Shown: positions 1 to 64,000 of the stretch, piece by piece | How positions within the stretch are numbered: position 1 is the first letter of the stretch | Layout of the letters: each line of letters begins with the position of its first letter | NCBI GenBank assembly: GCA_016930535.1 | Contig: JAFGGN010000085.1 | Span: 39,281 to 103,280 of the forward strand | DNA length: 64,000 nt | Reading direction: 5' to 3' | Source: a bacterium | GTDB taxonomy: Bacteria > Zhuqueibacterota > QNDG01 > JAFGCO01 | The notes under the pieces: model-generated | The model's input: only the letters and a program-made list of their open reading frames with translations | What the model was told of the DNA's origin: nothing | Database searches by the model: none | Program-made: the position numbers and the translations under genes

Positions 1-2162
1 TCGGTTATTGCCCCCACACCTTTATGAATAATCCGTACAGAGACATCATCATTCCCAAGGTCCATCAACGAATCGCTCAACGCTTCGACAGAACCGTCTA
101 CATCCGCTTTTATGATGATCGACAATTCCTTGACTTCGCCTTCAGCAATACGCTGAGATATCTGATCGAGCGTCAATCTGCGATGCTGACGCAGGCTTTG
201 TTCCCTGCGCAGCTGCTGGCGTTTCAAACTGATTTCCCTGGCTTCCTGTTCGGATTCGACGACAACCAGATGATCACCGGCCTGCGGCATGCCGTTGAAG
301 CCGACAATCAGAACCGGTGTGGAGGGCGGTGCCTCTGTGACCGGATGATTTCTTTCATCAAACATGGCGCGTATTCTGCCGCTGAACTGGCCTGCCACAA
401 AGATATCGCCGATTTGCAGGGTCCCGCGCTGAATGATAATGGTACTCACGGTACCGCGGCCCTTTTCCATCTTCGCTTCAATAAGAACCGCCTTGGCATT
501 CGCATCCGGATTTGCCTTCAATTCGAGCATTTCGGCTTCGAGCAGAATCTTATCGAGCAATTCTTCGACACCCTGGCCTGTTTTTGCCGATATTTCTGCG
601 GACTGCACCTTCCCTCCCCAGTCTTCGAGAAGGACATTCTGATCCGCGAGCTGTTTTCGGATCGCATCCGGATTCGCGGCAGGTTTGTCCACTTTATTAA
701 TTGCCACGATCATCGGGACGCCAGCAGCTCTCGCATGGTTGATGGCCTCGATGGTTTGCGGCATGACACTGTCATCGGCAGCAACCACCAGAACCACAAT
801 ATCCGTAACCTGCGCACCCCTGGCCCGCATGGCCGTAAATGCCTCATGACCGGGTGTATCTAAAAATGTGATCTGTTTTTCATGAAAAGCGACTTCATAA
901 GCACCAATATGCTGTGTGATGCCGCCCGCTTCACCCGCGATGATATTGCTCTTTCTGATATAGTCGAGCAGTGATGTTTTTCCATGATCCACATGCCCCA
1001 TTATGGTCACAACCGGCGGCCGGGGAACGAGCTCATCCGGAGAATCCTCATCCTCTTTTTCAATTTCCTCTTCACCGTATTCCGTGATGAATTCAAGTTC
1101 ATAACCGAATTCATCCGCAACCATCAGCAGGGTATCCTTATCGAGTCGCTGATTGATGGAGACCATGAGTCCCAGCGACATGCATGCCCGTATCACCTCA
1201 CTCGATTCCACATCCATCAATCCCGCAAGATCGGCGACAGAGATAAATTCTGCGGTATGAATGACATTCGTGTCTACTTCGACGCTGTCCTCGACTTCAC
1301 GTTCCTTTTTCCTTCGTTTCTTCTTTCCGGTCTCTCCCATTTTTGCGAGGGTTTCGCGGATAGAAGCCTCGATTTCCTTCTCATCAATTTCAACCGCAGG
1401 TTTCTTTTTACGTTTGCGTCTCTTCTTTTTCTTCTTTGCTCCGCCATCATCATCCCTTGAATCTGTTTCGCCGACTTTCCTTTTCTTTCTCTTGTCGAGG
1501 TCATCGCCATGACGGACCCCCTTGGCGGCGACCAGTTCATCATCGTCTTCCTGTATACGCGGTCTCTTTTTGAGATGACGTTTTGGTTTTCCCTTTGATT
1601 TATCGGAACCGGGTTCCTCTTTCAGTTCAATTTTATCGATGATTTTGGGAACCTGGATTTCGGTCAGCACCTTTTTGACAGCCGGCTCTTCCTGTTTTTT
1701 CTTTTCCCTGATCTCGGCTTTCTCTTCAGGAGGCAGTGCTATCTTTCGGAGCTTTTCAGTCTTGGCCGCAGCCGCTTCCTCTTCAACCTTGGATTTCTTC
1801 GGCTTCGCAGGCTTTTCGACAACCTTCTTTTTCTGCGAAATTTTCGGGGCCTTCGTGACCTGTTCGTAAAATTCGACGCTTTTTGAAAGTTCCAGAATTT
1901 CGTCGATTTCCTGTCGAATGGCCTTTTTCCGCTCCTCTTCTTCCTGCTTCTTGGCCTGTATTTTTTTGCGGAAATCGGTTTCCTGACTGACCTCGAGCTC
2001 CACTTTACCGTAATGCTGATGTATCTTTTCCAGCATGATATCGGTCAGTGGCGCCATGTGATTTCTGACCTTGAATCCATGTTCCGTCAGAAAATCGATC
2101 AGCGCTTCATTCGAAATATGAAATTCTTTGGCGACTTGATATATTCGTTGTTTACTACTCAC
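1..2162 (-). CDS. infB: translation initiation factor IF-2, 3' end of the gene runs off the window edge
   Basis: Reverse-complement translation near position 1000 gives [18 protein letters not shown] (G1/P-loop of IF-2). The N-terminus reads [20 protein letters not shown] from a GTG start at 2160-2162, preceded by an AAGG RBS. It lies immediately downstream of nusA in the conserved rimP-nusA-infB order. The low-complexity K/E/R-rich N-terminal region is typical of IF-2. No stop codon occurs before position 1. Confidence 0.9.
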
Positions 2163-2196
2163 GATGACCTTTTTTTATTATTAAAATAAACCCTGA

Positions 2197-3495
2197 TTAT
2201 GATTCTTCTTCCGTCCCCACTTCCTCACCGGCATCGTCCCGCTGATTTTCCTCCGTTTCTTCCTCATAATATGAATTCAGAATGTCAAAAATTCGTTGTA
2301 CGGTTTTTGCGCCGAAACCTTTGAGTGCGGCGATTTCTTCCTGACCGGCATCCAGAATTTCATCTGCTGTTTCATATCCGGCCGCCGCCAGTTTTTCGTA
2401 AATGTTCTTTGACAGCTCTTTCACATCACTCAACAGGAGTTTTTCTTCGGGCTGCTGCGCGGCCAGCCAGTCTGATTCCTTTTCCGTTGTAATTTCGTAT
2501 CCCGTCAGTCTCGAAGCGAGCTGTCTGTTCTGGCCGCCCTTACCGATCGCCAGAGATATCTGATCGTCCGGAATGATGGCCAATGCCGTTTTTTCTTCTT
2601 CATTGATCATGATACGATTCGGTTTTGCAGGACTGAGTGCGCGCTGAATAAATATTTCAGGTTCGCTGCTCCAGTTGATCACATCGATTTTTTCATTGTT
2701 CAATTCCTTGACGATCGACTGAATACGGACCCCTTTCAGACCCACGCATGCGCCAACTGCATCGATGCGCTTATCATTCGAATAAACGGCCACTTTCGCG
2801 CGATCACCGGGAAAACGGGCGACGTTTTTTATTTCGATGATGCCATCGTAAATCTCCGGAACTTCAAGTTCAAAAAGACGGACCAAAAACTGGGGATGTG
2901 TTCTCGAGACGAGCACTTCCGGTCCCCTGCTGGTTTGCGCCACTTCCTTGATGACTGCCCGGATATTGTCTCCGCGATGATATCGCTCATTGTAAATCTG
3001 ATCCTGTTTTTTCAACAGGACTTCCATATTGTCCACCGAAATCAAAATTTCCTCCCGGTTGATCTGGCGGACATCACCGATAATAATTTCTCCCACACGG
3101 TCTTTAAATTCATTGAAAAGCACTTCTTTCTCGGCTTCTCTGATTTTTTGTGTAAGCCCCTGTTTAGCGCTTGTAATCAGCCGGCGTCCGAAACTGGTCG
3201 GATCGACGATTTCTATAAATTCATCACCGACTTCCAGATCAGGCTCGACTTCCTGTGCTCTTTCCAGGGCGATCTCGGTCACCGGATCTTCCACTTCCTT
3301 GACAATGCTCTTCGTCTGATAAATCTCAACTTCGCCCTTATCCATGTTTACGAAAATTTCAAAATTATCAGTGGTTCCATATTTTCGTTTAATCATAGAA
3401 AGGAAGAGACTTTCAATAATCTCACTCAATACTTCACGCTTGATATTGCGTTCTTTTGCGATCTGAGTGACAGCCTCGACGATATCAATATTCAT
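2197..3495 (-). CDS. nusA: transcription termination/antitermination factor NusA
   Basis: The ORF track gives 2197..3567. Translation from the internal MNIDIVEAVTQIAKERNI (start 3495) is preceded by an AAGGAGGAGG RBS. The protein has an S1/KH-like body and an acidic C-terminal tail, and sits between rimP and infB. Confidence 0.9.
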   Translation of the reverse strand: MNIDIVEAVTQIAKERNIKREVLSEIIESLFLSMIKRKYGTTDNFEIFVNMDKGEVEIYQTKSIVKEVEDPVTEIALERAQEVEPDLEVGDEFIEIVDPTSFGRRLITSAKQGLTQKIREAEKEVLFNEFKDRVGEIIIGDVRQINREEILISVDNMEVLLKKQDQIYNERYHRGDNIRAVIKEVAQTSRGPEVLVSRTHPQFLVRLFELEVPEIYDGIIEIKNVARFPGDRAKVAVYSNDKRIDAVGACVGLKGVRIQSIVKELNNEKIDVINWSSEPEIFIQRALSPAKPNRIMINEEEKTALAIIPDDQISLAIGKGGQNRQLASRLTGYEITTEKESDWLAAQQPEEKLLLSDVKELSKNIYEKLAAAGYETADEILDAGQEEIAALKGFGAKTVQRIFDILNSYYEEETEENQRDDAGEEVGTEEES

Positions 3496-3514
3496 TGAAG
3501 GGTTTACCTCCTCC

Positions 3515-3973
3515 TTACCATTGCATTTGAATCCGGGCAATCCTGATCGAGGAGACCGGAACTTCAATCATCTGCTGACCGTACTCAATAATGATTTTAT
3601 CCTGATCAGCGCCGCATAATTTGCCTTCAACCGAACGTTCATGCTCATTTTCAAAAAAATATACGTTCACTGAACGGCCGATGTTTTTCCTGAAATCCCT
3701 GACATCTTTCAGGGGACGATCCGTACCCGGAGAGGAAACTTCAAGACGGTACTGCTGTATTTCGGGAAACTCCGTATCCAGCAGTTCCGTCAGCTGTTTT
3801 GTTACACGTGTACAGTCGTCAATGCTGACACCGGTATCCCGGTCTATAAAGATCTGAAAGGAAGGTTTTGAACCGCCTCCCTTGATTCTGATCTCGACCA
3901 GTTCGCAATTCTCCTCTCTGATAACCGGTTCAATCATCTGTTTTAATGTTTCTCTGTCCAAATTACCTGCCAT
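3515..3973 (-). CDS. rimP: ribosome maturation factor RimP
   Basis: The ORF track gives 3515..4015. MAGNLDRETLKQMIEPVIREENCELVEIRIKGGG resembles the RimP N-terminus and the gene is immediately upstream of nusA. The start is ambiguous between 4015 and 3973; neither has a clear SD. Confidence 0.7.
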   Translation of the reverse strand: MAGNLDRETLKQMIEPVIREENCELVEIRIKGGGSKPSFQIFIDRDTGVSIDDCTRVTKQLTELLDTEFPEIQQYRLEVSSPGTDRPLKDVRDFRKNIGRSVNVYFFENEHERSVEGKLCGADQDKIIIEYGQQMIEVPVSSIRIARIQMQW

Positions 3974-4076
3974 CCATACCAAGAAAAAAAGTGGGTTGAA
4001 GAACCCACTTTTCATCGTTAAATTTAATAAAATAAAATCTCTTATGCAAGAAAAATATACTTATTCACCAATGCCA

Positions 4077-4745
4077 TTATAAAGATTCCATCTGAAAAGT
4101 GATTTCATCCTTGAATGCATATTCCGGATACTGATCGAGCACTTGCTGATAAAGTGCCCTGGCTTTTGCAGGGTCGTTGGCAAGTTCATAACACCGGGCC
4201 GCATTCTTCAGATGAAACGGCCGTGAAAATTGATCACCGGCCAATCCCGCCGCTTTTTCATAGGCTTGAGCAGCTTCCAGGAACAGTTCCTTATTTTCAT
4301 CGCACGCGGCAATACCGGCCTGTGAAGATACCTTAAAATAATCAATCTGTCCGTAATCGCTCAGGTACATCGCATAATAGGTCGATGCATCATCAAACTG
4401 TCCAATCTCATAATATGCATTCGCAAGATAAAATACGGCTCTTCCTGCAGCAGAGGTGCCTGCGTATTCCTGTGTAACGGGCATCAGTTCCTGGATAGCC
4501 CGTTCATAATTTCTGCTCAGGTACACCTGTTCCGGCTGTGCGATTGCTGATTCTGCACTTTTTTCATTGTTTTTTCTGCCCGCATTATCAAAAATGACAA
4601 TTGTGACAATCACGGCAACGGCAACAAGACCGATATTGATTTGCCTGCTGAAACGCTGCAGGACTTTCTGAACACGTACATAGGCTGTTACAAGAGGATC
4701 TTCTTTAATCTCCCGCCTGGATATTTTTTTACGAGCTTTCAGCAT
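4077..4745 (-). CDS. membrane-anchored tetratricopeptide-repeat protein
   Basis: 222 aa with an N-terminal basic stretch followed by a hydrophobic TM segment (IGLVAVAVIVTIVIF). The C-terminal region has TPR-like A/Y/L-periodic helices (AVFYLANAYYEIGQFDDASTYYAMYL...). Confidence 0.55.
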   Translation of the reverse strand: MLKARKKISRREIKEDPLVTAYVRVQKVLQRFSRQINIGLVAVAVIVTIVIFDNAGRKNNEKSAESAIAQPEQVYLSRNYERAIQELMPVTQEYAGTSAAGRAVFYLANAYYEIGQFDDASTYYAMYLSDYGQIDYFKVSSQAGIAACDENKELFLEAAQAYEKAAGLAGDQFSRPFHLKNAARCYELANDPAKARALYQQVLDQYPEYAFKDEITFQMESL

Positions 4746-4773
4746 GGTGTTTCCGACTCCTGATCAAGTTTGA

Positions 4774-5160
4774 TTATTCAATTTCAGATTTGTATGTCCC
4801 GTCCAGGACTTCCTGTACAATTTTGGATACGGTTGTCTGCAGGTCGGCAGGCTTTGTAAAAAACGGATAACCGTGACTTTTCTGCTGTTCGAGCACTTCG
4901 GCCTCATCAGCATAACCGGTCATCAGAATGATCTTTTGATCCGGTTTCTTTTTTCGAATGGTATTGGCCAACTCAAATCCATTCATTTTGGGCATGCGAA
5001 TATCACTGACAATGAGATCCGGCTGATATGTTTCCCAAAGGTCCAAGGCTTCCTGACCGTTAAAAGCGATACGGACTTCGTATCCAAGTCTCTCCAGAAA
5101 CCGTGCATAAACACGGGCAATGGTATCGACATCGTCAACTACCATGATTTTCGCTTTCAT
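4774..5160 (-). CDS. single-domain response regulator (CheY-like receiver)
   Basis: 128 aa: MVVDDVDTIARVY...DLIVSDIRMPKMNGFEL...IILMTGYAD carries the conserved Asp pocket and the phosphoacceptor Asp in the DIRMP context typical of REC domains. Confidence 0.8.
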   Translation of the reverse strand: MKAKIMVVDDVDTIARVYARFLERLGYEVRIAFNGQEALDLWETYQPDLIVSDIRMPKMNGFELANTIRKKKPDQKIILMTGYADEAEVLEQQKSHGYPFFTKPADLQTTVSKIVQEVLDGTYKSEIE

Positions 5161-5206
5161 TCGCCCTCCACTGACGGGTCAATTTGTGATCTGCTTATTC
5201 GCAATG

Positions 5207-5279
5207 TACCCCAGGCAGGAGTTGAACCTGCGACCAACGGTTTAGGAAACCGCTGCTCTATCCACTGAGCTACTGGGGC
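5207..5279 (-). tRNA. tRNA-Arg (anticodon CCT)
   Basis: Minus-strand read: GCCCCAG-TA-GCTC-AGTGGATA-GAGC-A-GCGGT-TTCCTAA-ACCGT-TGGTC-GCAGG-TTCAACT-CCTGC-CTGGGGT-A. It has a canonical U8 A9, a D-arm AGCTCAGTGG, a 7-nt anticodon loop UUCCUAA (anticodon CCU) and a T-loop GGTTCAACTCC. The acceptor stem closes with a G1-U72 wobble. Confidence 0.8.
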
Positions 5280-5427
5280 AATTGATCAGTAAAAAATATT
5301 AAAATGTTCGTGAAAAGGCAAGCCCTTTTTTAAAATCCTCATTTAATATTTTCTTGTATCTCTGCAATAACTTTTGTATCATCGTAAACACATCATCAGC
5401 AATCCGAATCATCACAAGGAGATTTTC

Positions 5428-6663
5428 ATGCAGAAGCCGCTGCGATTGATTTTAGAACGGTTGAATCAATACACGGACGAGGTCATTCGTCTTCAAAAGC
5501 TGCTCACCTGTATTCCGGCAATCGGTCCTGAAAGCGATGGAAAAGGTGAGGCCGAGAAATCCGCTCTGATCAAATCCATACTCACCGATATGCAAATCGA
5601 TGAATTGATCGAAGTCAACGCACCTGACTCACGCGTGCCGTCGGGTTATCGTCCGAATATGCTGATAAAATTAAATGGTTCAGCGAACACGCGTACGCTT
5701 TGGATAATGTCCCATATGGATGTGGTTCCGCCCGGTGAAAGCAGCTTGTGGCATTCGGATCCGTACGAAGCGGTTGTCAGGGATGGCAGGATATATGGCC
5801 GCGGCACCGAAGACAATCAGCAGGGCATCATCTCTTCCCTTTTGCTGATCAAAGCGCTCCGGGAAACAGGGATCACGCCTTGCTTTGACATCGGCCTGGC
5901 CATTGTTTCTGACGAGGAAAATGGTTCGAAATTCGGTATTGAACACGTACTGAAGAAGCATCCGGACCGGTTCCGCAAGGAAGACTGGATCGTGATACCC
6001 GATGCGGGAAACGAGGACGGTACCATGATCGAGGTGGCTGAAAAGTCCATTCTTTGGATCAAATGCGAGATCAGGGGCAAACAAACCCATGGATCCACAC
6101 CCGAAAAAGGGATCAACGCCCATTTTGCCGGTGCAAACCTGATCGTTCAAATGGATGAACTGCACCGTGTTTATGACGCATCCGATCCTGTGTATGATCC
6201 GCCGATTTCAACATTCTCGGTTACCAGGAAAGAATCCAATGTGGATAATATCAACACCATTCCGGGTTCCGATGTCATTTATTTTGACTGCCGCATTCTT
6301 CCGGAATACGACCTGAACAAGGTTAAAAGACAGGTTCAGGCCTATGCCGCACAAATCGAGAACCGGTTCGGCGTGGAAATCAGACTTTCCATGGTTCAGG
6401 ATGTGCCTGCCCCGCCTCCGACACCGCCTGATACACCCGTGGCCATTGCCATTCAAAACGCTGTTCGCGACATTCTCAGCCGTGATGCCGTTTCCATGGG
6501 AATAGGCGGCGGAACTGTAGCCGCGCTTTTCAGATCAGCCGGCCTGCCGGCCGTATGCTGGTGCACCGTGGATGACACACTGCATGGGCCAGATGAGTAT
6601 TCAAAAATTGAAAACACAATCAATGACGCCAAGGTATTTGCATATTTATGCATGCAGCCTTGA
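5428..6663 (+). CDS. M20 family metallopeptidase / metallo-hydrolase (ArgE/DapE-like)
   Basis: The ORF track gives 5374..6663. The chosen start MQKPLRL at 5428 is preceded by GGAG 7 nt upstream. The M20 signature region is LWIMSHMDVVPPGE...WHSDPYEAV...GRGTEDNQQGI. Confidence 0.75.
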   Translation: MQKPLRLILERLNQYTDEVIRLQKLLTCIPAIGPESDGKGEAEKSALIKSILTDMQIDELIEVNAPDSRVPSGYRPNMLIKLNGSANTRTLWIMSHMDVVPPGESSLWHSDPYEAVVRDGRIYGRGTEDNQQGIISSLLLIKALRETGITPCFDIGLAIVSDEENGSKFGIEHVLKKHPDRFRKEDWIVIPDAGNEDGTMIEVAEKSILWIKCEIRGKQTHGSTPEKGINAHFAGANLIVQMDELHRVYDASDPVYDPPISTFSVTRKESNVDNINTIPGSDVIYFDCRILPEYDLNKVKRQVQAYAAQIENRFGVEIRLSMVQDVPAPPPTPPDTPVAIAIQNAVRDILSRDAVSMGIGGGTVAALFRSAGLPAVCWCTVDDTLHGPDEYSKIENTINDAKVFAYLCMQP

Positions 6664-6688
6664 TTCGCATCGATTGAACTGAACATTC

Positions 6689-7726
6689 ATGCCGGAAAAA
6701 CCTGACAACTGGATAAGACTTCGTGACAAGACTCTGGACTGGTCCGTTTTCAGGATCCGCGATCAGGTCATGAAGCGCATCCGCCATTTTTTTTCTGAGC
6801 GGGGATTTCTTGAAATTGAGGCTCCCCTTCTCACCCCCTTTCCAACACTCGACAACAATATCGAATCCATAGGATGCTGTATTCATTACCCTGACGCTTC
6901 CGAACGGATGCATTATCTGCATACGTCTCCCGAACACGCGATGAAAAAACTGCTTGCAGGCGGATCCGGGAACATTTTCTATCTGGGCAAGGTTTTCCGG
7001 AATCGTGAGCTTACAAACCTGCACAATCCCGAGTTTACCATGCTTGAATGGTATCAGGTCCATGCCGGCTATCAGGATCTGATGGATTTGTCGCGCGAAT
7101 TCATACAGGACCTTGCGGAAACGGTCTTCCGGTGCTCCCGCATCAGGTATCAGACGCATTGCATCGATCTGAATGCACCATGGGAGAAAAAAACGCTGGC
7201 GGGCCTGTTTATGGATGTTTATGGTCTGGAAGATGATCGTTTTCTTTGCATCGATTCACTTCGTGAAACCGCAGTGAAGCATGGTGTTTATCACACACCT
7301 GAGGACGACTGGGAAACACTGTTTCACCGCCTCTTTATGGAGAAAATCGAACCCGGACTTGGATCACAGGCGCCTGTTTTCGTCATGGATTATCCGGTTC
7401 AAATGGGATTGATGGCCCGCAGAAAACCTGAGAACGAAGCCTATGTGGAAAGAACCGAGCTGTATATGACCGGTCTTGAAATCGCCAACGGGTATACCGA
7501 ATTGATACAGACTCCTGAACTGACAGGCCGGTTTATGAACCAGCAGACCCTCATTATAAAAACCCGGGGTGAAACGCTTCTCATTGACAATGAACTCCTG
7601 GATGCCCTGCAATCAGGGATTCCGCCCTGCGCGGGAATGGCCATGGGTATCGACCGTCTGATCATGCTTTTTCTGGATAAATCCGACATTCGTGACGTGC
7701 TCCTTTTCCCGCACAGTTCAGATTGA
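6689..7726 (+). CDS. epmA: elongation factor P--(R)-beta-lysine ligase (EpmA/PoxA/GenX, class II LysRS paralog)
   Basis: It shares NPEFTMLEWY with E. coli EpmA, along with YMTGLEIANGYTEL (motif 2-like) and GMAMGIDRLIMLFL (motif 3). The protein is about 345 aa and lacks an anticodon-binding domain, as expected for EpmA. Confidence 0.85.
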   Translation: MPEKPDNWIRLRDKTLDWSVFRIRDQVMKRIRHFFSERGFLEIEAPLLTPFPTLDNNIESIGCCIHYPDASERMHYLHTSPEHAMKKLLAGGSGNIFYLGKVFRNRELTNLHNPEFTMLEWYQVHAGYQDLMDLSREFIQDLAETVFRCSRIRYQTHCIDLNAPWEKKTLAGLFMDVYGLEDDRFLCIDSLRETAVKHGVYHTPEDDWETLFHRLFMEKIEPGLGSQAPVFVMDYPVQMGLMARRKPENEAYVERTELYMTGLEIANGYTELIQTPELTGRFMNQQTLIIKTRGETLLIDNELLDALQSGIPPCAGMAMGIDRLIMLFLDKSDIRDVLLFPHSSD

Positions 7727-7738
7727 AGCTCCCCGCGG

Positions 7739-7758
7739 CATGCCGCGGGGAATGCGTC
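7739..7758. other. perfect GC-rich hairpin (CCCCGCGGCA|TGCCGCGGGG) between convergent genes, without a flanking U-tract
   Basis: A 10-bp perfect inverted repeat centred on GCATGC lies directly after the epmA stop. No T-run follows on either strand. Confidence 0.5.
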
Positions 7759-7800
7759 CGGCGTTCAGTTTCTGCATGACATCTTTCCTTAGCGCTGGCA

Positions 7801-8634
7801 TTATTTCGCTTTCCTGATCAGGATATCGCCGTTGTAGGATGTAAACTGCATCTCTGGCCCGCCTCCGTGAATCGTGCCGTAAAAGGCCCGTTCGATTCTG
7901 ACCTTGTATTTACCATGTGTTTCCGGGGCTTTTTCCTGAATAATTCTCGGCTGATTTTCCGTTTTGACTATTTCAAAATCACTGTAAATATCCCCTTGTT
8001 CGGTTTTCAGTTTCACACTGGCTTTTAAATCAGCCGGAAAAGTGACATCCACATCATGATTGAACGTACTGAATGACATGGCTTTCTCAGGATCCACAGA
8101 GGCAAAGGTGACGATCAGATCGCCGTTATGCGTATTGGCAACCACGGATCCGGAAATCTGGTTTAACCGTATATCACCGTTGATATTGTTCGCTTCCAGA
8201 TTTCCTTTCACATTGGATACCTGAATATCGCCGTTATTGATGGTGCTGAGCTTCAGCGAGGTATTCACGGGGACATTCACGGTCACATCCATGGTCAGTT
8301 TGTGAGAGGCGATATCAATTTCCATGATATTATTCTCCTCCTCGACTTGCAGCTCCGTGGAAACCGAGGGGATATGAAACATGCCATTGGTTTTTTTTGA
8401 AGTTTCCCCTTTCTCCTTCAGTTTTTTCATACGTACCCTGGATTCAATCTCAACAACTTTTCCTTCATAACCGGTTACTGTGATGCTGCCGTTGATCAAT
8501 CCGATTTGTACAATCCCTGGTTTATCGGGTTCACTGAAGGGAACGGATAACCGGTCCGTATCATCTTCCTGTGCCTGGAGAAACAGAGGCATGACAAGAA
8601 CGGCTGCGAGGGCCAGTATCTGTTTGGTTTTCAT
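7801..8634 (-). CDS. DUF4097-family beta-strand-repeat protein (putative adhesin), secreted
   Basis: It has a signal peptide (MKTKQILALAAVLVMPLFLQAQE). Repeated GDIxV/NGDI motifs (GDIQVSNVKGNLEANNINGDIRLNQISGSVVANTHNGDLIVTF) are characteristic of DUF4097. It is the last gene of the ECF sigma operon. Confidence 0.6.
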   Translation of the reverse strand: MKTKQILALAAVLVMPLFLQAQEDDTDRLSVPFSEPDKPGIVQIGLINGSITVTGYEGKVVEIESRVRMKKLKEKGETSKKTNGMFHIPSVSTELQVEEENNIMEIDIASHKLTMDVTVNVPVNTSLKLSTINNGDIQVSNVKGNLEANNINGDIRLNQISGSVVANTHNGDLIVTFASVDPEKAMSFSTFNHDVDVTFPADLKASVKLKTEQGDIYSDFEIVKTENQPRIIQEKAPETHGKYKVRIERAFYGTIHGGGPEMQFTSYNGDILIRKAK

Positions 8635-8668
8635 TGGAGAGCTCCTTTCAAAATCGATATCTCAGCTG

Positions 8669-9514
8669 TTATAATTCCGTGCGGTTTTTTATCAGTAAAT
8701 CGCCATTGAATCCTTTCCAGAAAATCTCGGCTCCTCCCTTTCCGATCCGGAATTTTGTCCGGTGACCGGTTTTATACCGATGCAAACCATGGGACTGTTT
8801 CTCATCATATGTCTCCCCTGCCAGTTTTTTCGCCGGAAAGTCCGAATAAACATCGCCGTTTAATGTCTCGACAATAAAATCTGCCGACAACTCCCTCAGA
8901 AAGTACAGACAAACATCTCCGTTCAGAGAACCGACAATGCAGTCATTTACCGGATTCTGATCAAAGTAGATATGAACCGGCCTGTTCAATGCATAGATTT
9001 CTCCGATTTCATGAATATCCATGGCGTCAATCGGGCCATTGATATTTTTTGCGCTGCATAATCCGCGCATGTGTTCAATCCGGATCGAACCGTCATTGAC
9101 CGTTTCAAGATCCAGCTGTGTCTCATACGGCACCTCCACATCGAAGTGATAGGTCACCGTATACTGCCCCTCGTGCCAATATCTGCCGGATTCCTGATTC
9201 CTGAAAGGACCGTTTACGTAGAGTTCGATGCAATCTTCTTCTTCGCTTTTCTGAAGGGCGACATCCTGACCGGCGCGGTTAAACTGATCTTCGGATCTTG
9301 CCCAGATTTTTTTAATTATTCTGACATTGATACGATCCGTCTCCTGCCCGGTTACCCGGATATCACCCCAAAAATTCTTTATAATCAGTGTATTCCGGGA
9401 TGCCTCCCCTTTGAACAGAAATTGGTGCCCAAAGGTCTCTTCCGATTTTTTTTCAGCTGCAGTCAAGGACTGAAGCACCATGACAACGATCAAAATTCTT
9501 AATAACCTTCGCAT
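8669..9514 (-). CDS. DUF4097-like beta-strand-repeat protein, secreted
   Basis: It has a signal peptide and repeated NGDV/NGSI/NGPI motifs (VNDGSIRIEHM...NINGPIDAM...SLNGDVCLYF...TLNGDVYSDF). Confidence 0.55.
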   Translation of the reverse strand: MRRLLRILIVVMVLQSLTAAEKKSEETFGHQFLFKGEASRNTLIIKNFWGDIRVTGQETDRINVRIIKKIWARSEDQFNRAGQDVALQKSEEEDCIELYVNGPFRNQESGRYWHEGQYTVTYHFDVEVPYETQLDLETVNDGSIRIEHMRGLCSAKNINGPIDAMDIHEIGEIYALNRPVHIYFDQNPVNDCIVGSLNGDVCLYFLRELSADFIVETLNGDVYSDFPAKKLAGETYDEKQSHGLHRYKTGHRTKFRIGKGGAEIFWKGFNGDLLIKNRTEL

Positions 9515-9528
9515 CGTCGATTCTCCTT

Positions 9529-10347
9529 TTACATCATTTCTGCAAGCCGCCGGTTTGTATGTTCCCTGACAATGGGATCTGTTTCACGATTTTCGATAAA
9601 CGCTTTTAAGGATCTGAGCGATCGGGTTTCATTCATTTGAATCAAAATATCGATAATGGCGATTTGAACAGAAGGGGAATCCTGCCGGTTCAACGCATCG
9701 GTCAGCTTTGTCCGGATTTCAGGAAGATCCGAATATAATGCAACCGCATCGACTGCGGCCAGACGGACATTGGTATTCGGATCATGATTGATATGATCGA
9801 TGAGTTCCTCCACCAGAGAAGTTCCGGGATCTGCGATTTGGCCGATGAGCGCGATCCCCTTCAATCGATCCGATGCAGCCTGATTTTGCAGAAGGGACAT
9901 GGATACATTCCGCTTCAATATCTGCATATCCTGCTGCACATGCGACATTTCATGATGCATTGAGGAACGGGTTTGTACAAAACTGACAAAAAATCCCGCC
10001 AGCAGGACGGCTCCGATAAAACAGGCCAGCTGAACGACCGGCTCTCCCGGCCACCAGGTCTGAAGCCAGGCATTCAGCCGGTCCCGCAGGCTCATCCGGG
10101 AACCCGTGCATGCTTTTTCTTTTTCCAGCATCCGGTAAAAATCGGTTTTCATGGAAGGCGCCGGACGCGGCTCTGGCATGGATGCAATTTTCTGCCAGGC
10201 CGGTTTCATTTCCATGTATATTTCCCGGCACCGGCCGCATTCAGACAGATGCTTTTTAAACAAACGCAAATCTTTGCCCTTCAGCTGTCCGGACAGACAG
10301 TCCACAAAATAGGATTCAGGGAATTCACATTTCATGACAGATCCCAT
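9529..10347 (-). CDS. anti-sigma factor with N-terminal zf-HC2, a single TM segment and C-terminal HEAT repeats
   Basis: HLSECGRCREIYMEM is a zf-HC2 Cys/His motif. The TM segment is VVQLACFIGAVLLAGFFVSFV. C-terminal HEAT-like repeats follow (NVRLAAVDAVALYS...PSVQIAIIDILIQM). Its start overlaps the stop of the upstream ECF sigma gene (10325-10347). Confidence 0.65.
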   Translation of the reverse strand: MGSVMKCEFPESYFVDCLSGQLKGKDLRLFKKHLSECGRCREIYMEMKPAWQKIASMPEPRPAPSMKTDFYRMLEKEKACTGSRMSLRDRLNAWLQTWWPGEPVVQLACFIGAVLLAGFFVSFVQTRSSMHHEMSHVQQDMQILKRNVSMSLLQNQAASDRLKGIALIGQIADPGTSLVEELIDHINHDPNTNVRLAAVDAVALYSDLPEIRTKLTDALNRQDSPSVQIAIIDILIQMNETRSLRSLKAFIENRETDPIVREHTNRRLAEMM

Positions 10348-10915
10348 TCATTGATTTGACAATTTTTCCAAGATCGCGTATTGCCCAGAATACACGGGAC
10401 TTAATCGTTCCCACTGAGCAGCCCAGTATCCCGGCTATTTCCTCATATTTATAATTCTGAAGACGGCTCAGGACGAGCACTTCCCTCTTTTCATCGGAAA
10501 GCTGATCCATGGCCCGATACAGCAAATCGATTTCCGACTGCCGTTCGGCCTGCAGCTCCGGATCTGAACCGTCCATGGGTATTTCTTTCGCCTGATCCAG
10601 TGACGTCATTTTCTTCCTGTTTTTTCTGTAATGATCCATTCGAACACTTCTCGCAATGCAGTACATCCATGTTGTGAATTGTCCCTCACCGCGATATGTT
10701 TTATTCGATTTCAGCATGCGCATAAATACTTCCTGTACAAGGTCCTGACTGATTATCGCATTCCGGGTTTGCCAGAGAAACAGTGTGTACAGCTTTTGAT
10801 GATACCTTTCAAAGAGCACGCCCAGTTTATCGAGATCGCCGTCTTTTACGGATATCATCAGATCATGGTCAGAAATGTGTTTCAATCTGTCTCCGGATTC
10901 TTTTATGATCTTCAA
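10325..10915 (-). CDS. RNA polymerase sigma-70 factor, ECF subfamily
   Basis: Region 2 motif DLVQEVFMRMLK and region 4 HTH LSDEKREVLVLSRLQNYKYEEIAGILGCSVGTIKSRVFWAIRDL. It is translationally coupled to the anti-sigma gene. Confidence 0.8.
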   Translation of the reverse strand: MKIIKESGDRLKHISDHDLMISVKDGDLDKLGVLFERYHQKLYTLFLWQTRNAIISQDLVQEVFMRMLKSNKTYRGEGQFTTWMYCIARSVRMDHYRKNRKKMTSLDQAKEIPMDGSDPELQAERQSEIDLLYRAMDQLSDEKREVLVLSRLQNYKYEEIAGILGCSVGTIKSRVFWAIRDLGKIVKSMNGICHEM

Positions 10916-11044
10916 TAGGAATAACGTAAGTTTACAGAAAAAGGTTGAGCAAAAATTTCAACTGCGTTTACAGAACCGCATCAGGATCGGGGCTTGCGGA
11001 TCAGAACACATTCATAAAACTGGCAATAATTGCGGGGAGAATGT

Positions 11045-11086
11045 AAAAAGGCCCTGTCCTGATCCGTTGATTGGATCAGGACAGGG
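11045..11086 (-). terminator. Rho-independent terminator (14-bp GC-rich stem plus U-tract) downstream of the 11091..11519 gene
   Basis: CCCTGTCCTGATCC-GTTGATT-GGATCAGGACAGGG is a perfect 14-bp stem. The plus-strand AAAAAG just upstream gives a T5 run on the minus-strand transcript. It separates the lipoprotein gene from the ECF sigma operon. Confidence 0.65.
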
Positions 11087-11090
11087 AAAT

Positions 11091-11519
11091 TCAGCTTGTC
11101 ACTTTTCTAAAAACAAACACGTATCCGTCAAGCGTCATCATCAGCATATCTGCATCGATTTGATAGATGAAAATGCCTTCATTCAGTATCAGCTGGTTCC
11201 CGTCGGTCGAATATCTGCCTTCATGCAGCATCGGATAATTTTCAATATCGATCTGCATGACATAGGACTGATCGTCGCGGAAGGTGAGATATATGACCGG
11301 GCCGGCCGTATCCTGAACCGATATCCATGATCCGATCAGGGAATCAGCGGATGTTTCCCCTTTACCGGTCTCTTCTTCCTGTTCGGGATGATCCGTATAG
11401 ATATAACCGTCATCACCGCCGCCTGTCAGCCCCACAGGATCCGCATTGCCTCCCTGACCGCAGACGATAAACAGGGGAATGATCAAACTGATTATCAGGC
11501 AGATATGCCGGTTTTTCAC
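11091..11519 (-). CDS. hypothetical secreted/lipoprotein-like protein
   Basis: 142 aa with a signal peptide MKNRHICLIISLIIPLFIVCGQGG. No recognisable domain. It is adjacent to the upstream beta-barrel gene (3-nt gap). Confidence 0.45.
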   Translation of the reverse strand: MKNRHICLIISLIIPLFIVCGQGGNADPVGLTGGGDDGYIYTDHPEQEEETGKGETSADSLIGSWISVQDTAGPVIYLTFRDDQSYVMQIDIENYPMLHEGRYSTDGNQLILNEGIFIYQIDADMLMMTLDGYVFVFRKVTS

Positions 11520-11521
11520 AA

Positions 11522-12667
11522 TTATTTCCCTGGCTTATTAAAGGAATATGTCAGGGATATTCTGTTCGCAAGCGTGTTGTTCTGGCCCGAGATAAAATTG
11601 GGACCGTCGAACAGAATGCCCTCGTTCATCATGGCATCCAGCTGAAGATCGCCCAGAATGATGCCCAGACCGAATGAGACGGCAAATGTCGACTGAGACT
11701 CCATGGTTTCCACTTCTTCGCCCTGTGCCGGTTTTGCGACTTCTTTAATGGATTGGTACACCTGCCTTGCACCCAACCGGCCGATCAGCCAGCTTTTCAG
11801 TTTGGATTCCACACCCAGGTATATACCCGGCAATACGGTGCGGGTGTAAGTATATTCATCGCCATCTTTCACTTCCTCTTTGTCCTGGTTCCTTCCGAAT
11901 GCTTCCACAGCAAGAACCACCAGATTTTTGGGATCCAGCTGATACAGTGCAGCGCCACCGATCGCGATGTTCAGGCGGTTGTATCCGATTTCAGCGTCGC
12001 CGATTTCCCTTGTTGTATTTCCGAAATAGAGATTTCCGATTCCCACGAGTTTTAAAACTGAACTTCTGGTTGAAAAATACCGGCCGTGAATACCGATACC
12101 CGTTCCGCCCCATTTGTCTTCATCGTCGTCCGCTTCCCATTTTGCCGAAGGCAATTCCAGGTTGAATCCAAGATCGTAGTCAGACGTGGATAATCCGGCA
12201 CAAAGGCCGATATAGCGGGCCGATTCTTTCTCCTGTATGCCGAAGGCATCGTCTTCTGTTTTATCCGAGGCATATGAAAGAATCACGCCCCAGTTTTTAT
12301 TGTTCCATTTTCCTCCGTATAAAAGAGAAATGACCCGATCGAGCGTCAGATCCGGCGTAACATCCATGAGAATATCCTGGGGCAAATCAATGGGCCGGTT
12401 CAGATAGACACCGACAATGCTGCCCGGTTTTCTTTCCATTTGCACACCGACCGTGTACAGATTGTCTGCATTCTTGGCCCTGAGCTCGGCGACAGCCTGA
12501 TTGGCATAGTAATGAAGGGTTCCGGGAAAATAAAAGATATTGGAATTGTCATGAATATAATATCCGACGCCTCCCATGGACCCGACCCGCGATTCAGTAG
12601 CAACCAGCGATGCAGCCGTACAGATCATGAGAATCATAATCAGGGTAAAACGATTCCTTTTTTTCAT
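11522..12667 (-). CDS. putative outer-membrane beta-barrel protein (hypothetical)
   Basis: The ORF track gives 11522..13000 but its 5' part overlaps the upstream SLT gene. The internal start MKKRNRFTLIMILMICTAASLVA at 12667 has an AGGAGG RBS and a signal peptide. The protein has alternating hydrophobic beta-strand-like segments rich in G/Y/N. Family unknown. Confidence 0.5.
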   Translation of the reverse strand: MKKRNRFTLIMILMICTAASLVATESRVGSMGGVGYYIHDNSNIFYFPGTLHYYANQAVAELRAKNADNLYTVGVQMERKPGSIVGVYLNRPIDLPQDILMDVTPDLTLDRVISLLYGGKWNNKNWGVILSYASDKTEDDAFGIQEKESARYIGLCAGLSTSDYDLGFNLELPSAKWEADDDEDKWGGTGIGIHGRYFSTRSSVLKLVGIGNLYFGNTTREIGDAEIGYNRLNIAIGGAALYQLDPKNLVVLAVEAFGRNQDKEEVKDGDEYTYTRTVLPGIYLGVESKLKSWLIGRLGARQVYQSIKEVAKPAQGEEVETMESQSTFAVSFGLGIILGDLQLDAMMNEGILFDGPNFISGQNNTLANRISLTYSFNKPGK

Positions 12668-12785
12668 GGTTTCCCTCCTGTTCAATAAGAATTGTTTGAA
12701 ATGATAAAGTGACGATTGCAGCAATGTCTGCTCATGTGAATTAAAATAAAAATATGAAGAAATGCAAACGGTTTCAGTCGATGAA

Positions 12786-12818
12786 TAAAAAAGGCGGAAT
12801 ATGAATTCATATTCCGCC
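12786..12818 (-). terminator. Rho-independent terminator downstream of the lytic transglycosylase gene
   Basis: GGCGGAATATGAATTCATATTCCGCC is a perfect 13-bp palindromic stem. It is preceded on the plus strand by A6, which gives a U6 run after the hairpin on the minus transcript. Confidence 0.65.
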
Positions 12819-12839
12819 TGAACAATCAGCGGGATGTCG

Positions 12840-13604
12840 TCACATACTTTGTGAAATGTAGGAATGGTAAAGATTGATAACCGCCGGGATATATTTTCTT
12901 GTTTCTTCCCAAAGCACCCGATTATCTTTGCCGTTGGCGAGATAGACTGCGGCAATACGCTCACCTCCGTTGTACGCGGCCAGAGCGGCCTCCAGATCAT
13001 ACTCCTGAATGAGCGAAGACAGATAGCGGGAGCCCATACGGATATTGTATACCGGATTGAACAGTACCTCTTCAGGTTCCGTCCATGTGATTTCTTCGTA
13101 TTCGGCCAGAAACATGCCTGTAACGGGCATAATCTGCATCAGTCCCATCGCACCGGCCGGTGATACAATGGCGGGATCCCATGTATTCGCACTCTCATGT
13201 GTAATCACCGCACATAACAAATCAATATCCAGATTCGTATATTTCATGGACATTTCATGAATTGTATTGGCGATATCATAGGCCTGTTCCGATGAAATGC
13301 CATTGTTGTACTGTTTGATGATATTGATGATTTTCTGAAGTTTATGCTGCCTGACGCTGTCCGTGTTCATCGCATATTTCAGATCGATAACTTCATTTTT
13401 TAACCGTTTTACGGTTTGTGCATTGCGGATGATAAACACGGCACCGACTGCGACAAGGATCAGCATCGATGCAATTTTCAGAGTATTCGTGACATAAAAA
13501 AAGATCTGCTTCACAGGGACCGGATCATTTTTCTTTACTGGTGCCGCTGTTTTCTTTCTCACTGTTTTCTGAACGGCTTTTTTTGATTTACTTGCTTCGT
13601 CCAT
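12840..13604 (-). CDS. lytic transglycosylase domain (SLT) protein, membrane-anchored
   Basis: The catalytic SLT motif is ...THESANTWDPAIVSPAGAMGLMQIMPVTG...AYNGG. The N-terminus has a TM segment (IASMLILVAVGAVFII). Confidence 0.75.
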   Translation of the reverse strand: MDEASKSKKAVQKTVRKKTAAPVKKNDPVPVKQIFFYVTNTLKIASMLILVAVGAVFIIRNAQTVKRLKNEVIDLKYAMNTDSVRQHKLQKIINIIKQYNNGISSEQAYDIANTIHEMSMKYTNLDIDLLCAVITHESANTWDPAIVSPAGAMGLMQIMPVTGMFLAEYEEITWTEPEEVLFNPVYNIRMGSRYLSSLIQEYDLEAALAAYNGGERIAAVYLANGKDNRVLWEETRKYIPAVINLYHSYISQSM

Positions 13605-13825
13605 ATAACTCCCTTCTTCTTGTTTTTCAGTACCATAGCGGTTCAGGCAAGAACCATACCATTTTCCGGATGAATTCCGTGATTTTGATCCGAAATTGGC
13701 TGAATATTGTTATATATTTGTTTTTATTATATTTATATTTCCATATAATAATGTTTTTTTGTGTAAACAATGAAAATATTTTACGCCGCTTATTACAGAA
13801 TGTTCACATATTTTTCAAAATTGAA

Positions 13826-14785
13826 TTATCGCTTTTTAGGGTGACCGTTTTCGCGCCACCCGATTTGAGGAATGAAAAAGAGGCCCGTTATGGCAGGAAT
13901 CATCAGATTGATACAAAACAACAAAAAAGCGCTGTTAAAGGCCGTCGTTTTACTGACTGCGTAACTTTTGAAAAAATATACGGCCGCACCTTCCCGAATA
14001 CCCAGATCTCCGATTGAAAACGGAAGCACAATTTTGGTAAACATGGTCGATGTGGTCGAGGTGAGCAATACGTGCACGGGTATTTTTTCGAATGCCAGAG
14101 CAAGCAGACTGAACTGCAGGATGTAAATGAAGTAAAGCAGCACCGAATAAATAATGAACGGCTTCGCTTTATTTTCATCGAAATGATCGAGCCCGTCGAT
14201 AAACAGCTTCATTTTCTCACGAAACGGAAGCAACAATGTCAGATTATAAAAAAATGTGCGCATGTAACGCGGCCTGAACATCAGAATTATTCCGAAAGCG
14301 GAGGCCAGGAGACCAAGCCCGATAAGGGGTGCCAGAAGAAAGATATTGGGCCCCATCTGAAATCCCAGAAATGAAATGACACCCCAAATGCCGAAAATGA
14401 TGAGAACAATGGAAGCATAAAATTTGTCGATGAAAATCAGTCCAAGCGCTTTCACGTAATTCATATGATGCAGGAAAAGTGCCCGTCCGAATTCCCCGAT
14501 GCGGCCGGGTGTGATCAATCCGACCGTGATTCCTCCGAGGAGCGACGTGAAGGATTCCCTGAACCGAATTCCCGGATCAATCAGCCTGAGCAGAAAATGC
14601 CAGCGGATCCACTGTAAGCCAATATTGGGTATCAGCATGATCATGGCCAGACCGATAAAGACCGGTGACCGGGGATTTTGAATCGATTGTACGATGGTAT
14701 GTACCTGAACTTTGTGGATCACCCACAAGAGCACGATCACGGCGAGAATGACCTTCAATGAAAATATTATCTTTTTCTTATGCAA
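13826..14785 (-). CDS. polytopic membrane protein, lysylphosphatidylglycerol-synthase-TM/flippase-like (UPF0104-like)
   Basis: 319 aa with about 8 predicted TM helices, a basic N-terminus (MHKKKIIFSLKVILAVIVLLWVI) and a C-terminal KKR. The assignment rests on overall architecture only. Confidence 0.45.
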   Translation of the reverse strand: MHKKKIIFSLKVILAVIVLLWVIHKVQVHTIVQSIQNPRSPVFIGLAMIMLIPNIGLQWIRWHFLLRLIDPGIRFRESFTSLLGGITVGLITPGRIGEFGRALFLHHMNYVKALGLIFIDKFYASIVLIIFGIWGVISFLGFQMGPNIFLLAPLIGLGLLASAFGIILMFRPRYMRTFFYNLTLLLPFREKMKLFIDGLDHFDENKAKPFIIYSVLLYFIYILQFSLLALAFEKIPVHVLLTSTTSTMFTKIVLPFSIGDLGIREGAAVYFFKSYAVSKTTAFNSAFLLFCINLMIPAITGLFFIPQIGWRENGHPKKR

Positions 14786-14851
14786 TGCAGGATTCCGGTT
14801 AATGTAAAAAAATCAGGCGAAAATATAGTCATAATTCCCTATTTAAGCAAG

Positions 14852-14886
14852 AAAAAAAAAGGTCCGCCTGCGGCGGACCTTTTTTT
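14852..14886. terminator. bidirectional Rho-independent terminator (A9-GGTCCGCC-TGC-GGCGGACC-T7)
   Basis: An 8-bp GC stem is flanked by an A-run on one side and a T-run on the other. It sits directly 3' of the minus-strand DUF4097 gene that ends at 14907. Confidence 0.65.
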
Positions 14887-14906
14887 AAATTATTACGAAA
14901 AACGGA

Positions 14907-15830
14907 TCAATTGGATTTTTTAATTGAAATGCCGCCGCCTGAAGTGCGTAAAAATAACAGGGGGCCGCCGCCGTTGATTTCTCCATTCAGTGTATTATCC
15001 GATATATGGCCCATCATGGTGACAGGGAAGTCGGTATATATCCGCCCACCGCTCGTTTTGGCATCGATATTCAGACGGATGTCCTCGCTGACAATAACAT
15101 TGATGGAACCGCCTGAAGTGGTCAGCTTGCATTCATTCGCGGGCTGTGACGTGATTGTCGCTTTGACCGATCCGCCCGAGGTTCCTGCATCGATCGTCCC
15201 CATGACTTCGTGGACCGTAATGCTTCCTCCTGATGTATGCGCCTCGACATCCCCTTTGACTTCGCCGATTTTTATACTTCCACCGGATGTTTTCACATCG
15301 ACCGGCCCCAGGCATTCATCCAGTGAGATGCTGCCTCCGGATGTTTTCCCAAGAATCGATCCGGTAATTTTACCGAATTTCAGACTGCCTCCGGAAGTTT
15401 TGCTCTTCGCATTTCCATCGAGATCGCCGACTGCAATACTGCCGCCGCTTGTTTTCAGATCGACATTGTATTTTGTGGGTACAATGACATCGAAATGAAC
15501 ATCCATATGTTTCCAAAAATTTGAAAAAAACGAATCGTTTTCGCTTTCCATCACGATATAGACATCCGATCCTTCCGTTTTGAATTTCAGATCCAGGTCG
15601 TCTATCATTTGCTGCAGTTTTTCCTGGCTGCCGGTTTTTCTTTTAAATGTCACTTCCACTTTTACAGCAGGATCATTCTGAGACACCACCTGAATGGTGC
15701 CATAGGAAGCATCGATATACAGTGTGCCGCCCGGTTTGACCTGAAATTCCTTGCTCATGGTTTTTTCCGCTGCAAAGACACAACCCACCCACATCAGGGA
15801 TAAAATCAGCATCACGTTGAATTTTCTCAT
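14907..15830 (-). CDS. DUF4097-family beta-strand-repeat protein (putative adhesin), secreted
   Basis: It has a signal peptide and at least 9 copies of the TSGGSI/TSGGSL motif spaced about 20 aa apart (TSGGSIAVGDL, TSGGSLKFGK, TSGGSISLDE, TSGGSIKIGE, TSGGSITVHE...). Confidence 0.6.
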   Translation of the reverse strand: MRKFNVMLILSLMWVGCVFAAEKTMSKEFQVKPGGTLYIDASYGTIQVVSQNDPAVKVEVTFKRKTGSQEKLQQMIDDLDLKFKTEGSDVYIVMESENDSFFSNFWKHMDVHFDVIVPTKYNVDLKTSGGSIAVGDLDGNAKSKTSGGSLKFGKITGSILGKTSGGSISLDECLGPVDVKTSGGSIKIGEVKGDVEAHTSGGSITVHEVMGTIDAGTSGGSVKATITSQPANECKLTTSGGSINVIVSEDIRLNIDAKTSGGRIYTDFPVTMMGHISDNTLNGEINGGGPLLFLRTSGGGISIKKSN

Positions 15831-15970
15831 TATCGGATCCTCCTGTTTAAAATGCCAGTCTGCCAGTCATATAATTAGACAGACTATTTTAAAAAAAGTT
15901 GGCATTATTTTTCAGTCGATTGATTTTGAAAATGCGTGCCGCCAGTCGGCAACCAGATGAACGGAACAGA

Positions 15971-16963
15971 CTATTGTGCCAGTATCCGTTCAATCCTTCC
16001 GGTTTCACTGTTATCCAGTGATAAATCAGACAGTGCACCGACATTGTTTTCCAGCTGTTTTACTGAAGATGCGCCGATGAGGGCCGATGTCACCTGCCGG
16101 GACCGCAGTACCCATACAAGGGCCAGTTGGGCAAGGCTCTGCTTTCTGTCTGCGGCGATGCCATTGAGATCCCTCACTTTTTCAATCACATCCTGTGTGA
16201 TATGCTCCTTCTTCAAAAAACCATGCGGTTTATTCGCTCTCGAGTTTTTTGGTACACCTTTCAGATACCGGTCCGTAAGCAAACCCTGCGCCAGTGGAGA
16301 AAACACGATACATCCCATGTCCAGTTTTTCAAGGACTGAAAAAAGTCCCGCTTCCGGTGACCGATCGAACATGGAGTATTTGACCTGATGAAGGAGACAC
16401 CTGACGCCCATGGTTCTCAGTATATCATAGGCTTCTTCGGTTTTGTCAGGAGGGTAATTTGAGATACCGGCATAGAGAGCCTTTCCGGTCCTGACCGCAT
16501 GTGCGAGACTTCCCATGGTTTCCTCAAGCGGCGTTTCCGGATCGAAACGGTGTGAATAGAAAATATCCACATAGTCGATTCCGAGTCGTTTCAGGCTCTG
16601 GTCAAGGCTGGCGATCATGTATTTTCTTGATCCCCGATCTCCATAAGGACCGGGCCACATATCATATCCGGCCTTGGTCGAAATAATCAGTTCATCACGG
16701 TACTGTTTGAAGTTATTTCTGAGTATCCTGCCAAAAGTGGATTCTGCAGAACCCGGGGGCGGTCCGTAATTATTGGCCAGATCAAAATGCGTGATACCCA
16801 GATCGAATGCACGGCAAATGACGGAACGGGCGGTCTCATAAGAATCCACGGCACCGAAATTTTGCCATAACCCCAGCGATATTCGCGGCAGTTTCAGTCC
16901 GCTGTTTCCGCACCGTGCATACGGTATATGCTGATACCTTGCCTGTGCCGGTACATAAGCCAT
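15971..16963 (-). CDS. aldo/keto reductase, YghZ-like (L-glyceraldehyde 3-phosphate reductase family)
   Basis: The N-terminus YQHIPYARCGNSGLKLPRISLGLWQNFG...GITHFDLANNYGPPPGSAE closely follows the E. coli YghZ pattern. The protein is 330 aa. Confidence 0.8.
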   Translation of the reverse strand: MAYVPAQARYQHIPYARCGNSGLKLPRISLGLWQNFGAVDSYETARSVICRAFDLGITHFDLANNYGPPPGSAESTFGRILRNNFKQYRDELIISTKAGYDMWPGPYGDRGSRKYMIASLDQSLKRLGIDYVDIFYSHRFDPETPLEETMGSLAHAVRTGKALYAGISNYPPDKTEEAYDILRTMGVRCLLHQVKYSMFDRSPEAGLFSVLEKLDMGCIVFSPLAQGLLTDRYLKGVPKNSRANKPHGFLKKEHITQDVIEKVRDLNGIAADRKQSLAQLALVWVLRSRQVTSALIGASSVKQLENNVGALSDLSLDNSETGRIERILAQ

Positions 16964-16966
16964 TCA

Positions 16967-19039
16967 TTATTTCCCTTCGATTTCTTTCAGCAGTGCGCCG
17001 GCATCGTATAATTTCTTCAGTGCTTCCATTATATAAGCGGCATGAACGGATACAGCGCGATTGACGGAAGGATCAAAATAGAACCTTCCCGCCAGGCTTT
17101 CGATATTGCCATCGAAAATAATTCCTATAAATTCGCCATCGCGATTGACGACGGGTGATCCGGAATTGCCGCCGATAATGTCGCAGTCACAGATAAAATT
17201 GACCGGTGTCGACAAATCGAGTTTCTTCTGCCTTTTCCAGAACCGTTCCGGCAGCACATAGTCGCCCTTCTGATTGAAGCTGAGACTTCTGTCATAAAGG
17301 CCGTAAAGTGTTGTATTGACAGGCGCCTTGGTGCCGTTCATACGGTATTCCTTTACCGATCCATACGTGAGCCGCAGTGTAAAATTGGCATCCGGGTACG
17401 TCGTTTTGCCATAAATTGCAAACCGTGCCTTTGCCAGATTGTTGCTGGCACGATCCATTTTGCTCGTGATCATTTTCCTTTTCATTTCAATATCATTCCG
17501 GATGATGGGTGCCATTTTCCTGGCCCAGACAATCAGGGTATCCCGGCACTGTTCGATTGCCTCAAGATCCGCATTCCATAATTTTTCTCTGAAATCGATT
17601 TGATCCATCGATGTTTTTTCGATCAGTGAAGGTGCAATTTCTGAAGGCTCATGACCGGATAAGGCCGCACCAATAAAAGAATCATCCTTTCCCAGATGTT
17701 TCAGACTGATCGACAAACCGCCTGTAAAATTATGGATCTCGTAATCCTTATACACGGGAGCCCTGGACAAAATCCGATGCTTCAGATTATCAAGTTCCGA
17801 ATCATGATAACCCTCCAGGCGGTCGCTGTCCGGCTTGATCAGTTCCTGATGGCAGATGACCAGATCAACCGCCCAATCGGCAAGCCTGGACCCGATAATT
17901 TTTCTGTAATACCATCTTTCTTCATTCTCGATCTGAAGGCTCCGGACAGCGGCAAGAGAATCCCATGGATTGCCGTATTGAGCCAGATATCCGGGATCCG
18001 AGAAAAAACGGTTCTTGAAGTCTTCTTCCACCCTTTTTTTCCCTTCGATCACCCCCGGCAATGAAAGCCCGAGCAGCATACCTTCATAGGCTTTTTTTGA
18101 ATTATTCAAACCGAATATTGTCGGAAGAGCCTTCCGCTCCTCTTCCCGGCCTTTCTTTGCATACCCATCCAGTATCGCCAGCCGTTCGTCGATATAATTG
18201 AGAATCATGGGCATCGAATAATCTTTGGAATAAACAAGACCGTGTACGGAATACAACCGGGAGGTTCTGCCCGGGTGACCGGACACGAAAACCAGCTCAT
18301 CTTCGGCGGCGCCTTTCCGGTTCCATTTCAGATAATGATCGGCGCGTATCGGCCTGTCGTTTTCATAAATTCTGAAAAACGCAATATCGAGATCATAACG
18401 GGGATATGTAAAGTTATCGTCGTCCCCGCCAAAATAAGCCGCCTGCCGCTCAGGGGCCATAACCAGACGCACGTCCGAGTATTTTTTATACTGATACAGC
18501 CAGTATTCTCCGCCTGCGAACAAGGATACAACGGTGCATTCAAGTCCGGTGGAATCCTGCGCTTTTTTTTCCATGCGTGCGATCAGGGATTCTTTGGCCT
18601 GCAAAGCTTCCATATTGTCCATCGTATCGTGTACGGCTTCTTGAATTTCCTCTGTCACATCCCTGAGACCGACCAGAACATTGACATCGAGATCCGGACA
18701 GCGTATTTCTTCTTCCTCATGTGCGGCGTAGAATCCTGTGGTGACATAATCACGGTCTTTGTTGCTGATTTTCTGAAGAAAATTGACGGCCACATGATGA
18801 TTGGTCAGCACAAGTCCGTTTGCACTGGCAAACGAACCCGAACCGCCATTGTTGAAGCGGACGGATGAAAGTCTCAGATGATCGAGCCATTCAGCGGAGG
18901 GAGAGAATTTGTACTTGCTTTTCAGGGAATCGACAGGAATCGAATCGAATGTCCACATGCCTTCTTCAGCCAGACAACATGAACCCGTTACAAGGACGAA
19001 AAACGTGAACAGGCAGGATTTGACAGATTGACGGATCAT
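16967..19039 (-). CDS. S46 family serine peptidase (dipeptidyl-peptidase 7/11-like)
   Basis: After a signal peptide the mature N-terminus is EEGMWTFDS, the hallmark of S46 peptidases. A chymotrypsin-fold catalytic Ser sits in GGNSGSPVVNRDGEFIGIIFDG. The protein is 690 aa and sits 3 nt upstream of the aldo/keto reductase gene. Confidence 0.8.
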   Translation of the reverse strand: MIRQSVKSCLFTFFVLVTGSCCLAEEGMWTFDSIPVDSLKSKYKFSPSAEWLDHLRLSSVRFNNGGSGSFASANGLVLTNHHVAVNFLQKISNKDRDYVTTGFYAAHEEEEIRCPDLDVNVLVGLRDVTEEIQEAVHDTMDNMEALQAKESLIARMEKKAQDSTGLECTVVSLFAGGEYWLYQYKKYSDVRLVMAPERQAAYFGGDDDNFTYPRYDLDIAFFRIYENDRPIRADHYLKWNRKGAAEDELVFVSGHPGRTSRLYSVHGLVYSKDYSMPMILNYIDERLAILDGYAKKGREEERKALPTIFGLNNSKKAYEGMLLGLSLPGVIEGKKRVEEDFKNRFFSDPGYLAQYGNPWDSLAAVRSLQIENEERWYYRKIIGSRLADWAVDLVICHQELIKPDSDRLEGYHDSELDNLKHRILSRAPVYKDYEIHNFTGGLSISLKHLGKDDSFIGAALSGHEPSEIAPSLIEKTSMDQIDFREKLWNADLEAIEQCRDTLIVWARKMAPIIRNDIEMKRKMITSKMDRASNNLAKARFAIYGKTTYPDANFTLRLTYGSVKEYRMNGTKAPVNTTLYGLYDRSLSFNQKGDYVLPERFWKRQKKLDLSTPVNFICDCDIIGGNSGSPVVNRDGEFIGIIFDGNIESLAGRFYFDPSVNRAVSVHAAYIMEALKKLYDAGALLKEIEGK

Positions 19040-19103
19040 TTTTCCTTCTCCAATTGTTGTTTCAGGTAATTAAGTAATTTCGGAATAAAATGCTAACAAT
19101 TCA

Positions 19104-19147
19104 AGAAAAAAGTCATTTTGATTTCAGTGAAACGATCAAAATGACTT
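19104..19147 (-). terminator. candidate Rho-independent terminator after the outer-membrane gene at 19232
   Basis: AAGTCATTTTGAT-(12 nt)-ATCAAAATGACTT is a perfect 13-bp inverted repeat. On the minus transcript it is followed by TTTTTTCTTG. The stem is AT-rich, so stability is modest. Confidence 0.45.
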
Positions 19148-19231
19148 GTTCGGCCGGTACGGTCAGGCAGATTTAAAACTGAAAGCGTATGGAATGATCA
19201 ACCGGTTCGACGGTCCTGTTTGAAGTGTCGT

Positions 19232-20452
19232 TCAGAATTCATACTTCATTTTGACGGAAATATCCATTCCTTCCACATTCAGTTTGATGTTCCCCTGCTC
19301 ACGCGATCCGGCTAGGTATTTCAGATAAAATTCCATCGTCGTCGAATAGGAAAACCGGTATTCCCCGCCGAATCCGCCTCCCAGTACATGGGTTTTGGCC
19401 TGTCCGGCTTCATTTTCACCGTAAAACCGGCCGTCGACGAGTATATGTATCCCTCCGCCGACGATGGCGAAGGCTTTCCAAATGAGGTTCAGATCCAGCT
19501 CGGGCCGGTTGGTATTGTAGGCTTCCTCCTGAAACTGGATCGCCTGCAAATACCGGTTTTTATTTTTCTGTCTGTAGTTCATCAGAAGCCAGACGTATTG
19601 TTCGTCATATCGGTAAAAAAGACCGGTATTCAGAGTCAGCCGTGTCCCGGATTGATACATTTCTTCGCCATCGACGATATCCCGCTGAAAATAGGTGACG
19701 ATACCGTCCAGCATCCATTTCATATCATCCATCAGCCGCACATCCAACCCCATATGCACGCAGAATTCATCACCGGGATCGAACTTTTTATCATAATTGT
19801 GAAGCAGCGTGTCATTGATCAGATAATTATGCAGCGGAACATATTCACCTCTCAAATGATAACTCAGACCACCGCCCAGGACCAGGTTTTCCATCAGCGG
19901 ATACGACAGAAAAGCGCCTGCTTTGGCGAAAAATCCCTGTCCGTATACAGGCATTTGAAACTGAAAAATATTATTGTAAAGATAATTCGATATGATGTTT
20001 TCCATGTAATTCAATTTCGTCTTGCCGACCGGAAGCCCGAGACCGGCGATACACAGCAACCTGCTGTCCCACATCAGCATGTTCCCCTGTACATAAAAAT
20101 CAGACAATCCGCTGAGATTCCATTTTTCCTGTTTTGGGGAGAACACATACTCGGTATGTTCCGGGTTGGTGAACTGCCTGCGATTGATCAGCGCCGTGTA
20201 ATCGGTGCGTCCGAATGAAAACGATGAATAAATATTCAGGGTACTGCTGAGGGGTATGACCATTTCAACCGGAATGGACAGCTGCATCAGCGGATTTGTC
20301 ATCACCCTTTCCTGACGCCACATTTGCAATCCTGCTCCTGATTTGATGTATCCCTGCGGAGATGTCGGCATGATTTCCTGCTGTGCGGATACCGGCAGCC
20401 AGAGTAACGGAATCAGTAAGCATACACACATTAAATGTCTCATTATGATCAT
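19232..20452 (-). CDS. outer-membrane beta-barrel protein, paralog A (partner of giant protein A)
   Basis: It has a signal peptide, and the C-terminus ends ...KMKYEF (aromatic terminal residue). It is clearly homologous to 29462..30577 through shared YGQG, DPGDE, YRQ-KN, DGRFYxENExG and KYLxG blocks. There is a 36-nt gap after giant gene A. Confidence 0.6.
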   Translation of the reverse strand: MIIMRHLMCVCLLIPLLWLPVSAQQEIMPTSPQGYIKSGAGLQMWRQERVMTNPLMQLSIPVEMVIPLSSTLNIYSSFSFGRTDYTALINRRQFTNPEHTEYVFSPKQEKWNLSGLSDFYVQGNMLMWDSRLLCIAGLGLPVGKTKLNYMENIISNYLYNNIFQFQMPVYGQGFFAKAGAFLSYPLMENLVLGGGLSYHLRGEYVPLHNYLINDTLLHNYDKKFDPGDEFCVHMGLDVRLMDDMKWMLDGIVTYFQRDIVDGEEMYQSGTRLTLNTGLFYRYDEQYVWLLMNYRQKNKNRYLQAIQFQEEAYNTNRPELDLNLIWKAFAIVGGGIHILVDGRFYGENEAGQAKTHVLGGGFGGEYRFSYSTTMEFYLKYLAGSREQGNIKLNVEGMDISVKMKYEF

Positions 20453-20488
20453 CCTCAGTTTGATTTGCGCTTCATGAACGGTCCGGGG

Positions 20489-23400
20489 TTATTTGATCAG
20501 CACCATTTTTCGTACAGCAGTTTTGTTCGCAGCCTTCAGCTGATAGACGTACACTCCGGTGGGTAATTTCATCCCCCGGTCATCCGTTGCGTCCCATTCG
20601 ACCGCATGTTTTCCGGCGTGACAGTCCTTTTCAACCATATACCGAACCCGCTGGCCAAGCGCATTATAAATTGAAATCCGGACATCCGATTTTTGGGGAA
20701 GGGTGAAATTGATCGTGGTAACCGGATTGAACGGATTGGGTGAATTGGGCAGCAATGCGAAATCAACGGGTTCCAGAGAAATGCCCTCCCTGTTTTTCTC
20801 CAGAAACTGTGCGGTACCCGCAATCATTTTAAAGGTTCTGCTCATATTGTCCGGATCGGAATTGAATCCATACAACCGGTCTTTCATCAGATCTACGGCC
20901 ACTTCGCTTTCAAAATCGATGAGATAGGCTTTCCAGTTCTCGGGCAGATCGGAAAGATGATTCCAAGTGATCTGATGCCTGGTCTGCGATTCGCCGCAGA
21001 GGACGGACAGTTTCCAAACCTGCCCATCCGTTTCGGTCGGACGAATATCCGCCGCATAGATGTTCGGTTTCTCCTCCCAGTCCGCATGTTCAAAAGTCAA
21101 CGATACGCCGTTCGCAAAGCCGCGCGGCGGCTCGGGTCTGTCATACAGATCAACCTGCATGGACGCGTGTTCGCGGACACCCGCATAATTGTACTTGTCA
21201 CAGCTGTAATCGTCCGATACAGAGATCTGCATGATCCATGACGTTTCTTCCAGATTATCAAGCAATCCCCTCCCGTTTCCGGCCGTTTTACTCAGAGACG
21301 CGTCTTCGGGATGGATGAAGAGATAACCCGGTTCAGGCGATGCATTGAAAAACCAGTAACCTTTCCAGGGCTCGAGATACGGAGTGTCCGGCCGGTAGCC
21401 GTCTTCCCCTTCCCAACCATAGGGCGGCGTGATCTGGGCCGATGAAAGGGAACAGTCCGACCATTTGATGGTGAAATTGTAGGGATTGCCCACCATATTC
21501 CAGCCGGGCTGCAGTTCCTTCTGAAAGCTGGTATCCGTGCTGACCGTATGACCGCCTCTTAAAGAGAACTGACGCTCGATATTGGAAACAAGCCAGTAGG
21601 CTCTCCCGGGAGGCATCGAGAAGGATCCCTTGTACAGATCCGAGAATTCAACATAGATGATGCCTTCGGGATCGTAATTGTACCAGACCTGACTGCGCGC
21701 CGGATCCCACCAGAACAGGCGCCACTGAAACGGATCGTAGTCTTTTATTGAAATCCCCGTGAAAACGGTATCCGCGCCGATATGATCGAGAAAAAACGGA
21801 ACCGAAAACATGGCGGCGAGCTGATACCTGCCCGTACTCATACGCTGGGGCGTGTAAACCAGCTGCGTTTGCATGGATTCAAACCTGATCGGTATCGATT
21901 TCGGTTTGTTGACGGGATCCATGACCGGATATGTAAACATGTGCTGTGTACTTGAAACCACTTCCACATAATACTCGACACCCCGCAAAGTGACCGCTTC
22001 TGACGGAATCACGGCACGGAATGTCTGGTCATTTTCCGGGAAGGCATTCGCGGTTTGATAGGAGATCCGGCCGCTCTGCCTGTAATACAATGTCATGCTT
22101 GAAGCATTGACAGCCACGGGTACGTTCAATGTGAGGGTGATCTGATCGCCCGCGTAAGGCGTGGCCGGCGTGAGTGCAGTCGGCCGTATACCGGCATCGA
22201 TGACCGGATTCATGCTCCAGATCTCTCTGTTGATCGTGGAGAAACGCAGTTCATCCAGATATCCCTGGAAATAACCGGCATATCCGCCGTTTTTACGCTC
22301 AGCCGCACCGAGAAGAAGCGGACGAACCAGGTCTGCAGTTTCAAGATCCGTATTCCATGTCTCCGACCATATTTCAGTGAAATCGACGAACATCCGCCCT
22401 GTTTTCAACTGATGGTCGTAAACAAAGGCGAGATGATGCCAGGCATTATCGTTGACCCTCGGCCCGACACCGTCGATTCCGTTCACAGTCACACGGCCGA
22501 AATTGTTGATGCCCACGATCAGGTCGCCCTGCATCAGGGAATCCTGAAATCCCTTGCCGATAAGGACCTGGGACACGGTGTCGGTCTTGAAATAGCATTC
22601 CAGTGTCAGGCTCTGGGTATGGAAATCGTTCTGCAGCAGCTCGTCGCCGGGAATCTCAACCCTGTCATTGTATCCGTCGAACCGGATGCAGGCATCGAAA
22701 AATCCTTCATCGTTCACGATCCGTGAACCGTTCCATAAGAATCCGTTCAGACGATTCCCTGAATTGTCAAAAATGGTATCCCCGTGCGATTCGTTGAAAT
22801 GATAGAGCATCACCGTGTATCCGTCCGCAGCATATTCGGCTGAACCCGGGCTCAGATAACCGGTTCCGGTCAGCGTGATCGCGGTCTGGGGTGAATTTTT
22901 GGCATTGCTTTGAATCGTGAGCGTTCTTGCATACGACGAAGTGGCCTGAACCGGTTTGAATGTCACGGGAAGAAATACGGATTGAAGCCGGTTCAATGAA
23001 AATGTCTGCATATTTTCAGGAATGCTGAAAATGGTATCCGCGCCGGATATTTCATGAATCGTCAGAGTCTGATCCCCGGGATTCGTGACAATCAGATTCA
23101 TTGTACGGGTAAATCCGAGCTTGACCTGATCGAACGGCAGCTGATACGCGGACAGGATAATCTGAGGAGGTATGACGTTCAGTTCCCAGGCTTTTCTGTC
23201 GATATTCGATATCCTGATCTCATCCATGAACCCGTAAAATACCCGGGACCCGCCGATATCGGAACCGTAGCGTACGGAGCCGCCTGCCAGGCTCAGTATA
23301 TCCCCGATGAAAGATACGCTGTCCTGAACCAGACCGTTTACCATCAGCCTTGCCCAGGATCCGTCAATGGACAGGGATACATGATACCATTGTTCGAGAT

Positions 23401-26400
23401 TGAAATCATCCGATTCGGGGCCGTGGAGCGTGAATCCCTGATTGAGCTGGTTCCATATGCGTGCCACAATTTCACTGTTTTCACCGCTTGTAAAGGCGAT
23501 TTCGAACTGTTTGGTGTTGTCCCCAAGCGCTCTCTGTACGATCAGGGCACCCGTGTTCGGAAGTGCGGACAACCGGAACCAGTTTTCAACCGTGAAATAG
23601 GCGCTCACCTTGCCCTCCAATGCCTCGGAAGGCAGTTCGAAATATCCGCCGTAAAACCGGAGCCCTCCCCCGAAACGGCCGGTATCTGAAATAGCAACCT
23701 GGTCGTGAAGGGTTCCGTGTTTGCCGTTTCCTGAAAAATCGCCTACCGTGACGCCGTCCACTCCGACTGAATCGAGATGAAACAGGGACAGGGTAAACGG
23801 ATCTGTTGGATAAGGTTCCTGCTCGATCGTGGGAATTCCGCTGCCGGACAGATTCACCTTGCGTTCCGGCCAGAAAGGATCGTTTGTGTAAAAAGTCAGT
23901 GCACCCGGATGCGATCCCAGCGTGAGTGCCTTGAATGTGATACGGATACGCCGGCTCTCCTCCTGAAGAAGATAGAACTGCTGTGTATCCGACTGGTAAT
24001 AGGCATCCAGATCAATGGCGATGCTGTCCACAAAAAGCGTATCCATGCCGAGCATGTTGTTCACCGAAAGTTCGAGTGTCCGGCTGGATCCCAGAAATAC
24101 ATCCCCGAAATTCAGCTGGGACGGGGACACGGATATTCTGGCCATATTGACATTGAATTCCCATGTATCGCGTCCCACACCGGATATGCGCACCTCGTCC
24201 ACGTTGCCTGAGAAGGCATTGGCCGAAAGCCAGTCCCCGCCGACAAGCATGGAAAGGGTGTCCAGGATGGTATGGCTCTGGTCGCTTGCCATGGTTCCGC
24301 CGAAGTACCGTGAATCGACGCTGTTGCCGTTGACATAAAGGTAAAGACTGTCCTCACGCTGTACAAGGGCCGTATGATACCACTGATTCAGCTGCACGGC
24401 CCCCAGTGCCGAACTGTTGACCTCGAACAGATCCTGTTCCGTATTGTACATCCTCCCGATAATCCGTCCGCCGTTATCGATGTACATGTCAAATTGATTG
24501 GCGGCCACGTTCCCCCGCCTGATGATCACGCTCTGCGTAATCGGATAGCGGTCGATCCTGAACCAGGTTTCCACGGTGAATCCGCCCCATACCGGACCGA
24601 ACCGGTCCTCCGAACCGGGTTTCACCAAAATCCGGTCCGCCGTATTTTTGAATTTGACGGAAAATCCTTCATCGAATTTCCGTATGGAGGCATCGTAGGT
24701 GGTGCTGCCCTTGAATGCGCCGTCCATTTCCTGACCGGAGCTGTCAGAAGCGACCAGGGGCGTATTGTCATCGAAGTGATACAGCCCCAGGGTAAACGGA
24801 TCCGCCTCATAACGCCCTGCCCGGAAATTGCTGACCGATCTCCCGCGTATGGGCACATTGTATGTGGGAAAAGTCGGATCTGAATTGACAATCACGAGGG
24901 ATTGACCATCTGCATGGTCATTTTCAGTATCAGGATGGTACGTCATCCAGATGATAGTGGATGATTGCGGCATGAGATTGATCGGAAGCGTGACCTCTTC
25001 GTCGATAAATTCGGACGGCGTATACAGATTGGCAATGGTGAGTATCTGGGAACCCCGGTTGTATATGGTCACCGGAACCCGCCTGGTCTGATCCATGAGC
25101 ACATAACCGAACTCGATGGGAGACGGCTGAATGGATATTCGTGCCCGGTTGACGTGAAACTCCCAGGACTGTCTTGCAATGGAAGAAATGTGAATCTCAT
25201 CGATCAGGCCGTTGAACGGTAAATAGCCCGTGGATGTGGCCCCGATGGCCATGGGTTCTGAGGTCTGAGGCCGCAAATCGTTCGACATGGCGGCCTTGGA
25301 GATGGGATCCCCGTTTAAGTAAAGGACCAGACTGTCCATATCCCATGTAAATGCTGCATGGTACCATTGATTCACATTGAAAATGCCGATGGAGCCGGAA
25401 TATATCGTATGCTGATTTCCGCCTGAATCCCAGACGCTGCCCATCAGGCCCTGACCTGTCTGATTGTCGAGTGCGAGTTCGACCTGCCGGGTCTCATTGT
25501 TGCCGCGCCGCATCAGAACGGCATATCCGGATGGGAGTTCCACGATATTGAACCACAATTCGACCGTGAAGGGTGTTTTCTCGAAATTCAGATGGCTGTG
25601 ATACGGAATCTGCAGGTAATCCGATTCCCCGTCGAGCCGGACGGCCTTATTGAAACCGGATTGTGAATTTTCCTGTGTCGGCTCCCCCTGGACAAAGGCA
25701 TCCTTCTCGAGAATCGAGGCGTCCTGAACGGACGATGCGATGGATTCATCATCCAGATGATACAAACCGATGGTGAATTCGTCACGGGTATAGGGACGCG
25801 TGGCCGGCAAAGACGTATTGAGCGTATCCACATAGGCCTGCAGCGTGAGCTCGATTACCGGCTCATCCGGATCATTTGAATAGATGCTTGCCACATCGAT
25901 CTGGGTCGATTTGCCCGCTGTTACAGGCGGAGAGAATGTCACTTCAACCTGCTGCATTTCTCCGGGCGCCACGGTAAACGAAACGTCATCGAAATGAAAC
26001 CAGGAGTTCAGCCACGTGATATTGTCAACCCGAAGCAGCGTGGTTCCCTCATTGATCACGTTCAGAATACGCGGCCGTGACTGGCCGGGAATGACCGGAC
26101 CGAATTGAAGCGGGCTTTCCGGGTAAATGGCGATATCCGGCTGGATAGAACTGCGGAAAAGATACACACCGTCACTGCCGTCGGCCATTGCGACCACACC
26201 GTTGCTGGCGGAAATATCGAGCGCGAGCGCCTCGCCGTTTGTGTTATAATATCCTGTCTCGGGAAACAGCCCGGGTGTTGAAAAATCAAATACACGCAGG
26301 CCCGATTCCGAATCGGTCAGGTAGATGGTTTTCTCGATGATCTGGATATCCGTAATATTTCCACCCGTAGTAACTCGCTGAACGCCGTTCGTCTGAAGGT

Positions 26401-28033
26401 TCCAGAGCAGGAATCCGTAGCGTCCGTTGGCCACGAACAGCGTGTCGCCTACTATGGCCATGCCGTATGCATCGATATCATTGGTCAGCGCATGTGTCTG
26501 AACCGGAAGCGCGGGAAGATCAATGATGTTGTATACAAAGACACTGCTGGAATCCACCAGAATGGCCCGATTGTCACTGACCAGAATTTTTTTGGATACG
26601 CCCGGCGTATTGATCTGCTGTTTTTTGAAAAATCCGCTGTAATCGAGCACGATGAAGCCGTCCGTACCGCAGGCCAGGAGCGCATAACTGCTGCCCTGCC
26701 TCTGATAAATATCCACATCGTAGCATGCATCCTCGATGTCCGAATACTGACCGATGTCGACCGGATTGGCGGGTGTGATCACATCGAGAACACGCAGACC
26801 CGCCGTGCCGTCTGCCAGGAATGCATATCCCTGCCTGACGGTCACGCCGCGAACCTCGCCCTGCGTATTAAATGAACTGTATACGGGAAGATGGTCCTTG
26901 TCCGACTGACTGTAGCTCAGACTGATAATTTTCAAACCTGCCCGGCCGTCAGCCACATAAAGCATGTTGTTGTCAATAAACGCATCATAGGCGTAATCCG
27001 ACGGGCTGATCGTTTCAGTGACGGAGGATTGCTGTCCTTCTTTGACATCCACCAGCAACAATCCGTTGGGCCCGTCGCAGACGAGGGCCGTCGAATCGTC
27101 CTTTATCCAAACACGGTTCGTATATCCTTCCGTATTCAATGCAGGAAAAATCTGCGACCCGGGAGCTGCGGGATTCGAAATGTCGATCGGACCCACAAGG
27201 CCTTCCTCGCCGCATGCAATAAAAAGCCGGTTGCCGCGATAACGCATATCGACCACATCCAGAGGAAGACTGTCCGTCCAGGATCCCAGCTCAACGAGAT
27301 TTTCAGGATCGGAATAATCGACTGTGCGCAGACCTCCGTATCCCGCGGCCACATAGGCCACAGTTCCGCTGATGATGACGTTTTTGGCCTGCGGATCCGA
27401 TATGGGAAATCCCTGAAATGCCGGCGCAAAACCGAGAGAATCATGCACCACGGGCGTGTCTTTTTTCTTCGTATTGACGGAAAACAAACCGGATTCATGA
27501 ACCGCAAGCAGTGCGAGTGAATCGTTCACGACCCACACGTCCATGGCGGGATTGGAAGTGAGATAATATCCCTCTATTTTCGGCTGATAATAATTATGAA
27601 CACCGTAAATCAGCAGACCGCTGGTTCCGGCTGCGACATAGACGTACTTGTTGAAAAATCCGACACCCGTTGCATCTCCCTGAATCGGCACCGTTGAAAT
27701 AATCTCGAGTGTATTTTCGGCCGTGTTCAATTCAACCAGAATCAGTCCATGATGACCGCATACGGCGTAAATCATGTTCAGGGTCGATTCCACCCATATA
27801 TCCTTGATCGCGCCCGGAAGCAGAATTTCGAGATAGGGATCCAGGGAGCCTGACGCATTGGTCGTATAAACCTGAAGATAGGCACCGTTGCCGATAAATG
27901 TATAGTCGCCGCGCTGAAATACCGCTTCACAGCGTCCTTCGGCCCACTGGGCACTGCGTTCCACATTGAACTGCTGTGCCATTGATCCGAAACTGATGGT
28001 CAGCAAAAGCAGGGTAACGGTTTTTCTTAACAT
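20489..28033 (-). CDS. giant secreted protein A (2514 aa): N-terminal LVIVD-repeat beta-propeller, about 4 alternating choice-of-anchor-D Ig-like and LamG/concanavalin-A-like modules, C-terminal T9SS sorting domain
   Basis: It has a signal peptide. LVIVD-type repeats include YVADGRAGLKIISL, FLADGTAGLRVLDVITPANPV and IYLTDSESGLRVFDFSTPG. Choice-of-anchor-D-like segments include FGPVIPGQSRPRILNVINEGTTLL. LamG_3-like modules include FTLGLYHFDD...WYH...LYVNG and YTVMLYHFNESHGDTIFDNSGN. The C-terminus PNSPNPFNPVTTINFTLPQ...GVYVYQLKA is a Por_Secre_tail-type sorting domain. An RBS GAGGAG precedes the start. Confidence 0.8.
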   Translation of the reverse strand: MLRKTVTLLLLTISFGSMAQQFNVERSAQWAEGRCEAVFQRGDYTFIGNGAYLQVYTTNASGSLDPYLEILLPGAIKDIWVESTLNMIYAVCGHHGLILVELNTAENTLEIISTVPIQGDATGVGFFNKYVYVAAGTSGLLIYGVHNYYQPKIEGYYLTSNPAMDVWVVNDSLALLAVHESGLFSVNTKKKDTPVVHDSLGFAPAFQGFPISDPQAKNVIISGTVAYVAAGYGGLRTVDYSDPENLVELGSWTDSLPLDVVDMRYRGNRLFIACGEEGLVGPIDISNPAAPGSQIFPALNTEGYTNRVWIKDDSTALVCDGPNGLLLVDVKEGQQSSVTETISPSDYAYDAFIDNNMLYVADGRAGLKIISLSYSQSDKDHLPVYSSFNTQGEVRGVTVRQGYAFLADGTAGLRVLDVITPANPVDIGQYSDIEDACYDVDIYQRQGSSYALLACGTDGFIVLDYSGFFKKQQINTPGVSKKILVSDNRAILVDSSSVFVYNIIDLPALPVQTHALTNDIDAYGMAIVGDTLFVANGRYGFLLWNLQTNGVQRVTTGGNITDIQIIEKTIYLTDSESGLRVFDFSTPGLFPETGYYNTNGEALALDISASNGVVAMADGSDGVYLFRSSIQPDIAIYPESPLQFGPVIPGQSRPRILNVINEGTTLLRVDNITWLNSWFHFDDVSFTVAPGEMQQVEVTFSPPVTAGKSTQIDVASIYSNDPDEPVIELTLQAYVDTLNTSLPATRPYTRDEFTIGLYHLDDESIASSVQDASILEKDAFVQGEPTQENSQSGFNKAVRLDGESDYLQIPYHSHLNFEKTPFTVELWFNIVELPSGYAVLMRRGNNETRQVELALDNQTGQGLMGSVWDSGGNQHTIYSGSIGIFNVNQWYHAAFTWDMDSLVLYLNGDPISKAAMSNDLRPQTSEPMAIGATSTGYLPFNGLIDEIHISSIARQSWEFHVNRARISIQPSPIEFGYVLMDQTRRVPVTIYNRGSQILTIANLYTPSEFIDEEVTLPINLMPQSSTIIWMTYHPDTENDHADGQSLVIVNSDPTFPTYNVPIRGRSVSNFRAGRYEADPFTLGLYHFDDNTPLVASDSSGQEMDGAFKGSTTYDASIRKFDEGFSVKFKNTADRILVKPGSEDRFGPVWGGFTVETWFRIDRYPITQSVIIRRGNVAANQFDMYIDNGGRIIGRMYNTEQDLFEVNSSALGAVQLNQWYHTALVQREDSLYLYVNGNSVDSRYFGGTMASDQSHTILDTLSMLVGGDWLSANAFSGNVDEVRISGVGRDTWEFNVNMARISVSPSQLNFGDVFLGSSRTLELSVNNMLGMDTLFVDSIAIDLDAYYQSDTQQFYLLQEESRRIRITFKALTLGSHPGALTFYTNDPFWPERKVNLSGSGIPTIEQEPYPTDPFTLSLFHLDSVGVDGVTVGDFSGNGKHGTLHDQVAISDTGRFGGGLRFYGGYFELPSEALEGKVSAYFTVENWFRLSALPNTGALIVQRALGDNTKQFEIAFTSGENSEIVARIWNQLNQGFTLHGPESDDFNLEQWYHVSLSIDGSWARLMVNGLVQDSVSFIGDILSLAGGSVRYGSDIGGSRVFYGFMDEIRISNIDRKAWELNVIPPQIILSAYQLPFDQVKLGFTRTMNLIVTNPGDQTLTIHEISGADTIFSIPENMQTFSLNRLQSVFLPVTFKPVQATSSYARTLTIQSNAKNSPQTAITLTGTGYLSPGSAEYAADGYTVMLYHFNESHGDTIFDNSGNRLNGFLWNGSRIVNDEGFFDACIRFDGYNDRVEIPGDELLQNDFHTQSLTLECYFKTDTVSQVLIGKGFQDSLMQGDLIVGINNFGRVTVNGIDGVGPRVNDNAWHHLAFVYDHQLKTGRMFVDFTEIWSETWNTDLETADLVRPLLLGAAERKNGGYAGYFQGYLDELRFSTINREIWSMNPVIDAGIRPTALTPATPYAGDQITLTLNVPVAVNASSMTLYYRQSGRISYQTANAFPENDQTFRAVIPSEAVTLRGVEYYVEVVSSTQHMFTYPVMDPVNKPKSIPIRFESMQTQLVYTPQRMSTGRYQLAAMFSVPFFLDHIGADTVFTGISIKDYDPFQWRLFWWDPARSQVWYNYDPEGIIYVEFSDLYKGSFSMPPGRAYWLVSNIERQFSLRGGHTVSTDTSFQKELQPGWNMVGNPYNFTIKWSDCSLSSAQITPPYGWEGEDGYRPDTPYLEPWKGYWFFNASPEPGYLFIHPEDASLSKTAGNGRGLLDNLEETSWIMQISVSDDYSCDKYNYAGVREHASMQVDLYDRPEPPRGFANGVSLTFEHADWEEKPNIYAADIRPTETDGQVWKLSVLCGESQTRHQITWNHLSDLPENWKAYLIDFESEVAVDLMKDRLYGFNSDPDNMSRTFKMIAGTAQFLEKNREGISLEPVDFALLPNSPNPFNPVTTINFTLPQKSDVRISIYNALGQRVRYMVEKDCHAGKHAVEWDATDDRGMKLPTGVYVYQLKAANKTAVRKMVLIK

Positions 28034-28071
28034 GTGTAAGATTCTCCTCTTGATCCGACAGTCGTCATCAT

Positions 28072-29445
28072 TTATCGCTGCGGAGGTCTTGGAGGTTCAG
28101 AAAGCTGAAACGGCAGCACAGGAGCCGGAGAAATACTGGCCTCGACAAAAGGCTCACGGGAATTGTTGCCCGGAAGGATCAGGGCATTATGCTGCAATCC
28201 CATCCACTGCAGCCGGTTGTATGAACTGACGATATCCGGCGGCGGTGAAAACACGAGTCGCGCGCGTCCGCGTGCGGACGTTTCGACGAGATGCCGGACT
28301 TCATACGTCACACGCATCTGATTGTAATTCTGTGTCACTTCCCAAATTTTCGGATTCAGCATATAATCCTGGGCATTGATAAAAGAACCGTCGTATCTCA
28401 GCGCATTGTGAAAATGATTCTGGGCGATCGAGAAATTACCCTGATCGAGCGCATCAAGACCGCGGCAGTAGCTGATAAACGCCAGCATATTTTCCGTGGG
28501 AATTTCGAGCAGCTGATCACGCTGTCTGTCGTTCATAAAAATATCGAAGAAATCCGAAATCCGCATGGCCAGTTCTTTTTCAATTTTAAAAAAGCGGGCC
28601 AGATTGCCGTCGAAATTCATGCTCAGGGCTGTGGCATTCGTTTCAGCGGTAATGATTTCCGAATCCAGCGTCATCTTCAGATCATCCGTAATCAGGTACG
28701 ATCCGTTGATCAGATACCTGGCACCCAGAATACGCGCCACGCGCTGCTGAACACCCGGTTCGCGCATGCTGACCGGATTCAGTCCCAGCTCGGACATCAG
28801 ACGGTTCAGCTTGACACGGTCGATGACCACCAGATTCGGTATAGTGGAAAGGTCCTGGGCGATGATTTCAGCAAGACCTTTCTGCAGGGGATCCCATTCG
28901 ACATTGTCGCTCAGGTTGAGAAAATAGGTCACCACCACGCTGTTTTCCGGAAATTCCTCGAAACGGCGGATATCCTCTTCCTGAATGGCCTTGTTCAGTT
29001 CACGTCCGATTTTCTGCTGCGAGACCCAGTTGAGACGGCCGAACATGAAATAGCGGTAGGGATCGTCATCGGGCAGCACTTTGTAACGCCTGTAAACGGA
29101 CAGGGCCTCGTTTTCCTGATCAAGCGCCTCCCGGGACATCCCGAGAAAAAACAGAGCCTTGCCATGAGCCGGATCCTTTTCCAATACTTTTTCAAATATT
29201 TTGGCCGCGGCCGAGTAGCTCTGCTTGTGCCAGTAGGCCACACCGATTCCTGTCATCGCTTCCTTATCGTAAAGAATGAAGCGCTTCCCGTCACGGATGC
29301 GCGGCCTCAGCATCATCAGATAATTCCGGATGGCCTTGTCATAATCCTTACGATCAAGCTCTTCTTCCGCAGCATGATATTTTGAAGTTGCGCACCCGCT
29401 GAAGAACACAGCGAATATCAAAACTGCAGCAAGTTTCCATTTCAT
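28072..29445 (-). CDS. lipoprotein with N-terminal TPR region, central CsgG/LpoB/FlgO-like alpha/beta domain and Pro-rich C-terminal tail, paralog A
   Basis: The lipobox is FFSGC. It is paralogous to 37015..38442 (KDYDKAIRNYLMML vs NDYERAMQAYIRSL; DGKRFILYDKEAMTGIGVA vs DGKRYIRYQPVAMTRIGIS; LPDDDP vs LPADDP). The central segment VVVTYFLNLSDN...LAEIIAQDLS is weaker than in the paralog. The tail is SEPPRPPQR. Confidence 0.55.
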   Translation of the reverse strand: MKWKLAAVLIFAVFFSGCATSKYHAAEEELDRKDYDKAIRNYLMMLRPRIRDGKRFILYDKEAMTGIGVAYWHKQSYSAAAKIFEKVLEKDPAHGKALFFLGMSREALDQENEALSVYRRYKVLPDDDPYRYFMFGRLNWVSQQKIGRELNKAIQEEDIRRFEEFPENSVVVTYFLNLSDNVEWDPLQKGLAEIIAQDLSTIPNLVVIDRVKLNRLMSELGLNPVSMREPGVQQRVARILGARYLINGSYLITDDLKMTLDSEIITAETNATALSMNFDGNLARFFKIEKELAMRISDFFDIFMNDRQRDQLLEIPTENMLAFISYCRGLDALDQGNFSIAQNHFHNALRYDGSFINAQDYMLNPKIWEVTQNYNQMRVTYEVRHLVETSARGRARLVFSPPPDIVSSYNRLQWMGLQHNALILPGNNSREPFVEASISPAPVLPFQLSEPPRPPQR

Positions 29446-29461
29446 GAAACAACCCCAATGG

Positions 29462-30577
29462 TTATATGGTGATCTTCAGACTTGCGAGAATATCGAACCC
29501 GCTGATATCGATATCCACGACCGATTCGATGGTACCGGTCAGATACTTGAGCTGAATCCGGGAAAGCACCGTCGGGGACAATTTGTGCTGAATTCCCAGG
29601 CCCGCACCATATACGGACGCTTTGCCGAATCCGTCTTCGTTTTCGCTGTAAAAACGGCCGTCCCATAAGAGTGACAATCCGCCTTCCGGCCATTGCGTGA
29701 ATTCCCAGAGTCCGTCCGTTTCGATCTGATCCCCGATGGTCTTTTTGGATATTTTTTCCGAATCGTCCTGGGCATTTCCAGGCAGATACAGATCGTTTTT
29801 CCCTCTCTGCCTGTACCGCAATGAGGCGTACAGAAAACCGGGATTCAATCGATACGCCAGTGTGGATGATATCAGGATCTTGTCGCCGGCCTCGAGCATT
29901 TTTTCATCATTATACAGATCTTCGGTATACATGGTGTACACGAGATCCAGGCTCCATTTTCCCTTATCCTGAACGGGCATGCTCACACCGCCGACAATGT
30001 TGATTTCATCTCCGGGATCATATTCCGAATCCAGTCCGGACCATAACGAATAGGGCTGCTTCAGTATATAATTGGCTCCCAGTCCGAGCACGGTGCCTCC
30101 CTGCATCGGGAATGTCATGCCGGCGCCGACTTTGGCCGACAATCCCTGACCGTAATTGGGAAGCCGGAAACGCAGAATATTTTCACTCAGCTGCCTCGTG
30201 ATCATATATTCCGCGGCCGTCAGTTCCGTTTTTCCGGTGGGAGCGCCCACACCCATATTGATCATCCAGCGTTCATCGGCCGAGACATACGTCACACGCA
30301 GCCAGGTGTCCGAAAGACCGCTGACACTGCTGTCGCCCCAGGAAGCCGTGGCCGGTGTATTGGTCGCTGTCAGAAACCAGTTTGCATTGACAGGATAGAA
30401 GCAGAGCAAGGGAGCGGCTGTCTGGTTCAGGGACGTATCCTGGTCCTCGGCTGTCCATTGCTGGTAGGATACACCGAGATTGACATATCCGCTGCCCTTG
30501 GAGGGCTGCATGTATTCCTGAGCGAAAGCAGAGCCCGCAACCGTGGAAAGCACGATATAAAGAATCCATTTTTTCAT
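29462..30577 (-). CDS. outer-membrane beta-barrel protein, paralog B (partner of giant protein B)
   Basis: The signal peptide is MKKWILYIVLSTVAGSAFAQE. It is homologous to 19232..20452 (NYGQG, DPGDE, YRQRGKN, DGRFYSENEDG, KYLTG). There is a 26-nt gap after giant gene B and a 16-nt gap before lipoprotein A. Confidence 0.6.
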   Translation of the reverse strand: MKKWILYIVLSTVAGSAFAQEYMQPSKGSGYVNLGVSYQQWTAEDQDTSLNQTAAPLLCFYPVNANWFLTATNTPATASWGDSSVSGLSDTWLRVTYVSADERWMINMGVGAPTGKTELTAAEYMITRQLSENILRFRLPNYGQGLSAKVGAGMTFPMQGGTVLGLGANYILKQPYSLWSGLDSEYDPGDEINIVGGVSMPVQDKGKWSLDLVYTMYTEDLYNDEKMLEAGDKILISSTLAYRLNPGFLYASLRYRQRGKNDLYLPGNAQDDSEKISKKTIGDQIETDGLWEFTQWPEGGLSLLWDGRFYSENEDGFGKASVYGAGLGIQHKLSPTVLSRIQLKYLTGTIESVVDIDISGFDILASLKITI

Positions 30578-30603
30578 ATTTTATCCTTCTTCCTGAATCC
30601 GGA

Positions 30604-33600
30604 TTATCTGACGAGCATCATTTTTCGTATGGCCACCCTGCCCGGGAACTCGAGTTTGTAAAAATAAATACCGGAAGACAGGGCCGTCCCGCGGTTCGAG
30701 AGGCCGGACCATCTGATTTCATACTCACCGGACTGCTGTTCCTGATTGATCAGGACGTTCACGCATTCACCCCGCATATTGTACACGCTCAGCTTGACAT
30801 GACCCGTACGGGGCAGCGAGTATTTAATCATTGTTACCGGATTGAATGGATTCGGATAATTCTGATACAGATGGAATTCGCGTGGTGCAACCGCATTCTC
30901 CAGCTGCTTCTGAACGAATTCCGGCGGACCGGCAATGCATTTCAGGAAACGGACATTGGGAACCTCATCCGGGGTTACCATGGCATAATCGTCCATGTCC
31001 GTGACATCGAGGGCAATGCCTTCCCGTTCGTCGACCAGCATGATCTTCCAGGATTCAGGCAGCGTCTGAACCATCTGCCAGGTCAGTTTGATCAGCTTCT
31101 TATTCAGAGAAGATTCCACGGCGATATCCCAGACAAAGCCCTCTTCCTGCGGCGAGCGGATGTCCGCCGCGTAGGTCCCGGGATGTCCGGCCCAGTCTGA
31201 ATGATCGAAGAACACGGAAATATACTCACCGATGGGCGGCGGCTCGACACGGTCCCTCAGATCCCATTCGGCTCTTGCATCCTGCCGTACACCGATATAA
31301 TTGTCGAGATCCTCCGCCGATTCGGCCCGTGCAGACAATTTCCATATCCAGTCGGATTCTGCCAGCGATTCCAGCACGCCTCCGCGTGTGGCCGCACCTT
31401 TTGCGAGCGCTGCGGATTCACGCGGCGGGACAATCAAATCGTTATAGGTTCTCCCGGCATTGTATATCCAGTAGCCGCCCCACGGATCGAGCGTGGGCCA
31501 GTCAAGCCGGTATCCCATGCCGTTATAGTAGTACAGCGTTTCCAATGAATCTGAAGTCAGGGCGCAGTCGTTCCAGTGCACCGTGAACGGGAAAGGCGAA
31601 CCGATCATGCTCCACTGCGGCCTGAGTGAAAAGCGGTAGGGACCGTTTGTGGAAACCGAAGCGCCTGCATTCACGTCCCACAGTTTCCGTGCCGCCGAAA
31701 TGACCCAGAATGCGCGTCCCTGATCGAATGCAAACACGAGGCTGTCCGCATAGGACAGGCTGTCGTCCATTTCCCAGTATGACGTATCCTTCCAGGTCAG
31801 GCAGCGCCATTCATAGGGATCCCAGACATTGTTGAATTCATCCAGCAGCACGGTTCCCGCATTGGCATCGTCCAGATCGGCCGGAACCGAAACCATGACA
31901 TACTTCTTTTTCAGGAACATGGCCGAGGTATCCGCAGTCAGTGAATTGAAACGCACACGCGCGGCCATCGGCCGGTTGATCGGATCGTACAGGGGATGCG
32001 TCGATGTGCGGCCGGATGTGACCATTTCCACATAAAATTCGAGACCCCGTTCCGTCATCTGGTCTGCGGGAACGATCGCCTGATACAGGGTCGGAACAAG
32101 CTGATCAGGCGTCGCTGTTAGTGTCTGATATCCTCTCTGTCCCCCCTGCCTGTAATGGAGATACACTTCTTTATCCGTCGTTGTGACTGGAACCGTGATC
32201 TGAACCGCCTGCTGCACGCCCTTCTGCGGCACGGTTGTATAGGATGCGGAAATACCGGTTCCCTTGAAGATCAGGTCCCAGGGCTGACGGGCGATGCTTG
32301 AAATTCTGATTTCATCCATGGTCCCGTCAAAAAAACCGGTGAGCTGGCCTGTTGCGGTTTCACGGGCCGCAAATACAAGCCTTCCCGGAGAGACGATGTC
32401 CGTATCCCCCGCATGCCACAAGCCCTGCAGTTCCACATTGCCGTCCAGATACAGGGTGGCCTGCTGGACCGTTCCGTCATACACGAATGCCGCGTGATGC
32501 CATACCCCGTCCGCCACGCAGGTGTTCCCCTTGCCGAATCCGTGCAGGGTCAGGAGCCCGTCCGTATCGATGATCAGGCCGTAATTGCTGCGGTTTTCCG
32601 AGCCGGATATATGGGGATCCTTGTGGAACAGCACCTGGTTGAGCGTGTCGGTTTTAAAGAAGCATTCGACCGTGAAACTTTCGGTGGACAAATCGAACTG
32701 AAGACCCGCATCATCCGCCACCCACATGTACTCGTCCACGCCGTTGAAGGACAAACCGCCGGAGAAATAAGCGGGATTTACGCGCGATCCCGTGCCGGCC
32801 ATGGTCCCGTTATGATTTCCGGTCGCATCCGCGACACTCAATCCGGTTTCATCGCAATGCCAGAGCGCCACCGTATACTGATCGAGCCCGTAGGGCACTT
32901 TGGGCCGGTAATCGATTCCCACGGCCAGTATCGGAACGCTGAGCATCGGCGTGTCCGGATCGTTGCTGAAAATCCTCAATGTATCCGTCACGGTTCTGAT
33001 TGTGTCCGGAACGAACTGGACGAACAGGTTGGTCGTTTCTCCTGCGGTCAGCGTGATTTTTGCCGGTGCCATCAGGAAAACGGACTGATTCGTGCGGATC
33101 GTATCGATCACGAGAGGAACGCCGCCTATATTCGACACTTCGATAATGCGGTTCGCGGAACTGCCGACCATGACGGTACCGAATTCGAGACGCTGTGCGG
33201 CCGTATAAATATTGGGAATGCCGACATTGAACTCCTCGGGCTGACGGTCGATATTCGAAAAACGGATTTCATCCAGATACCCGTTGAACCCGTGACCGGT
33301 ACCGTAATCACCGCCCAGAGCCAGATCCGCAACCGAACTGCGCAGCGTTCCGTTAAAAGCAACGGAATCCACGGCCACGCCGTTGACGTACAGCCTGAAT
33401 TTGTTCAGATCCCATGTGAGTGCCATCTGATACCAGGAATCGATGTTCATTTCAGTATCCGGAGGTCCGTACAATGTGTAGATCTGCCCGCCCGAACTGT
33501 ACAGGCGGATCACGAGGCCCTTGCCCGCGGTCAGCGTATCGCCGTACATGACTTCGTACTGCAGACTGGTGCCGCTGCCGCGCCGGAATAATGTGTAGAA

Positions 33601-36600
33601 ATTTTTGCCGGAGGGTTTGGCAGAAAGGCTGAACCAGGTTTCGAGGCTGAACGGAGACGATGCATAATTGAAAACCGGATTGTACGGAACCCGTACCCAG
33701 CCGGAACTGCCGAGAAACCTGAGCGATGACAATCCGAACTTTTTATAAATGTCGGACCAGGACAGGCCGCCGCCTTCAAAATATCCGACAAGGCCTTTGC
33801 CCGAAGCGTCGGGTATCGAATCCATTTCCACGGTTCCGTCCAGATGCCAGAGACCGGATGTATATGTGTCCGTCACGTAGGCGCCCAGATTGATGGTCTC
33901 GAATCCGTTCCCCGAAAGCGGCACGCGGATCAGGGACTGAAACTGATCCTGTGAACGGATAAACAGCGTATCCGTGTATGCCTGGGCATTCGTGGGCCTG
34001 AATCCGACCCAGATCAGTCGCTGGCCGGAGGAATTGATGCTGAATTCGGGTTCCGACACGGTGAAATGCGGATTCTTCGTGTACAGGCTGTCCACATAAA
34101 GGACGCCCGATCCCACATTGCGCACATACATATAGATATACTTTGAACGGTTGACATAGACATTGCCGAATGCGAGGGACCCGTAAGGTACCTGGATGCG
34201 TCCCGTATTGATGTTGAATTCCCACGGCTGACGCGCGATGCCCGAAAGCCGCATTTCGTCGAGTGTTCCGTGAAACGGCTTTGTCAGACCCGGATCGTTC
34301 CCAACCGTCGCTGTCAGCAGGCCAGTGGGCTCCGGCACGTCCGTCTCTTTCTCATCCGCCAAAAAGCCGTTCAGATAGAGCTTCAGATCCTCACCGTACG
34401 TCAGCGCACCGTGGTACCATTGCCCCGTTGTCAACGGGAATTCGGCATCCGACAGCAGGGTGTCGATCGTGACCGCATTTTCGGAGGACAGGCCCATCAG
34501 CCGGTTGTTACGCACGCTGAGCTCGAACACGATCCTGTCTCCTTCAGACAGCCGGAACAGCACGCCGGTGCCTTCCGGAATCTGATCGAGTTTGAACCAG
34601 GTCTCGATACTGAATCCGGGCCACTCTTCCACAGGCAGAAGATCCATGTTGTTCAGCTGCACGTTCACGATATCGTTTTCATTGAATACCAGTCCCTGCC
34701 CGAACCGTCCCATGCCTGTTCCTGAAACAGCCGCTCCGGTGACGGTGCCGTCCATATAACCATACAGGGATTCATCGGGAAGCGTTTCACCTTCGAGGGC
34801 ATTCATATGATACAGCATGAATGTGTAGTAATCAGGCTGGTATGCCGCCACATCGATGGTGTTCACACCCGTGCCGATCACTTTCAGCAGATGCGGACTG
34901 TTCGTCGCATCCGAATAGAATCTCAGTGTGTCCCTCACGGTTCCGGTTGTGGACGGTGCAAAACGAACCTCCATCCAATCCTCGCCCGGACTGATCCACC
35001 TCGGCAGGTTCGCTCCGTAGAACCGTCCCGATGTGGAGGTGGATTCGTTGACATAAACCGATGCAGTGCCCGCATTTACCACGCGTACCCACAGGGATCT
35101 CGACTGCCCGAGCACGACACTGCCGAAATGGACAGAATCCGCATCAATCACCAGCTGGCCCGTAAAATCACCGGAGAAATAATAAACGCCCCCGATGCCG
35201 TCGGCCAGTGCCAGGGTGTCCCCCATCACCTTGATGCCGTAACTCGACCCCGCCGTATGATAGTAACCGACTTCAGAGAATTCCTCCTCGTTGGATGTAT
35301 CGATCAGGCGCATGGTCCCCTGTCCGTCCGCAACAACGGCCACATTGTCATGAAAACTGACGTCATAGGCATACCCATCCGTATTGTACTGTCCTGCCGG
35401 AACGATATTTTCCAGATTTGAGACATTCAATCCGACCAGGCCATTCGGTCCGTCCGCCAGATAGATCCTCTCCGATCCCTCGCCCTGCAGTCCCACGGCC
35501 ATGGTATGACTGCTGCTCTTGTAGGATCCGACAATGGTCTGTGTCGGAATATTCACGACTTTCACGCCATTGGTATCGGCCGATACGTAGAGCCGGTTCG
35601 AACGGGCATCGGCTTCCACACCCACGGCCCGTATGCCGGTGACACCTTCGAGCATGCCCTGATTCAGGGGTTCGAAGGGATTGGTCACATCGATTTTTCG
35701 TACACCGGCGGTTCCCTCTGCCGCATAGGCATAGTCCCCGGCGACCGTGACATCCAAAAATTCACTTGCAGTTTGAAAATGCGTGATATAGGCCGGCTGC
35801 AGAGGATTGCTGACATTATAGAAAAGCAGGCCTCCTGGACCGTCCGCGATGATCAGCACGCTGCCGGCAAGGGCAAGCCCCTGGGCATTCTCCGTGTCCC
35901 AATGGGACCGGAGCGTCACCTGACTATCGTGCAGCTGCGAATTGTCCAGAATCCAGACACCGCTCTGTCCTCCTGCCACATACGTCGTATTGGCGGTCAG
36001 GACCAGGTCCATGGCACTCCCGCCGGTCATAATCTGCTCGTTCTCCTGCGGAGGAGCCACGGCCACGTCGATTTCCCTCAGTCCGTCGTTTCCGTCCGCC
36101 AGATAGGCATAGTCCGGTCCCAGGTAGACGGCGAGCGCTTCTCCGCCTGTATTGAGGGACGTGGCCTGATTCATCGTGGTCAGATCGATGACGCGAAGGC
36201 CGTAACCTTCATCGGATACGTAGGCTTTCTCGGCTCCGACATCCACAGCAATATCGCTCAGCAACGCATTGTCGCCGGCTTCCCACTGATCCGCAATCGC
36301 CATGTTCGACGGATTGGTCACATTGACGGCAAGAACACCGTGTGTTCTGTCCGCGACAAAAGCCTGCGTTCCCCGTACGGACACGCCAAAGGCCTTGTCA
36401 GGGGTTTTGACCGTATCCAGTCTGACAGGAGCCGCCGGATTGGTGATGTTCACGGAAACCAGACCGACTGCATCCACGGCCAGATAAGCTGTATTTCCGC
36501 TGACATAAACATCCTGGACCGGCGACGTGAACTGAAGGACGGCGACCTGGTCAAAATCGGATGTCCGGATCACGGAGAATCCCCAGCTGCCGTTGGCCAC

Positions 36601-36981
36601 GTAGATATAACCGTCCTGATAGGCCAGCCTGCGGACATCTCCGCCCGATGCCCATGTGCCTGCGAGCGTCGGATTGGTGATCAAGCTTCTGTCCAGCACA
36701 TAAACACCGGAATTCTGAACAGCTACGTAAACCTTGAATGACTGATAATAAATATCCTGGATCAGACCCGGAAACGTATACCTGGCGAAACGGTTGTCAT
36801 AATTTTCCGCATCCAGAATATCCAGATAGCTTCCGTTTCCCATGTGAAGCGCGTCGGCCGTGGTGAATATGGCCCGGCAGGGTCCGCTGGCCCAACGCGC
36901 CTGAAGCGACAGATTGTCGCTGTGCTGTGCAGAAACAGCGACGGTCACGGTCATCCATACGGTAAGAATAAGCCTTTTCAT
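30604..36981 (-). CDS. giant secreted protein B (2125 aa): LVIVD-repeat beta-propeller, about 3 choice-of-anchor-D/LamG modules, C-terminal T9SS sorting domain; paralog of giant A
   Basis: It has a signal peptide. LVIVD repeats include YAYLADGNDGLREIDV, LIIADGPGGLLFYNVSNPLQP and YAYAAEGTAGVRKIDVTNPFEP. A choice-of-anchor-D-like segment is VHFGSVVLGQSRSLWVRVVNAGTASV. LamG modules include YTFMLYHMN...WYHGALTY...LYLNG and YTVALWHCDETG...WHHAAFVYDG. The C-terminus QNYPNPFNPVTMIKYSLP...GIYFYKL is a T9SS sorting domain. The N-terminal 100 aa and the C-terminal 500 aa align with giant A. Confidence 0.8.
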   Translation of the reverse strand: MKRLILTVWMTVTVAVSAQHSDNLSLQARWASGPCRAIFTTADALHMGNGSYLDILDAENYDNRFARYTFPGLIQDIYYQSFKVYVAVQNSGVYVLDRSLITNPTLAGTWASGGDVRRLAYQDGYIYVANGSWGFSVIRTSDFDQVAVLQFTSPVQDVYVSGNTAYLAVDAVGLVSVNITNPAAPVRLDTVKTPDKAFGVSVRGTQAFVADRTHGVLAVNVTNPSNMAIADQWEAGDNALLSDIAVDVGAEKAYVSDEGYGLRVIDLTTMNQATSLNTGGEALAVYLGPDYAYLADGNDGLREIDVAVAPPQENEQIMTGGSAMDLVLTANTTYVAGGQSGVWILDNSQLHDSQVTLRSHWDTENAQGLALAGSVLIIADGPGGLLFYNVSNPLQPAYITHFQTASEFLDVTVAGDYAYAAEGTAGVRKIDVTNPFEPLNQGMLEGVTGIRAVGVEADARSNRLYVSADTNGVKVVNIPTQTIVGSYKSSSHTMAVGLQGEGSERIYLADGPNGLVGLNVSNLENIVPAGQYNTDGYAYDVSFHDNVAVVADGQGTMRLIDTSNEEEFSEVGYYHTAGSSYGIKVMGDTLALADGIGGVYYFSGDFTGQLVIDADSVHFGSVVLGQSRSLWVRVVNAGTASVYVNESTSTSGRFYGANLPRWISPGEDWMEVRFAPSTTGTVRDTLRFYSDATNSPHLLKVIGTGVNTIDVAAYQPDYYTFMLYHMNALEGETLPDESLYGYMDGTVTGAAVSGTGMGRFGQGLVFNENDIVNVQLNNMDLLPVEEWPGFSIETWFKLDQIPEGTGVLFRLSEGDRIVFELSVRNNRLMGLSSENAVTIDTLLSDAEFPLTTGQWYHGALTYGEDLKLYLNGFLADEKETDVPEPTGLLTATVGNDPGLTKPFHGTLDEMRLSGIARQPWEFNINTGRIQVPYGSLAFGNVYVNRSKYIYMYVRNVGSGVLYVDSLYTKNPHFTVSEPEFSINSSGQRLIWVGFRPTNAQAYTDTLFIRSQDQFQSLIRVPLSGNGFETINLGAYVTDTYTSGLWHLDGTVEMDSIPDASGKGLVGYFEGGGLSWSDIYKKFGLSSLRFLGSSGWVRVPYNPVFNYASSPFSLETWFSLSAKPSGKNFYTLFRRGSGTSLQYEVMYGDTLTAGKGLVIRLYSSGGQIYTLYGPPDTEMNIDSWYQMALTWDLNKFRLYVNGVAVDSVAFNGTLRSSVADLALGGDYGTGHGFNGYLDEIRFSNIDRQPEEFNVGIPNIYTAAQRLEFGTVMVGSSANRIIEVSNIGGVPLVIDTIRTNQSVFLMAPAKITLTAGETTNLFVQFVPDTIRTVTDTLRIFSNDPDTPMLSVPILAVGIDYRPKVPYGLDQYTVALWHCDETGLSVADATGNHNGTMAGTGSRVNPAYFSGGLSFNGVDEYMWVADDAGLQFDLSTESFTVECFFKTDTLNQVLFHKDPHISGSENRSNYGLIIDTDGLLTLHGFGKGNTCVADGVWHHAAFVYDGTVQQATLYLDGNVELQGLWHAGDTDIVSPGRLVFAARETATGQLTGFFDGTMDEIRISSIARQPWDLIFKGTGISASYTTVPQKGVQQAVQITVPVTTTDKEVYLHYRQGGQRGYQTLTATPDQLVPTLYQAIVPADQMTERGLEFYVEMVTSGRTSTHPLYDPINRPMAARVRFNSLTADTSAMFLKKKYVMVSVPADLDDANAGTVLLDEFNNVWDPYEWRCLTWKDTSYWEMDDSLSYADSLVFAFDQGRAFWVISAARKLWDVNAGASVSTNGPYRFSLRPQWSMIGSPFPFTVHWNDCALTSDSLETLYYYNGMGYRLDWPTLDPWGGYWIYNAGRTYNDLIVPPRESAALAKGAATRGGVLESLAESDWIWKLSARAESAEDLDNYIGVRQDARAEWDLRDRVEPPPIGEYISVFFDHSDWAGHPGTYAADIRSPQEEGFVWDIAVESSLNKKLIKLTWQMVQTLPESWKIMLVDEREGIALDVTDMDDYAMVTPDEVPNVRFLKCIAGPPEFVQKQLENAVAPREFHLYQNYPNPFNPVTMIKYSLPRTGHVKLSVYNMRGECVNVLINQEQQSGEYEIRWSGLSNRGTALSSGIYFYKLEFPGRVAIRKMMLVR

Positions 36982-37014
36982 AGAATGCTCCCTCGAGGAT
37001 TGATCTTTGATTCA

Positions 37015-38442
37015 TTATGGACGATGCGGCGGTGGCGGCGGATCCGGTAAATACCAGGGATCCAGCGGATACGGCGCCGGCGGATCCGGAGGATCCGGCA
37101 GACCATCCGGTAACAAATCGGTAAAGTCATCAAAATCGATACCTTCAAACGGATCTCTTGAATCGCTGCCAGGTATGAAACCCGCATCCAGATACCAGCC
37201 CATTTGCTGCAGCCGGTCTATGGACTGGGCACTGGCCAGGGCATCATAATCGGATTCCGCACCGAAACCGCCCGATTTATATCTCAGCCGTTTCGCCATG
37301 GTTTTACACAACAGGGCGAGATCCGGCGTTTGAACGGCAAGAAAGATATCCGTCGCTGCAAGTATCTGTTCCGCCATGGCGAACGCCGGGTCCTCTTCAA
37401 GCGCTTTGGCCAGATAGAGCTGTGCGGTCTCGTACTGCCCCAGGTCGAGCGCGTGCAGTGCATAGGCGTAATTGAAAAAAGCCCGGACACTGCGTGTGGC
37501 AGGCTCTCTCAAACGGGTTCTCTGCAAATCGGTCAGCCGAATGCCGAGATCCTTCAATAAATTGACCACCATTTTTTTCTCCAGCAGCACAATATCGCTC
37601 AACTGGCCCTGGACATCGGATTCCCTGACACCGCGAATGCCTGAAAACAGGATGGTTCTCTGGTGAAAATTGAGCTGACCGCTTCCGGCCAGCCGCATGT
37701 CCCCCTGCAGCACGGATCCCGCTCCCATCATTCTCTGAATTTTTTCGACATTTTCAATCTGACTGGATTCATTGCTTTGCCAGCCCATATATTTCTGGAG
37801 CTGCATCAGTTTATCCCTGGGAATTACCTGAAATCCACCCATCCGGTCCAGATCGCTGATAATCAGGCTTGCAACGCCTTTTGCGATGATGGTTCCTCTC
37901 AGATCGGATCCTCCGTATCTGAAATCGAGCACGACAATGCGGTCCAGCGGATATTCGGATGCAGGTCCGGGCCCCTTGGCCGCCAGCAGACGTGCCTCCT
38001 TGGAATACATCTGCTCCCGTACCGCATACAGTCTGCCTTTCATGGCATCACGGGACGGATCATCGGCCGGAAGACGGTCATAACCGGCATAGATCTGCTG
38101 GGCTTTTTTGAGGTCTCCCTTTTTTTCATAGCACACACCGAGAAAAAAATGAGCGGGGCCATAGTCGGGTGTTTTCCTGAGAATAAAATTGAACACCTTG
38201 ATGGCACCATCGACCATGTTCAGCTGCATCGCAGAAATGCCGATACGCGTCATAGCGACCGGCTGATACCGGATATACCGTTTTCCGTCCGCGGTCTGTA
38301 CCTGCAGAGACCGGATATAGGCCTGCATGGCTCTTTCGTAATCATTCTGGGCAAAAAAGGCATCACCGTTCTGCGTGGACATACTCGTGCATCCGAGCAT
38401 GAAGGCAAACAGGCCTATTCCTGCCCATCGCCACTTTGTCAT
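37015..38442 (-). CDS. lipoprotein with N-terminal TPR region, central CsgG/LpoB/FlgO-like domain and Pro-rich C-terminal tail, paralog B
   Basis: The lipobox is FMLGC. The central domain matches the AVLxF...ERxxL pattern of the CsgG/LpoB/FlgO lipoprotein fold (IVVLDFRYGGSDLRGTIIAKGVASLIISDLDRMGGFQVIPRDKLMQLQ). The C-terminal tail is DPPDPPAPYPLDPWYLPDPPPPPHRP. There is a 33-nt gap before giant gene B. Confidence 0.6.
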   Translation of the reverse strand: MTKWRWAGIGLFAFMLGCTSMSTQNGDAFFAQNDYERAMQAYIRSLQVQTADGKRYIRYQPVAMTRIGISAMQLNMVDGAIKVFNFILRKTPDYGPAHFFLGVCYEKKGDLKKAQQIYAGYDRLPADDPSRDAMKGRLYAVREQMYSKEARLLAAKGPGPASEYPLDRIVVLDFRYGGSDLRGTIIAKGVASLIISDLDRMGGFQVIPRDKLMQLQKYMGWQSNESSQIENVEKIQRMMGAGSVLQGDMRLAGSGQLNFHQRTILFSGIRGVRESDVQGQLSDIVLLEKKMVVNLLKDLGIRLTDLQRTRLREPATRSVRAFFNYAYALHALDLGQYETAQLYLAKALEEDPAFAMAEQILAATDIFLAVQTPDLALLCKTMAKRLRYKSGGFGAESDYDALASAQSIDRLQQMGWYLDAGFIPGSDSRDPFEGIDFDDFTDLLPDGLPDPPDPPAPYPLDPWYLPDPPPPPHRP

Positions 38443-38576
38443 AGACCCTCCTTAGCTCCAATGACTCCCCCCAAGGCGTAGGTGAAGATCATGGGTTATT
38501 AAGGGGAAGTAAATTTGAAGGTTACTTTGTCATTTATATAAACCTGCTTGTTCGGTATTCCTGAAAACCGGATATC

Positions 38577-39272
38577 TCATTGTTCTTTTTTCATCCTGAC
38601 CAGCCGGGCGATGGCTTGTTTCGCCTGCTCGAACTCAGGTTCGATTTCCAGCGCTTTTTTGTATTCTGCGTATGCGCCGTTGATATCGTTCTGATCCTCC
38701 AGGACGAGCCCCCTGGAAAAGCTCATAACGGCATTTATTTCCAGGGTCCCGGACCGTTCCAGCTGTCCGGCTTCTTCCTTCGTTAAAATCAGTGAAAGGT
38801 CGTTCACAATCTTACCGCTCAGTTTTTTTATCAGGGACAGTATGTCCCTGGTTTTTCCGGTGACTTCGGCGGCTTTCAGATTCTTGCCGGTTTCAACCTC
38901 GACTATTCTGAGATCGATTCGTATTTTATTATCGGAAACCACCATAAAACTGCCAAACACGAGATGCCCGGCACCGCTCATTCTGCCTACCTGCATGGCG
39001 CCGTCTCCGGACGTCATTCCGGACTGCTGCAGTTTCAATTCATCCAGCAGTTCTTTCAGACGTCTTCTTTCCACCATATGCACGGACTGAATCCGGGACA
39101 ATTCGGTGATCATCATCTCGGCCAGCCCCTGGGAAAGCGGGGCATATTTCTCGGCCTGCAGAAAAGTGCGGTTCTCAAAATCAAGAACGGCCAGTGTCAT
39201 CGGACCGGCCGTGGCATTTAAACCGCCAATCAGAACCGATGCACAGAGAATGGACCGGATCAAACGTCGCAT
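38577..39272 (-). CDS. secreted CsgG/LpoB/FlgO-like domain protein with C-terminal TPR pair
   Basis: The ORF track gives 38577..39302. The start was moved to MRRLIRSILCASVLIGG (signal peptide). The core LAVLDFENRTFLQAEKYAPLSQGLAEMMITELSRIQSVHMVERRRLKELLDELKLQQ is a strong match to the AVLPFxN...ERRxLxxL signature. The C-terminus NGAYAEYKKALEIEPEFEQAKQAIARL is a TPR. Confidence 0.6.
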   Translation of the reverse strand: MRRLIRSILCASVLIGGLNATAGPMTLAVLDFENRTFLQAEKYAPLSQGLAEMMITELSRIQSVHMVERRRLKELLDELKLQQSGMTSGDGAMQVGRMSGAGHLVFGSFMVVSDNKIRIDLRIVEVETGKNLKAAEVTGKTRDILSLIKKLSGKIVNDLSLILTKEEAGQLERSGTLEINAVMSFSRGLVLEDQNDINGAYAEYKKALEIEPEFEQAKQAIARLVRMKKEQ

Positions 39273-39540
39273 CAGCACACCTTCAACAGGTTTCAAAGCC
39301 ATGTATCCATTTAGCTTAGATTAATATACAATAATAAAAATTCATCTCATTGTCAAGATATAATTTTGTTCATTATTTTTTTTAACGTGCAACTACCATG
39401 CCCGAATATTTGTTACAAAAAAGAAATATTTTAATTGATTGTTATTTATAGGTTTGATTTTTATGAGTTTTAACCGGTCGCCTGCATTGCACCGTGGCCA
39501 TGGAGGAATTCAATACAGCCATGTGTCCGGATTCGAAAGC

Positions 39541-39556
39541 ACCGGTCATGACCGGT
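39541..39556. promoter_or_regulatory. perfect 16-bp palindrome ACCGGTCATGACCGGT in the 350-nt AT-rich divergent intergenic region
   Basis: The sequence is fully self-complementary. It lies about 270 nt upstream of the minus-strand lipoprotein operon start and about 100 nt upstream of the GWxTD gene start. It is a candidate dimeric regulator site. Confidence 0.35.
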
Positions 39557-39655
39557 TAACCCGTTTTACGAAAAACACATTGATAATAACGGGAGATTAT
39601 AGTATTTTAATCATATATGAGGGACAGGACCAAGGACGATCTGGGAAATATTCAC

Positions 39656-40915
39656 ATGAAATGCATCAGAACGGGGCTGATTTTCTGGCTGATTTTCGTA
39701 TACGCGTCCATTTCGCAATCCGTAATCAGCACACGGAACGCTCACACAGGGTATAAGAACCACAATGCGAAATTCTCGTATCAGTTCCTGATTTTTTCCA
39801 CCGCATCCCCGGACACAAACCGGCTGATGCTTTTTGTCAAACTGGCCAACCCGTCCCTTCAATTCATCAAGGCGGATTCCATTTACGAGGCCCGCTACGA
39901 ACTTTCGGCCGTCGTACTCCGCGAGAACAGGGACATTATCGATTCTCAGATTAAACGGGGGCTTTTGAAATCGAAACATTACAAAATGACACAGTTGGCC
40001 ACCCTCGTTCATTACGAGTATTTTGAATTCCTGCTTGCTCCGGACAAATACATGCTGAATATCGAATTATACGATATTGAAACACGTCAGTCTGTCCGTT
40101 CGGATGTAAACCTGCAGGTCCCTGATTTCAGCGGACAGACCATCGCCTGTACGGATATTGTCTTTTTAAAATCCCTGAACCTTGACAGCCTCGAAACGCT
40201 GGAGCCGCTGATGCCACCGGTACGTTTACCCGAAGATACAAGCTTCTGCGCAAGAATCGATCTCTTTGCCCAGGGCAGGCAGGACATCCGGATTTTTGAA
40301 ACGATTCTGAACGACCGGGGGAAAGCCGTATACCGGGACACGGTCGAAGTGAGAACCTCAGGCGGTCGTCATCCGGTCTTTTTTAAGCTGACCCAGGAAC
40401 TCCCGTTCGGGCAGTATGCACTGCAGCTCGACCTCACCGAAGGATCCATCAAAAAACAGGTGTCATCGAAATTTTACGTACAATGGGAAGGACATCCCAC
40501 TTCAATAGGCGATCTGAAACTAGCCGTTCAATCCCTGATCTATGTAATGGACAGAAAGGATTGGCGGGAACTCGAGGAGGCATCCGGCCAGGAACAGAAA
40601 GACCTGATCGAGGCTTTCTGGCAATCGCGCGATCCCGTTCCGGAAACAGCCATCAACGAGCTCGAGGAAGAATATTATCAAAGGGTCACGATCGCAAACC
40701 GGGAATTTTCCGTGCTGCAGCACAATCAAAACGGCTGGGAAACGGACAGGGGCAGAATCTATATCATCTACGGACCTCCGTCAGAGGTCAATTCCCCCCT
40801 GATTCAGTCGCAGAGCCCTGGAAGATATGAAATCTGGGATTATGGATTGCAGAGAAGATTTGTATTTTATGATAAATACGGAAACGGCAATTACAAACTG
40901 ATTTCTCAGGAGTAA
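39656..40915 (+). CDS. GWxTD domain-containing protein, secreted
   Basis: The C-terminal region contains NGWETDRGRIYIIYGPPSEV (GWxTD motif) and YEIWDY. A signal peptide runs from MKCIRTGLIFWLIFVYASISQ. The ORF track start 39617 was trimmed to the signal-peptide Met. Confidence 0.7.
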   Translation: MKCIRTGLIFWLIFVYASISQSVISTRNAHTGYKNHNAKFSYQFLIFSTASPDTNRLMLFVKLANPSLQFIKADSIYEARYELSAVVLRENRDIIDSQIKRGLLKSKHYKMTQLATLVHYEYFEFLLAPDKYMLNIELYDIETRQSVRSDVNLQVPDFSGQTIACTDIVFLKSLNLDSLETLEPLMPPVRLPEDTSFCARIDLFAQGRQDIRIFETILNDRGKAVYRDTVEVRTSGGRHPVFFKLTQELPFGQYALQLDLTEGSIKKQVSSKFYVQWEGHPTSIGDLKLAVQSLIYVMDRKDWRELEEASGQEQKDLIEAFWQSRDPVPETAINELEEEYYQRVTIANREFSVLQHNQNGWETDRGRIYIIYGPPSEVNSPLIQSQSPGRYEIWDYGLQRRFVFYDKYGNGNYKLISQE

Positions 40916-40919
40916 GCGG

Positions 40920-41213
40920 TTAAAATAACTGCCTGAAGGCATCGAGCACAAGAGGAAAACGTTTGTCAACCAGCTGATAATAGATTTGTGTGCCCTCTCT
41001 CCTGAAATTCAGGTATCCGTGATTTTTTAAATATTTCAACTGCTGTGATACATAGGATTGTTTGGCTCCCAGCAATTCCTGGATCTCACCTACCCTTTTT
41101 TCCCCCTGATTCAGGATACACAATATCTTTAACCGTGTGGTATTGGACACCACTTTGAGAAAAGGTACAATCTGGTCACACTCCTGAATCGCATCACGCA
41201 CCGCAGAATCCAT
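40920..41213 (-). CDS. ArsR/SmtB family transcriptional regulator
   Basis: 97 aa with a winged-HTH LKILCILNQGEKRVGEIQELLGAKQSYVSQQLKYLKNHGYL. Its stop is only 4 nt from the stop of the convergent GWxTD gene. Confidence 0.75.
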   Translation of the reverse strand: MDSAVRDAIQECDQIVPFLKVVSNTTRLKILCILNQGEKRVGEIQELLGAKQSYVSQQLKYLKNHGYLNFRREGTQIYYQLVDKRFPLVLDAFRQLF

Positions 41214-41330
41214 TGAGCCTCCGTGTTCAATATCAGCATCCAGTTATAAAAAGACCTGATCAATATATCATTTTACGTTTTTGAAGTCAAGTAAAAAGTA
41301 CGGTTTAAAACATCATTCCGATCCGTTCAG

Positions 41331-42092
41331 TCAGGCCGTATCCCATCCCTGATTGTCCAGCAGCTGATTCTCGGGCGTATCCATGTAATATTTTGCCGGC
41401 GAGCCCAGCACAATCTGTTTTTCCGTCACATCCCGGGTTACTACGGCACCGGCAGCAACAACGGCATCGGGACCGATGGTCCTGCCGGGGAGAATGGTGG
41501 CATTTGCACCGATGCGCCCGCCGCGCTGCAGTGTAACACCCCGGAAATGCTTGAAACGCTCCTCGGTCCGTCCGAGATAATTGTCATTGGTGGTGGTGAC
41601 CATCGGTGCCACAAAACAGAAATCCCCGATCTCCGAATAGGCGGTGATATAACAACCGGTTTCAAGTTTGCATTTCCTGCCGACCGTTGTGACATTTTCT
41701 ATGGTGACGAGTCTGCCGACAATGGTAAATTCACCGACAGTGACATTTTCACGAATCGCGGCTCCGTCCGCAACAAGTACGCTTTCACCGAGAACCGATC
41801 CGGTATAAATAACGACCTGGGCGCCGATCATGCAATTCCTGGCGATCCGGGCCGGCGGCAGCGGTTTCCGGTCCTGAAAAATGGAACGTTTTGCACGCAT
41901 GGGTTTTTTGCCGATAACCGAATGATCATCGATCCGGACGCCTTCACCGATAACCGACCCTTCATGAATCACGACATGGGATCCGATCTGACAGCCCGGG
42001 CCGATACAGACGTCTTTACCGATCACGGTAAAATACCCGATCGTTGTATCCGGACCGATTTTTGCAGTTTCATCGATCATTTGAATGGACAT
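41331..42092 (-). CDS. hexapeptide-repeat (left-handed beta-helix) acyl/acetyltransferase
   Basis: Imperfect hexapeptide [LIV]-G-x-x-x-x repeats run throughout (IGPDTTIGYFTVIGKDVCIGPGCQIGSHVVIHEGSVIGEGVRI...). The protein is 253 aa. The substrate cannot be assigned. Confidence 0.65.
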   Translation of the reverse strand: MSIQMIDETAKIGPDTTIGYFTVIGKDVCIGPGCQIGSHVVIHEGSVIGEGVRIDDHSVIGKKPMRAKRSIFQDRKPLPPARIARNCMIGAQVVIYTGSVLGESVLVADGAAIRENVTVGEFTIVGRLVTIENVTTVGRKCKLETGCYITAYSEIGDFCFVAPMVTTTNDNYLGRTEERFKHFRGVTLQRGGRIGANATILPGRTIGPDAVVAAGAVVTRDVTEKQIVLGSPAKYYMDTPENQLLDNQGWDTA

Positions 42093-42236
42093 GGATATTC
42101 CCTTTTTGAAATTGATGTAATTATCATTATCTTCAGGAACAACATATTAAATGTTTCGTAAAATGTCAAGAAGGCAAAACAGGGCAGGGAGACGATCCGT
42201 CCATTTCCTGACTGGCACATAAATACGGGGTATACG

Positions 42237-45200
42237 ATGAAATCATTCCCGATATTTCCGGTATCGGCCATGTGGCCGATAAGCCTCATTTTTTCAATCA
42301 CCCTGACGGCACAGCCCGCGCGGCGCGTGCACGATCCTGTCGTGATACAGGGAGCCTCTGTTCCCGCATTTCTGGGAAAATCCGTGGACGCCATCCGGGT
42401 TTACAGTTACAATGCCGGCGAGAACACCTGGCAGCCTGTCCTTTTTCAAATCGACGAGCGGGACGATACGGACAGTTACATCGGACAGAAAGACGGTCTG
42501 CTCAGCGATCAGGATGAAATCGTATTTCTGGCAGGCGACATGGGTCATCAGGCTCCGGATGACAACTGGCCCGGCGACATTCAGGCAAAACAGGGCAAGC
42601 GGCTTCAGCTGCGAATCAACGATCCGCTCGATCCCGGTTCACCGGGATTCGTGTATCTGTTCGATTCGCAATCCCTGGCCCGGCTCGGCACATCCCTGTT
42701 CACCGTATCTCAGGATGAGGACCGGGTCCGTTCATCGACTTATACGGTCACACATGGCGTGCACGGATTTCAAAACGGGCTTTACCTGAATACATCGGCC
42801 GGAGGAGACAGCCTCAACATCATCGAAAGACAGAAATTCAGGGTGATTGGAAAAATTGACTATATCAACGAGGAAATCGGCATCCAGGAAGAGATGAGCG
42901 GTTCGATCAAAATACTGAACGGCATGGAGTCGATCAATACAACCGTTGCTCCGAAATCGATCACGTACATAGCCGATCCAAAAATCCGCGTTCACCGTTA
43001 CCTGGATCTGGAATACCGGTTCAAGGCATCCATCAGTGTTCTCGGATTCTCCTTTAAAGTGGATAAACAGGGGACCTATCAGTTTTTAACCACCTATTAC
43101 CCCACTTACGCCGAGTGGAAATCAGGAACCCTTGAAATCACGGAAATTGACAATGTCAATATACGCGAAATCCGTCTGACCACGGATCTCAGGCCCAATG
43201 CGCTCGGTATGAATTTTTACAATCCCTACAATACGGATCCCATCCGGATCGATCTGACTCAGAACAACTATGATGATACGATCAACTGGCCGGGAGACAG
43301 CTGGCATCTGATCGTGGCCAATCCGGATGATCCCAATGCGTTTTTATCCCATGCGTCGCTGCTGACGATTACACGCATACCGACCATCCCGGACAACAGC
43401 AACGGCCATCTTTATCTGAAAGAAAGCATGACGGCCGTAAAATACGATACAGGCGACAATATGTCCTGGGGAGACTCCGGATGGCAGATGAAGGGCAACA
43501 GCCTCACGGGCATGATCAATTTCAACTCGGCCACATACTATCTTCCAGAGAACCTGACTATCGCCCAGGCGGAAACATTGAGCGCCATGCACCTGAATCC
43601 GCTGTATGCGGACATAACCGAACAGGTCATGACCTACCGTGTCACCCTGGATATACTTCCCTGGGAGGGCGGTACGGTCACCATGCTCCCCCCCATTTCA
43701 AAGCACCCTGCCAATTCGCAGATCAGTATCACGGCCAAACCGAAACCGGGGTACCGCTTCGAAGGATGGACCGGCGACATCGAATCCACGGCCAATCCGC
43801 TTCTGTTCGAGATCACGGACAATGTTCAGATCAACGCGGTCTTTGTTCCGTATATTCATCAGATAGCCGTACATTCCGAACCGCAGGGTCTGAACTTTAC
43901 GGCTGACGGGGACCTGTTTGTCACACCGGCCATATTTTCCTGGGAGGAACTCACATCCCACACGATCGCAATCGACTCCATCATTCAGATCGATGATGCC
44001 AGCAGATGGAAATTCTCGGACTGGGAGCCGCATCAGCCTGTATCATTTGATTATCAGGTGGAAGCCAGAGACACATTATTTTCCGCCCGTTTCAACACAC
44101 AATTCAGACTGCTTGCTGAAACGGAGGATCCTGTGACGGGCACCGTACAGGTCCAGCCGTCCCAGTCATGGTTCGATGAAGGATCCGTTGTGCATTGCAC
44201 CGCGGTTCCCGGCGCGGATTACAGTTTCAGCCACTGGTCCGGAGATACAACAGCAGCCGTGCCCACGCTCATTCTGACAATGGACAGACCGCAATCCGTG
44301 ACCGCCCACTTCAGCAATGCCCCCCCGGTGATATCGGATGCGGATACGGTCATTGCCGAGGATCATACCCTGAAACTGACGACCGGCGATCTTGCCCGAT
44401 GGATTCAGGACGATGCGACCACACTGGAGAACCTTGTCTTTACATTTGCAGGATCGGGCCACCTCACTGCTGATTTCGATGCGGAAAATGACACGCTGAC
44501 CATCACGCCTGAGCCCCAGTGGTCAGGTCTGGACACGGTATGGATCACGGCTGCGGATCCGCTGGGCGCCTTTTCACGTGCACCGCTGGCAGTCACCGTG
44601 ACTCAGGAACCCGATCCTCCCGGCCATTTCTCCCTGCTTTCACCCGACAACCATACCGGTATTACGGATTGGCCCGTGACGATGGAATTTCTTTGGGAAT
44701 CCGCGACCGATCCCGATCCCGGGGATACACTGACCTATATTTTTGAGCTGGATACGTCGAGTACGTTCAGGAGTATCGGTAAAATTCGCATCGATCATCT
44801 GCAATGGACACAGTATATTCTGCTGTGGCCCGGCGAGCTTGGAGATAACCGGTATTACTGGCGTGTGCTGGCACGTGACAGAACCGGTCTCGTCACCGAG
44901 TGCAACGCTGTTTTCTCACTGGAACTCAATACGGATGCGGAATCCGGAAATGACAATGTGCCCAAAGATTTTGTGCTCGAACAGAACTATCCGAATCCAT
45001 TCAACGGAACGACCATTCTGAAATACGGGCTGCCCAGAGATGAGCACGTGACGCTGATCGTCTACAACAGCCACGGTCAGCAGGTCCGGCGCTTATGGGA
45101 CGGCATGCAGAATGCCGGCTATCATCTTGTCCAGTGGAACGGCCTGGATATACAGGGGCAAGCCGTATCCAGCGGTATGTACATGATCGTGCTGCAGTAT

Positions 45201-45242
45201 GGAAATCACCGGCTGGTCAGGAAGGCCCTGCTGCTTCAGTAA
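42237..45242 (+). CDS. 1001-aa secreted protein with divergent InlB-B-repeat-like domains and a C-terminal T9SS sorting domain
   Basis: It has a signal peptide. Internal repeats match the G-x-Y-x-x-G-x-V-x-L-x-A-x-P-x-x-G-Y-x-F-x-x-W-x-G pattern (GGTVTMLPPISKHPANSQISITAKPKPGYRFEGWTGD; GTVQVQPSQSWFDEGSVVHCTAVPGADYSFSHWSGD). The C-terminus is LEQNYPNPFNGTTILKYGLP...GMYMIVLQ. Confidence 0.75.
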   Translation: MKSFPIFPVSAMWPISLIFSITLTAQPARRVHDPVVIQGASVPAFLGKSVDAIRVYSYNAGENTWQPVLFQIDERDDTDSYIGQKDGLLSDQDEIVFLAGDMGHQAPDDNWPGDIQAKQGKRLQLRINDPLDPGSPGFVYLFDSQSLARLGTSLFTVSQDEDRVRSSTYTVTHGVHGFQNGLYLNTSAGGDSLNIIERQKFRVIGKIDYINEEIGIQEEMSGSIKILNGMESINTTVAPKSITYIADPKIRVHRYLDLEYRFKASISVLGFSFKVDKQGTYQFLTTYYPTYAEWKSGTLEITEIDNVNIREIRLTTDLRPNALGMNFYNPYNTDPIRIDLTQNNYDDTINWPGDSWHLIVANPDDPNAFLSHASLLTITRIPTIPDNSNGHLYLKESMTAVKYDTGDNMSWGDSGWQMKGNSLTGMINFNSATYYLPENLTIAQAETLSAMHLNPLYADITEQVMTYRVTLDILPWEGGTVTMLPPISKHPANSQISITAKPKPGYRFEGWTGDIESTANPLLFEITDNVQINAVFVPYIHQIAVHSEPQGLNFTADGDLFVTPAIFSWEELTSHTIAIDSIIQIDDASRWKFSDWEPHQPVSFDYQVEARDTLFSARFNTQFRLLAETEDPVTGTVQVQPSQSWFDEGSVVHCTAVPGADYSFSHWSGDTTAAVPTLILTMDRPQSVTAHFSNAPPVISDADTVIAEDHTLKLTTGDLARWIQDDATTLENLVFTFAGSGHLTADFDAENDTLTITPEPQWSGLDTVWITAADPLGAFSRAPLAVTVTQEPDPPGHFSLLSPDNHTGITDWPVTMEFLWESATDPDPGDTLTYIFELDTSSTFRSIGKIRIDHLQWTQYILLWPGELGDNRYYWRVLARDRTGLVTECNAVFSLELNTDAESGNDNVPKDFVLEQNYPNPFNGTTILKYGLPRDEHVTLIVYNSHGQQVRRLWDGMQNAGYHLVQWNGLDIQGQAVSSGMYMIVLQYGNHRLVRKALLLQ

Positions 45243-45263
45243 CCACGCCCGCCCGGTAAAAAA

Positions 45264-45300
45264 TAAGGCCGGTAAAGTTCATGTCTGAACACCGGCCCTC
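45264..45300. terminator. candidate bidirectional terminator between convergent genes (GGCCGGT-17 nt loop-ACCGGCC)
   Basis: A 7-bp GC stem with a long loop. An A6 run precedes it on the plus strand, giving a U-tract for the minus transcript. A T-rich CTCGCTTTATTTCC follows it, serving the plus transcript. Confidence 0.35.
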
Positions 45301-45398
45301 GCTTTATTTCCTGCGACCGAAAAGCATGGGGATCGGTTCATGGCTGAAATCCGGTCCCGGTATCAATGAATGTCACCCGAACAGCTGAAGCGGGCTAC

Positions 45399-45785
45399 CT
45401 ATTCCGTCTGAAATTTACCCATGGCACTGATGGCACGATTGATTTTTTCCAGCAGTTCTTCCGTCGTGAACGGCTTGGCTATAAAATCCGCCGCTCCCAT
45501 TTCGCGGACAGTAGCTTCCACTTCCTTGCCCGGATAGGCCGTAATAAAAATCACGGGAATCCGTTCCGTGGTGGAATACATCTTCAAACAATCAAAAGCC
45601 TTCACCCCGCCGATTTTGGGCATCCGGATATCCATCAGTATCAGATCCGGCTGTTCTGCATAGGCCATCTTGATCGCCTGATTGCAGTCCGATACTTCGA
45701 CCGTCTCAAATCCATTCGCCCTCAACCTCGAACCGATCAGCATCAAAATATCAGCATCGTCATCGGCAATTAATATTTTTGGCAT
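45399..45785 (-). CDS. response regulator, receiver domain only
   Basis: ILIADDDADILMLI...DLILMDIRMPKIGG...VIFITAY. The start was trimmed to MPKILIA (45785). It is the last gene of a 5-gene operon. Confidence 0.8.
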   Translation of the reverse strand: MPKILIADDDADILMLIGSRLRANGFETVEVSDCNQAIKMAYAEQPDLILMDIRMPKIGGVKAFDCLKMYSTTERIPVIFITAYPGKEVEATVREMGAADFIAKPFTTEELLEKINRAISAMGKFQTE

Positions 45786-45828
45786 AACACACCTCGCAAG
45801 CATTTATGATTTGATTGACCCCTTATGG

Positions 45829-47634
45829 CTACAACAGAAAATACACCATTTTTCGAAGCAGCTCGGGCTGAACCGGTTTGTTCACGGTCATGATGGCCCG
45901 ATGGCTGATATAATCGTACAGCCGGCCGGTTTCAACCTCGTATCCGGACATGATCAGAATAGGCAGGTCCTTGGTCTGATAACTTTCCTTTAATCGACCG
46001 ATCACTTCATAGCCGCTCATCCCCGGCATTTTCATGTCGAGAATGATCAGGTCCGGAATGCGCTGCTGGCGTATATAATCGAATACGGCCTGGCCGCTGT
46101 GGCAGAGATCGATATGCTGATAGCCGAAATGTTCCAGCAGTATCTGCACCTGTTCGGTCAGCTCGACGATATCGTCCACAACCAGTATGTATTTTTCCAT
46201 GCGCTCCCGGGTTTCCGGTATCAGCTGCTCACGGCACGTTTTCCATATCAGGTCGGGAGCCTGTACATTGTCCGGATAATTCACACTGCCATATGAAAAA
46301 TCAAGTTCCGCATCCGCGACCTCGAAGTAGATTTCCTTGATCAGACTGAAAAACTGTTTTTTAAATGCGGGCTGCGTTTCCCGGAAATCTTCGGCAAACG
46401 CGATGATTTCATTCGATTCCACAAACACGGGTGCAATATGTTTTCCCAGATTTCTCAGACGGTCCTCTATTTTCTGTGTGGCTCGCTCGATCGCTTCCCT
46501 GCCGACCATGGTCTGAATCGATTCGAGATCGTTCATGATCACCCGGTACATCCAGAAACTTTCATTGGATTTGGCCAGTCTGTTCTCGATGAAATCTTCC
46601 ACGACCAGGGAAGCGCCGTAAGCCGGAAGGCGGAATGTAAACGTGCTGCCTTTTCCTTCCTCGCTGACCGCCTCGATACGTCCGTGATGCAGCTCGACGA
46701 TCTTCTTCGATATGGCCAGTCCCAGACCGGAGCCCGTTTCCCCGGGCCGCGTGCTTTTCTCGAATTCCTTGAATTTATCGAAAATCAGCGGCAGTTCTTC
46801 AGGAGTAATCCCCTCTCCGGTATCTGAAACCGAACACAGATAATCACCGTTCTCCTCCGCCGTGGCTATTGATATTTTCCCTTCCAGCGTGAACTTGGTC
46901 GCATTGCCGATCAGATTGTTCAATACCTGTATGATGCGGTCCTTATCCGCATACACGGGCAGCTCCGCCTCGGACAGGGCCTGCTCCAGTATCAGGTTCC
47001 GTTTTTCGATGACGGGTAAAAACACATCTGCAGAGGTACGGACAATATCCACCAGATTGTTTTTCCGCTTGTTCATCTGTATCTTGCCGGCTTCGATTTT
47101 TGAAATATCGAGAAGCTCATTGACGATTTTTCTCAGCCGGTCGATGTTTCTGATACAAACGGAAAGGTATTTCTGCTGGGTTTCATTGACTTCACCCAGA
47201 ATGCCTTCATGTACCTGACAGACCGATTCCCGCATGGATGTCAGGGGCGTTCTTAATTCATGGGACACATTGCTCACGAATTCATCTTTCAGCCGGTCAT
47301 AGATCACACGTTCCGTAATGTCCCGTATGGTGATGAGAAACGCATCGATATCTTCCCATCGTATGTTCACGACATGCAGCTCCCCGGTGCCGCGTTCGCC
47401 GTTTTTTCTGAAAATGTCGATTTGTATGATATTGTCAGGCTGTATGGGATAATCAAACGGGCGGTCCAGAAGTGCATCCGGTTTTTTATTCATGAAAGAT
47501 GCGGCAGCCGGATTGACGAACCGGATGGTTCTTTTGCCGTCCACGACGACGATTCCGTCCTTGCTGTTTTCGACAATTGCCTGCAGACCGAGTATATTGC
47601 TGTTTTTATTGGCCATCTTCGGTTCCCGTTTCAA
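45829..47634 (-). CDS. hybrid sensor histidine kinase (PAS, HisKA, HATPase_c, C-terminal receiver)
   Basis: The H-box is VSHELRTPLTSMRE. N/G boxes include NLIGNATKF...DTGEGI...GSGLGLAI. The C-terminal REC is ILVVDDIVELTEQ...DLIILDMKMPGMSGYE. Confidence 0.8.
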   Translation of the reverse strand: MKREPKMANKNSNILGLQAIVENSKDGIVVVDGKRTIRFVNPAAASFMNKKPDALLDRPFDYPIQPDNIIQIDIFRKNGERGTGELHVVNIRWEDIDAFLITIRDITERVIYDRLKDEFVSNVSHELRTPLTSMRESVCQVHEGILGEVNETQQKYLSVCIRNIDRLRKIVNELLDISKIEAGKIQMNKRKNNLVDIVRTSADVFLPVIEKRNLILEQALSEAELPVYADKDRIIQVLNNLIGNATKFTLEGKISIATAEENGDYLCSVSDTGEGITPEELPLIFDKFKEFEKSTRPGETGSGLGLAISKKIVELHHGRIEAVSEEGKGSTFTFRLPAYGASLVVEDFIENRLAKSNESFWMYRVIMNDLESIQTMVGREAIERATQKIEDRLRNLGKHIAPVFVESNEIIAFAEDFRETQPAFKKQFFSLIKEIYFEVADAELDFSYGSVNYPDNVQAPDLIWKTCREQLIPETRERMEKYILVVDDIVELTEQVQILLEHFGYQHIDLCHSGQAVFDYIRQQRIPDLIILDMKMPGMSGYEVIGRLKESYQTKDLPILIMSGYEVETGRLYDYISHRAIMTVNKPVQPELLRKMVYFLL

Positions 47635-47648
47635 TGAACTCAGGGACT

Positions 47649-49433
47649 TTACGACTGTGCAGCAACCGCTGCTTCCGCGGGCAGCAGAATGGTGGCCGTT
47701 GTTCCCTCACCCTTTTTGCTTGAATAGTGAATATCTCCCTGATGGGCCTGAATGATACCGAAACACGCGGACAATCCCAGACCCGTTCCGTTTTCCTTGG
47801 TCGTGAAAAACGGATCAAAAATATGCGTCAGATCTTTTTCATCGATACCCGGGCCGTTATCCGAGATATCGATCTGTACAATATTGTCTCTTGCTGATGT
47901 TTCAATCGTGATCAGTCCGCCGGAAGCCATGGCTTCATAGGCGTTCTGCATCAAATTGACAAATACTTCCTGCATCTGTCTTTCATCGATCATAACCTGC
48001 GGCAAAGATGGGGCCAGTTTTCTGAGTATCTCGACATGCCCCTGAAAAAACTGTTTTTCAACAAGATCGATCACAAAATTCAGCGACTGATTTATATCCA
48101 TTGGCTGAAAATCACCCTTACCGGGCCTTGAAAACTGCAGCAGCCGCTTGACCACATCATTGATCCTCTGGCTCTGGTCGATGATCGTCTGAATATCCGC
48201 CTTGACGTCCTTGGCTTCCTCGAGATGGATTAAAGCGATCTGGGCACGCGTCGAAACGAGCATCAGTTGATTTTTGACCTCGTGTGCAATGTCCGCCGAC
48301 AATCTTCCCAGCTGAGACAGCCTCTGGGCGCTCTCGATTTTCTTCCGTTCGGTCATATCGCGGAACACACCGCGGAATCCCTGAAACAATCCGTGCTCAT
48401 CGAAAATACCCACGGTTTTCATTTCACCCACGATCCGCTTTCTGGTCTTGGTTTCAAGAATCAATTCGTGAATATCTTCACCGGAATCCAGAAGCTGCTG
48501 ACGCCGTTTCTTCGACAATTCAAGACTTTCAGGCGCCATGAGTTCCTGAAACGGCATGCCGATCAGTTCTTTTTTCGAAAATTCCAGTGCACGGATCATG
48601 GATCCGTTGATATAGTTCAGTATGCCGGTTTCGCTGCAGATAAACATCATATCCGTGGCGGTTTCCATGAAGGTGCGGAATTTCTCCTCGGATTCCCGGA
48701 GTATTTTTTCAATTTCCTTGCGTTCCGTAATATTCGTGACCACACTCTGCATGATCCCTTTTTTAAGATCCACGATGCTTGAGCTGATTTCAACCCATAT
48801 GCGTGTTCCGTCCTTCGCAATCAGCCATGATTCGTAACGGAGCGATCCGGTTTTTCTGCTCGTCTGAAAGGCTGCCTTGGATTTGGCCACTTCCTCTTCG
48901 ATCTGAAGATCGAGAAAAGGAATTTTAAGCAGTTCATTCCGGCGGTACCCGAGCAGATCGCACGCTTTTTTGTTCACATTCAGCATCTGACCTTCAAAAT
49001 CATAGATGAATACGGCATCGTTGGCATGTTCAAACAGTTTCCGGTAATAGGATTCCTTCTCCTTCAGATTGGCTTCATTGACCACATGAATCGCATTTTG
49101 ATCCGTGACATTATCGAGCGTTTCTTTGGCCCTGTGCAGCGAGTGCAGCATCTGATCGTTCAGTTTCGACATTTTTTCGATCTCGTCCAGGCCGTCCAGA
49201 TCGATCAGTGTTTCAAAATGCTCCTGATGCTGCAAAGTGAGGTTCCGGATCAGATCGGCAAAAGGGGCGCTGAGCCAATAGGCCGCGGCCAGGCCTGAAA
49301 GAATGAGCACAGCCGCCTGTAATGCAAAAACGGCCCATGCGGCATCCGTAATCAGCTGCATCAGCATGCCGCTGCCGCAGACGAGAACCGCTGTCGCTGC
49401 GAATACGAGCAGAATTTTTTGAAAGAGATTCAT
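47649..49433 (-). CDS. membrane sensor histidine kinase with two PAS domains
   Basis: Two N-terminal TM helices are followed by PAS segments. The HisKA H-box is DIAHEVKNQLMLV. HATPase motifs are NLMQNAYEAM...DNGPGI...GTGLGLS. Confidence 0.8.
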   Translation of the reverse strand: MNLFQKILLVFAATAVLVCGSGMLMQLITDAAWAVFALQAAVLILSGLAAAYWLSAPFADLIRNLTLQHQEHFETLIDLDGLDEIEKMSKLNDQMLHSLHRAKETLDNVTDQNAIHVVNEANLKEKESYYRKLFEHANDAVFIYDFEGQMLNVNKKACDLLGYRRNELLKIPFLDLQIEEEVAKSKAAFQTSRKTGSLRYESWLIAKDGTRIWVEISSSIVDLKKGIMQSVVTNITERKEIEKILRESEEKFRTFMETATDMMFICSETGILNYINGSMIRALEFSKKELIGMPFQELMAPESLELSKKRRQQLLDSGEDIHELILETKTRKRIVGEMKTVGIFDEHGLFQGFRGVFRDMTERKKIESAQRLSQLGRLSADIAHEVKNQLMLVSTRAQIALIHLEEAKDVKADIQTIIDQSQRINDVVKRLLQFSRPGKGDFQPMDINQSLNFVIDLVEKQFFQGHVEILRKLAPSLPQVMIDERQMQEVFVNLMQNAYEAMASGGLITIETSARDNIVQIDISDNGPGIDEKDLTHIFDPFFTTKENGTGLGLSACFGIIQAHQGDIHYSSKKGEGTTATILLPAEAAVAAQS

Positions 49434-50858
49434 CTATATAAAGTTTTCCTGCATTTTCATTTTTTCGAGCGGAGCAATTGAACGGACAATGGACCGTTTG
49501 TACTGCCCGCGTCTGTCCTTTTCCACCAGATTCGCGATCATGGGATTCCGGAAGCGGTTGCCCTGATTGTCATACAGTATTTCAACCTGAGGTCTGCGTA
49601 TGTCAAATACACTGGACTGAATCACCAGCCCTGTTTCGCCCGTATCCAGTTCGACAAGGGTTCCGGGCGGAAAAATACCGATCACACTGAAAAAATTCTC
49701 AAGCAGGTCGGGATGAAATTTCTTGCCCGATTCCTGCATCATCATGTCATATGCTTTTTCCGGTCCGCCTGCCTCATAGAAAAAAGGTTCCTTGCGCAGC
49801 TTGTCATAAAAATCGGAAATGCGGATCATCATGCTGATCAGGTTCAGATCCTTGCCGTATAATTTGGTAAACGATCCGGACTGATCATAATTCATGCCAT
49901 GCTCAAAGGCCGTGATTGCAGCCAACGTATTGATCCCTTCCGTTTCCAGAAGCAGTTTGGCGCCGCGTAAATCCTGATCGAAAGAATCGTCGCCCGTGAG
50001 ACCGGACGAGAAATCGCCGAACGAGAAATCATTCAGGGATTTCGGCGTATCCGCAACAGGGGCCTCATCCGCCATTTTCCCCACATCGTGAAGCAGCGCG
50101 GCCATACCCACATCCACGAGCAGTTTTTTCTCCAGACCGAGCAATTCGCCCTGCATCAGCGTAAAAATCGCGACATTGACACCATGTTCGAATGTATCCT
50201 CATCGTGGATTTTCATAGACGTCATCATGAGAAGCAGATTTTTATTCTTGAATAAATTGTTCATCAGACTGACGGCGATCTGTCTGGCGCTCTGGACGTT
50301 GAGTGTCTGATTTCCCTTCAGCTCCTTGAATGTCTTTGTCAGGTAATCCACGTTTTTCGTATAGTCTTTGCGGACGCGGATATCGAAGAAATGTTCATCG
50401 AATTCAGGTTCTTCGGTTTTCTTGGGAGTGATTGCTATATCGCCAATAGTAATATGTTCCAGTCCGAGGGATTTGAACTGCTGCAGAAGATCCTGCTGTG
50501 GAGTCGCCCCTTCGGCTTTGGATGGCATGATTTCGATGAACCGGGACAGTTCTTCCGCCTTCAGCCCCCTGTAAAAACGCATTTTTTTGACACCGACGGA
50601 TTTCAGGTATTCGATAAAACCCTTCTTTTTGGCACTGAGCTCGTACATCGGTTCCTTATCGAATGCAATTTCATCACCGATAATACCGACCGTAATGACC
50701 TCTTCATGAAACAGGGCCTGGTCAATGCTCTTGTACAGCTGCTGAATGGCCTCCTGCGTCACCTGATGCTCTTTGCCATAGTAGCGGTACAGCTGTATCG
50801 CCCGTGTCAGCAAATTGATCGCCTGTTCAAGAACGGCTTTGTTTGACTTCTCTGTCAT
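49434..50858 (-). CDS. HD-domain signalling protein, degenerate HD-GYP-like
   Basis: The HD motif is AALLHDVGK. The position of the HHExxDGxGYP motif reads AFEHGMNYDQSGSF, so the GYP signature is absent. Its start codon abuts the stop of the upstream kinase gene (49433/49434). Confidence 0.6.
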   Translation of the reverse strand: MTEKSNKAVLEQAINLLTRAIQLYRYYGKEHQVTQEAIQQLYKSIDQALFHEEVITVGIIGDEIAFDKEPMYELSAKKKGFIEYLKSVGVKKMRFYRGLKAEELSRFIEIMPSKAEGATPQQDLLQQFKSLGLEHITIGDIAITPKKTEEPEFDEHFFDIRVRKDYTKNVDYLTKTFKELKGNQTLNVQSARQIAVSLMNNLFKNKNLLLMMTSMKIHDEDTFEHGVNVAIFTLMQGELLGLEKKLLVDVGMAALLHDVGKMADEAPVADTPKSLNDFSFGDFSSGLTGDDSFDQDLRGAKLLLETEGINTLAAITAFEHGMNYDQSGSFTKLYGKDLNLISMMIRISDFYDKLRKEPFFYEAGGPEKAYDMMMQESGKKFHPDLLENFFSVIGIFPPGTLVELDTGETGLVIQSSVFDIRRPQVEILYDNQGNRFRNPMIANLVEKDRRGQYKRSIVRSIAPLEKMKMQENFI

Positions 50859-50910
50859 GACATTTCCTGCAGCTTATTTTCCCTGTTGGTCGACATGCAT
50901 GCACTCAACT

Positions 50911-53133
50911 TTACTCATCTTTCAGTTCCAGAAGCAGCCGACAGGTTTCACGGACCCGTTTGCTTTTATCGTTCAGCCCTTCCTGCACCAGATGCATGGC
51001 CTCTTTTGTATGCAGCCTGGCAATACTGGTAATGGCGGCACATCGCAGCCTGTCCCTTCTTGCCGTATTGAAAAACCCTTTATGCTCGAATATTTTGACC
51101 AGATACTCATACGGAGCCGATGATTTGACATTACCGCAAAGTTCGACAATCTGCTGCAGAAACCTGGGTTTGATAAAACCGCTCTGGCTGTATTTAAAGA
51201 GCCGGGCGGTCAATTCTTCATCGCCGGTTTCCAAGAGAACCAGAGCAGCCTGTTTTTTGACAGCTTCATGTTTTTCTTTTATGAAATGCCTGTAAATATC
51301 GTTCATTTCCTCATCATTTTCCGGTTGAAAATCCCGATAGGATTCCCACCGGATCTGTGGATTTGAATGATTCATCAGCCGTTTGGCGATCAGATGCGCT
51401 TTCTTTTCCGAACAGGTCCTCAGTATCTGAAAAAGATCCTTGGCAAGATGGGGTTCGGTATTTTCGAACCGGTCGATGACCTCTTTCACGATTCCCCGTT
51501 TCAACGGGCCAAACAGCATCCTGTATTTGCTTCGGTTGGCCGGATTCTTTTCTTCGAGATACGTATCCACCAGGAGTTTGACCGATTGCGGTTCCGCTTT
51601 TCGAAGAATATAGGCCACGTTCCTGAGCACGCGATTATCCGCCTGCGGCAGCATGGAAATCAGATGATGCAGGGTCACATTGTCGGTCACGCGTTCCAGT
51701 CCGGCCTGGATTTCCCTGGCCATCCGTTTGTCCCGATGCTGTTCCGGCCGGGTTTTCTCGGAGAAAAATTCGACAATTTCCTTAATGCGTTCCACATCCG
51801 AGTTATTGAGCAGATCCGGAAGAATGGTCTGGATTTTTCTCGAAAATTTATTGAATTCGTCCGCGTTGTTCTCGAGCCATAAAATATTCAGCAGCAGCCA
51901 GAGTTCTTCCTTTTTTAATTCTTCCTCCTCGACGGACTGAACGAATTTATTGATCAGCGGGGTCAGCTTGGCCACATAAACCAGCGTATCGATTTTCTGG
52001 TTCATGACCGCGTCCACCGTGATCTTTTGAAGCTGATTCATGAAATTGCTGTCAGGATGACGCTTAAATATGTCCTGTATGGACATCTGCAGTTTGGAGA
52101 GCGTATTCGGATTGATGATTCGCTTGCTGAAAAGCCGGTCGGCCACCATGTTCATCAAATTGTCGGATTTGTCCGCTTCCGGTGCGAGTTTATCGAATAC
52201 CTTCAGCAGATTCTCGTTGAACGTATCATCGTTGCTGATCAGGGACTCGATAAAATTGGCAATATAGGTTTCGGAAAAATCCTTGGTGATGGTCTCAGCC
52301 AGATCGAAGGTTTCATTTTCATCGACTGTTTTCTCGAAAAGAATATTGATCAGGTCCGGATTCAGCTGGGAAACGACATGCATCAGTTTGATTTTTAAAT
52401 CCTTGGCCTCGCCCTGGGACTTTTCTTCAAAATAGGCGCATATCTGCTGAATCACTTTACGCATTTGCTCGGCCGCTTCTTCATCCGTGGCCGTGGTGAC
52501 CGCTTCATGATAAATGGAATTCAGCGTCTGAACGGACTTGTCGGTATCCGTGAAAAAATCATCCAGAAATTTCATCTTGTTTTCCGGAAGATCCCCCTGC
52601 TTGGTATCCTTGGCGATTTCGATTAAAAACTGCCAGACCTTCACCTCCTCGGTCTCCCCCTCTGCCACGGTGGGAGCCTCCAGCAGTTCCGAATAATCGA
52701 TTTCCTTGATTATAATATGGGGATGTTCGCTCAACTGGCTGAGAATACCCCCGTTTTCACGAATGGTCTTGCGGTCGTTCCGTATCAGCTTGAAAAATGC
52801 AATGAGCTCCTCGGCAAAAACGCCCTGCTGAAAGGCCAGGGAGATCAGGCCGCGGGTATGGAGGTAATTGGCAACCTCTTCGGCAAAACCGCTCTTTTCA
52901 CCGATTTCTTCACCATTGAGAAACAGATCGTCTTTTGAAAATCCGATATCCAGCTGCTTGTGATCGGTCAGCCAGCGATCCAGCGCATTCTTAAAATTAT
53001 TAATGCTGTAATTGAATATGGGATGTTCCGGCGGATAAAATACGCTGTTCTTCAGGGCCAGCCGCAGGTTTTTAATCACGGATTGCGTGATCTTAAGTTC
53101 CTGAAGTTCATCTTGTTTTATGCTCTGTTCCAT
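50911..53133 (-). CDS. large cytoplasmic alpha-helical (possibly HEAT/ARM-like) hypothetical protein, first gene of the signalling operon
   Basis: 740 aa with no signal peptide. It is helix-rich and the C-terminal part has HEAT-like periodicity (NPQIRWESYRDF...DKSKRVRETCRLLLE). No catalytic motif was recognised. Confidence 0.4.
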   Translation of the reverse strand: MEQSIKQDELQELKITQSVIKNLRLALKNSVFYPPEHPIFNYSINNFKNALDRWLTDHKQLDIGFSKDDLFLNGEEIGEKSGFAEEVANYLHTRGLISLAFQQGVFAEELIAFFKLIRNDRKTIRENGGILSQLSEHPHIIIKEIDYSELLEAPTVAEGETEEVKVWQFLIEIAKDTKQGDLPENKMKFLDDFFTDTDKSVQTLNSIYHEAVTTATDEEAAEQMRKVIQQICAYFEEKSQGEAKDLKIKLMHVVSQLNPDLINILFEKTVDENETFDLAETITKDFSETYIANFIESLISNDDTFNENLLKVFDKLAPEADKSDNLMNMVADRLFSKRIINPNTLSKLQMSIQDIFKRHPDSNFMNQLQKITVDAVMNQKIDTLVYVAKLTPLINKFVQSVEEEELKKEELWLLLNILWLENNADEFNKFSRKIQTILPDLLNNSDVERIKEIVEFFSEKTRPEQHRDKRMAREIQAGLERVTDNVTLHHLISMLPQADNRVLRNVAYILRKAEPQSVKLLVDTYLEEKNPANRSKYRMLFGPLKRGIVKEVIDRFENTEPHLAKDLFQILRTCSEKKAHLIAKRLMNHSNPQIRWESYRDFQPENDEEMNDIYRHFIKEKHEAVKKQAALVLLETGDEELTARLFKYSQSGFIKPRFLQQIVELCGNVKSSAPYEYLVKIFEHKGFFNTARRDRLRCAAITSIARLHTKEAMHLVQEGLNDKSKRVRETCRLLLELKDE

Positions 53134-53493
53134 CCACGGTTTTCCGGTTTTATTTGATCAATCAAACCGAAATCAGCACATACTGTGCCAAAATGTCATT
53201 TTTGTTACAATCGTTTCATATTGGAAATTCAGTTCTTATAAAATGGTGAACTTGCAGTGCTTACGGAACGATTTTCAAGGCTAAATGAGGCAATCTGCAG
53301 TATTTGCGGATGTTGAAGTCAGAAGCATGCATCAGAAACGGAATCCATGCATCCGACGGCTGACGCGGGGACCGAGTCAAGGTTTACCAATAATAGGAAA
53401 TTTTTGCCGGATTTAACGATCCCGGCGGTCATGCCTTTCGTTGCACTGTAAACGTTTTTTTTGCACCTGGCCGCGTGATGCAGCCCATACGCG

Positions 53494-54837
53494 TCAAACC
53501 ACGCCCTGATCCATCATGGCGTTCGCGACTTTCAGAAATCCGCCGATATTGGCCCCGTTGACATAATCCACAAAACCGCTGTCCTGTTTTCCATACTTGA
53601 AGCATGTGGCGTGAATGGCCTGCATAATCTCTTTGAGCCGGCTGTCCACTTCCTCTCTTGACCAGTTCATCTTCATGGCATTCTGGGACATCTCAAGTCC
53701 GGATACGGCCACGCCGCCGGCATTGGCCGCTTTGCCGGGTGCGAAGAGCAGTTCCGCTTTCTGAAGCGCATGCACTGCATCCAGTGTACAGGGCATATTG
53801 GCGCCTTCGCAGACGCAAATGCATTTGTTCTCAATGAGACTGGCGGCGTCATCCGCATTCAGTTCATTCTGAATTGCACAGGGGATGGCGATATCGCAGG
53901 GTTGTTCCCACGGCCTTTTACCGGCAAAGAACCGTGCACCGGAATGCGCTTCCGCATAGGGTGCGATGACATCATTGTTGCTGGATCTCAGACGCACCAT
54001 GGTCGTGATCTTGTCTCCGGATACGCCGTCCTCATCGAGGATATACCCATCCGGACCGGACAGTGTGATGACCTTGGCTCCCAACTCGTTCAGTTTGAGT
54101 GCGACACCCCATGCCACATTGCCGAATCCGGACACGGCGACGCGTTTTCCCTTGAGCTGTTCGCCCCGTGTTTTCAGCATTTCCCCTGCAAAATAAACCA
54201 CGCCGAAACCCGTGGCTTCCGGACGGATGAGACTGCCGCCCCATTCAAGCCCTTTCCCGGTCAGAACGCCGGTGAATTCATTCTTCAGCTTTTTATACTG
54301 TCCGAACAGATATCCGATTTCGCGGCCACCGACACCGATATCACCCGCAGGCACATCCGTGTTCGGACCGATATACCGGTACAGCTCGTTCATGAAACTC
54401 TGGCAGAACCGCATGATCTCATGATCGCTCCGGCCCTTCGGATTAAAATCAGCACCGCCCTTGCCCGCTCCGAGAGGCAGATGGGTCAGACTGTTCTTGA
54501 ACGTCTGTTCGAGGGCCAGAAACTTCAGGCTGCTCAGATTCACGGACGGATGGAAGCGCAATCCCCCCTTATACGGGCCGATGGCACTGTTCATTTCAAC
54601 CCGGAATCCGCGGTTGATTCGTATTTCTCCCTGATCATCCATCCAGGGAACTCGAAACATAATGACCCTTTCGGGCTCGATCATCCGTTCAAATATTTTG
54701 GCTGCCTGATATTCGGGATACTGTTCATAAACCAGTGCGACGGATGCAGCGATTTCTTCGACAGCCTGATGAAATTCGACTTCGCCTGGATTGTTCTGAC
54801 GGACACTGGCCATGAGCTCCTTGACATAATCCGGCAT
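53494..54837 (-). CDS. gdhA: NADP-specific glutamate dehydrogenase
   Basis: GGLRFHPSVNLSSLKFLALEQTFKNSLTHLPLGAGKGGADFNPKG carries the catalytic-lysine GGxK motif of the Glu/Leu/Phe/Val dehydrogenase family. The start was trimmed from the track's 54972 to MPDYVKELMASV at 54837, which has an AAGGAGG RBS. Confidence 0.85.
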   Translation of the reverse strand: MPDYVKELMASVRQNNPGEVEFHQAVEEIAASVALVYEQYPEYQAAKIFERMIEPERVIMFRVPWMDDQGEIRINRGFRVEMNSAIGPYKGGLRFHPSVNLSSLKFLALEQTFKNSLTHLPLGAGKGGADFNPKGRSDHEIMRFCQSFMNELYRYIGPNTDVPAGDIGVGGREIGYLFGQYKKLKNEFTGVLTGKGLEWGGSLIRPEATGFGVVYFAGEMLKTRGEQLKGKRVAVSGFGNVAWGVALKLNELGAKVITLSGPDGYILDEDGVSGDKITTMVRLRSSNNDVIAPYAEAHSGARFFAGKRPWEQPCDIAIPCAIQNELNADDAASLIENKCICVCEGANMPCTLDAVHALQKAELLFAPGKAANAGGVAVSGLEMSQNAMKMNWSREEVDSRLKEIMQAIHATCFKYGKQDSGFVDYVNGANIGGFLKVANAMMDQGVV

Positions 54838-55047
54838 AATTGTCCTCCTTAAGGGAAAGGGTCCATCCATATCGAAACAGGTTGATGAGTGCAGCCTCAG
54901 CAAGCCGGGATATCCGGAAACCGGACACGGCCGGCTGATGAGATCGTCCTCATCGGAATATATGATCTGCATTTCAAAAAATCAAAGGAATTATCAGGAG
55001 GATTCATGAGAAATTGTTCTTGATTTTCTGCATTCAAAAATGTAAGT

Positions 55048-55065
55048 TTGTGAAACATTTCACAA
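55048..55065. promoter_or_regulatory. Rex operator TTGTGAA-ACAT-TTCACAA (perfect consensus palindrome)
   Basis: It matches the Rex box consensus TTGTGAAnnnnTTCACAA exactly. It sits 34 nt upstream of the rex start and about 210 nt upstream of the divergent gdhA start. Confidence 0.7.
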
Positions 55066-55098
55066 TAGTTGATCACATTGAACAAACCAGGACAATCC

Positions 55099-55728
55099 AT
55101 GGAACATCACCTGATTTCAGAAAAAACCGTCGAGCGGTTGATTTTATACAGGCGCATACTCCTGACAATCGATCCTGAAAAACAGAAAAACATCGTCTCA
55201 CATCAGCTGGCACTCCTGACCGGTGTAAAATCCCCTCAGGTCCGCAGGGACCTGATGGTGATCGGTTATTCGGGATCCCCTGCACGGGGCTACGATATCA
55301 GCTCCCTGATCGAAAGCATCGGTCATTTTATCGACGCACCTGTCAAACAGGGAATTGCGCTTGCAGGCGTCGGAAACATTGGAAGAGCCATCATCGATTA
55401 TTTCAAAGGCAGGCGGCCGAAGCTGGATATTTCGGCTATTTTCGATATCGATCCGGAAAAAATCAACCGTGTGCTCCATGGATGCAGGTGCTATCATATC
55501 GATCAGATGGAAGCAATTATCCGTGCCGGGAAAATCCATATGGGCATCATTACCGTACCTGCGGATTCCGCGCAGAGCGTTGCGGAGCATATGATCAGGG
55601 CCGGCGTGACCGGCATATTGAACTACGCTCCGGTCAAACTCGTGCATCCGGAAAATATTCATGTGGAAAACCGGGACATCACGCTCGTGATCGAAAAAGT
55701 GGCCTATTTTTCCCGCCAGGTCCGGTGA
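55099..55728 (+). CDS. rex: redox-sensing transcriptional repressor Rex
   Basis: The winged-helix N-terminus is RLILYRRIL. The Rossmann NADH-binding motif is GIALAGVGNIGRAII. The protein is 210 aa. The start MEHHL at 55099 has an AGGA RBS. Confidence 0.8.
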   Translation: MEHHLISEKTVERLILYRRILLTIDPEKQKNIVSHQLALLTGVKSPQVRRDLMVIGYSGSPARGYDISSLIESIGHFIDAPVKQGIALAGVGNIGRAIIDYFKGRRPKLDISAIFDIDPEKINRVLHGCRCYHIDQMEAIIRAGKIHMGIITVPADSAQSVAEHMIRAGVTGILNYAPVKLVHPENIHVENRDITLVIEKVAYFSRQVR

Positions 55729-55919
55729 CTGCTCCGATCGTTCTTGACTTTATGATAAATTTTATGCAAATTAGTAAGATAAGGACCATGGTTTGTCACA
55801 TTCCGTGAATCCTGATGCAATCCGGGGTTCGGAACCGGGTACTTGATCATCCCGGACTTCATCGAACCGTCACCTGAACCGAAGGGCAGTCCCGCTGCCT
55901 GACAGCAAGGGAGGAAAAC

Positions 55920-57977
55920 ATGATCCGCTTTTTCAAAACATGCACCATCATTGCCTTCATCCTGGCTTCCGGATCCGTCCCGGCCAGAGACACCCTCACG
56001 TATGAATTCCCAAGAATCATCGTCACTGCAAACCGGTACGAGAAGCAGCTGTTTGAAACGCATTTGCCTGCCGGCCTGATTCATGAAGCACGGATCTGGA
56101 ACTCGGGATATACCGGTCTGGGAGATATTCTCCGGACAGAAGCAGGCATATCACAGACACAGACCGGTCCCTGGAGCGAAAAACCCGTGATTCGCGGTTT
56201 GTCCGGTGCGCATGTCCTGACACTCGTGGACGGGTTGAAGCTCAACGTGCTCAGGGAATACGGGGACCATGCACCGCTTGTCGACGTGGACCAGATCGAA
56301 CGGATCGAGATTATACGGGGTCCGGCTTCGGTGCTTTACGGCTCGGAAGCGGTCGCCGGTGTCGTGAACATCATAACCAAATCGGTTCATGCTTCGCCGG
56401 AGAGGATGCTGCTGAAAAGTCAGTTCGGAACGCGGATGGCTTCGGTGAATAATCAGTGGAGCCAGTTTCTGCGGGTAGAAGGGAAATATGGAAAATCCGA
56501 CCTGATGCTGAATGTCACGCATCGCAGAGCAGGTGATGTCGAGACACCTTCCGGTCCGCTGAACAACACGGCCTTTTCAGGGATGACGGCCGATCTGAAA
56601 CTGGGTTTTCATATCAAAGCTGAGCAGCGGCTCTCATTGTCCGGTCATCTGACCCGAATGGACAATGTCGGAATTCCGATCAATCCCTACGCCAAAGAAG
56701 CGGCATTCAGCATGTACGATAAAAACCGGCTGCATGCCCGGTACTTCTGGCTGCCCGTGAACAAACGGATCACGCATCTGGAATTCGGAACTTATCATGA
56801 AACCGGTGAGCGCGCGTTCGATGCCCTGATTTATCATGTACCGAAAGGGCCGCTTTACGTGAACAACAAACTGAATGCACACAGGGATGTAATGACCTCG
56901 GGAGGCAATTTTCAGATCACACTGAAACTTTTCGACAGCAACCTCCTGACAGGCGGCATCGACATTTTTCAGGAAAAGGATAAAACAAGACGCATCGCGG
57001 ATGCACAGGTTGTCGATGCCCGTGATCAGGTCAAGGCGGATCCGCCCGCCGATCTGTCCCCGCCGACTCCGAACTCCGGACGTGCGGGTGCGGCCGGGTT
57101 CATGGAAGATGACTGGCAGATCATGTCCTGGCTGTCACTGAATTCCGGATTTCGTTTCGATGCGCTCGTGAGCGAAGCCCGGGGTACGGCCGGCACACTG
57201 ACCGAGTCGGACCTGCAGAAGACGGACCGTGATTTCAGCGGGAATCTCGGAGCCGTCATACGCCTGTCACCCGCTTCCCGGTTCACGATCAATCTGGGCA
57301 GGTCCTTCAGGGCACCTTCGCTGCAGGAACGTTTTTTCAGGGGAACGGCCCAGGTGGGATTTCTTGAAGGCAATCCTGCACTTCAAAGTGAAACCGGTTT
57401 CAGCCTTGATTTTGGCTTTCGCTGGAAGACCAGCCGGCTGGAGTCCTGGCTGAACGTGTTTCAGAACAGCCTGAACAATTTTATCGTCATGAAACCGGCT
57501 TCAGCGGCCAATGATACTTTTTTCTATGACAATGTCGGACATGCCGTACTTCGCGGGATCGAGTGGCAGGCCGCCTGGAGAATCGACACACACTGGTCCG
57601 TTTACGCGAATGCCGCATATACGCGCGGCAGGGACACCGGGCTGTCTGAGGATCTTCCCAAAATTCCTCCTCTGAACGGCCGGTCTGGCGTCCGCTTTGA
57701 GAACACGGCAGGAAACCGTTGGATTTCTATTTCAGGAGAATTTGCTGCCGCACAGAACCGCGTCACGGATAACGAACTGCCCACGGACGGTTACATGCTT
57801 CTGGACCTGGATTCGGGCCTGAACCTGCAATCCCTGATCGATCCGGGATTCCCATTGTTTGTTACTTTCAATATCCATAACCTGATGGATAAAAAGTATC
57901 GGGATCACATGTCCAATGTGACCTGGTGGTCCGCCCCGGGAAGAAATTTCATACTGGGAATACGCGGGAACTTTTAA
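55920..57977 (+). CDS. TonB-dependent outer-membrane receptor
   Basis: It has a signal peptide. A TonB-box-like PRIIVTANR lies near the N-terminus. The plug domain contains VIRGLSG...VLTLVDGLKLN and IEIIRGPASVLYGSEAVAGVVNIITK. The C-terminus is NFILGIRGNF (terminal Phe). The protein is 685 aa. Confidence 0.8.
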   Translation: MIRFFKTCTIIAFILASGSVPARDTLTYEFPRIIVTANRYEKQLFETHLPAGLIHEARIWNSGYTGLGDILRTEAGISQTQTGPWSEKPVIRGLSGAHVLTLVDGLKLNVLREYGDHAPLVDVDQIERIEIIRGPASVLYGSEAVAGVVNIITKSVHASPERMLLKSQFGTRMASVNNQWSQFLRVEGKYGKSDLMLNVTHRRAGDVETPSGPLNNTAFSGMTADLKLGFHIKAEQRLSLSGHLTRMDNVGIPINPYAKEAAFSMYDKNRLHARYFWLPVNKRITHLEFGTYHETGERAFDALIYHVPKGPLYVNNKLNAHRDVMTSGGNFQITLKLFDSNLLTGGIDIFQEKDKTRRIADAQVVDARDQVKADPPADLSPPTPNSGRAGAAGFMEDDWQIMSWLSLNSGFRFDALVSEARGTAGTLTESDLQKTDRDFSGNLGAVIRLSPASRFTINLGRSFRAPSLQERFFRGTAQVGFLEGNPALQSETGFSLDFGFRWKTSRLESWLNVFQNSLNNFIVMKPASAANDTFFYDNVGHAVLRGIEWQAAWRIDTHWSVYANAAYTRGRDTGLSEDLPKIPPLNGRSGVRFENTAGNRWISISGEFAAAQNRVTDNELPTDGYMLLDLDSGLNLQSLIDPGFPLFVTFNIHNLMDKKYRDHMSNVTWWSAPGRNFILGIRGNF

Positions 57978-58172
57978 GGCATAATTATTGTAATATAATA
58001 AGATCGGCCGGGGGCCTGTTACCCACAAATCTCTCCCTCCCACAGGTCCTCGGCCGTTTTTATTCCGGTCATTCCCGAATCATTTCTCCATCGTAAACCG
58101 GTCTCTTCATTGCGGCCGAAACCGGAGCATGTATCCGGCAGCGGACATTTAAAAAAAAGCAGGACCATGCAT

Positions 58173-58700
58173 ATGAAAAATGCCGTTTATATCGCACGCC
58201 TGGGATTGATCATCGCACTGACGCTGGTGGTGCAAATCGCAGGACTTCCCCAGCCTGTCACCGGTCCTCTGATCAATGCACTGCTCTTTCTGACAACGAC
58301 TGTACTGGGATTGTCTGCCGGATTGATACTCGGATCATTCACACCGCTCGCCGCCCTGATCAGGGGCCAGCTCCCGGCCGTGCTTGCACCCATGATTCCG
58401 TTCATCATACTCGGAAACGCAGTGCTTGTATTTGTCTTTGACATGACCCGGAAGATGCTTCGCAGAAGATGGACATCCGGACCTGATTTCTGGGCGGCCG
58501 TGATCCTGTCTGCAGCCGCAAAATTTCTGCTGCTGGCCGCTTCGGTCAAATGGATGGTTCCCCTGATTACCGGGCATGCGCTTCCCGCCAAGCTGGAACT
58601 GGCCATGACTTTTCCGCAGTTCCTGACCGCACTTTCAGGCGGCCTGATCGGTTATTTTCTTATCCGGATATGGAAAAAGGCGGAGTATAAACAGCAGTGA
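58173..58700 (+). CDS. small polytopic membrane protein (ECF-transporter S-component-like, unassigned)
   Basis: About 175 aa from MKNAVYIARLGLIIALTLVV, with about 5-6 TM helices rich in G/A/L/P. Family not resolved. The ORF track start 58110 was trimmed. Confidence 0.4.
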   Translation: MKNAVYIARLGLIIALTLVVQIAGLPQPVTGPLINALLFLTTTVLGLSAGLILGSFTPLAALIRGQLPAVLAPMIPFIILGNAVLVFVFDMTRKMLRRRWTSGPDFWAAVILSAAAKFLLLAASVKWMVPLITGHALPAKLELAMTFPQFLTALSGGLIGYFLIRIWKKAEYKQQ

Positions 58701-58778
58701 ATGGGTGTATGGGTAAAAGTGTTGAAGCGTATATGGGTATATGGGTATATGAGTAAATGGGTATATGTGTAAATGGGG
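58701..58778. repeat. degenerate tandem ATGGGTAT 8-mer repeat (about 7 copies)
   Basis: atgggtgt atgggtaa ... atgggtat atgggtat atgagtaa atgggtat atgtgtaa atgggg, directly after the stop of the membrane-protein gene. Confidence 0.7.
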
Positions 58779-58800
58779 CCCTGCAACCCAGCTCCTGTTA

Positions 58801-58943
58801 TTGACCGCAGACAGCAGGACCGCTGACCGCAAATGCGCCGGAGAACCGGAGACGCGGTGAAACGGAGATACTGTCTTTGACCGTGGACGGCAGACCGCTG
58901 ACCGCAAATGCGCCGGAGAACCGGAGATGCGGTGAAACGGAGA
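58801..58943. repeat. two tandem copies of a 67-68 nt direct repeat (58801-58868 and 58877-58943)
   Basis: The copies share ...GACCGCTGACCGCAAATGCGCCGGAGAACCGGAGA[C/T]GCGGTGAAACGGAGA and are about 90% identical. An inverted partner of the 3' end (GTCTCTCCGTTTC, 58967-58979) and a 10-bp palindrome AAACCGGTTT (58948-58957) follow. Confidence 0.7.
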
Positions 58944-59007
58944 CTGAAAACCGGTTTCGCCTTTTCCTCCGTCTCTCCGTTTCTCAGCCCACCGTTTCAC
59001 GTTCCGG

Positions 59008-59136
59008 CCCAACGACACGACGACCCAACGACCCAAAGACCCGACGACCCGATGACCCGATGACCCAAAGACCCGACGACCCGATGACCCGATGACCCAA
59101 CGACCCAAAGACCCGACGACCCGATGACCCGACGAC
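59008..59136. repeat. tandem 8-nt microsatellite GACCC[GA]A[TCA] (about 15 copies); the minus strand reads (NNNGGGTC)n, a G3N5 array with G-quadruplex potential
   Basis: gacccaac gacccaaa gacccgac gacccgat gacccgat gacccaaa gacccgac gacccgat gacccgat gacccaac gacccaaa gacccgac gacccgat gacccgac, with a 32-nt super-period. It sits in the 3' flank of the minus-strand 1101-aa gene. Confidence 0.75.
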
Positions 59137-59170
59137 TTCTTTGTTCTTCGTTCTTTAATCTTTAATCTTT

Positions 59171-62100
59171 TTAATAACTCCCCCCCACCCTGAATCCGAA
59201 ATACATGCGGAAATCGCCGCGGTCTATATCCAGCCGGGGCACGGATACCCTGGGCCAGGCCATGATAAAATAGACCGTGGAAGGAATTCTGTAAAAATGA
59301 GCGACAGACAGGCGCAGCTCGAATCCCACATCCTGCAGCCACCGGGCATTCTCGAGTACGGTCAGGCTGATGTCGTTGGAATTCCAGGCAGTGCCGGTTT
59401 CATAAAAAACGGATCCGTACAGCCTGTCCAGATAGAGATGAAAAATCTGTTTTCCGATTGGCCGCATGAGCGGAAGCGTGTATTTGATGCGGTGTGAAAG
59501 CAGTTTGCTGCCCGTCTGTGTGAAATACGGATATCCGCGCAGCGTTTCCATGCCGCCCAGGTACAGGCGAAGCGGGAAATATCCGTCTATATCGATCAGT
59601 TCCTCTCTTGCAGGAATTCTCTGGTCCATGAAAATGCCCATGGTTTCCAGACCGAGCGTATGGCGGCGCAGTGGCAGGCTGATCAGTTCGATCCAGTTGA
59701 ACATCAGCTGATTGACCGGGAATTTCCGTAACGAAGGTATATTCGGCGGTCCGGAACCGGGACCGCTGTTTTCAATATAAATCAGGGAATCCGTGATCGT
59801 GGTCTGGAGCCGTGAATAGGCGGCATATAAAAGTCTCGCGCCGCGGGGATTGATCATGGCATCGGCCGTGGGTTTCAGCTTTGAATACTGCCAGTACAAT
59901 GACAGTTCATCACTCTTGAAAAACCGTGTGTCGAACAGGGTCATCCTGCTTTCGAGATGATACGGCATCCCCTCGAACATCAGCTCCTGTCCCTCGTAAA
60001 AAAACCGTGTCCGGTCATCCACGATCACATCTTCAGCCACGCGCCATGCATAATCACGGTGCATGAACTGAGCGCCAGCCGTCTGCCTCTGGCTGACAGG
60101 CACATCCAGACCGGCGCCGATATACGTGAAATCATAGGTGGATTTATATCCGCCCTTCACCTCCTGATCCAGTTCGACGCGCACATTGGCCAGGGTATCC
60201 ACACTTTCATCCGGATAAAATACGATAAGATCGCTTCTGAAGGAATCCTGCACATGCTGCGACTGATCGTCAAAATCGTTGATCACGCGTTTTGCATAGA
60301 ATCCGTATCCCCTGGGTGCCAGTGTCCTGTCCTGCGTCAGCAGCGCCGGAAGGCGCCGTTCATAGTACCCGCTGACCGTGTAGTTCAGATCCACGTACTC
60401 GGAATGTTTCAGTGCACGCCCGGCAAGCAGAGTGCCCGCAAAATAATCCCGGTCGAACAGGTCCCCGACCGCTGCCTGTACACCCAGATTGATCGTATTG
60501 ATCGTAAACCGGTTACCGACAAAATTCGGACTGAGACTGATAATCGGGGTCACTCCGAGCAGAGCCCACCGTTTTCCCGCTTTCCCGGTCGTGTACAGTT
60601 CCCTGACCGGTTTTCCTGTGTAAATGCGCACATAATCCCGGTGAACGGTTTCATAGGGCACGGCGGTTCCCCCGGTTTTCCAGGGCATGGCGTAAATGTT
60701 GTAATTCGCCGCATGATACCCCGAATAAACCAGGGTTTTCCCGTCCGAAGACAAAGACGGACGGAAGGCCCCGCCGATAACGGATGTGTGCCTGGATATC
60801 CGTGCGGTCGCCATGTCATATGAATAGATATTGAAAATGCCGTCCCAGTCCGAAGCGAATACAATCGCGGATCCGTCCGGCATCCAGACCGGATCCCGTT
60901 CATCCGCAGCGGAATGAACCAGTATCTGCACGGCGGATGGATCCAGAAACGCCGCACTGTCCGGAGCTTCGGCTTTTTTCGTATAGGACGGCATGTCAGC
61001 CGGGACCATCGCGATGTCCCGGTCCGCTTCTCTATAAACACTGAAAACGACAGTCTGACCATCCGGGGACCAGGAGGGGCTGTAAACCTGCGTACCGTCG
61101 TTGTAGGCAGTCAGATAGCGGATATTCGTACCGTCTGTATTCATCAGTCCCAGATTGGTCGAACCATCCTGATTCCGGACAAAAACGATACGGTTTCCGT
61201 CCGGAGAAACCGCGGGATCCCTCGCCCGCAGATTCCGGCTGATCCGGCGTGATTTTTTCTTGTCCATGTCGTAAATATAGAGATCGTTATAATTTTCTTT
61301 TCTCTTCACGTAGACGATCTTTCGGCTGTCGGGTGTCCAGGCCAGGCGGCTGTCCACCTCCTCCTCCAGTTTTTCAACGCGGCCGGTTCCGGGATCATAG
61401 ATCCTGAGATCGGTCAGTGCGAATTCGCATCCTTCGTTGGAAACATAGGCGATCCGCGACCCGTCAGGCGACAGGACAGGATAGTAATCCAGAAATCCGC
61501 CATCCACGATCAGGGTTCCCTCATCGAACTGTTCGGTCAGCGTGGACATGCGCACCGCATCCGGATTGCATTTGTAGGGGATCCAGGTTCCTGCAAGGAC
61601 CGGAGCCGGACCTGAATCCGCTTCGGACTGACGTTTGCCCGCCATATCCCAGTAACTTTCATATATGGCATATACCCAATCCTCGTACAGTTGGTCTGCC
61701 TTGATCCCCAGTACTTTTTCAATGGTTTTTTCGAAAGAAAACAGACCGATATGATGCGTGAGTGCTTCCGCCTTGTCTTCGCCGTAGGCCTGATGAATGT
61801 AATTGACCAGTGCGTAACCCTGATTGTAAATCATTTCCGAATGAAGTCCGTCTCCGGCGAACACACCCATTTCATCGTACCCGAGCAGATCCGATTCCAG
61901 CACCGCCATTCTCAGCAGCATGTCCCGGTGCGTATCCCATGAATCATAACCGTTCTGCTGGGACTCGAACTGGGCGATGCCTTCCGCATACCAGCCAGGC
62001 ACGTTCAAATGGTACATGGGCAGAGAAAAATAATAGTCGGGATTGACATTGTACCGGCCGAAATTCAGCTGAAAATAAGAAAACCATTTGTTGCGCGCCG

Positions 62101-62476
62101 CTTTCAGGGAAAATATATGCGCGAGCTCATGCGTGATCACGTTCCGGATCCAGTTGTGGGACCCCCGCAGCTCGAATTCCAGATCGGAAGCCCAGATTTC
62201 GATCTTATTCTGAGCATAACTGGCATATCCGTTTGAAAAATCCGTTTCATCATGCACCTGTACATAAATTCTGCCCACCTCGTCGAATGCATCGAATGCG
62301 GCAGCCAGGGGCGTATAGACCTCCTCCGCAACGTCCGCGACACGGCGGGCCGTATTTTCCGATCCCGGATAATAAAAAATGTGAAAATGATCCGTAAGAA
62401 TCACCGACTGTGCCCACAGCGCCTGGCCAAGGATTAAAAACAGGACAACTGAACGCATCAATTGACGGGTATTCAT
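59171..62476 (-). CDS. 1101-aa secreted protein: N-terminal HExxH (peptidase-MA-like) region, central PD40/TolB-like beta-propeller repeats, C-terminal putative beta-barrel/unknown domain
   Basis: Signal peptide MNTRQLMRSVVLFLILGQALWAQ, with the start at 62476 and an AAGGAG RBS. ITHELAHIF is an HExxH motif. At least 6 PD40-like repeats are present (YPVLSPDGSRIAYVS, WTPDSRKIVYVKR, PAVSPDGNRIVFVRN, SPSWSPDGQTVVFSV, PVWMPDGSAIVFAS, RPSLSSDGKTLVYSG). A C-terminal 450 aa region rich in Y/G/R/F ends ...YFGFRVGGSY. Confidence 0.6.
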   Translation of the reverse strand: MNTRQLMRSVVLFLILGQALWAQSVILTDHFHIFYYPGSENTARRVADVAEEVYTPLAAAFDAFDEVGRIYVQVHDETDFSNGYASYAQNKIEIWASDLEFELRGSHNWIRNVITHELAHIFSLKAARNKWFSYFQLNFGRYNVNPDYYFSLPMYHLNVPGWYAEGIAQFESQQNGYDSWDTHRDMLLRMAVLESDLLGYDEMGVFAGDGLHSEMIYNQGYALVNYIHQAYGEDKAEALTHHIGLFSFEKTIEKVLGIKADQLYEDWVYAIYESYWDMAGKRQSEADSGPAPVLAGTWIPYKCNPDAVRMSTLTEQFDEGTLIVDGGFLDYYPVLSPDGSRIAYVSNEGCEFALTDLRIYDPGTGRVEKLEEEVDSRLAWTPDSRKIVYVKRKENYNDLYIYDMDKKKSRRISRNLRARDPAVSPDGNRIVFVRNQDGSTNLGLMNTDGTNIRYLTAYNDGTQVYSPSWSPDGQTVVFSVYREADRDIAMVPADMPSYTKKAEAPDSAAFLDPSAVQILVHSAADERDPVWMPDGSAIVFASDWDGIFNIYSYDMATARISRHTSVIGGAFRPSLSSDGKTLVYSGYHAANYNIYAMPWKTGGTAVPYETVHRDYVRIYTGKPVRELYTTGKAGKRWALLGVTPIISLSPNFVGNRFTINTINLGVQAAVGDLFDRDYFAGTLLAGRALKHSEYVDLNYTVSGYYERRLPALLTQDRTLAPRGYGFYAKRVINDFDDQSQHVQDSFRSDLIVFYPDESVDTLANVRVELDQEVKGGYKSTYDFTYIGAGLDVPVSQRQTAGAQFMHRDYAWRVAEDVIVDDRTRFFYEGQELMFEGMPYHLESRMTLFDTRFFKSDELSLYWQYSKLKPTADAMINPRGARLLYAAYSRLQTTITDSLIYIENSGPGSGPPNIPSLRKFPVNQLMFNWIELISLPLRRHTLGLETMGIFMDQRIPAREELIDIDGYFPLRLYLGGMETLRGYPYFTQTGSKLLSHRIKYTLPLMRPIGKQIFHLYLDRLYGSVFYETGTAWNSNDISLTVLENARWLQDVGFELRLSVAHFYRIPSTVYFIMAWPRVSVPRLDIDRGDFRMYFGFRVGGSY

Positions 62477-62508
62477 GAAGGGCTCCTTAATCATGTACAA
62501 ATCAAACG

Positions 62509-64000
62509 TTATTCGCCCAGCTGCACATGAACCGATATATTCCCGGCGGATTTCCCTGGAAGCGGGACAACATCCCCTTCGACCGGTTCGCCGTTCACCG
62601 TAAGCCGGGTTCTGCTGCCTTTTCCGATCCGCTTTACGGTAATGCGGTATGTCCTGTCCCTGAAAATCCGCTCGGCCTCGAATCCCTGCCAGCTTTCAGG
62701 AATAACCGGATCGATTTTCAATCCGCTGTAGGTGGGCCGGATGCCCAGAATCCATTGCGTTCCGGCCACATAGGTCCAGGAAGACGTGCCTGTCAGCCAG
62801 GTATTCCGCCCCATACCGTAATTGGGGTGCTCGGGACTGCATATATTCTGGCAGTAAACATAGGGCTCCGCCATATAGACATCCGCATCCTTTCTCGCGA
62901 GCGGGGAAATCTGTGTATAATACTGATATGCGAGGTCCGCTTTTCCCAGCATGGCCGCTGCGACGATGGCCCAGGTATTGGCATGGCAGAATATGCCGCC
63001 GTTTTCCTTGGCTCCGGGCGGAAACGTGGTGGTTCCCTGAATCCGCCGGGAATACACGGAATAAGGCGGCGTCATGAGTTTCAATCCATAGGGCGTGTTC
63101 AGATGCGTATGGGCGCTTTGCATGGCCCGGATCGTTTTTTCCCGGTCGTTCAGCCCGGCCATCACGGACCAGGTCTGAGTATTCAGCGATATCTGATTGA
63201 AGGGCTCCGAATGAATCCCGATGGGCTTTCCCTCGTCATCATAAGCCCTGGCGTACCATTCTCCGTCCCACGCCTCTTTTTCGATGATACCGGCCATCTC
63301 ACGGTGAAGCGCTCCGAACCTTTCCGCATCAGCATCCTTTTTCAGATACCGGCAGAGATCCGCCAGTTCGAGAAGCGCATAACAGAACTGTTCCCCTGTC
63401 CACACACTCTCCGCCTTGCCGCTGCCATGATCGATGTTCATGGTGTCGTTCCAGTCGGAAAATCCGATTCTCGGCAGGCCCCTGGGACCACGGTGAGCGA
63501 GCGTAAAATCCACGGCCTTCATCATATGATTCCAGACGGATTCCGCTTCGCCGTCATAATATTTGACGGATTCCTCCAGATAAGCCATGTCACCCGTTTC
63601 CTTCAAATATCCGCAGGTGCCGATGATGAGCCACAAATGGTCGTCGCTGAACCACTGGGGCCAGTCCGGAATTTCCTCGGCAAGTCCGGCACCGCCCTCA
63701 CCCGTGAGCGGAAACACCTGATGCCAGGCATGGCCGTCCCTGTACTGAAGTTTCCACAGCATGTTCAGCGTCGATTTGGCATGTCCTGGAAGATTGTGCA
63801 CCGTTCCCAGTGTATCCTGTGCGGAATCCCGGGTTCCCATACCCCTGCCGAGGCCCGTATCATAACCGGAAACGAACCGCGACCAGTACAGGTTGGCGCG
63901 GCACTGAACCGCGTTCCAGAAATTCAGCATGACATTCAGTTCCATGTCGGGTGTATTCACCGTAAATTTGCCGAGATAGGCTTTCCAGTCCGCTTTCAGG
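62509..64000 (-). CDS. glycoside hydrolase family 94 phosphorylase (cellobiose/chitobiose phosphorylase-like), 5' end runs off the window edge
   Basis: The reading frame is open to position 64000 (...LKADWKAYLGKFTVNTPDMELNVMLNFWNAVQCRANLYWSRFVSGYDTGLGRGMGTRDSAQD), matching the conserved GH94 central region of cellobiose phosphorylase. The C-terminal catalytic (alpha/alpha)6 region and a beta-sandwich tail are present. Confidence 0.75.
   Translation of the reverse strand, partial: LKADWKAYLGKFTVNTPDMELNVMLNFWNAVQCRANLYWSRFVSGYDTGLGRGMGTRDSAQDTLGTVHNLPGHAKSTLNMLWKLQYRDGHAWHQVFPLTGEGGAGLAEEIPDWPQWFSDDHLWLIIGTCGYLKETGDMAYLEESVKYYDGEAESVWNHMMKAVDFTLAHRGPRGLPRIGFSDWNDTMNIDHGSGKAESVWTGEQFCYALLELADLCRYLKKDADAERFGALHREMAGIIEKEAWDGEWYARAYDDEGKPIGIHSEPFNQISLNTQTWSVMAGLNDREKTIRAMQSAHTHLNTPYGLKLMTPPYSVYSRRIQGTTTFPPGAKENGGIFCHANTWAIVAAAMLGKADLAYQYYTQISPLARKDADVYMAEPYVYCQNICSPEHPNYGMGRNTWLTGTSSWTYVAGTQWILGIRPTYSGLKIDPVIPESWQGFEAERIFRDRTYRITVKRIGKGSRTRLTVNGEPVEGDVVPLPGKSAGNISVHVQLGE

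Follow-up and report, generated by a model that had tools for sequence, protein, structure and literature searches.

A duplicated barrel, lipoprotein and T9SS cargo cassette in uncultured FCB-group bacteria: a candidate cargo-specific anchoring complex

Why should a giant secreted protein be encoded, twice over, between a lipoprotein and an outer-membrane barrel? The question is raised by a run of genes in the window, that is, the whole 64-kb stretch of DNA analyzed here. The first-pass annotation described the run as a duplicated, cargo-specific three-gene module outside the described T9SS accessory sets, a view that family searches and conserved synteny support; the export or anchoring role that it offered is what we infer and develop below.

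Gene order and paralogy of the seven-gene run

The ORF listing of the window returns exactly seven ORFs on the minus strand between 19232 and 39302, as previously noted. Along the direction of transcription a small TolB-N/CsgG-like plus TPR protein is followed by two paralogous triplets, each comprising a TPR lipoprotein, a giant T9SS cargo and an outer-membrane barrel (lipoB, giantB and ompB, then lipoA, giantA and ompA). The intergenic gaps, from ompA upwards in window order, measure 36, 38, 16, 26, 33 and 134 nt, in line with the reported range of 16-134 nt. No minus-strand terminator-like hairpin falls in the gaps of the run: every listed site is intragenic. The features are as follows.

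38577-39302, minus strand: small periplasmic TolB-N/CsgG-like plus TPR protein, 241 aa (Pfam CsgG and C-terminal TPR)
37015-38442, minus strand: lipoB, TPR / TolB-N-like outer-membrane lipoprotein B, 475 aa (TPR matches, lipobox, paralogy with lipoA)
30604-36981, minus strand: giantB, giant T9SS cargo B, 2125 aa (signal peptide and LVIVD region; Ig-like (ASH/choice-of-anchor D) domains that alternate with LamG; pre-CTD module and CTD)
30853-32238, minus strand: giantB pre-CTD module, approximately residues 1582-2043 (module HMM E=1.8e-163)
30607-30858, minus strand: giantB type-A-like T9SS sorting domain (CTD), residues 2042-2125 (TIGR04183, PF18962)
29462-30577, minus strand: ompB, outer-membrane beta-barrel B, 371 aa, of a family without annotation
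28072-29445, minus strand: lipoA, TPR / TolB-N-like outer-membrane lipoprotein A, 457 aa
20489-28033, minus strand: giantA, giant T9SS cargo A, 2514 aa (architecture as giantB, four LamG copies)
20738-22168, minus strand: giantA pre-CTD module, approximately residues 1956-2432 (module HMM E=3e-159)
20492-20740, minus strand: giantA type-A-like T9SS sorting domain (CTD), residues 2432-2514 (TIGR04183, PF18962)
19232-20452, minus strand: ompA, outer-membrane beta-barrel A, 406 aa, paralog of ompB (BLASTP to ompB; barrel-family HMM E=4e-104)

Signal peptides are seen in the translations of both giants and both barrels. No T9SS core genes were found within the 64-kb window; a third protein with a T9SS CTD, at 42237-45242, suggests that a T9SS is in use in this organism.

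That each member of one triplet is the paralog of its counterpart in the other, as had been judged by eye, is borne out by BLASTP well beyond chance (E=1e-43 or better): lipoA and lipoB are 27% identical over 475 columns (E=1e-43), ompA and ompB 29% identical (E=5e-55), and the giants 31% and 26% identical over 1575 and 1734 columns (E=0 and 1e-121). Similarity extends to the small protein, which aligns with residues 183-359 of lipoA (E=2e-20) and 186-362 of lipoB (E=1e-15). Trees, proposed earlier as a means of dating the duplication, extend the comparison to other genomes: those of the barrel and of the lipoprotein each split a first-position from a second-position clade, that of the cargo module shows largely the same split, and ompA sits in the second-position clade beside orthologues from elsewhere. 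Because all three parts largely separate by position, the triplet was probably duplicated as a single block, long ago, after which the copies would have diverged into two cognate sets.

Component families and their linkage across genomes

HMM searches left both barrels and lipoproteins outside well-characterised families. Neither ompA nor ompB matches any Pfam or NCBIfam model at E<=0.01, the PorP/SprF models (PF11751 and TIGR03519) included; a profile search places them in a family that numbers ~1,300 representatives when clustered at 50% identity. The modelled fold has ~16 strands and a conserved inward-folded loop, into which the most strongly conserved motifs fall. A DPQFSQY-type motif is conserved at the mature N-terminus of PorP/SprF proteins; the mature N-termini of ompB (QEYMQPSKGSGYVNLG) and ompA (QQEIMPTSPQGYIKSG) lack it, as the first-pass annotation had observed.

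In the lipoproteins a TolB-N-like domain separates an N-terminal TPR from a second one. TPR families match lipoB with E down to 7.6e-12; in the AF2 model of lipoA, residues 169-299 fold into a compact alpha/beta domain between the TPR helices; and structural superposition on the TolB N-terminal domain agrees with a TolB-N / LpoB-type identity. Both carry lipoboxes (LGC and SGC; MLGC in lipoB), the Cys of which is invariant in 33 homologues. Their CsgG match is weak (17.7 for lipoA, cutoff 20.8). The earlier description of a CsgG/LpoB-fold TPR lipoprotein upstream of each cargo stands as regards TPRs, weak CsgG match and TolB-N-like domain, but does not extend to a CsgG channel.

The small protein at the head of the run is CsgG-like with a C-terminal TPR, as first described. 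Its match to Pfam CsgG (PF03783; E=2.4e-14, 53.6 against a cutoff of 20.8) covers profile positions 8-97 of 210 only and omits the two transmembrane hairpins of the nonameric barrel, so a curli channel was rejected; nor were curli genes found in the window or the inspected loci. Its true start is probably M11, and homologues elsewhere have plain signal peptides and no lipobox. There is one such soluble paralog of the lipoprotein core per locus: it heads the double cassette in L001, L002, L006, L008 and L009 and follows the barrel in single cassettes.

In the giants HMM searches identify LVIVD, three to four copies of Laminin_G_3, ASH/choice-of-anchor-D Ig domains and a type A T9SS sorting domain. 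The last, already claimed for both proteins, lies at the extreme C-terminus and passes the curated cutoffs of TIGR04183 (36.0 bits in giantA, 35.4 in giantB; cutoff 23) and PF18962 (29.2 and 28.3; cutoff 27). The type B model CHU_C scores 25.5 on giantA, under its cutoff of 27, and no type-B CTD model is among the NCBIfam matches of the giants at E<=0.01.

Directly before the type-A-like CTD, jackhmmer revealed an unannotated module of ~460 aa that had escaped earlier notice. It is present in every barrel-linked cargo, including those encoded on the opposite strand in L020, L045 and L046 (E 1e-107 to 1e-243), and absent from T9SS CTD proteins without barrel linkage, among them the third such protein of the window; no Pfam family or PDB sequence relative of it was found. 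Cargo size and N-terminal domains are far less constant. The designation of the cargo as a giant LamG/LVIVD protein holds for both giants of the window, but not for other loci, where linked cargo ranges from ~930 to ~3,280 aa, includes FG-GAP/ASPIC architectures and has putative binding domains that differ completely between lineages. Of the whole cargo the module is what stays constant, and it is the signature of the barrel-linked family. Linked and unlinked cargo have similar-looking CTDs, and we therefore assume that cargo specificity is located outside the CTD.

The cassette is carried by uncultured bacteria of the FCB group (unclassified 'bacterium' MAGs, KSB1, Zhuqueibacterota and relatives). 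At 35-70% identity the double cassette is complete in L001/L004, L002, L006 and L009; in L005, L007, L008 and L010 it is kept in part. Single cassettes are found in KSB1, Zhuqueibacterota and other MAGs, and a barrel subfamily just 21-25% identical to ompB is linked in the same way in metagenome loci L021-L046. Readable upstream DNA of 600 nt or more is available for 42 distinct barrels, and here a T9SS cargo with module and CTD lies directly upstream in 34 and a lipoprotein in six; in L022/L023 no module-bearing cargo was found within 10 kb of the lipoprotein-barrel pair. The synteny of barrels and lipoproteins with T9SS cargo, which the earlier reading had left to be checked, is thus tight across many genomes and metagenomes. 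Barrel and cargo-module distances are moreover strongly correlated (r=0.956, a value reached in 0 of 2000 Mantel permutations), shared phylogeny explaining part of this; within the cargo, it is the pre-CTD module whose divergence follows that of the barrel. A functional link of cargo, barrel and lipoprotein is strongly supported by these sequence patterns.

A putative anchoring complex and competing explanations

We consider it somewhat better than an even bet that the cassette encodes a cargo-specific anchoring or shuttle complex, parallel to that of PorE, PorP and type-B cargo and built from other protein families. The contacts, the direction in which the parts act and the dependence on the T9SS set out below are those we infer. 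The cargo begins with a variable part that would do its work (here an LVIVD propeller with LamG/Ig arrays) and ends with the pre-CTD module and the type-A-like CTD. It would cross the inner membrane via Sec and the outer membrane via the T9SS translocon, using its CTD, whereupon the module would dock on the cognate barrel: a private receptor, shuttle or anchor that would keep the giant on the cell surface. The lipoprotein may bind the periplasmic face of the barrel by its TPR and TolB-N-like domains and stabilise or assemble the complex, as PorE does for PorP, and PorP/SprF for type-B cargo. A bolder version, to which we give rather less than even odds, is that this is a new T9SS cargo-targeting class independent of PorV and PorP/SprF, in which the 16-strand barrel, together with a TolB-N/TPR lipoprotein, would make up a private anchoring or hand-over complex and recognise cargo by a ~460-aa docking domain before an ordinary type-A signal.

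Barrel and lipoprotein could instead be an export conduit of their own, two-partner-secretion-like or PelBC-like (TPRs and a putative ring of lipoproteins beneath a barrel of 16 strands), through which the cargo, wholly or in part, or a polymer bound to it would pass. This we regard as unlikely: the cargo has a bona fide T9SS sorting domain above curated cutoff, the barrel has neither a POTRA domain nor a TPR of its own, and neither the window nor the inspected loci have genes for glycosyltransferases or polysaccharide synthases beside the cassette. A PelB-type exopolysaccharide secretin barrel was likewise rejected, there being no HMM match (PF24604), no fused TPR and no adjoining pel-type synthesis genes. 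PelC has a TolB-N/LpoB-type fold. Compared with PelBC (PDB 9h80; PMC12141448), the TPR is on the lipoprotein rather than the barrel, the partner is a T9SS protein rather than a polysaccharide, the sequences are 10% identical, and PelB does not stand out among the Foldseek matches, all TM-scores being 0.5 or less.

Just as improbable is a nutrient-capture unit, in which the lectin-like LamG/propeller giant would capture a polymer and the barrel, as a substrate-specific porin, would import the products (SusC/D- or chitoporin-like). Against this, it is the pre-CTD module that co-diverges with the barrel and not the putative binding domains; a porin has no evident use for a periplasmic TPR/TolB-N lipoprotein or for its soluble paralog; and the genes conserved beside the cassette in the loci inspected include none for inner-membrane transporters or catabolism.

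Less probable again is that the barrels are very divergent PorP/SprF shuttles, and the cassette an ordinary PorP/PorE-type set missed by current models, a view favoured by similar size, the same genetic logic and the presence of FadL, whose family includes PorP and PorV, among the top Foldseek matches. When 58 barrel homologues were scanned against PorP models at E<=1-10, one (P0151) weakly matched TIGR03519 (E=5e-5; 22.9 bits against a cutoff of 90.55; residues 87-255 on profile 97-247); PF11751 matched one member of alignment A4 (E=1e-3). The earlier view of the barrels as unlike PorP/SprF holds for ompA and ompB, unmatched by the models, while for the family a very remote kinship is possible; as recognised PorP/SprF members they were rejected, being below curated cutoff, without the N-terminal motif and with cargo that is not type B. 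The N-terminal TPRs of the lipoproteins weakly resemble PorE: in lipoB the match is colinear (E=1e-3, residues 10-136 on profile 8-133), but at 17.4 bits it is far under the NF052230 cutoff of 600 and aligns the N-terminal TPR alone, with neither propeller nor OmpA_C domain, and lipoB was rejected as a PorE.

As now described, T9SS sorting takes type-A cargo to PorV and A-LPS, and type-B cargo to a cognate PorP/SprF, often with PorE-like lipoproteins. The cassette suggests a third arrangement, with unrelated parts and type-A-like signals, widespread in uncultured FCB phyla; if the bolder version is true, FCB lineages outside Bacteroidota would retain giant adhesins in this way without A-LPS attachment. 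Barrel, TPR/TolB-N lipoprotein and ~460-aa module are three curatable families without a Pfam or NCBIfam model, the module could act as a sequence signature to predict which T9SS proteins remain cell-bound, and the two cognate sets, now diverged within one putative operon, would lend themselves naturally to specificity swaps.

Comparison with known systems

Set beside the TolB N-terminal domain, the CpoB (YbgF) TPR, LpoB and the periplasmic core of CsgG, the cassette proteins lack the propeller of TolB and the transmembrane hairpins of CsgG, and no Tol-Pal or curli genes surround them. Like PorV, the barrel would serve, from the outer membrane, T9SS cargo with type-A sorting domains. In Bacteroidota such cargo is handled by PorV and attached to A-LPS (PMC12618676), so that no private barrel is needed there, a point against the proposed complex.

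The closest parallel is with type-B cargo. The TPR lipoprotein PorE, the PorP barrel and a type-B cargo assemble into one complex; in SprB it is the C-terminal 368 aa to which SprF binds; and porP-like genes adjoin their cargo genes, often together with porE-like genes (PMC9143113; PMC12618676). The analogy with sprB-sprF drawn at the outset holds for this three-part logic: a surface protein, an adjoining private barrel and a TPR outer-membrane lipoprotein, with several paralogous sets possible per genome. The parts are different. PorP/SprF is a 14-strand FadL-family barrel (PMC9143113), whereas the cassette barrel is modelled with ~16 strands and matches neither the PorP/SprF models nor their N-terminal motif; cargo CTDs are type B in the former and type-A-like in the latter. 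PorE combines TPR, beta-propeller, CRD and OmpA_C, in contrast to the TPR, TolB-N-like and TPR order of the cassette lipoprotein. Finally, where a long C-terminal region of SprB is implicated in barrel binding, the cassette cargo carries its ~460-aa pre-CTD module, of no known family and the likely recognition element.

Gene layout and paralogy

The seven consecutive minus-strand genes described in the first-pass annotation are the same seven that appear in the ORF list. In the direction of transcription they run from the small gene through the B triplet (first position) to the A triplet (second position).

Genes of the cassette, from the ORF list
38577-39302, minus strand: small, a soluble TolB-N/CsgG-like protein with TPR, 241 aa
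37015-38442, minus strand: lipoB, a TPR/TolB-N-like lipoprotein, 475 aa
30604-36981, minus strand: giantB, T9SS cargo, 2125 aa
29462-30577, minus strand: ompB, an outer-membrane barrel, 371 aa (locus tag JW948_13410)
28072-29445, minus strand: lipoA, a TPR/TolB-N-like lipoprotein, 457 aa
20489-28033, minus strand: giantA, T9SS cargo, 2514 aa
19232-20452, minus strand: ompA, an outer-membrane barrel, 406 aa

Intergenic gaps, in the same direction, are 134, 33, 26, 16, 38 and 36 nt. A hairpin scan, which runs at background level and proves little, found no coding-strand terminator-like hairpin in them; promoter and terminator scans of the window gave signal equal to background and are uninformative.

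That each triplet member is the paralog of its counterpart is borne out by BLASTP: lipoA and lipoB share 27% identity (E=1e-43), ompA and ompB 29% (E=5e-55), and the giants align at 31% and 26% identity (E=0 and 1e-121). The small protein in turn aligns to both lipoproteins, in their central and C-terminal part (E=2e-20 and 1e-15). Both giants contain LVIVD repeats, three to four Laminin_G_3 domains, ASH/choice-of-anchor-D Ig-like domains and a C-terminal T9SS type A domain (Pfam, NCBIfam). The sorting domains (CTDs) ascribed to them earlier score 35.4 (giantB) and 36.0 bits (giantA) against TIGR04183, where the cutoff is 23; CHU_C, the type-B model, stays below its cutoff.

G+C content is 0.50-0.555 over window positions 20000-38000 versus 0.43-0.48 in the 8-20 kb flank, and is also ~0.53 at 56-64 kb; the amino-acid make-up of the giants, not a foreign source, may explain the raised value in the cassette. 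Divergent from the cassette head lies a gene for a GWxTD-domain protein (PF20094, E=7e-20; 39617-40915, plus strand), which may be part of the conserved locus because the same divergent neighbour is found again in two related loci, L001 and L002. On the other side an S46 dipeptidyl peptidase (E=5e-190; 16967-19039, minus strand) follows ompA on the same strand after 192 nt. Further away, genes for an ECF sigma factor and then for HEAT-repeat, unknown and DUF4097 'toastrack' proteins (7801-10915, minus strand), with a second DUF4097 gene at 14907-15830 (minus strand), resemble an envelope-stress-type operon that has nothing to do with the cassette.

Recurrence of the gene set and age of the duplication

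Homologue look-up combined with a scan of one genome per GTDB species yielded 20 loci, which were annotated by BLAST. The full order (small, lipoprotein, giant, barrel, lipoprotein, giant, barrel) recurs in L001/L004, L002, L006 and L009, and a truncated double arrangement in L005, L007, L008 and L010. Single sets, ordered (lipoprotein), giant, barrel, small, occur in KSB1, Zhuqueibacterota and two other MAGs. Among the loci with distant barrels, L022 and L023 have a lipoprotein and then the barrel; L024 has a CsgG-like protein, a 2034-aa protein, a 1088-aa FG-GAP/ASPIC T9SS protein and the barrel; L026 has two TPR/CsgG-like proteins, the barrel and a secreted repeat protein.

A metagenome scan seeded with a barrel subfamily only 21-25% identical to ompB added 19 further loci. 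All loci were annotated with local HMMs, giving 46 distinct barrels, 42 of them preceded by 600 nt or more of sequence. The barrel lies directly after a T9SS cargo gene in 34 of these 42 and directly after a lipoprotein in six; often the lipoprotein is 3' of the barrel instead (e.g. L029, L030, L033-L037). The linkage with T9SS cargo is therefore a property of the whole family and not just of the window's genome, and the synteny excludes chance adjacency.

Some loci have further features. In L026 (266-9968) the lipoprotein, lipoprotein and barrel genes come directly after, and on the same strand as, genes for FHA-domain proteins, a PP2C phosphatase and a PEGA-domain Ser/Thr kinase, a hint that phosphorylation plays a regulatory part in this lineage. 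In the KSB1 single cassette L003, a 591-aa CsgG/LpoB/FlgT_C protein (12326-14101) is encoded after the small CsgG-like gene; next come genes for a TonB-dependent receptor, DUF4876 and DUF6850. A barrel homologue and a T9SS CTD protein are encoded on L019 (JAFGPP010000016.1, 3.2 kb), a contig assigned to 'Thermoplasmatota archaeon' that is almost certainly bacterial and mis-binned.

Neighbour-joining trees of the barrels and of the lipoproteins each separate a first-position from a second-position clade; both clades hold orthologues from several genomes, with single-cassette lineages outside. The tree of the cargo module described below is mostly concordant, though its second-position copies do not form one clade. 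Window paralogs are 27-35% identical versus ~35-70% for positional orthologues; the most likely history is therefore a block duplication of the triplet that predates the divergence of these genomes, with both copies kept since.

Cargo module, lipoproteins and barrel

Tiling the giants against all loci showed that their N-terminal 1,500-1,900 residues are common only to the window's clade, whereas essentially all barrel-linked cargo shares the 450-480 residues that immediately precede the CTD. This pre-CTD module (about 1956-2432 in giantA, about 1582-2043 in giantB) is flush with the CTD in every linked cargo (jackhmmer, E 1e-107 to 1e-243), among complete proteins of about 930 to about 3,280 aa, and is present too in opposite-strand cargo beside the barrels of L020, L045 and L046. 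No Pfam family covers it, and the PDB contains no sequence relative. Unlinked CTD proteins lack it: those of L022 (861 aa), L023 (630 aa), L035 (341 aa) and L019, and the third T9SS cargo of the window (42237-45242, plus strand). The latter, a 1001-aa protein with InlB B-repeat/Flg_new_2, Big_9 and cadherin-like domains and a type-A CTD, has no adjoining barrel and provides an internal negative control. A special CTD subclass for linked cargo was considered and rejected, as an alignment of 35 linked and 14 unlinked CTDs revealed no telling motif. In L030 (1142-9884) tandem module-bearing cargo genes (1314 and 1373 aa) precede a single barrel and lipoprotein, and therefore one barrel may serve more than one cargo.

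Pairwise distances of barrels and cargo modules are strongly correlated over 27 barrel-cargo pairs (r=0.956, a value inflated by shared phylogeny; reached in 0 of 2000 Mantel permutations). The correlation still supports cognate pairing because paralogous sets inside genomes also obey it.

The Pfam CsgG match is limited to profile positions 8-97 of 210: the label denotes a TolB-N/LpoB-type periplasmic fold and not the CsgG channel. The small protein combines this fold with TPR, and its homologues have ordinary signal peptides with no lipobox. The C-terminal ~60 codons of lipoA (...LSEPPRPPQR) and lipoB (...PDPPPPPHRP) encode a proline-rich tail that is disordered (pLDDT <50). Its terminal prolines (P451, P452 and P454) are nearly invariant among 33 homologues, and the tail could serve as a conserved short linear motif that a partner recognises.

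Neither ompA nor ompB matches Pfam or NCBIfam. The ompB model (26 homologues, pLDDT 82) is a beta-barrel with a predicted 16 transmembrane strands, counted from its DSSP string; the segment joining strands 5 and 6 (residues about 109-145), a long loop with a helix, bears the motifs best conserved across the family, GxGxPTGKT and FRLPxYGQG. Word-indexed search returned only 32 relatives; with a full profile search across 1.84 billion cluster representatives the number rose to 1,331 at E<=1e-3, of which 396 reach E<=1e-30. Against PDB sequences, a profile search gave nothing meaningful (OprC, E=0.73). Placement in a known family was rejected: two scans sharing the two window barrels, with 58 members altogether, gave only sporadic matches to generic OMP_b-brl (seven members in each), Phenol_MetA_deg (three and two members) and one sub-threshold match to PorP.

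The inward L3-type loop and porin matches support a capture-plus-porin unit, but within the cargo it is the pre-CTD module that is conserved and co-diverges rather than the binding domains, and such a unit gives the lipoprotein no role; we regard it as unlikely. As to PorP/SprF, the mature N-termini of the barrels lack the PorP-type motif, as the first-pass annotation had noted. One homologue, P0151, matches TIGR03519 (PorP family) with 22.9 bits, where the curated cutoff is 90.55 (E=5e-5; residues 87-255 on profile 97-247), and PF11751 is matched at E=1e-3 by one member of P0151's alignment. Judged by sequence, the barrels fall outside PorP/SprF; a very remote relationship is possible, and a very divergent PorP/SprF set is quite unlikely as the full explanation.

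Proposed mechanism and known systems

Cargo, barrel and lipoprotein genes form a conserved, co-diverging set, and the cargo-specific module is placed like a targeting element. We slightly favour an anchoring or shuttle role. The giant would be exported via Sec and the T9SS; its pre-CTD module would then dock on the cognate barrel, which would retain the giant or hand it over at the surface. Through TPR and TolB-N-like domains the lipoprotein may contact the barrel on its periplasmic side and help to assemble or stabilise it; this contact could in turn be capped or regulated by the small protein, the soluble paralog. Joint action of the three genes is a much firmer conclusion than this anchoring or shuttle reading.

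Literature searches (LVIVD + T9SS; KSB1 + T9SS; CsgG/TPR/barrel + T9SS) found no description of the cassette. None of the barrel, lipoprotein and pre-CTD module families has a curated model, and these families, the pairing with a type-A-like signal and the dedicated module are undescribed in the literature searched. The finding is solid and widespread and should be useful to the T9SS specialist, but its basis is comparative genomics in uncultured organisms.

Cargo-specific barrels with TPR lipoprotein partners are themselves an already known kind of T9SS accessory. Precedent exists in the PorE-PorP-PG1035 complex and in SprF, which binds the C-terminal 368 aa of SprB; porP-like genes adjoin their cargo genes and often also porE-like genes (PMC9143113). 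A 2025 study further describes T9SS C-termini as bearing both a secretion signal and a targeting signal (PMC12618676).

Follow-up and report, generated by a model that had tools for sequence, protein, structure and literature searches.

The window, by which is meant the whole 64-kb stretch of DNA that was analysed, contains a cluster in which genes for a lipoprotein, a giant putative T9SS cargo and an outer-membrane β-barrel follow one another twice (Table 1). The first gene of the cluster encodes a small CsgG-like protein. A consensus scan for promoters and terminators was uninformative, as its sites are no commoner than in shuffled sequence; the likely cluster terminator is missing from it because the scan demands three G-C pairs. 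No T9SS core genes (SprA/Sov, PorV, PorK-N or PorU) were found within the window.

Table 1. Features of the gene cluster (coordinates are those of the window)
Feature	Coordinates	Strand	Evidence and description
Small CsgG-like protein, 241 aa	38577..39302	(-)	Pfam CsgG PF03783 (E-value: 2.4e-14); N-terminal signal sequence, C-terminal TPR
Lipoprotein T1, 475 aa	37015..38442	(-)	Lipobox MLGC, TPR, TolB-N/CsgG-like alpha/beta domain, TPR, proline-rich tail
Giant cargo G1, 2125 aa	30604..36981	(-)	Pfam and NCBIfam matches; TIGR04183 35.4 bits (cut-off 23)
Pre-CTD module of G1, ~530 aa in the window's lineage	30871..32466	(-)	HMM matches
Barrel B1, 371 aa	29462..30577	(-)	Signal peptide, then outer-membrane β-barrel read as 16-stranded
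Lipoprotein T2, 457 aa	28072..29445	(-)	Lipobox FSGC, TPR (24-155), alpha/beta domain (169-299), TPR (306-389), disordered proline-rich tail
Giant cargo G2, 2514 aa	20489..28033	(-)	Architecture as G1; TIGR04183 36.0 bits (cut-off 23)
Pre-CTD module of G2	20756..22405	(-)	HMM matches
Barrel B2, 406 aa, B1 paralogue	19232..20452	(-)	BLASTP, tree; starts 36 nt after G2
Hairpin and T run, likely cluster terminator	19103..19147	(-)	A-T-rich intergenic sequence; RNAfold -12.5 kcal/mol

B1 and B2 are full-length paralogues (29% identity over 388 columns, BLASTP E-value: 5e-55). Both ORFs exist as an earlier note on this DNA described them, the spacing that it gave from the giant stop codons is exact (26 nt for B1 after G1, 36 nt for B2 after G2) and the conserved blocks that it named are present in the alignment (P.YGQG, DPGDE, YRQ..KN, DGRFY.ENE.G and KYL.G). 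These blocks are kept in 32 homologues and, in weaker forms, in 135 representatives of the wider family. Each barrel also begins with the signal peptide proposed for it, basic residues followed by a hydrophobic stretch ending A-Q (SAFA-QE and VSA-QQ, read by eye); residues 1-27 of B1 are a low-confidence segment of the AlphaFold model. The model is otherwise that of a confident outer-membrane barrel, as the earlier note had expected, and probably has 16 strands, both strand count and loop sidedness being taken from its DSSP string alone. Strand 1 begins approximately 10 residues past the signal peptide and POTRA domains are absent. In both proteins the last strand runs to the C-terminus, where the final residue is aromatic or aliphatic; this outer-membrane hallmark (F, L, Y, I or W) is found in 123 of 135 family members. 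Conserved positions lie in loop 3 and the strands, with none in the periplasmic turns. Loop 3 of B1, the most conserved element of the barrel, is long and contains a short helix and a Gly-rich motif. The only systematic length difference between B1 and B2 is an insertion of approximately 11 residues in extracellular loop 4 of the B2 clade; beyond this there is no clear specificity signature, as just one clade-specific fixed residue separates the two.

The barrels are members of a family of outer-membrane β-barrels that has not been described, with about 1,337 clusters at 50% identity and no Pfam or NCBIfam model. The profile search against PorP/SprF, PorV and FadL/OmpP1 that had been suggested came back empty, with no Pfam or NCBIfam match for B1 or B2 at E-values up to 1. 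PF11751 and TIGR03519 (PorP/SprF) match none of the 32 close homologues and, weakly, 2 of 105 family representatives (best E-value: 1e-3); what these two sets matched otherwise were generic barrel families. With negative sequence profiles and a different closest fold, membership of PorP/SprF, PorV or FadL was rejected; for PorV/FadL, neither PF19572 or PF03349 nor the 14-strand FadL-like fold with its N-terminal hatch was found. Omp85/TpsB was also rejected, as POTRA domains and matches to PF01103/PF03865 or ShlB are lacking and the VRGY loop-6 motif occurs in only 5 of 135 members. When compared with PDB sequences, the family profile gives only a chance-level match (OprC, E-value: 1.2), and a Foldseek search of the PDB returns generic barrels only (TM-score 0.40-0.50).

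G1 and G2 are likewise paralogues (31% identity over 1575 aligned residues). G1 consists of a signal peptide, LVIVD repeats, ASH/choice-of-anchor-D Ig domains alternating with LamG domains, a pre-CTD module and a type A sorting domain. Both giants have the features of type A T9SS cargo, namely a Sec signal peptide (read from the sequence) and a C-terminal sorting domain that passes the curated cut-off of TIGR04183 and also matches PF18962 (29.2 and 28.3 bits; cut-off 27). The type B domain CHU_C scores 25.5 and 18.3 bits, under its cut-off of 27. The sorting domain is nearly invariant and is kept in 27/27 giants compared. Directly before it lies a core of approximately 350-460 aa that is common to all barrel-linked cargoes. 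An HMM of this module, built on residues -620 to -88, matches every one of them (E-values: 1e-53 to 1e-101 in distant loci), and the module is present in 50/50 linked sorting-domain ORFs of at least 450 aa despite their differing N-terminal domains. The linked cargoes are otherwise variable, ranging from 600 to 3,275 aa and carrying PKD, fn3, BNR/sortilin propeller, DUF4350 and LamG passenger domains. The module has no sequence relative in the PDB and no Pfam family, the only matches being edge matches from the preceding LamG domain; a word-indexed homologue search with it gave 14 proteins. As an internal control, the other sorting-domain protein of the window (1001 aa) has neither the module nor an adjoining barrel.

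The lipoproteins T1 and T2 form a third paralogous pair (27% identity, E-value: 1e-43) that was missed earlier, so the repeated unit comprises three genes. T1 has Pfam matches to TPR and, weakly, to TolB_N, and is placed in clade 1 of the lipoprotein tree. An orthologue of the small CsgG-like protein is encoded in the same position in loci L001, L002, L008, L011, L013 and L016, and in single-cassette loci its gene directly follows the barrel gene. Identity with the CsgG curli channel was rejected, as the CsgG fold with two transmembrane hairpins (36-strand pore) was not found. Trees of the barrels, giants and lipoproteins are congruent: they show a single ancient duplication, after which both copies were retained and the paralogues did not homogenise. 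In the lineage of the window the whole triplet was thus duplicated once, long ago, each giant retaining a lipoprotein and a barrel of its own. Barrel and cargo were duplicated jointly, as the earlier note had it, but the unit is lipoprotein, giant and barrel rather than a pair of genes. In L016, cassette 1 is missing in its entirety.

The same arrangement recurs elsewhere, among dozens of bacteria that have not been cultured. The 54 non-redundant loci contain 56 barrels for which upstream sequence is available, and 46 of these have a sorting-domain gene on the same strand that ends no more than 300 nt upstream. Another six follow a lipoprotein gene, with a convergent cargo gene adjacent to three of them. 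A CsgG-like lipoprotein is encoded within the fetched locus for 49 of 62 loci-barrels. The lipoprotein-giant-barrel order is seen in KSB1/Zhuqueibacterota, Rhodothermales, a MAG labelled Cytophagia and unclassified MAGs, and it persists in several phyla among barrels only about 25% identical. As the loci come from many samples and several databases, they are not assembly artefacts of one source. The linkage of barrel and cargo in 46/56 cases is therefore systematic rather than incidental, and the barrels are not generic porins that occur without neighbouring T9SS cargo. That they are ordinary porins placed after giant genes by chance can be given almost no weight: some family members have weak matches to generic Pfam barrels (OMP_b-brl, 13/105; Phenol_MetA_deg, 11/105), but the gene order kept across several phyla contradicts this explanation, as do the congruent trees.

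One-to-one specificity between barrel and cargo, which had been read from the duplication, is not a rule of the family. Two cargo genes precede one barrel in L034, an extra short cargo gene lies past the barrel in L041 and L046, and in some loci a barrel is accompanied by two or three cargo genes. Linked genes kept together do not prove physical specificity. On co-evolution of each barrel with the C-terminal region of its giant, proposed as a check, mirror-tree comparisons of 13 cassettes give an indirect signal of co-variation: barrel distances track the pre-CTD module best (r=0.96; partial r=0.74 with the first 600 aa of that giant, its N-terminal part, controlled for) and correlate with lipoprotein distances at r=0.79, the pairs being non-independent and the r values without a valid significance test.

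The reading that we favour, with a probability of roughly one half, is that each barrel serves a single class of T9SS cargo as its dedicated partner in the outer membrane and, with its lipoprotein, acts as a cargo-specific carrier or anchor. From the sequences and the gene neighbourhoods we infer export by the T9SS, the membrane topology, contact of the module with the barrel and a function as anchor or carrier. Cargo of this class would consist of a variable N-terminal passenger (here propeller repeats, Ig and LamG domains), the 350-460-aa module and a type A sorting domain. Sec would take it across the inner membrane, and the sorting domain would direct it across the outer membrane via the general T9SS. 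The pre-CTD module would then dock on the extracellular or lumenal face of its barrel. On the periplasmic side, the lipoprotein encoded with the barrel (TPR, TolB-N/CsgG-like domain, TPR) would hold it, in many loci together with the second, small CsgG-like protein. Barrel and lipoprotein would thus act as PorP/SprF and PorE do for type B cargo in Bacteroidota.

Comparison with known T9SS components gives this reading both support and difficulty. PorV, a FadL-like 14-strand barrel, is the general shuttle for type A sorting domains; the barrels described here would resemble it as outer-membrane barrels handling type A cargo. In the PorP/SprF system, as here, an outer-membrane barrel is encoded beside a very large sorting-domain surface protein. 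The partner cargoes of PorP/SprF carry a type B sorting domain (TIGR04131 / CHU_C), whereas those of the present barrels are of type A (TIGR04183), and the organisms here are mostly outside Bacteroidota. The lipoproteins also differ from PorE, having a TolB-N/CsgG-like domain where PorE has propeller and OmpA domains. PorP/SprF shuttles are cargo-specific, with barrel paralogues dedicated to particular cargoes and encoded next to them (PMC12618676). PorP-PorE-PG1035 and SprF-SprB complexes are known, PorE being an outer-membrane-associated periplasmic protein with TPR (PMC9143113). SprF and its close homologues have a periplasmic C-terminal tail with Cys-x-Cys (PMC12635249). This tail is absent here (no column of the barrel alignment exceeds 11% Cys), and its absence, with the lack of a detectable sequence relation between the barrels and PorP/SprF, speaks against a carrier. 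A dedicated partner is also made less probable by the handling of type A sorting domains in Bacteroidota, where the general shuttle PorV needs no dedicated barrel (PMC12618676). We suggest, with more reserve, that the three components may constitute an unrecognised module, common across the FCB superphylum, and a type A counterpart of PorP/SprF-PorE that would lead its cargo subclass to a fixed site on the surface, where the cargo would be anchored non-covalently. Searches of the literature gave no description of this module.

The CsgG-family domain and TPRs of the co-encoded proteins would also fit another function. Barrel and CsgG/TolB-N-like TPR lipoproteins could form an export conduit of their own, for the giant or for a polymer, that is independent of or downstream of the T9SS and comparable to PelB-PelC, PgaA, BcsC or a POTRA-less two-partner-secretion transporter. 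PelB-PelC, PgaA, BcsC and AlgK-AlgE are exopolysaccharide outer-membrane exporters; the TPRs here are on the lipoprotein rather than fused to the barrel, the linked gene encodes a protein that bears a T9SS signal, and sequence relation to these exporters is not detectable. Ig, LamG and propeller domains make up the cargo here, and the T9SS is known to transport such domains in the folded state. A 16-strand lumen could pass an unfolded chain only. The conserved helix-containing loop could serve as a gate, and PelC, a CsgG-like lipoprotein, makes a 12-mer ring on the PelB barrel (PMC12141448). A self-contained exporter with a POTRA-less, TpsB-like barrel within a ring of CsgG-like lipoproteins is a possibility. 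In TpsB/CdiB (Omp85) systems the partner has a TPS domain, which the giants here lack; they have a T9SS sorting domain instead. This sorting domain is intact on every linked cargo, and an independent exporter would not need one. The missing POTRA domains and Omp85/ShlB matches, the rarity of VRGY, the generic Foldseek results and a cluster that contains no polysaccharide synthase or glycosyltransferase gene also argue against a conduit, which we regard as unlikely.

Alternatively, each barrel could be a substrate-specific diffusion channel for whatever the surface protein captures or releases, as in polysaccharide utilisation, with the lipoprotein as an accessory. Its most conserved part, loop 3 with its helix and Gly-rich motif, is in the position of the constriction loop of 16-strand porins, and the giants of the window carry LamG/ConA-like lectin domains. 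However, passengers vary widely while the barrel, lipoprotein and pre-CTD module stay constant; the barrel therefore co-varies with the sorting-proximal module and not with binding specificity. A porin would not need its own co-duplicated TPR lipoprotein. Neither hydrolases, TonB-dependent transporters nor inner-membrane permeases are consistently linked to the barrel loci, and a search for consistent neighbours (TonB-dependent receptors, hydrolases and T9SS core genes) found none, the flanks varying between loci. A diffusion channel is thus improbable.

Models of the T9SS derive almost entirely from two Bacteroidota species and provide dedicated barrels, PorP/SprF, for type B cargo only. The present family is large and unannotated. 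It occurs chiefly in uncultured phyla of the FCB group, KSB1/Zhuqueibacterota among them, as well as in Rhodothermales, and is tied to a lipoprotein of its own and to one subclass of type A cargo that can be defined. If the carrier or anchor reading is true, the principle of the dedicated carrier would extend to type A signals, the docking module would allow one to predict which giant surface proteins stay cell-bound, and annotation resources would gain three new families (the barrel, the lipoprotein architecture and the pre-CTD module). The two paralogous systems of the window, lying within one operon, provide a testable pair for partner specificity.

The barrels are encoded in a seven-gene cluster, in which the gene for a small CsgG-like protein is followed by two cassettes, each consisting of a lipoprotein, a giant cargo and a barrel (T1-G1-B1 and T2-G2-B2; see the table). 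The spacings within the cluster are 33, 26, 16, 38 and 36 nt, and the 192-nt spacer between B2 and an unrelated S46 peptidase gene contains a hairpin; the arrangement resembles a single operon. An earlier note placed each barrel 26-36 nt downstream of a giant gene, and the spacings are exactly 26 and 36 nt. The signal peptides that it assigned to B1 and B2 are typical (ending at an A/Q boundary), and every sequence block that it listed as shared is present in an end-to-end alignment of the two proteins (29% identity, E-value: 5e-55). It also held that the barrel was duplicated together with its cargo. Both pairs are indeed paralogous (G1 and G2: 31% identity over 1575 aligned residues), but the repeated unit is the triplet, since T1 and T2, a pair missed by the note, are paralogues as well (27% identity, E-value: 1e-43).

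Coordinates of the cassette cluster and of features within lipoproteins T1 and T2
Feature	Position	Strand	Remarks
Small CsgG-like protein	39302-38577	-	241 aa; first in cluster
Lipoprotein T1	38442-37015	-	475 aa; second
T1 proline-rich tail	37015-37100	-	
Giant G1	36981-30604	-	2125 aa; third
Barrel B1	30577-29462	-	371 aa; fourth
Lipoprotein T2	29445-28072	-	457 aa; fifth
T2 TPR domain	residues 24-155		AlphaFold model
T2 compact alpha/beta domain	residues 169-299		no long hairpins; AlphaFold model
T2 second TPR domain	residues 306-389		AlphaFold model
T2 proline-rich tail	28072-28110	-	
Giant G2	28033-20489	-	2514 aa; sixth
Barrel B2	20452-19232	-	406 aa; seventh, last
A-T-rich hairpin and T run	19147-19103		3' of B2; -12.5 kcal/mol

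A gene for a GWxTD-domain protein (PF20094, E-value: 7e-20; 39617-40915, + strand) lies upstream of the CsgG-like gene in divergent orientation, as it does in three related loci (L001, L002 and L008). Ordinary flanking genes encode an S46 dipeptidyl-peptidase (16967-19039, - strand), a TonB-dependent receptor (55920-57977, + strand) and a GH94 phosphorylase (62509-63960, - strand), while NusA, a lysyl-tRNA-synthetase-like protein and two PAS histidine kinases are encoded elsewhere in the window. No T9SS core genes are found within these 64 kb.

Neighbour-joining trees of the barrels, the lipoproteins and the C-terminal 600 residues of the giants divide in the same manner, with the first cassette of each locus in clade 1, the second in clade 2 and single-cassette loci (such as those of KSB1) outside both. 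Paralogues from the same genome are never mutual closest relatives, and the divergence between copies is about equal for the three components (27-31% identity). Together, these features indicate that the entire triplet was duplicated in tandem once, long ago, after which the two copies would have evolved independently and both been retained in at least 10 sampled lineages. In L016, a homologous locus from elsewhere, the small CsgG-like gene is directly followed by a clade-2 cassette, and all three genes of the clade-1 triplet are missing together. Retention of both copies supports the view that the two sets are non-redundant. Physical specificity is not proven by it, since genes that are linked have a common history in any case, and one barrel per cargo is not universal. 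In L034, two cargo genes (1049-4993 and 5670-9791) precede a single barrel, both bearing the pre-CTD module (a conserved segment just before the type A T9SS C-terminal sorting domain). In L041 (14247-16055) and L046 (11330-13189), the barrel is followed by an additional 600-aa cargo gene encoding a signal peptide, the module and the sorting domain. A barrel can therefore accompany more than one cargo.

Gene context was surveyed in 54 non-redundant loci from public contigs, species-representative genomes and metagenomes sampling a distant subfamily, with HMMs of four components (barrel, lipoprotein, small CsgG-like protein and sorting domain) used to annotate the ORFs. Of the 62 barrel genes in these loci, 56 are preceded by 400 nt or more of sequence and form the testable set. 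For 46 of the 56, a sorting-domain gene on the same strand ends within 300 nt upstream. Three others have a sorting-domain ORF 344-1,916 nt upstream, six directly follow a TPR/CsgG-like lipoprotein gene (three of these with a convergent sorting-domain gene just downstream) and one lies on a short contig on which none of these genes was found. A CsgG-like lipoprotein is encoded within the fetched locus for 49/62 barrels. The earlier note would have been refuted by generic porins occurring elsewhere without T9SS cargo. The loci show the opposite, so that the barrel-cargo linkage is real; that the barrel is an incidental porin is contradicted by the synteny and highly improbable. No other neighbours are conserved; glycoside hydrolases, a helicase, peptidases and cyclases are among the genes that vary. 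In one sub-clade (L053 3866-8673 and L058 11863-16687), the barrel and small CsgG-like genes are followed by genes for an 835-aa protein and a CHASE2 adenylate/guanylate cyclase. In two single-cassette KSB1-type loci (L003 1-671 and L004 733-1529), an FGE-sulfatase-family gene lies just upstream of the giant. GldK/PorK and GldJ are members of the FGE-sulfatase superfamily.

G1 and G2 both pass the curated model TIGR04183 (type A T9SS sorting domain; 35-36 bits, cut-off 23) and contain LVIVD repeats and ASH/choice-of-anchor-D Ig domains alternating with LamG. Barrel-linked sorting-domain proteins are about 600 to 3,275 aa long, and their N-terminal domains vary (LVIVD, BNR/sortilin or DUF5122 propellers, ASH Ig, LamG, PKD, fn3 and DUF4350). 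An HMM of the pre-CTD module, built on residues -620 to -88 of giants of the window type, finds a match in all linked cargoes immediately before the sorting domain; the matches cover 350-460 residues, and their E-values in distant loci are 1e-53 to 1e-101. No Pfam family covers the module, and it has no sequence relative in the PDB. Across all loci, 51 sorting-domain ORFs reach 450 aa or more, and 50 of them carry the module; 48 of these 50 are within 2.5 kb of a barrel and the remaining two belong to the same clusters. The sole module-free ORF is a 1001-aa type A sorting-domain protein of the window (42237-45242, + strand; Flg_new_2, Big_9 and cadherin-like domains). As it has neither the module nor an adjacent barrel, this protein serves as an internal control, with a sample of one. 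Barrel pairwise distances correlate best with those of the module (r = 0.96; partial r = 0.74 once the N-terminal 600 residues of the same giant are accounted for, reverse partial 0.25; r = 0.79 with the lipoproteins), a relationship that is suggestive only because it is drawn from 13 cassettes and non-independent pairs.

The profile searches proposed in the earlier note (PorP/SprF, PorV, FadL and OmpP1) gave no result, as neither B1 nor B2 matches any Pfam or NCBIfam model at an E-value of 1 or below. The barrel prediction itself is borne out by a confident AlphaFold model of B1 (from 32 homologues; pLDDT 82.7, pTM 0.78), which is all-beta except for one short helix. Judging from the DSSP string, B1 probably has 16 transmembrane strands, and the sidedness of its loops is predicted likewise. 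The periplasmic turns are very short and the single long loop, loop 3 (residues 114-146), houses the helix as well as the best-conserved motifs (GxPTGKT and FRFRLPxYGQG). Positions conserved in both barrel clades are found in loop 3 (10/33) and the strands, with none among the 25 positions of the periplasmic turns. The clades differ systematically in length only at loop 4, which is ~11 residues longer in the B2 clade. The C-terminal residue is F, L, Y, I or W in 123 of 135 family members, as is usual in outer-membrane proteins, and neither a cysteine nor a VRGY motif is conserved among these members. The porin-like character of loop 3 could suggest a specific uptake channel coupled to the surface protein, which is unlikely given that the passengers are variable and that the barrel has its own duplicated lipoprotein.

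Foldseek matches to the B1 model in the PDB are generic (TM-scores 0.40-0.50). The fold-match figures are 17.5 for both Fusobacterium BamA and CymA, 16.6 for PelB, 16.0 for PgaA, 15-16 for classical porins, 14.8 for FadL and 14.1 for PorV. Both T1 and T2 have lipoboxes. The T2 model is confident (pLDDT 85.1) and ends in a disordered tail with a conserved proline-rich motif at its end; from its architecture, T1 and T2 can be assigned a TolB-N/CsgG/PelC-type fold without the CsgG membrane hairpins. The tail motif (consensus LPxxLxEPPxPP in 49 homologues) may serve as a docking peptide. A PelBC- or TpsB-like conduit is suggested by the best-scoring folds and by the co-occurrence of TPRs with a CsgG-like lipoprotein (PMC12141448). 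This role is unlikely, as the T9SS signal is invariant on the cargo, the cargo is made of folded domains and the barrels have no POTRA domains.

Across the family, barrel, lipoprotein(s), pre-CTD module and type A sorting domain stay constant, and the passenger is the variable part. The likeliest role for the barrel and lipoprotein, with a probability of roughly one half, is that of a cargo-specific carrier or anchor, which would operate as follows. The cargo would be exported by the general T9SS via its sorting domain. The adjacent module would then dock on the dedicated barrel, which the lipoprotein would brace from the periplasmic side, and barrel and lipoprotein would together form the carrier or anchor. 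This arrangement would mirror the PorP-PorE-PG1035 and SprF-SprB complexes (PMC9143113). Cargo-specific PorP/SprF shuttles are likewise encoded beside their own cargo, although that cargo is type B (PMC12618676) and the cargo here has a type A sorting domain. SprF is linked to GldK by a Cys-x-Cys tail (PMC12635249), which is absent from the barrels here. Because of these two differences and the lack of a sequence match, membership of the barrel in the PorP/SprF family was rejected. A dedicated barrel encoded next to a giant T9SS cargo is a principle already known for type B signals. The barrel family, the type A pairing, the TolB-N/TPR lipoprotein partner and the pre-CTD module appear to be undescribed, and no Pfam or NCBIfam model or literature description of the barrel-lipoprotein-module system was found.

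The barrel family is sizeable and unannotated. A word-indexed search returned 32 homologues, all unnamed, and HMMER, run exhaustively against 1.84 billion cluster representatives, returned 1,337 proteins with E-values of 1e-3 or below (403 at 1e-30 or below), with lengths of mostly 355-400 aa among the best 150 of the 1,337 matches. A Pfam scan of 105 members gave weak generic matches only (OMP_b-brl 13, Phenol_MetA_deg 11, PorP_SprF 2 with a best E-value of 1e-3, and PorV 1). Matches in genomes come from KSB1/Zhuqueibacterota, part of the FCB superphylum (PMC11683472), Rhodothermales, a Cytophagia-labelled MAG and many unclassified MAGs (several labelled Zod_). A sorting-domain gene and a barrel of this bacterial family also occur on a 3.2-kb contig assigned to a Thermoplasmatota archaeon (L024, JAFGPP010000016.1), probably through mis-binning. 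In a KSB1 MAG (L025 8847-10039), the barrel gene is broken into ORFs of 257 and 142 aa, reflecting a frameshift, a pseudogene or an assembly error.

Follow-up and report, generated by a model that had tools for sequence, protein, structure and literature searches.

To our knowledge, the retention of type IX secretion system (T9SS) cargo at the cell surface is understood only in model species of the Bacteroidota. The core T9SS machinery comprises SprA/Sov, PorV, PorU and GldKLMN; in the models for these species, type A cargo undergoes CTD cleavage and attachment to A-LPS, and type B cargo is anchored by PorP/SprF. Type A cargo of the Bacteroidota uses PorV, PorU and A-LPS, and we know of no type A cargo that requires a dedicated neighbouring barrel or lipoprotein. 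The phyla of the FCB group are mostly uncultured, and annotation lists the very large CTD proteins they encode as hypothetical.

The PorE-PorP-PG1035 and SprF-SprB complexes (PMC9143113) are the precedent for the arrangement considered here, and the genes for type B cargo are adjoined by cognate shuttle genes (PMC12618676). PelBC combines one 16-strand barrel with TPR and 12 lipoproteins arranged in a ring (PMC12141448). The original description of LVIVD repeats came from cell-surface proteins (PMC2447325).

Two tandem cassettes encoding giant paralogues

The window, i.e. the whole 64-kb stretch of DNA from an uncultured bacterium that was analysed, contained two tandem three-gene cassettes, each encoding a TPR lipoprotein, a giant protein and a predicted outer-membrane β-barrel protein. 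All of these genes lay on the minus strand. The locus began with a gene (38577..39302) for a 241-aa CsgG-N/LpoB-like protein, followed by cassette B with a 475-aa TPR lipoprotein (37015..38442), giant B (30604..36981, 2125 aa) and, 26 nt downstream of the latter, a 371-aa barrel (29462..30577). Cassette A comprised a 457-aa TPR lipoprotein (28072..29445), giant A (20489..28033, 2514 aa) and a 406-aa barrel (19232..20452), 36 nt downstream of the giant. The interval 20489–36981 thus also includes one lipoprotein and one barrel (28072..29445 and 29462..30577) that were absent from the preliminary description, in which the duplicated cassette had likewise gone unremarked. Both giant ORFs were found with the limits given there, and the proposal that they are paralogues with the same layout was upheld, their products being 31 % identical across ~1575 aa.

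Giants A and B shared a layout of signal peptide, ~14 LVIVD blades, Ig+LamG_3 modules, a region of ~460 aa and a sorting domain. The LVIVD family (PF08309) was matched with E=7.6e-18 in A and 1.6e-24 in B, and an iterated repeat HMM detected 12 blades in A (residues 73–639, 26117..27817) and 13 in B (residues 70–602, 35176..36774) with a period of 40–45 aa; judging by the blade count, these probably form two seven-bladed propellers. Matches to choice-of-anchor D Ig (NF012200; 102 bits in A and 96 bits in B, cutoff 45) and to LamG_3 (Laminin_G_3, PF13385; E=1e-69 in A and 1.8e-48 in B) alternated along both proteins, with four stretches of each in A (residues 633–1950, 22184..26137, period ~330 aa) and three in B (residues 607–1572, 32266..35163). 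The domain assignments of the preliminary description (LVIVD, choice-of-anchor-D Ig, LamG_3 and T9SS sorting domain) were all borne out by matches far above chance, and its module counts of four and three agreed with both profiles. Binding of a ligand or carbohydrate by the non-catalytic propeller and LamG array would be a reasonable reading of this architecture.

Sec signal peptides could be read from the translations of A (MLRKTVTLLLLTISFGSMA followed by QQ) and B (MKRLILTVWMTVTVAVSA followed by QH). The type-A-like sorting domains (20492..20740 in A; 30607..30858 in B, FlgD_ig-like) matched TIGR04183, which represents the T9SS type A sorting domain, with 36.0 bits in A and 35.4 bits in B (cutoff 23), PF18962 with 29–31 bits (cutoff 27), and PF13860. 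The Pfam family CHU_C, which is related to the type B domain, was borderline (25.5–28.5 bits in A and 18–20 bits in B, cutoff 27), and no type B NCBIfam model was among the matches listed at E≤0.1 for either protein. A second CTD protein was encoded within the window at 42237..45242, indicating that the sorting signal is used more than once. No T9SS core gene was found in the 64-kb window.

The four modules of A against the three of B had suggested recombination-driven size variation. This was contradicted at both the nucleotide and the protein level. At 75 % identity, nucleotide repeats within or between genes A and B did not exceed ~55 nt, and a period of ~984–999 nt in gene A was visible only as short, weak motif matches. 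The seven Ig+LamG modules of the two proteins were just 25–34 % identical in pairwise comparisons. At least 14 separate clusters of distant orthologues (50 % identity, 2485–2543 aa) were colinear with the A-type architecture over its full length, the B type was also conserved (P0011, 2160 aa, 39 % identical), and the whole two-cassette locus was found again in other metagenomes. A and B are therefore ancient duplicates with fixed module numbers, and it is extremely improbable that module number changes by recombination between repeats to give size or phase variants. Stable, specialised binding proteins are indicated instead of rapid size variation.

A conserved module before the sorting domain

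The region preceding the sorting domain (residues 1951–2430 of A, 20744..22183; residues 1577–2041 of B, 30859..32253), here called the stalk, was 35 % identical between A and B, so that the conserved C-terminal region of unassigned function noted previously is real. It had no match in Pfam even at E≤10 and none in NCBIfam, and the best match by sequence in the PDB had E=0.23; the stalk of B was recovered by the profile search with 694 bits (P0007). Structure prediction gave a confident AF2 model for the stalk of A (pLDDT 88.8, pTM 0.84), which was all-β and consisted of three β-sandwich domains (D1, D2 and D3). No global match to this model was found among PDB structures, the matches being limited to non-catalytic sandwich domains. 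The top Foldseek match was the archaeal S-layer protein 7ptp (E=1.8e-6), whose query-normalised TM-score of 0.14 points to generic similarity among β-sandwich chains only. The conserved residues of the stalk were mostly Trp, Pro, Gly and Tyr, a pattern typical of structural cores. No known enzymatic domain was found, and the model and the conserved residues both indicate that the stalk is not an enzyme; that the C-terminal 460–480 aa form a catalytic domain accounting for the function of the giants is hardly credible.

The profile search placed the stalk in 10287 50 %-identity clusters at E≤1e-3 and in 2614 at E≤1e-30, a breadth that had not been recognized in the preliminary description. Among the 150 best hits, full matches ended ~84 aa before the C-terminus of proteins of 427–4022 aa. 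The stalk was always located directly before the sorting domain, and the passenger domains ahead of it were highly diverse; the family extended over phyla of the FCB group, with several copies per genome. In a sample of 28 proteins the passengers included ASH/choice-of-anchor-D Ig (17/28), Sortilin/BNR (6/28) and LamG_3 (5/28), with fn3, PKD and β-helix domains also represented. The family is defined by the stalk and not by the head and, as far as profile searches can tell, the stalk is an undescribed, unannotated and widespread module family.

Barrel and lipoprotein genes linked to the stalk

The barrels of cassettes A and B were 29 % identical (E=5e-55), that of cassette A ending in KYEF. 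Neither matched any Pfam or NCBIfam family at E≤10, PorP/SprF included; some of their homologues did contain PF13557 or PF13505, which are families of outer-membrane barrels. The cassette barrel was modelled with 16 strands, resembling CdiB and PelB; the POTRA domains that precede the barrel in TpsB/Omp85 proteins such as CdiB and FhaC were not found in the cassette barrels.

The two TPR lipoproteins, 27 % identical to each other, were both ordered TPR, CsgG-N-like domain (TolB_N-like in B), TPR. Their lipoboxes were FSGC in cassette A and, in the alignment, MLGC in cassette B, and TPR families were matched in the cassette B protein with E down to 7.6e-12. A single PorE match to the lipoproteins (17 bits) fell in the TPR part. 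The CsgG family (PF03783) scored 18.5 bits in cassette A and 11.5 bits in the other lipoprotein, below the cutoff of 20.8; the matches of the cassette B protein to CsgG and TolB_N were both weak. The 241-aa protein, in which TPR follows an α/β domain at the C-terminus, was homologous to the middle of both lipoproteins (phmmer E ~1e-15 to 1e-19) and matched Pfam CsgG (E=2.4e-14, profile positions 8–97 of 210 only) and LpoB (E=2e-4). It was a conserved neighbour at other loci, where its counterparts were ~350 aa long with an additional N-terminal TPR. As the profile match was limited to positions 8–98, the channel-forming part of CsgG is absent. Identity with the CsgG curli secretion channel was rejected on this basis, together with the sub-cutoff scores of the lipoproteins and the lack of curli genes among the window ORFs scanned.

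Genes encoding the stalk module typically had a barrel gene next downstream and one or two genes for CsgG-N/LpoB-like TPR lipoproteins upstream. The barrel gene usually abutted the module gene, in many cases with only a few nucleotides between them (median distance ~48 nt, 41–42 loci). Both a TPR lipoprotein and a barrel were present at 23 of the 41 well-flanked genome loci, a barrel alone at one and a TPR lipoprotein alone at none. With a barrel HMM, a barrel was found at 24/41. One cultured carrier of such a locus is Roseithermus sacchariphilus. The remaining 17 of the 41 module genes had neither a barrel nor a TPR gene at a distance of up to 10 kb, which suggests that the partners are shared in trans or not obligatory. 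In the reverse direction, the barrel profile retrieved 42 metagenome loci, of which 29 held a module ORF, in almost all cases directly upstream of the barrel; of the eight loci flanked by 3 kb or more on either side, seven held one. Each paralogous giant retained its own barrel and TPR lipoprotein, and the full order of a GWxTD gene, a CsgG-like gene and two successive cassettes of lipoprotein, giant and barrel recurred at four other loci (identity ≤56 %).

Candidate surface attachment and its relation to known systems

The linkage suggests, with about even chances, that A and B are non-catalytic surface binding proteins exported by the T9SS and held by a cognate complex of barrel and lipoproteins. 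They would pass through Sec and then the T9SS to be displayed on the cell surface, with the LVIVD blades and three to four Ig+LamG lectin-like modules as a distal ligand-binding head, and the three conserved β-sandwich domains as a proximal stalk followed by the type-A-like sorting domain. The barrel and lipoproteins would together make up a cognate docking or shuttle complex in the outer membrane, which takes up the stalk and sorting domain once they have been translocated and retains the protein at the surface. In this role the barrel would act like PorP/SprF and the lipoprotein like PorE, which serve type B cargo, although the families are unrelated. Three observations weigh against docking: by its score the sorting domain is of type A, whose Bacteroidota cargo needs no dedicated barrel; 17 of the 41 module genes stand apart from barrel and TPR genes; and the window lacks T9SS core genes.

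Gene linkage by itself cannot tell docking from another shared function. The barrel and the TPR/CsgG-N-like lipoproteins might instead be a separate exporter of a polymer, either exopolysaccharide or amyloid (cf. PelBC and curli CsgG), with the giants as matrix proteins, secreted by the T9SS, for binding or organising it and the linkage reflecting a common matrix function. In favour of this reading are the composition of PelBC, with its 16-strand barrel, TPR and lipoproteins, and the place of the LamG_3 modules in the ConA-like lectin superfamily. We consider this reading unlikely, since no glycosyltransferase, polymerase or amyloid-subunit gene occurred among the window ORFs scanned, the CsgG match lacks the channel-forming part, the barrel gene abuts the module gene, and the linkage follows the stalk whatever the passenger, LamG being present in so few of the sampled members. 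The likeness to 7ptp, the size of the family and its several copies per genome could also be taken to mean that the giants form an S-layer-like coat or are released in soluble form, with the C-terminal module as a self-assembly unit and not a docking unit. This is improbable, as the likeness to 7ptp is that of β-sandwiches in general and self-assembly would leave the tight reciprocal linkage to barrel and lipoproteins unexplained.

A broader and more tentative proposal is that the stalk, the 16-strand barrel and the TPR/CsgG-N-like lipoproteins constitute a previously unrecognised route of T9SS surface attachment. It would be used across phyla of the FCB group, among them Ignavibacteria, Calditrichia, KSB1, Rhodothermales, Balneolaceae, Marinimicrobia and Gemmatimonadota, would be distinct from both PorU/A-LPS attachment (type A) and PorP/SprF anchoring (type B), and would employ the stalk as a generic adaptor mounting diverse passengers on one outer-membrane dock. 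A conserved, unnamed adaptor found in thousands of clusters together with barrel and lipoprotein genes would provide a handle for annotating many giant surface proteins. Such an adaptor would give a testable model of surface display outside the Bacteroidota, and would be a candidate scaffold on which foreign passengers could be displayed.

Compared with PelBC, the TPR of the cassettes is fused to the lipoprotein and not to the barrel, genes for pel-type biosynthesis are absent from the vicinity, and the linked gene encodes a protein cargo bearing a T9SS sorting domain. Classical type A cargo such as gingipains and PPAD shares with A and B the Sec signal peptide and a TIGR04183-scoring sorting domain, whereas the conserved three-domain module and linked accessory genes distinguish A and B. 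Giant cell-surface proteins of the LVIVD-repeat and LamG type are known from archaea and bacteria, and LamG_3 and choice-of-anchor-D Ig domains are common in large secreted proteins; A and B differ from these in that they have a fixed order of propeller, three to four Ig+LamG modules, stalk and sorting domain, and belong to a conserved gene cassette. The cassettes also resemble SprB-SprF and PG1035-PorP-PorE, in which a very large CTD surface protein is likewise encoded beside its own outer-membrane barrel, a TPR-containing lipoprotein is a partner, and each copy of a duplicated cargo gene retains a barrel of its own. The differences from these type B systems lie in the type A score of the sorting domain, the conserved 460-aa stalk before it, a barrel unrelated by profile to PorP/SprF and modelled like CdiB and PelB, lipoproteins with a CsgG-N/LpoB-like core and an architecture other than that of PorE, and an occurrence mainly in non-Bacteroidia lineages of the FCB group.

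Two tandem cassettes and their giant proteins

The giant paralogous proteins A (20489..28033, minus strand, 2514 aa) and B (30604..36981, minus strand, 2125 aa) shared 31 % identity across approximately 1575 aa. Profile searches upheld all of the domains named in the preliminary description, namely LVIVD repeats (A, E=7.6e-18; B, E=1.6e-24), Laminin_G_3 (A, E=1e-69, four stretches; B, E=1.8e-48, three stretches), HYDIN/ASH-type Ig domains (NCBIfam choice-of-anchor D; A, 102 bits, four copies; B, 96 bits, three copies; cutoff 45) and a T9SS type A sorting domain (TIGR04183; A, 36 bits; B, 35 bits; cutoff 23). The copy numbers of Laminin_G_3 and choice-of-anchor D also matched the four (A) and three (B) Ig+LamG modules counted from the sequence. 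Both proteins had a plausible N-terminal Sec signal peptide, as judged by eye. An iterated repeat HMM detected 12 LVIVD blades in A (residues 73-639) and 13 in B (residues 70-602) with a period of 40-45 aa, suggesting a total of about 14 per protein; going by blade count alone, these would probably form two seven-bladed propellers. The kinds of domain present suggest that the propeller and LamG head may bind a ligand. A and B thereby extend domain classes that are already known.

The number of Ig+LamG modules is old and fixed. The difference between A and B had been attributed to recombination-driven size variation, and this idea was rejected because no nucleotide repeats longer than approximately 55 nt at 75 % identity were found within or between the two genes, the seven modules had diverged to a mutual identity of 25–34 % with only weak positional correspondence (A3-B2, 34 %), and length was kept in distant relatives. 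At least 14 separate 50 %-identity clusters (2485–2543 aa) aligned to A from the first to the last residue with 32–38 % identity, and a 2160-aa protein aligned end to end with B (39 % identity).

The preliminary description delimited the giants correctly, but made no mention of their gene context. The locus, which lies entirely on the minus strand, begins with a gene for a 241-aa CsgG-N/LpoB-like protein (38577..39302), followed after 134 nt by genes for a 475-aa TPR lipoprotein (37015..38442), giant B, a 371-aa barrel protein (29462..30577), a 457-aa TPR lipoprotein (28072..29445), giant A and a 406-aa barrel protein (19232..20452), with gaps of 16–38 nt between the cassette genes. As the two TPR proteins (27 % identity, E=1e-43) and the two barrel proteins (29 % identity, E=5e-55) are also paralogues, the locus is the product of an ancient duplication, in tandem, of a cassette of three genes. 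The sole candidate in a sigma-70 scan was a weak promoter-like site (39356-39328), and a terminator scan detected no terminator downstream of the last cassette gene; the operon limits are putative. The nearest relatives were Zodletone MAGs (e.g. locus L005); the 371-aa barrel protein was identical to the NCBI hypothetical protein JW948_13410 and was also present in run SRR13394437.

Both TPR proteins possess a lipobox, and their central domain shares homology with the 241-aa protein, in which a canonical lipobox is lacking. The match of this CsgG-N-like domain to the CsgG profile was confined to the N-terminal half (positions 8-98 of 210), and a CsgG channel was rejected for all three proteins. 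Weak matches to LpoB, TolB_N, FlgT_M and FlgO were also obtained, and comparison of the 241-aa and TPR proteins with PDB sequences gave generic TPR matches only. The first gene encodes 234–260 aa in the closest relatives (loci L002 and L004) and approximately 340–375 aa in loci from Ignavibacteria and Rhodothermales, where the protein has an additional TPR at its N-terminus. Structure prediction showed a barrel fold for the barrel proteins. Within this family (alignment A5) conservation peaked not in the strands but in a segment between two of them, with the consensus GVGAPTGKT.L...EF.LSQ.LSEN.FRFRLPVYGQGL, which was modelled as a short helix and a stretch without regular secondary structure.

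The conserved C-terminal module

The preliminary description had left the conserved region preceding the sorting domain (A residues 1951-2430, B residues 1577-2041) without a function, and this is borne out by database searches: no Pfam or NCBIfam match was found, even at E≤10, and among PDB sequences the strongest match to the module profile, part of a fucosidase, reached only E=0.23. Word-indexed homologue searches recovered only two to five relatives, and the family became visible only when 1.84 billion cluster representatives were scanned exhaustively with the profile, of which 10287 matched at E≤1e-3 and 2614 of these also at E≤1e-30. Among the best 150 matches, protein length ranged from 427 to 4022 aa, and whole-module matches ended approximately 84 residues from the C-terminus, where the sorting domain follows directly. 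Many members of approximately 600 aa consist of a signal peptide, the module and a sorting domain, and nothing else. In a Pfam scan of 28 members the passengers were ASH/choice-of-anchor-D Ig (17/28), Sortilin/BNR (6/28) and LamG_3 (5/28) domains and, more rarely, fn3, PKD, beta-helix and LTD domains.

An AlphaFold2 model of the A module with its sorting domain, built from 44 sequences, was of high confidence (pLDDT 88.8, pTM 0.84) and all-beta, with predicted domains D1 (approximately residues 1-106 of the model), D2 (121-296) and D3 (316-458) followed by the sorting domain (489-565). The module is thus a non-enzymatic stalk; an enzymatic reading was rejected on the all-beta model and the lack of Pfam, NCBIfam and PDB sequence matches. 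The first 100 or so residues, a single sandwich, occur as 16–20 tandem copies with the motif YYR..G...Y....IPA..V..RG.EYY in a few proteins of 3000–4000 aa (P0009, P0015 and P0118). In P0009 these copies accompany beta-helix and PKD domains, and its repeat region gave only weak Pfam matches, to GlgE_dom_N_S and Big_7.

Linkage of module, barrel and lipoprotein genes

A forward scan with the module profile against one genome per species gave 151 confirmed matches, from which 79 loci were kept. Carriers included Ignavibacteria, Calditrichia, KSB1, Rhodothermales, Balneolaceae, Marinimicrobia, Gemmatimonadota, Zixibacteria, Latescibacteria and others, with one cultured representative, Roseithermus sacchariphilus. 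In the 41 loci with enough flanking sequence, 23 had both a TPR lipoprotein and a barrel, one had a barrel alone, none had a TPR protein alone and 17 had neither; by the barrel HMM a barrel was present in 24/41, at a median distance of approximately 48 nt from the module gene. No accessory genes were found around the short family member P0002 (locus L001). The linkage is reciprocal: of 42 metagenome loci retrieved with the barrel profile, 29 contained a module ORF, in almost every case directly upstream, and this rose to seven of eight where at least 3 kb was available on both sides; the loci lacking a module ORF were mostly contigs ending close to the barrel gene. The two-cassette duplication is ancient and stable. 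It was repeated in L005 and L090 and, in its complete form with the divergent GWxTD gene, in L082 and L083, in each case with identity of at most 56 %.

This GWxTD-domain gene (39617..40915, plus strand; TIGR04514, E=1.6e-29), divergent from the cassette locus, also neighbours the cassette in L004, L082 and L083 and may for this reason belong to the system. An S46 family dipeptidyl-peptidase gene (DPP7/DPP11-like; 16967..19039, minus strand; E=4.8e-190) follows the last cassette gene after 192 nt and in the same orientation, and its linkage to the cassette was not found in other loci. A second T9SS cargo protein of 1001 aa (42237..45242, plus strand), with Flg_new_2 (InlB B-repeat-like), Big_9 and cadherin-like domains, has a FlgD_ig/Por_Secre_tail sorting domain and no stalk module. 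Elsewhere in the window, signalling genes at 45829..53133 (minus strand) encode, by rising coordinate, a hybrid histidine kinase with a receiver domain, a PAS-rich histidine kinase, an HD_5 protein and a 740-aa HEAT-repeat protein. At 59171..63960 (minus strand), a protein of 1109 aa contains PD40 (WD40-like) repeats and matches Peptidase_MA_2 weakly; it is adjoined by an ORF with a GH94 (cellobiose/chitobiose phosphorylase-like) catalytic domain near the window end. On the downstream side of the window, two DUF4097 ‘toastrack’ proteins (7801..8634 and 14907..15830, minus strand), an LPG_synthase_TM protein (13826..14785) and an SLT transglycosylase (12840..13604) were also identified.

A putative outer-membrane dock for T9SS cargo

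The observations of the preliminary description stood, and its interpretation stood in part. From the gene linkage we infer that the barrel and lipoproteins would form a cognate outer-membrane dock or shuttle, at which T9SS cargo bearing the stalk would be received. A less probable alternative is that they would constitute a PelBC-like exporter of some polymer (cf. PMC12141448). Biosynthesis genes are, however, absent nearby, and such an exporter leaves unexplained why the linkage tracks the stalk module and not the lectin-like passengers. Searches of the literature on the CsgG/TPR/T9SS combination and on choice-of-anchor/LVIVD did not turn up any account of the cassette or the module. On comparative genomics and structure prediction, the adaptor module with its accessory cassette so far appears to represent a new form of T9SS cargo handling.

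The closest precedents for a dock or shuttle of this kind are the complex of PorE (a TPR lipoprotein), PorP (a barrel) and PG1035, and the SprF-SprB pair (PMC9143113); genes for type B cargo are likewise adjoined by those of their cognate shuttles (PMC12618676). In contrast to that type B system, the sorting domains of A and B are type A by score and the cassette barrel is not a PorP/SprF protein, and the relation to PorE-PorP/SprF-SprB is therefore one of functional analogy, not homology.

Follow-up and report, generated by a model that had tools for sequence, protein, structure and literature searches.

A seven-gene cluster of TolB_N/CsgG-like TPR proteins, outer-membrane barrels and giant T9SS-type proteins in Zhuqueibacterota: a possible cognate surface platform

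What is understood of how T9SS substrates are retained and organized at the surface of the cell comes from just a few cultured Bacteroidota, in which substrates with type A sorting signals use PorV and an attachment complex, and those with type B signals use cognate PorP/SprF barrels. The genes for such barrels lie beside those of the T9SS substrates concerned (PMC12618676, PMC9143113), and a lipoprotein track in the periplasm tethers SprF (PMC12635249). A second point of comparison is PelB, a 16-stranded barrel on which 12 PelC lipoproteins form a ring that encloses TPRs (PMC12141448). A third is CsgG, defined by two transmembrane beta-hairpins per subunit, which build an oligomeric barrel (PMC4551309).

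The window analyzed here (64,000 nt of contig JAFGGN010000085.1, lineage Zhuqueibacterota) contains a cluster with features of all three:

38577..39272, minus strand: small secreted CsgG-like + TPR protein, 231 aa (Pfam CsgG, 53.6 bits)
38772..39203, minus strand: its CsgG/TolB_N-like alpha/beta domain, residues ~24-167 (profile against PDB)
38598..38735, minus strand: its C-terminal TPR (TPR_1, TPR_2, and TPR_11 at residues ~195-225; PDB TPR matches)
37015..38442, minus strand: lipoprotein A, 475 aa
37543..37950, minus strand: its central alpha/beta domain, residues ~165-300
37018..37101, minus strand: its conserved C-terminal peptide, GLPDPPDPPAPYPLDPWYLPDPPPPPHRP-COOH, residues 448-475 (by column identity)
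30604..36981, minus strand: giant 1, 2125 aa (Por_Secre_tail, 28.3 bits; cut-off 27)
29462..30577, minus strand: barrel 1, 371 aa, a signal peptide and a ~16-stranded outer-membrane beta-barrel
28072..29445, minus strand: lipoprotein B, 457 aa, paralog of lipoprotein A (27% identity, E 1e-43)
20489..28033, minus strand: giant 2, 2514 aa, paralog of giant 1 (Por_Secre_tail, 29.2 bits; cut-off 27)
19232..20452, minus strand: barrel 2, 406 aa, paralog of barrel 1 (29% identity, E 5e-55; A3 profile, E 9e-131)
39303..39616, no strand: AT-rich divergent intergenic region, the only long gap around the operon
39617..40915, plus strand: GWxTD-domain protein, 432 aa, divergently transcribed (TIGR04514, 102.5 bits; PF20094, 71.9 bits)

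The seven minus-strand genes form one operon, in the order small protein, lipoprotein A, giant 1, barrel 1, lipoprotein B, giant 2, barrel 2, with intergenic gaps of 134, 33, 26, 16, 38, and 36 bp. The AT-rich region is the probable promoter region for both the operon and the GWxTD gene. A scan for promoters and terminators inside the operon found no excess over shuffled controls, using sigma-70 rules that may not fit the host lineage. Another in-frame ATG, at 39302, could extend the small protein to 241 aa; the start at 39272 is preferred because of the ortholog alignment and a GAAGGTG Shine-Dalgarno-like sequence. A preliminary description of this DNA had reported the small protein and the two lipoproteins as three genes directly upstream of giant secreted proteins. 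The three reading frames are where it placed them, on the minus strand, and a link to the giants is supported, but the genes are interleaved with giants and barrels rather than forming a block. The two barrel genes, the T9SS sorting domains of the giants, the tandem duplication, and the conservation of the tails did not figure in it.

The small protein is the closest of these to CsgG. It has a signal peptide, passes the Pfam CsgG model (PF03783; cut-off 20.8 bits, E 2.4e-14), and contains the core motif AVLDFENRT...VERRRLKELL. Its LpoB score (PF13036) is 21.7 bits, under the gathering score of 22.3, and there is a weaker FlgO match; scores for TolB_N, LpoB, and FlgO on the window proteins are all below their cut-offs. 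When a profile of the alpha/beta domain was searched against the PDB, CsgG was the only family matched (E 0.002), while the whole protein as a single-sequence query retrieved TPR proteins only. The assignment to the CsgG/LpoB/FlgO fold class made earlier is supported by these searches, none of which placed the domain in an unrelated fold.

Lipoproteins A and B are more diverged. In lipoprotein A, a lipobox and an N-terminal 3-TPR domain are followed by a TolB_N/CsgG-like alpha/beta domain, a second TPR-like helical region, and a disordered tail; lipoboxes (FMLGC, FFSGC), N-terminal TPRs, and the proline-rich ends quoted earlier are present in both proteins, which are indeed paralogs as proposed. 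The "clear" AVLDFxN...ERRxLxxL core ascribed to lipoprotein A as well as to the small protein is found only in the latter: in lipoprotein A this region reads IVVLDFRYGG...VIPRDKLMQL, with no Pfam CsgG match and just 12.6 bits to TolB_N. Lipoprotein B scores 17.7 bits against Pfam CsgG, under the cut-off of 20.8, and neither lipoprotein matches Pfam LpoB. Some lipoprotein orthologs have precomputed CsgG matches (L005, P0041, P0043-46). The alpha/beta + TPR unit of the small protein is nevertheless found in both, by BLASTP (E 1e-15 and 2e-20) and by profile (E 2e-08, and 4e-20 for lipoprotein B with the A5 profile), and the fold of lipoprotein A was settled by structure modelling, which put its alpha/beta domain closest to the TolB N-domain. 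On the modelled structure, the domain belongs to the TolB_N-like fold class (TolB_N, LpoB, FlgO, and the CsgG core). Unlike TolB, LpoB, and FlgO, the proteins here lack a beta-propeller and any Tol-Pal or PBP context.

Shared ancestry of the alpha/beta core does not extend to a pore. The alignment sets GS(84-85)...KIRIDLRIV(93-101) of the small protein against GS(125-126)...QIAVNLRVV(153-161) of CsgG, leaving 7 residues at the site of the first hairpin where CsgG has 26, so that about 19 hairpin residues are missing. The second hairpin has no counterpart, the last strand of the small protein being followed only by a helix; likewise, in the lipoprotein model strand 270-280 leads directly into helix 281-299, with no hairpin between. 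The small protein further differs from CsgG in its appended TPR and in lacking a lipidation signal: no lipobox cysteine is conserved in the alignment of it and its five orthologs, the lipoboxes being in the two large paralogs instead. No curli-related genes (csgA/B/E/F) were found by domain scan among the seven operon genes and their flanks. A CsgG-type pore, the analogy drawn in the preliminary description, is ruled out by the absence of both membrane hairpins.

The giants themselves point to another route. Giant 1 consists of a signal peptide, LVIVD repeats, ASH/HYDIN Ig-like domains, three Laminin_G_3 domains, and a T9SS type A C-terminal sorting domain, with a FlgD_ig match beside Por_Secre_tail; giant 2 is 31% identical to it over 1575 residues. 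Matches to CHU_C (type B sorting) score 25.5 and 18.3 bits, both under the cut-off. Given the type A sorting domains, passage of both giants through the outer membrane would most simply be via the T9SS translocon. Secretion independent of T9SS, with a TpsB-like barrel or a CsgG-like oligomer as the pore, was where the preliminary description leaned. The top fold matches of the barrel include CdiB and FhaC, the gene order resembles that of two-partner systems, and the small protein matches Pfam CsgG. However, barrel 1 is almost wholly barrel, with no space for POTRA domains, and the domain scan found no TPS domain in the giants, so that a TpsB-type transporter is ruled out; with the CsgG hairpins also missing and sorting domains in place, a T9SS-independent route seems highly improbable.

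The barrels are not of a recognized cognate type. Barrel 1 has no match to PorP_SprF or any other Pfam family at E<=1, and among 32 members of its family only OMP_b-brl and Phenol_MetA_deg were matched. Its fold resembles the PelB/BcsC/PgaA type, but CdiB/FhaC and porins score nearly as high, and the match is therefore not specific. The most conserved motifs (PTGKTxL...FRFRLPxYGQG) map to a loop predicted to be extracellular or lumenal rather than to periplasmic turns, and therefore offer nothing in favor of contact with a periplasmic ring.

A PelB-like fold would suggest a polymer gate, in which the barrel, a ring of TolB_N-like lipoproteins, and the TPRs would export a polymer bound by the lectin-rich giants. 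This we consider quite unlikely. Apart from the unspecific fold match, no glycosyltransferase, synthase, or polymer-modifying gene was found in the conserved cluster, in the window or in related loci, and co-duplication with the giants (below) points to a protein partner. The cluster also departs from PelBC in having its TPRs on the lipoprotein, where those of Pel are fused to the barrel, and in being centered on T9SS protein cargo.

Comparison with related loci bears on what these genes have in common. A barrel, a giant, and CsgG-like/TPR proteins occur together in 23 loci of the genome collection and on further metagenome contigs, labeled KSB1, Zhuqueibacterota, Calditrichia, or unclassified, and this synteny persists with barrels only 23-35% identical. 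Five other loci have all seven genes (L001, L003, L005, L010, and L012), and L015 a single set of small protein, lipoprotein B, giant, and barrel 2. Giant, barrel, and small protein are found in MAGs labeled KSB1, Zhuqueibacterota, or "Cytophagia," and a CsgG-like protein, a lipoprotein-like protein, and a barrel in MAGs labeled Calditrichia or "Salinivenus." The related MAGs with L001/L008, L006/L017, and L010 are bins from Zodletone spring. The small protein is single-copy and the most conserved component (41-60% identical to its orthologs across six loci, one of them in a KSB1-labeled MAG), present in layouts I and II of the relatives. The barrel is the partner most faithfully linked: it lies directly downstream of a giant twice in the window, and likewise in almost every related locus whose flank is long enough. 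A word-indexed homolog search with the lipoproteins gave 7, then 20 relatives, and missed even the paralog in the window, because TPR words saturated the candidate list.

The lipoprotein-giant-barrel set arose by an old tandem duplication and is preceded by one shared small protein. The paralogs have similar identities (27% for the lipoproteins, 31% for the giants, 29% for the barrels), and the barrel and lipoprotein trees each consist of two clades holding the same genomes, indicating that the duplication is old and that lipoprotein, giant, and barrel were retained together. The tight gaps (16-134 bp), the gene order kept in distant relatives, and this co-duplication support a functional link between these proteins and the giants.

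The co-duplication by cassette, the gaps of 16-38 bp, and the persistence of synteny despite barrel divergence also argue against a generic module for envelope maintenance or sensing (of the LpoB/CpoB/TolB/CadC type) that merely lies beside the giants without acting on them. Such a module would suit several properties of the proteins: the TPR domain is structurally nearest YbgF/CpoB, the alpha/beta domain is nearest TolB, and the alpha/beta + helical unit matches the periplasmic domain of CadC (3ly8) over 255 columns. Thousands of proteins contain the unit (3597 cluster representatives at E<=1e-10), and it is seen in winged-helix regulators (winged-helix + TolB-like + TPR) and in many other architectures. 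However, CadC-type and other TolB-like + TPR proteins are inner-membrane regulators or multi-copy arrays, whereas here a lipoprotein or a free periplasmic protein carries the unit, in company with a barrel and a giant. We regard a generic role as very unlikely. The fusion of alpha/beta domain and TPRs, on which the preliminary description remarked, is real but not special, and a novel domain fusion is ruled out by the wide occurrence of the unit.

The proline-rich tails had been expected to span the periplasm. In lipoprotein A, the last 28 residues are predicted to be disordered (pLDDT <50) and yet have a mean column identity of 0.92 across nine orthologs, compared to 0.66-0.73 in the folded domains. 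Lipoprotein B ends in ...RLQWMG...LPGNNSREPF...LSEPPRPPQR-COOH, and the pattern RLQxMG...PGxDSR...PPxPP-basic-COOH is retained at the extreme C-terminus in distant homologs, in paralog-specific versions. A passive spacer is ruled out, the tail being the most conserved segment of the lipoprotein; from this conservation we infer docking peptides.

Another reading is a periplasmic pilot or chaperone, with the lipoproteins and small protein binding the giant in the periplasm, keeping it export-competent, and delivering it to the T9SS, and the barrel either a post-translocation shuttle or separate. The 3-TPR domain does resemble peptide-binding TPRs (CHIP, Sti1, Sgt2, Hop, and the T3SS chaperone AcrH), each lipoprotein gene directly precedes that of its giant, and the paralog pairs have co-diverged. 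Left unexplained are the faithful linkage of the barrel and why a chaperone should itself have a peptide conserved at its extreme C-terminus, and no T9SS substrate is known to need a TPR chaperone. On balance, a chaperone role is unlikely, if less so than the alternatives above.

The reading we prefer, tentatively and at somewhat less than an even chance, gives each T9SS-exported giant a dedicated platform in the outer membrane for holding or assembling it, mixing features of PelB/PelC and SprB/SprF. The giant would cross the outer membrane by the general T9SS translocon, and its cognate barrel and lipoprotein, with the shared soluble periplasmic small protein, would form a platform for that one giant, receiving, holding, or assembling it at the cell surface. 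The TolB_N-like/TPR proteins may scaffold the barrel on its periplasmic face, possibly as an oligomer, in the way that PelC lies beneath PelB, and the C-terminal PPxPP peptide could dock in a TPR groove or on a cognate partner.

As in SprB/SprF, a giant T9SS-exported surface protein is followed by its own barrel, with partner specificity implied by co-duplication. The differences are that the barrel has no PorP_SprF match, that the periplasmic partners are TolB_N/TPR proteins rather than GldK, and that the organisms lie outside the cultured Bacteroidota. Two observations count against a cognate platform: the cognate-barrel systems known to date act on type B sorting domains, while those here are type A, and in locus L029 (Calditrichia) the lipoprotein-like gene directly adjoins that of the barrel, no giant intervening, so that the core trio need not have a giant beside it.

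This arrangement suggests that, in uncultured FCB-group lineages, single giant type A substrates are provided with their own barrel and lipoprotein, with periplasmic parts drawn from the CsgG/TolB_N fold class and bearing a polyproline peptide conserved at the C-terminus. Should the complex prove real, the cognate-carrier principle would reach further phyla and further protein families, and a very common but uncharacterized periplasmic unit, CsgG-like + TPR, would gain a concrete role; the C-terminal peptide makes for a simple, testable interaction. A bolder version, which we think doubtful, is an envelope machine, undescribed until now, of uncultured FCB-group candidate phyla (MAGs labeled KSB1, Zhuqueibacterota, Calditrichia, and relatives): a TolB_N/CsgG-like + TPR oligomer, locked by the polyproline peptide under a 16-stranded barrel carrying one giant T9SS adhesin, as a non-Bacteroidota counterpart of SprB-SprF-GldK built from PelC/PelB-like parts. 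Literature searches on GWxTD, KSB1 type IX secretion, and CsgG-like + TPR proteins returned nothing relevant, and those on T9SS with CsgG only incidental co-mentions.

The divergent GWxTD gene is kept as a neighbor in layout I loci, and has the same position in L001, L003, and L005. Another sorting-domain protein is encoded close by, at 42237..45242 of the window, and further ones are found near the relative locus L003.

Seven open reading frames follow one another along the minus strand, from 39272 to 19232, with successive gaps of 134, 33, 26, 16, 38, and 36 bp:

39272..38577, minus strand: gene 1, small protein (CsgG-like domain and TPR), 231 aa
38442..37015, minus strand: gene 2, lipoprotein A, 475 aa
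36981..30604, minus strand: gene 3, giant 1 (exported surface protein), 2125 aa
30577..29462, minus strand: gene 4, barrel 1 (outer-membrane beta-barrel), 371 aa
29445..28072, minus strand: gene 5, lipoprotein B, 457 aa
28033..20489, minus strand: gene 6, giant 2, 2514 aa
20452..19232, minus strand: gene 7, barrel 2, 406 aa

The paralogy of lipoproteins A and B proposed in the preliminary description is borne out (27% identity, E 1e-43), as are the lipobox, N-terminal TPRs, and Pro-rich end of each. Since the giants are also paralogous (31% identity across 1575 residues), the operon consists of one small gene, then a lipoprotein-giant-barrel cassette in two copies. Gene spacing gives no support for a separate transcription unit, the alternative raised earlier; a simple scan for promoter and terminator signals within the operon did no better than shuffled controls. 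Starting at an ATG at 39302 instead would lengthen the small protein by 10 residues. An AT-rich gap of 314 bp lies between its gene and a divergently transcribed one (39617..40915, plus strand) for a GWxTD-domain protein (TIGR04514, 102.5 bits); nothing was found on this domain in the searchable literature.

The small protein and lipoprotein A had both been credited with an AVLDFxN...ERRxLxxL core. The small protein does pass Pfam CsgG (53.6 bits, cut-off 20.8), so the fold class holds, with LpoB and FlgO matches below the Pfam cut-off. Lipoprotein A, however, reads IVVLDFRYGG...VIPRDKLMQL, and has no Pfam CsgG match, only TolB_N at 12.6 bits; lipoprotein B reaches 17.7 bits against CsgG, under the cut-off, and the description needed correcting on both counts. 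The small protein has a single, C-terminal TPR and, like its orthologs, a signal peptide but no conserved lipobox cysteine. BLASTP matches it to the lipoproteins (E 1e-15 and 2e-20) across the alpha/beta domain and TPR, and a profile of its alpha/beta domain recovers them at E 2e-08 and 4e-20; each lipoprotein is thus an N-terminal three-TPR domain, a small-protein unit, and a tail. One lipoprotein A ortholog (P0006, L003 10001..11446) reads LMLGF in place of LMLGC and thereby lacks the lipobox cysteine; not all members of this family are lipidated, then.

An AlphaFold2 model of lipoprotein A (15-sequence input; pLDDT 78, pTM 0.71) is confident over residues 30-385:

26-156: TPR helices, with a conserved beta-hairpin at 48-57
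165-300: alpha/beta domain
305-385: further TPR-like helices
389-466: disordered stretch

The hairpin, DGKRYIRYQP in lipoprotein A (nt ~38272..38301), lies within the first TPR of both lipoproteins, and R55 and Y59 are nearly invariant in both paralog clades; such an insertion is unusual for TPR domains.

A scaffold or secretion-pore accessory role had been suggested by analogy to CsgG, which has a core domain and two transmembrane beta-hairpins, nine copies building the channel (PMC4551309). In the small-protein profile, GS(84-85) pairs with CsgG GS(125-126) and KIRIDLRIV(93-101) with QIAVNLRVV(153-161); the first hairpin region has 26 residues in CsgG and 7 here. Past the last strand there is one helix only, then the TPR, and no second hairpin. 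In the lipoprotein A model, the predicted strand 270-280 likewise leads directly to helix 281-299, with no CsgG-type hairpin. With both hairpins missing, a CsgG-type pore is ruled out and the analogy fails.

The giants themselves bear on their export. Both end in a Por_Secre_tail (type IX secretion, T9SS, type A sorting domain; 29.2 and 28.3 bits, cut-off 27), type B CHU_C scores being under the Pfam cut-off, and both comprise LVIVD repeats, ASH/HYDIN Ig-like domains, and Laminin_G_3 domains (Pfam). Given this signal, the T9SS translocon would be the simplest route through the outer membrane; a self-contained secretion route, to which the CsgG fold class might point, has the missing hairpins against it and is very improbable. 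Within the C-terminal ~500 residues of each giant (20489..22100, 30604..32200), ahead of the sorting domain, a long region is conserved between the two without Pfam annotation, and may serve as a stalk or bind a partner; conserved stretches in giant 2 include GWNMVGNPYNFT and PWKGYWFFNA.

The Pro-rich tails had been taken for periplasm spacers, which is not borne out. Among nine lipoprotein A orthologs (overall identity 46-56%), mean column identity is 0.92 over the last 28 residues and 0.88 over the RLQxMG...PGSDSR segment, vs. 0.66-0.73 for the folded domains. Lipoprotein B orthologs share RLQWMG...LPGxDSR...L(S/G)EPPxPPxR-COOH, and the homologs in layout II, a second gene arrangement, terminate ...LGYLPGNDSRNG...PPxPPxK-COOH. 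Because the motif is fixed at the extreme C-terminus in every case, in paralog-specific versions, its conservation reads as a docking-peptide signature rather than a spacer. An obvious candidate partner would be a TPR groove, given the likeness of the N-terminal TPR to domains whose ligands are C-terminal peptides.

Fusion of the alpha/beta domain to TPRs is indeed present in all three proteins, but the pairing itself is a common periplasmic unit: with the small protein as query, full HMMER gave 14,929 cluster representatives at E<=1e-3, of which 3597 reached E<=1e-10 and 62 reached E<=1e-30; the match usually spans both parts, in proteins of 225-2400 aa and often in multiple copies. Ten matched proteins combine CsgG/FlgO/LpoB/TolB_N (Pfam) with TPR arrays, FG-GAP repeats, OmpA or Ig-like domains, and the lipoprotein profile extends to winged-helix, TolB-like, TPR regulators. 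A generic envelope or sensing module, neighbouring the giants by chance, could be read from this; co-duplication, conserved gene order, and tight spacing uphold a functional link to the giants, and this reading is quite unlikely. While the domains are known, the uncommon feature is the cluster: searches of a 5.8-billion-sequence index recovered just 32 relatives of the barrel and 7-20 of the lipoproteins, and the literature searchable here yielded no description of a four-component, cassette-duplicated cluster around T9SS giants.

A barrel-profile scan, taking one genome per species, found 23 loci, in MAGs labelled "bacterium," candidate division KSB1, Candidatus Zhuqueibacterota, "Cytophagia," Calditrichia, and "Salinivenus." Layout I, the seven genes with the divergent GWxTD gene, occurs in L001 (a Zodletone MAG), L003, and L005, and likewise in L010 and L012; the GWxTD gene keeps its place in all layout I loci examined (L001 7580..8857, L003 7573..8853, L005 1..289). 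In layout II the order (HMM scan of locus ORFs) is lipoprotein-like, FGE-sulfatase-like, giant (2800-3100 aa), barrel, small protein. In layout III, the barrel is preceded by genes for a CsgG-like (363-393 aa) and a lipoprotein-like (457-500 aa) protein; L029 has no giant in between. L015 has one set only (small-lipoB-giant-barrel2). In neighbour-joining trees, barrels 1 and 2 form two clades with the same genomes in each, as do the lipoproteins, so the duplication is old and all partners were retained.

The secreted FGE-sulfatase-like protein (~390 aa) is encoded directly upstream of the layout II giant (L006 1..671; L007 733..1529; L021 142..1470; L022 95..1249; L023 271..1455; L025 78..1259) and is absent from the window's cluster; its fold family includes the T9SS/gliding lipoproteins GldK and PorK. 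The KSB1-labelled L006 also encodes a 591-aa protein (12326..14101) with precomputed Pfam CsgG and weak FlgT_C matches; its C-terminal region, ending ...GLSYSF, is outer-membrane-barrel-like as read by eye, which, if true, would join alpha/beta domain and barrel in a single chain. L027 (JAFGPP010000016.1, 3247 bp) places a barrel homolog in a "Thermoplasmatota archaeon" bin, most likely a binning error, as the barrel is a bacterial outer-membrane protein.

Three observations suggest that every giant would be served by a lipoprotein and a barrel of its own: the joint duplication, the conserved gene order, and the short gaps. The cluster resembles systems with cognate PorP/SprF barrels, whose genes adjoin those of the T9SS substrates carried (PMC12618676, PMC9143113), SprF being connected to the periplasmic lipoprotein GldK (PMC12635249). 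It also resembles PelBC, in which twelve small lipoproteins ring a 16-stranded barrel, with TPRs within the ring (PMC12141448). A Pel-like polymer gate, with lectin-rich giants binding its product, would share the latter likeness, but is distinctly unlikely. Together, the giants' T9SS signal, the giant linkage, and both likenesses favour, tentatively and at somewhat less than even chances, a dedicated platform: each giant would exit via the T9SS translocon and be held or assembled at the outer membrane by its cognate barrel and lipoprotein, the TolB_N/TPR proteins being the scaffold on the periplasmic side. A periplasmic pilot or chaperone would fit the giant linkage too, but is unlikely. Fold class and giant linkage survive from the original interpretation; pore and spacer do not.

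A peptidase S46 gene (DPP7-like, 634 bits; 16967..19039, minus strand) lies 192 bp 3′ of the barrel 2 gene, in the same orientation. A further T9SS type A cargo (42237..45242, plus strand; 1001 aa; TIGR04183, 30.2 bits), with Flg_new_2, Big_9, and cadherin-like domains, indicates that T9SS-type sorting signals are in wide use by this genome. Tandem PAS histidine kinases (45829..49433 and 49434..53133, both minus strand), one a hybrid with a receiver domain, adjoin genes for an HD-domain and a HEAT-repeat protein, in what looks like a signalling cluster.
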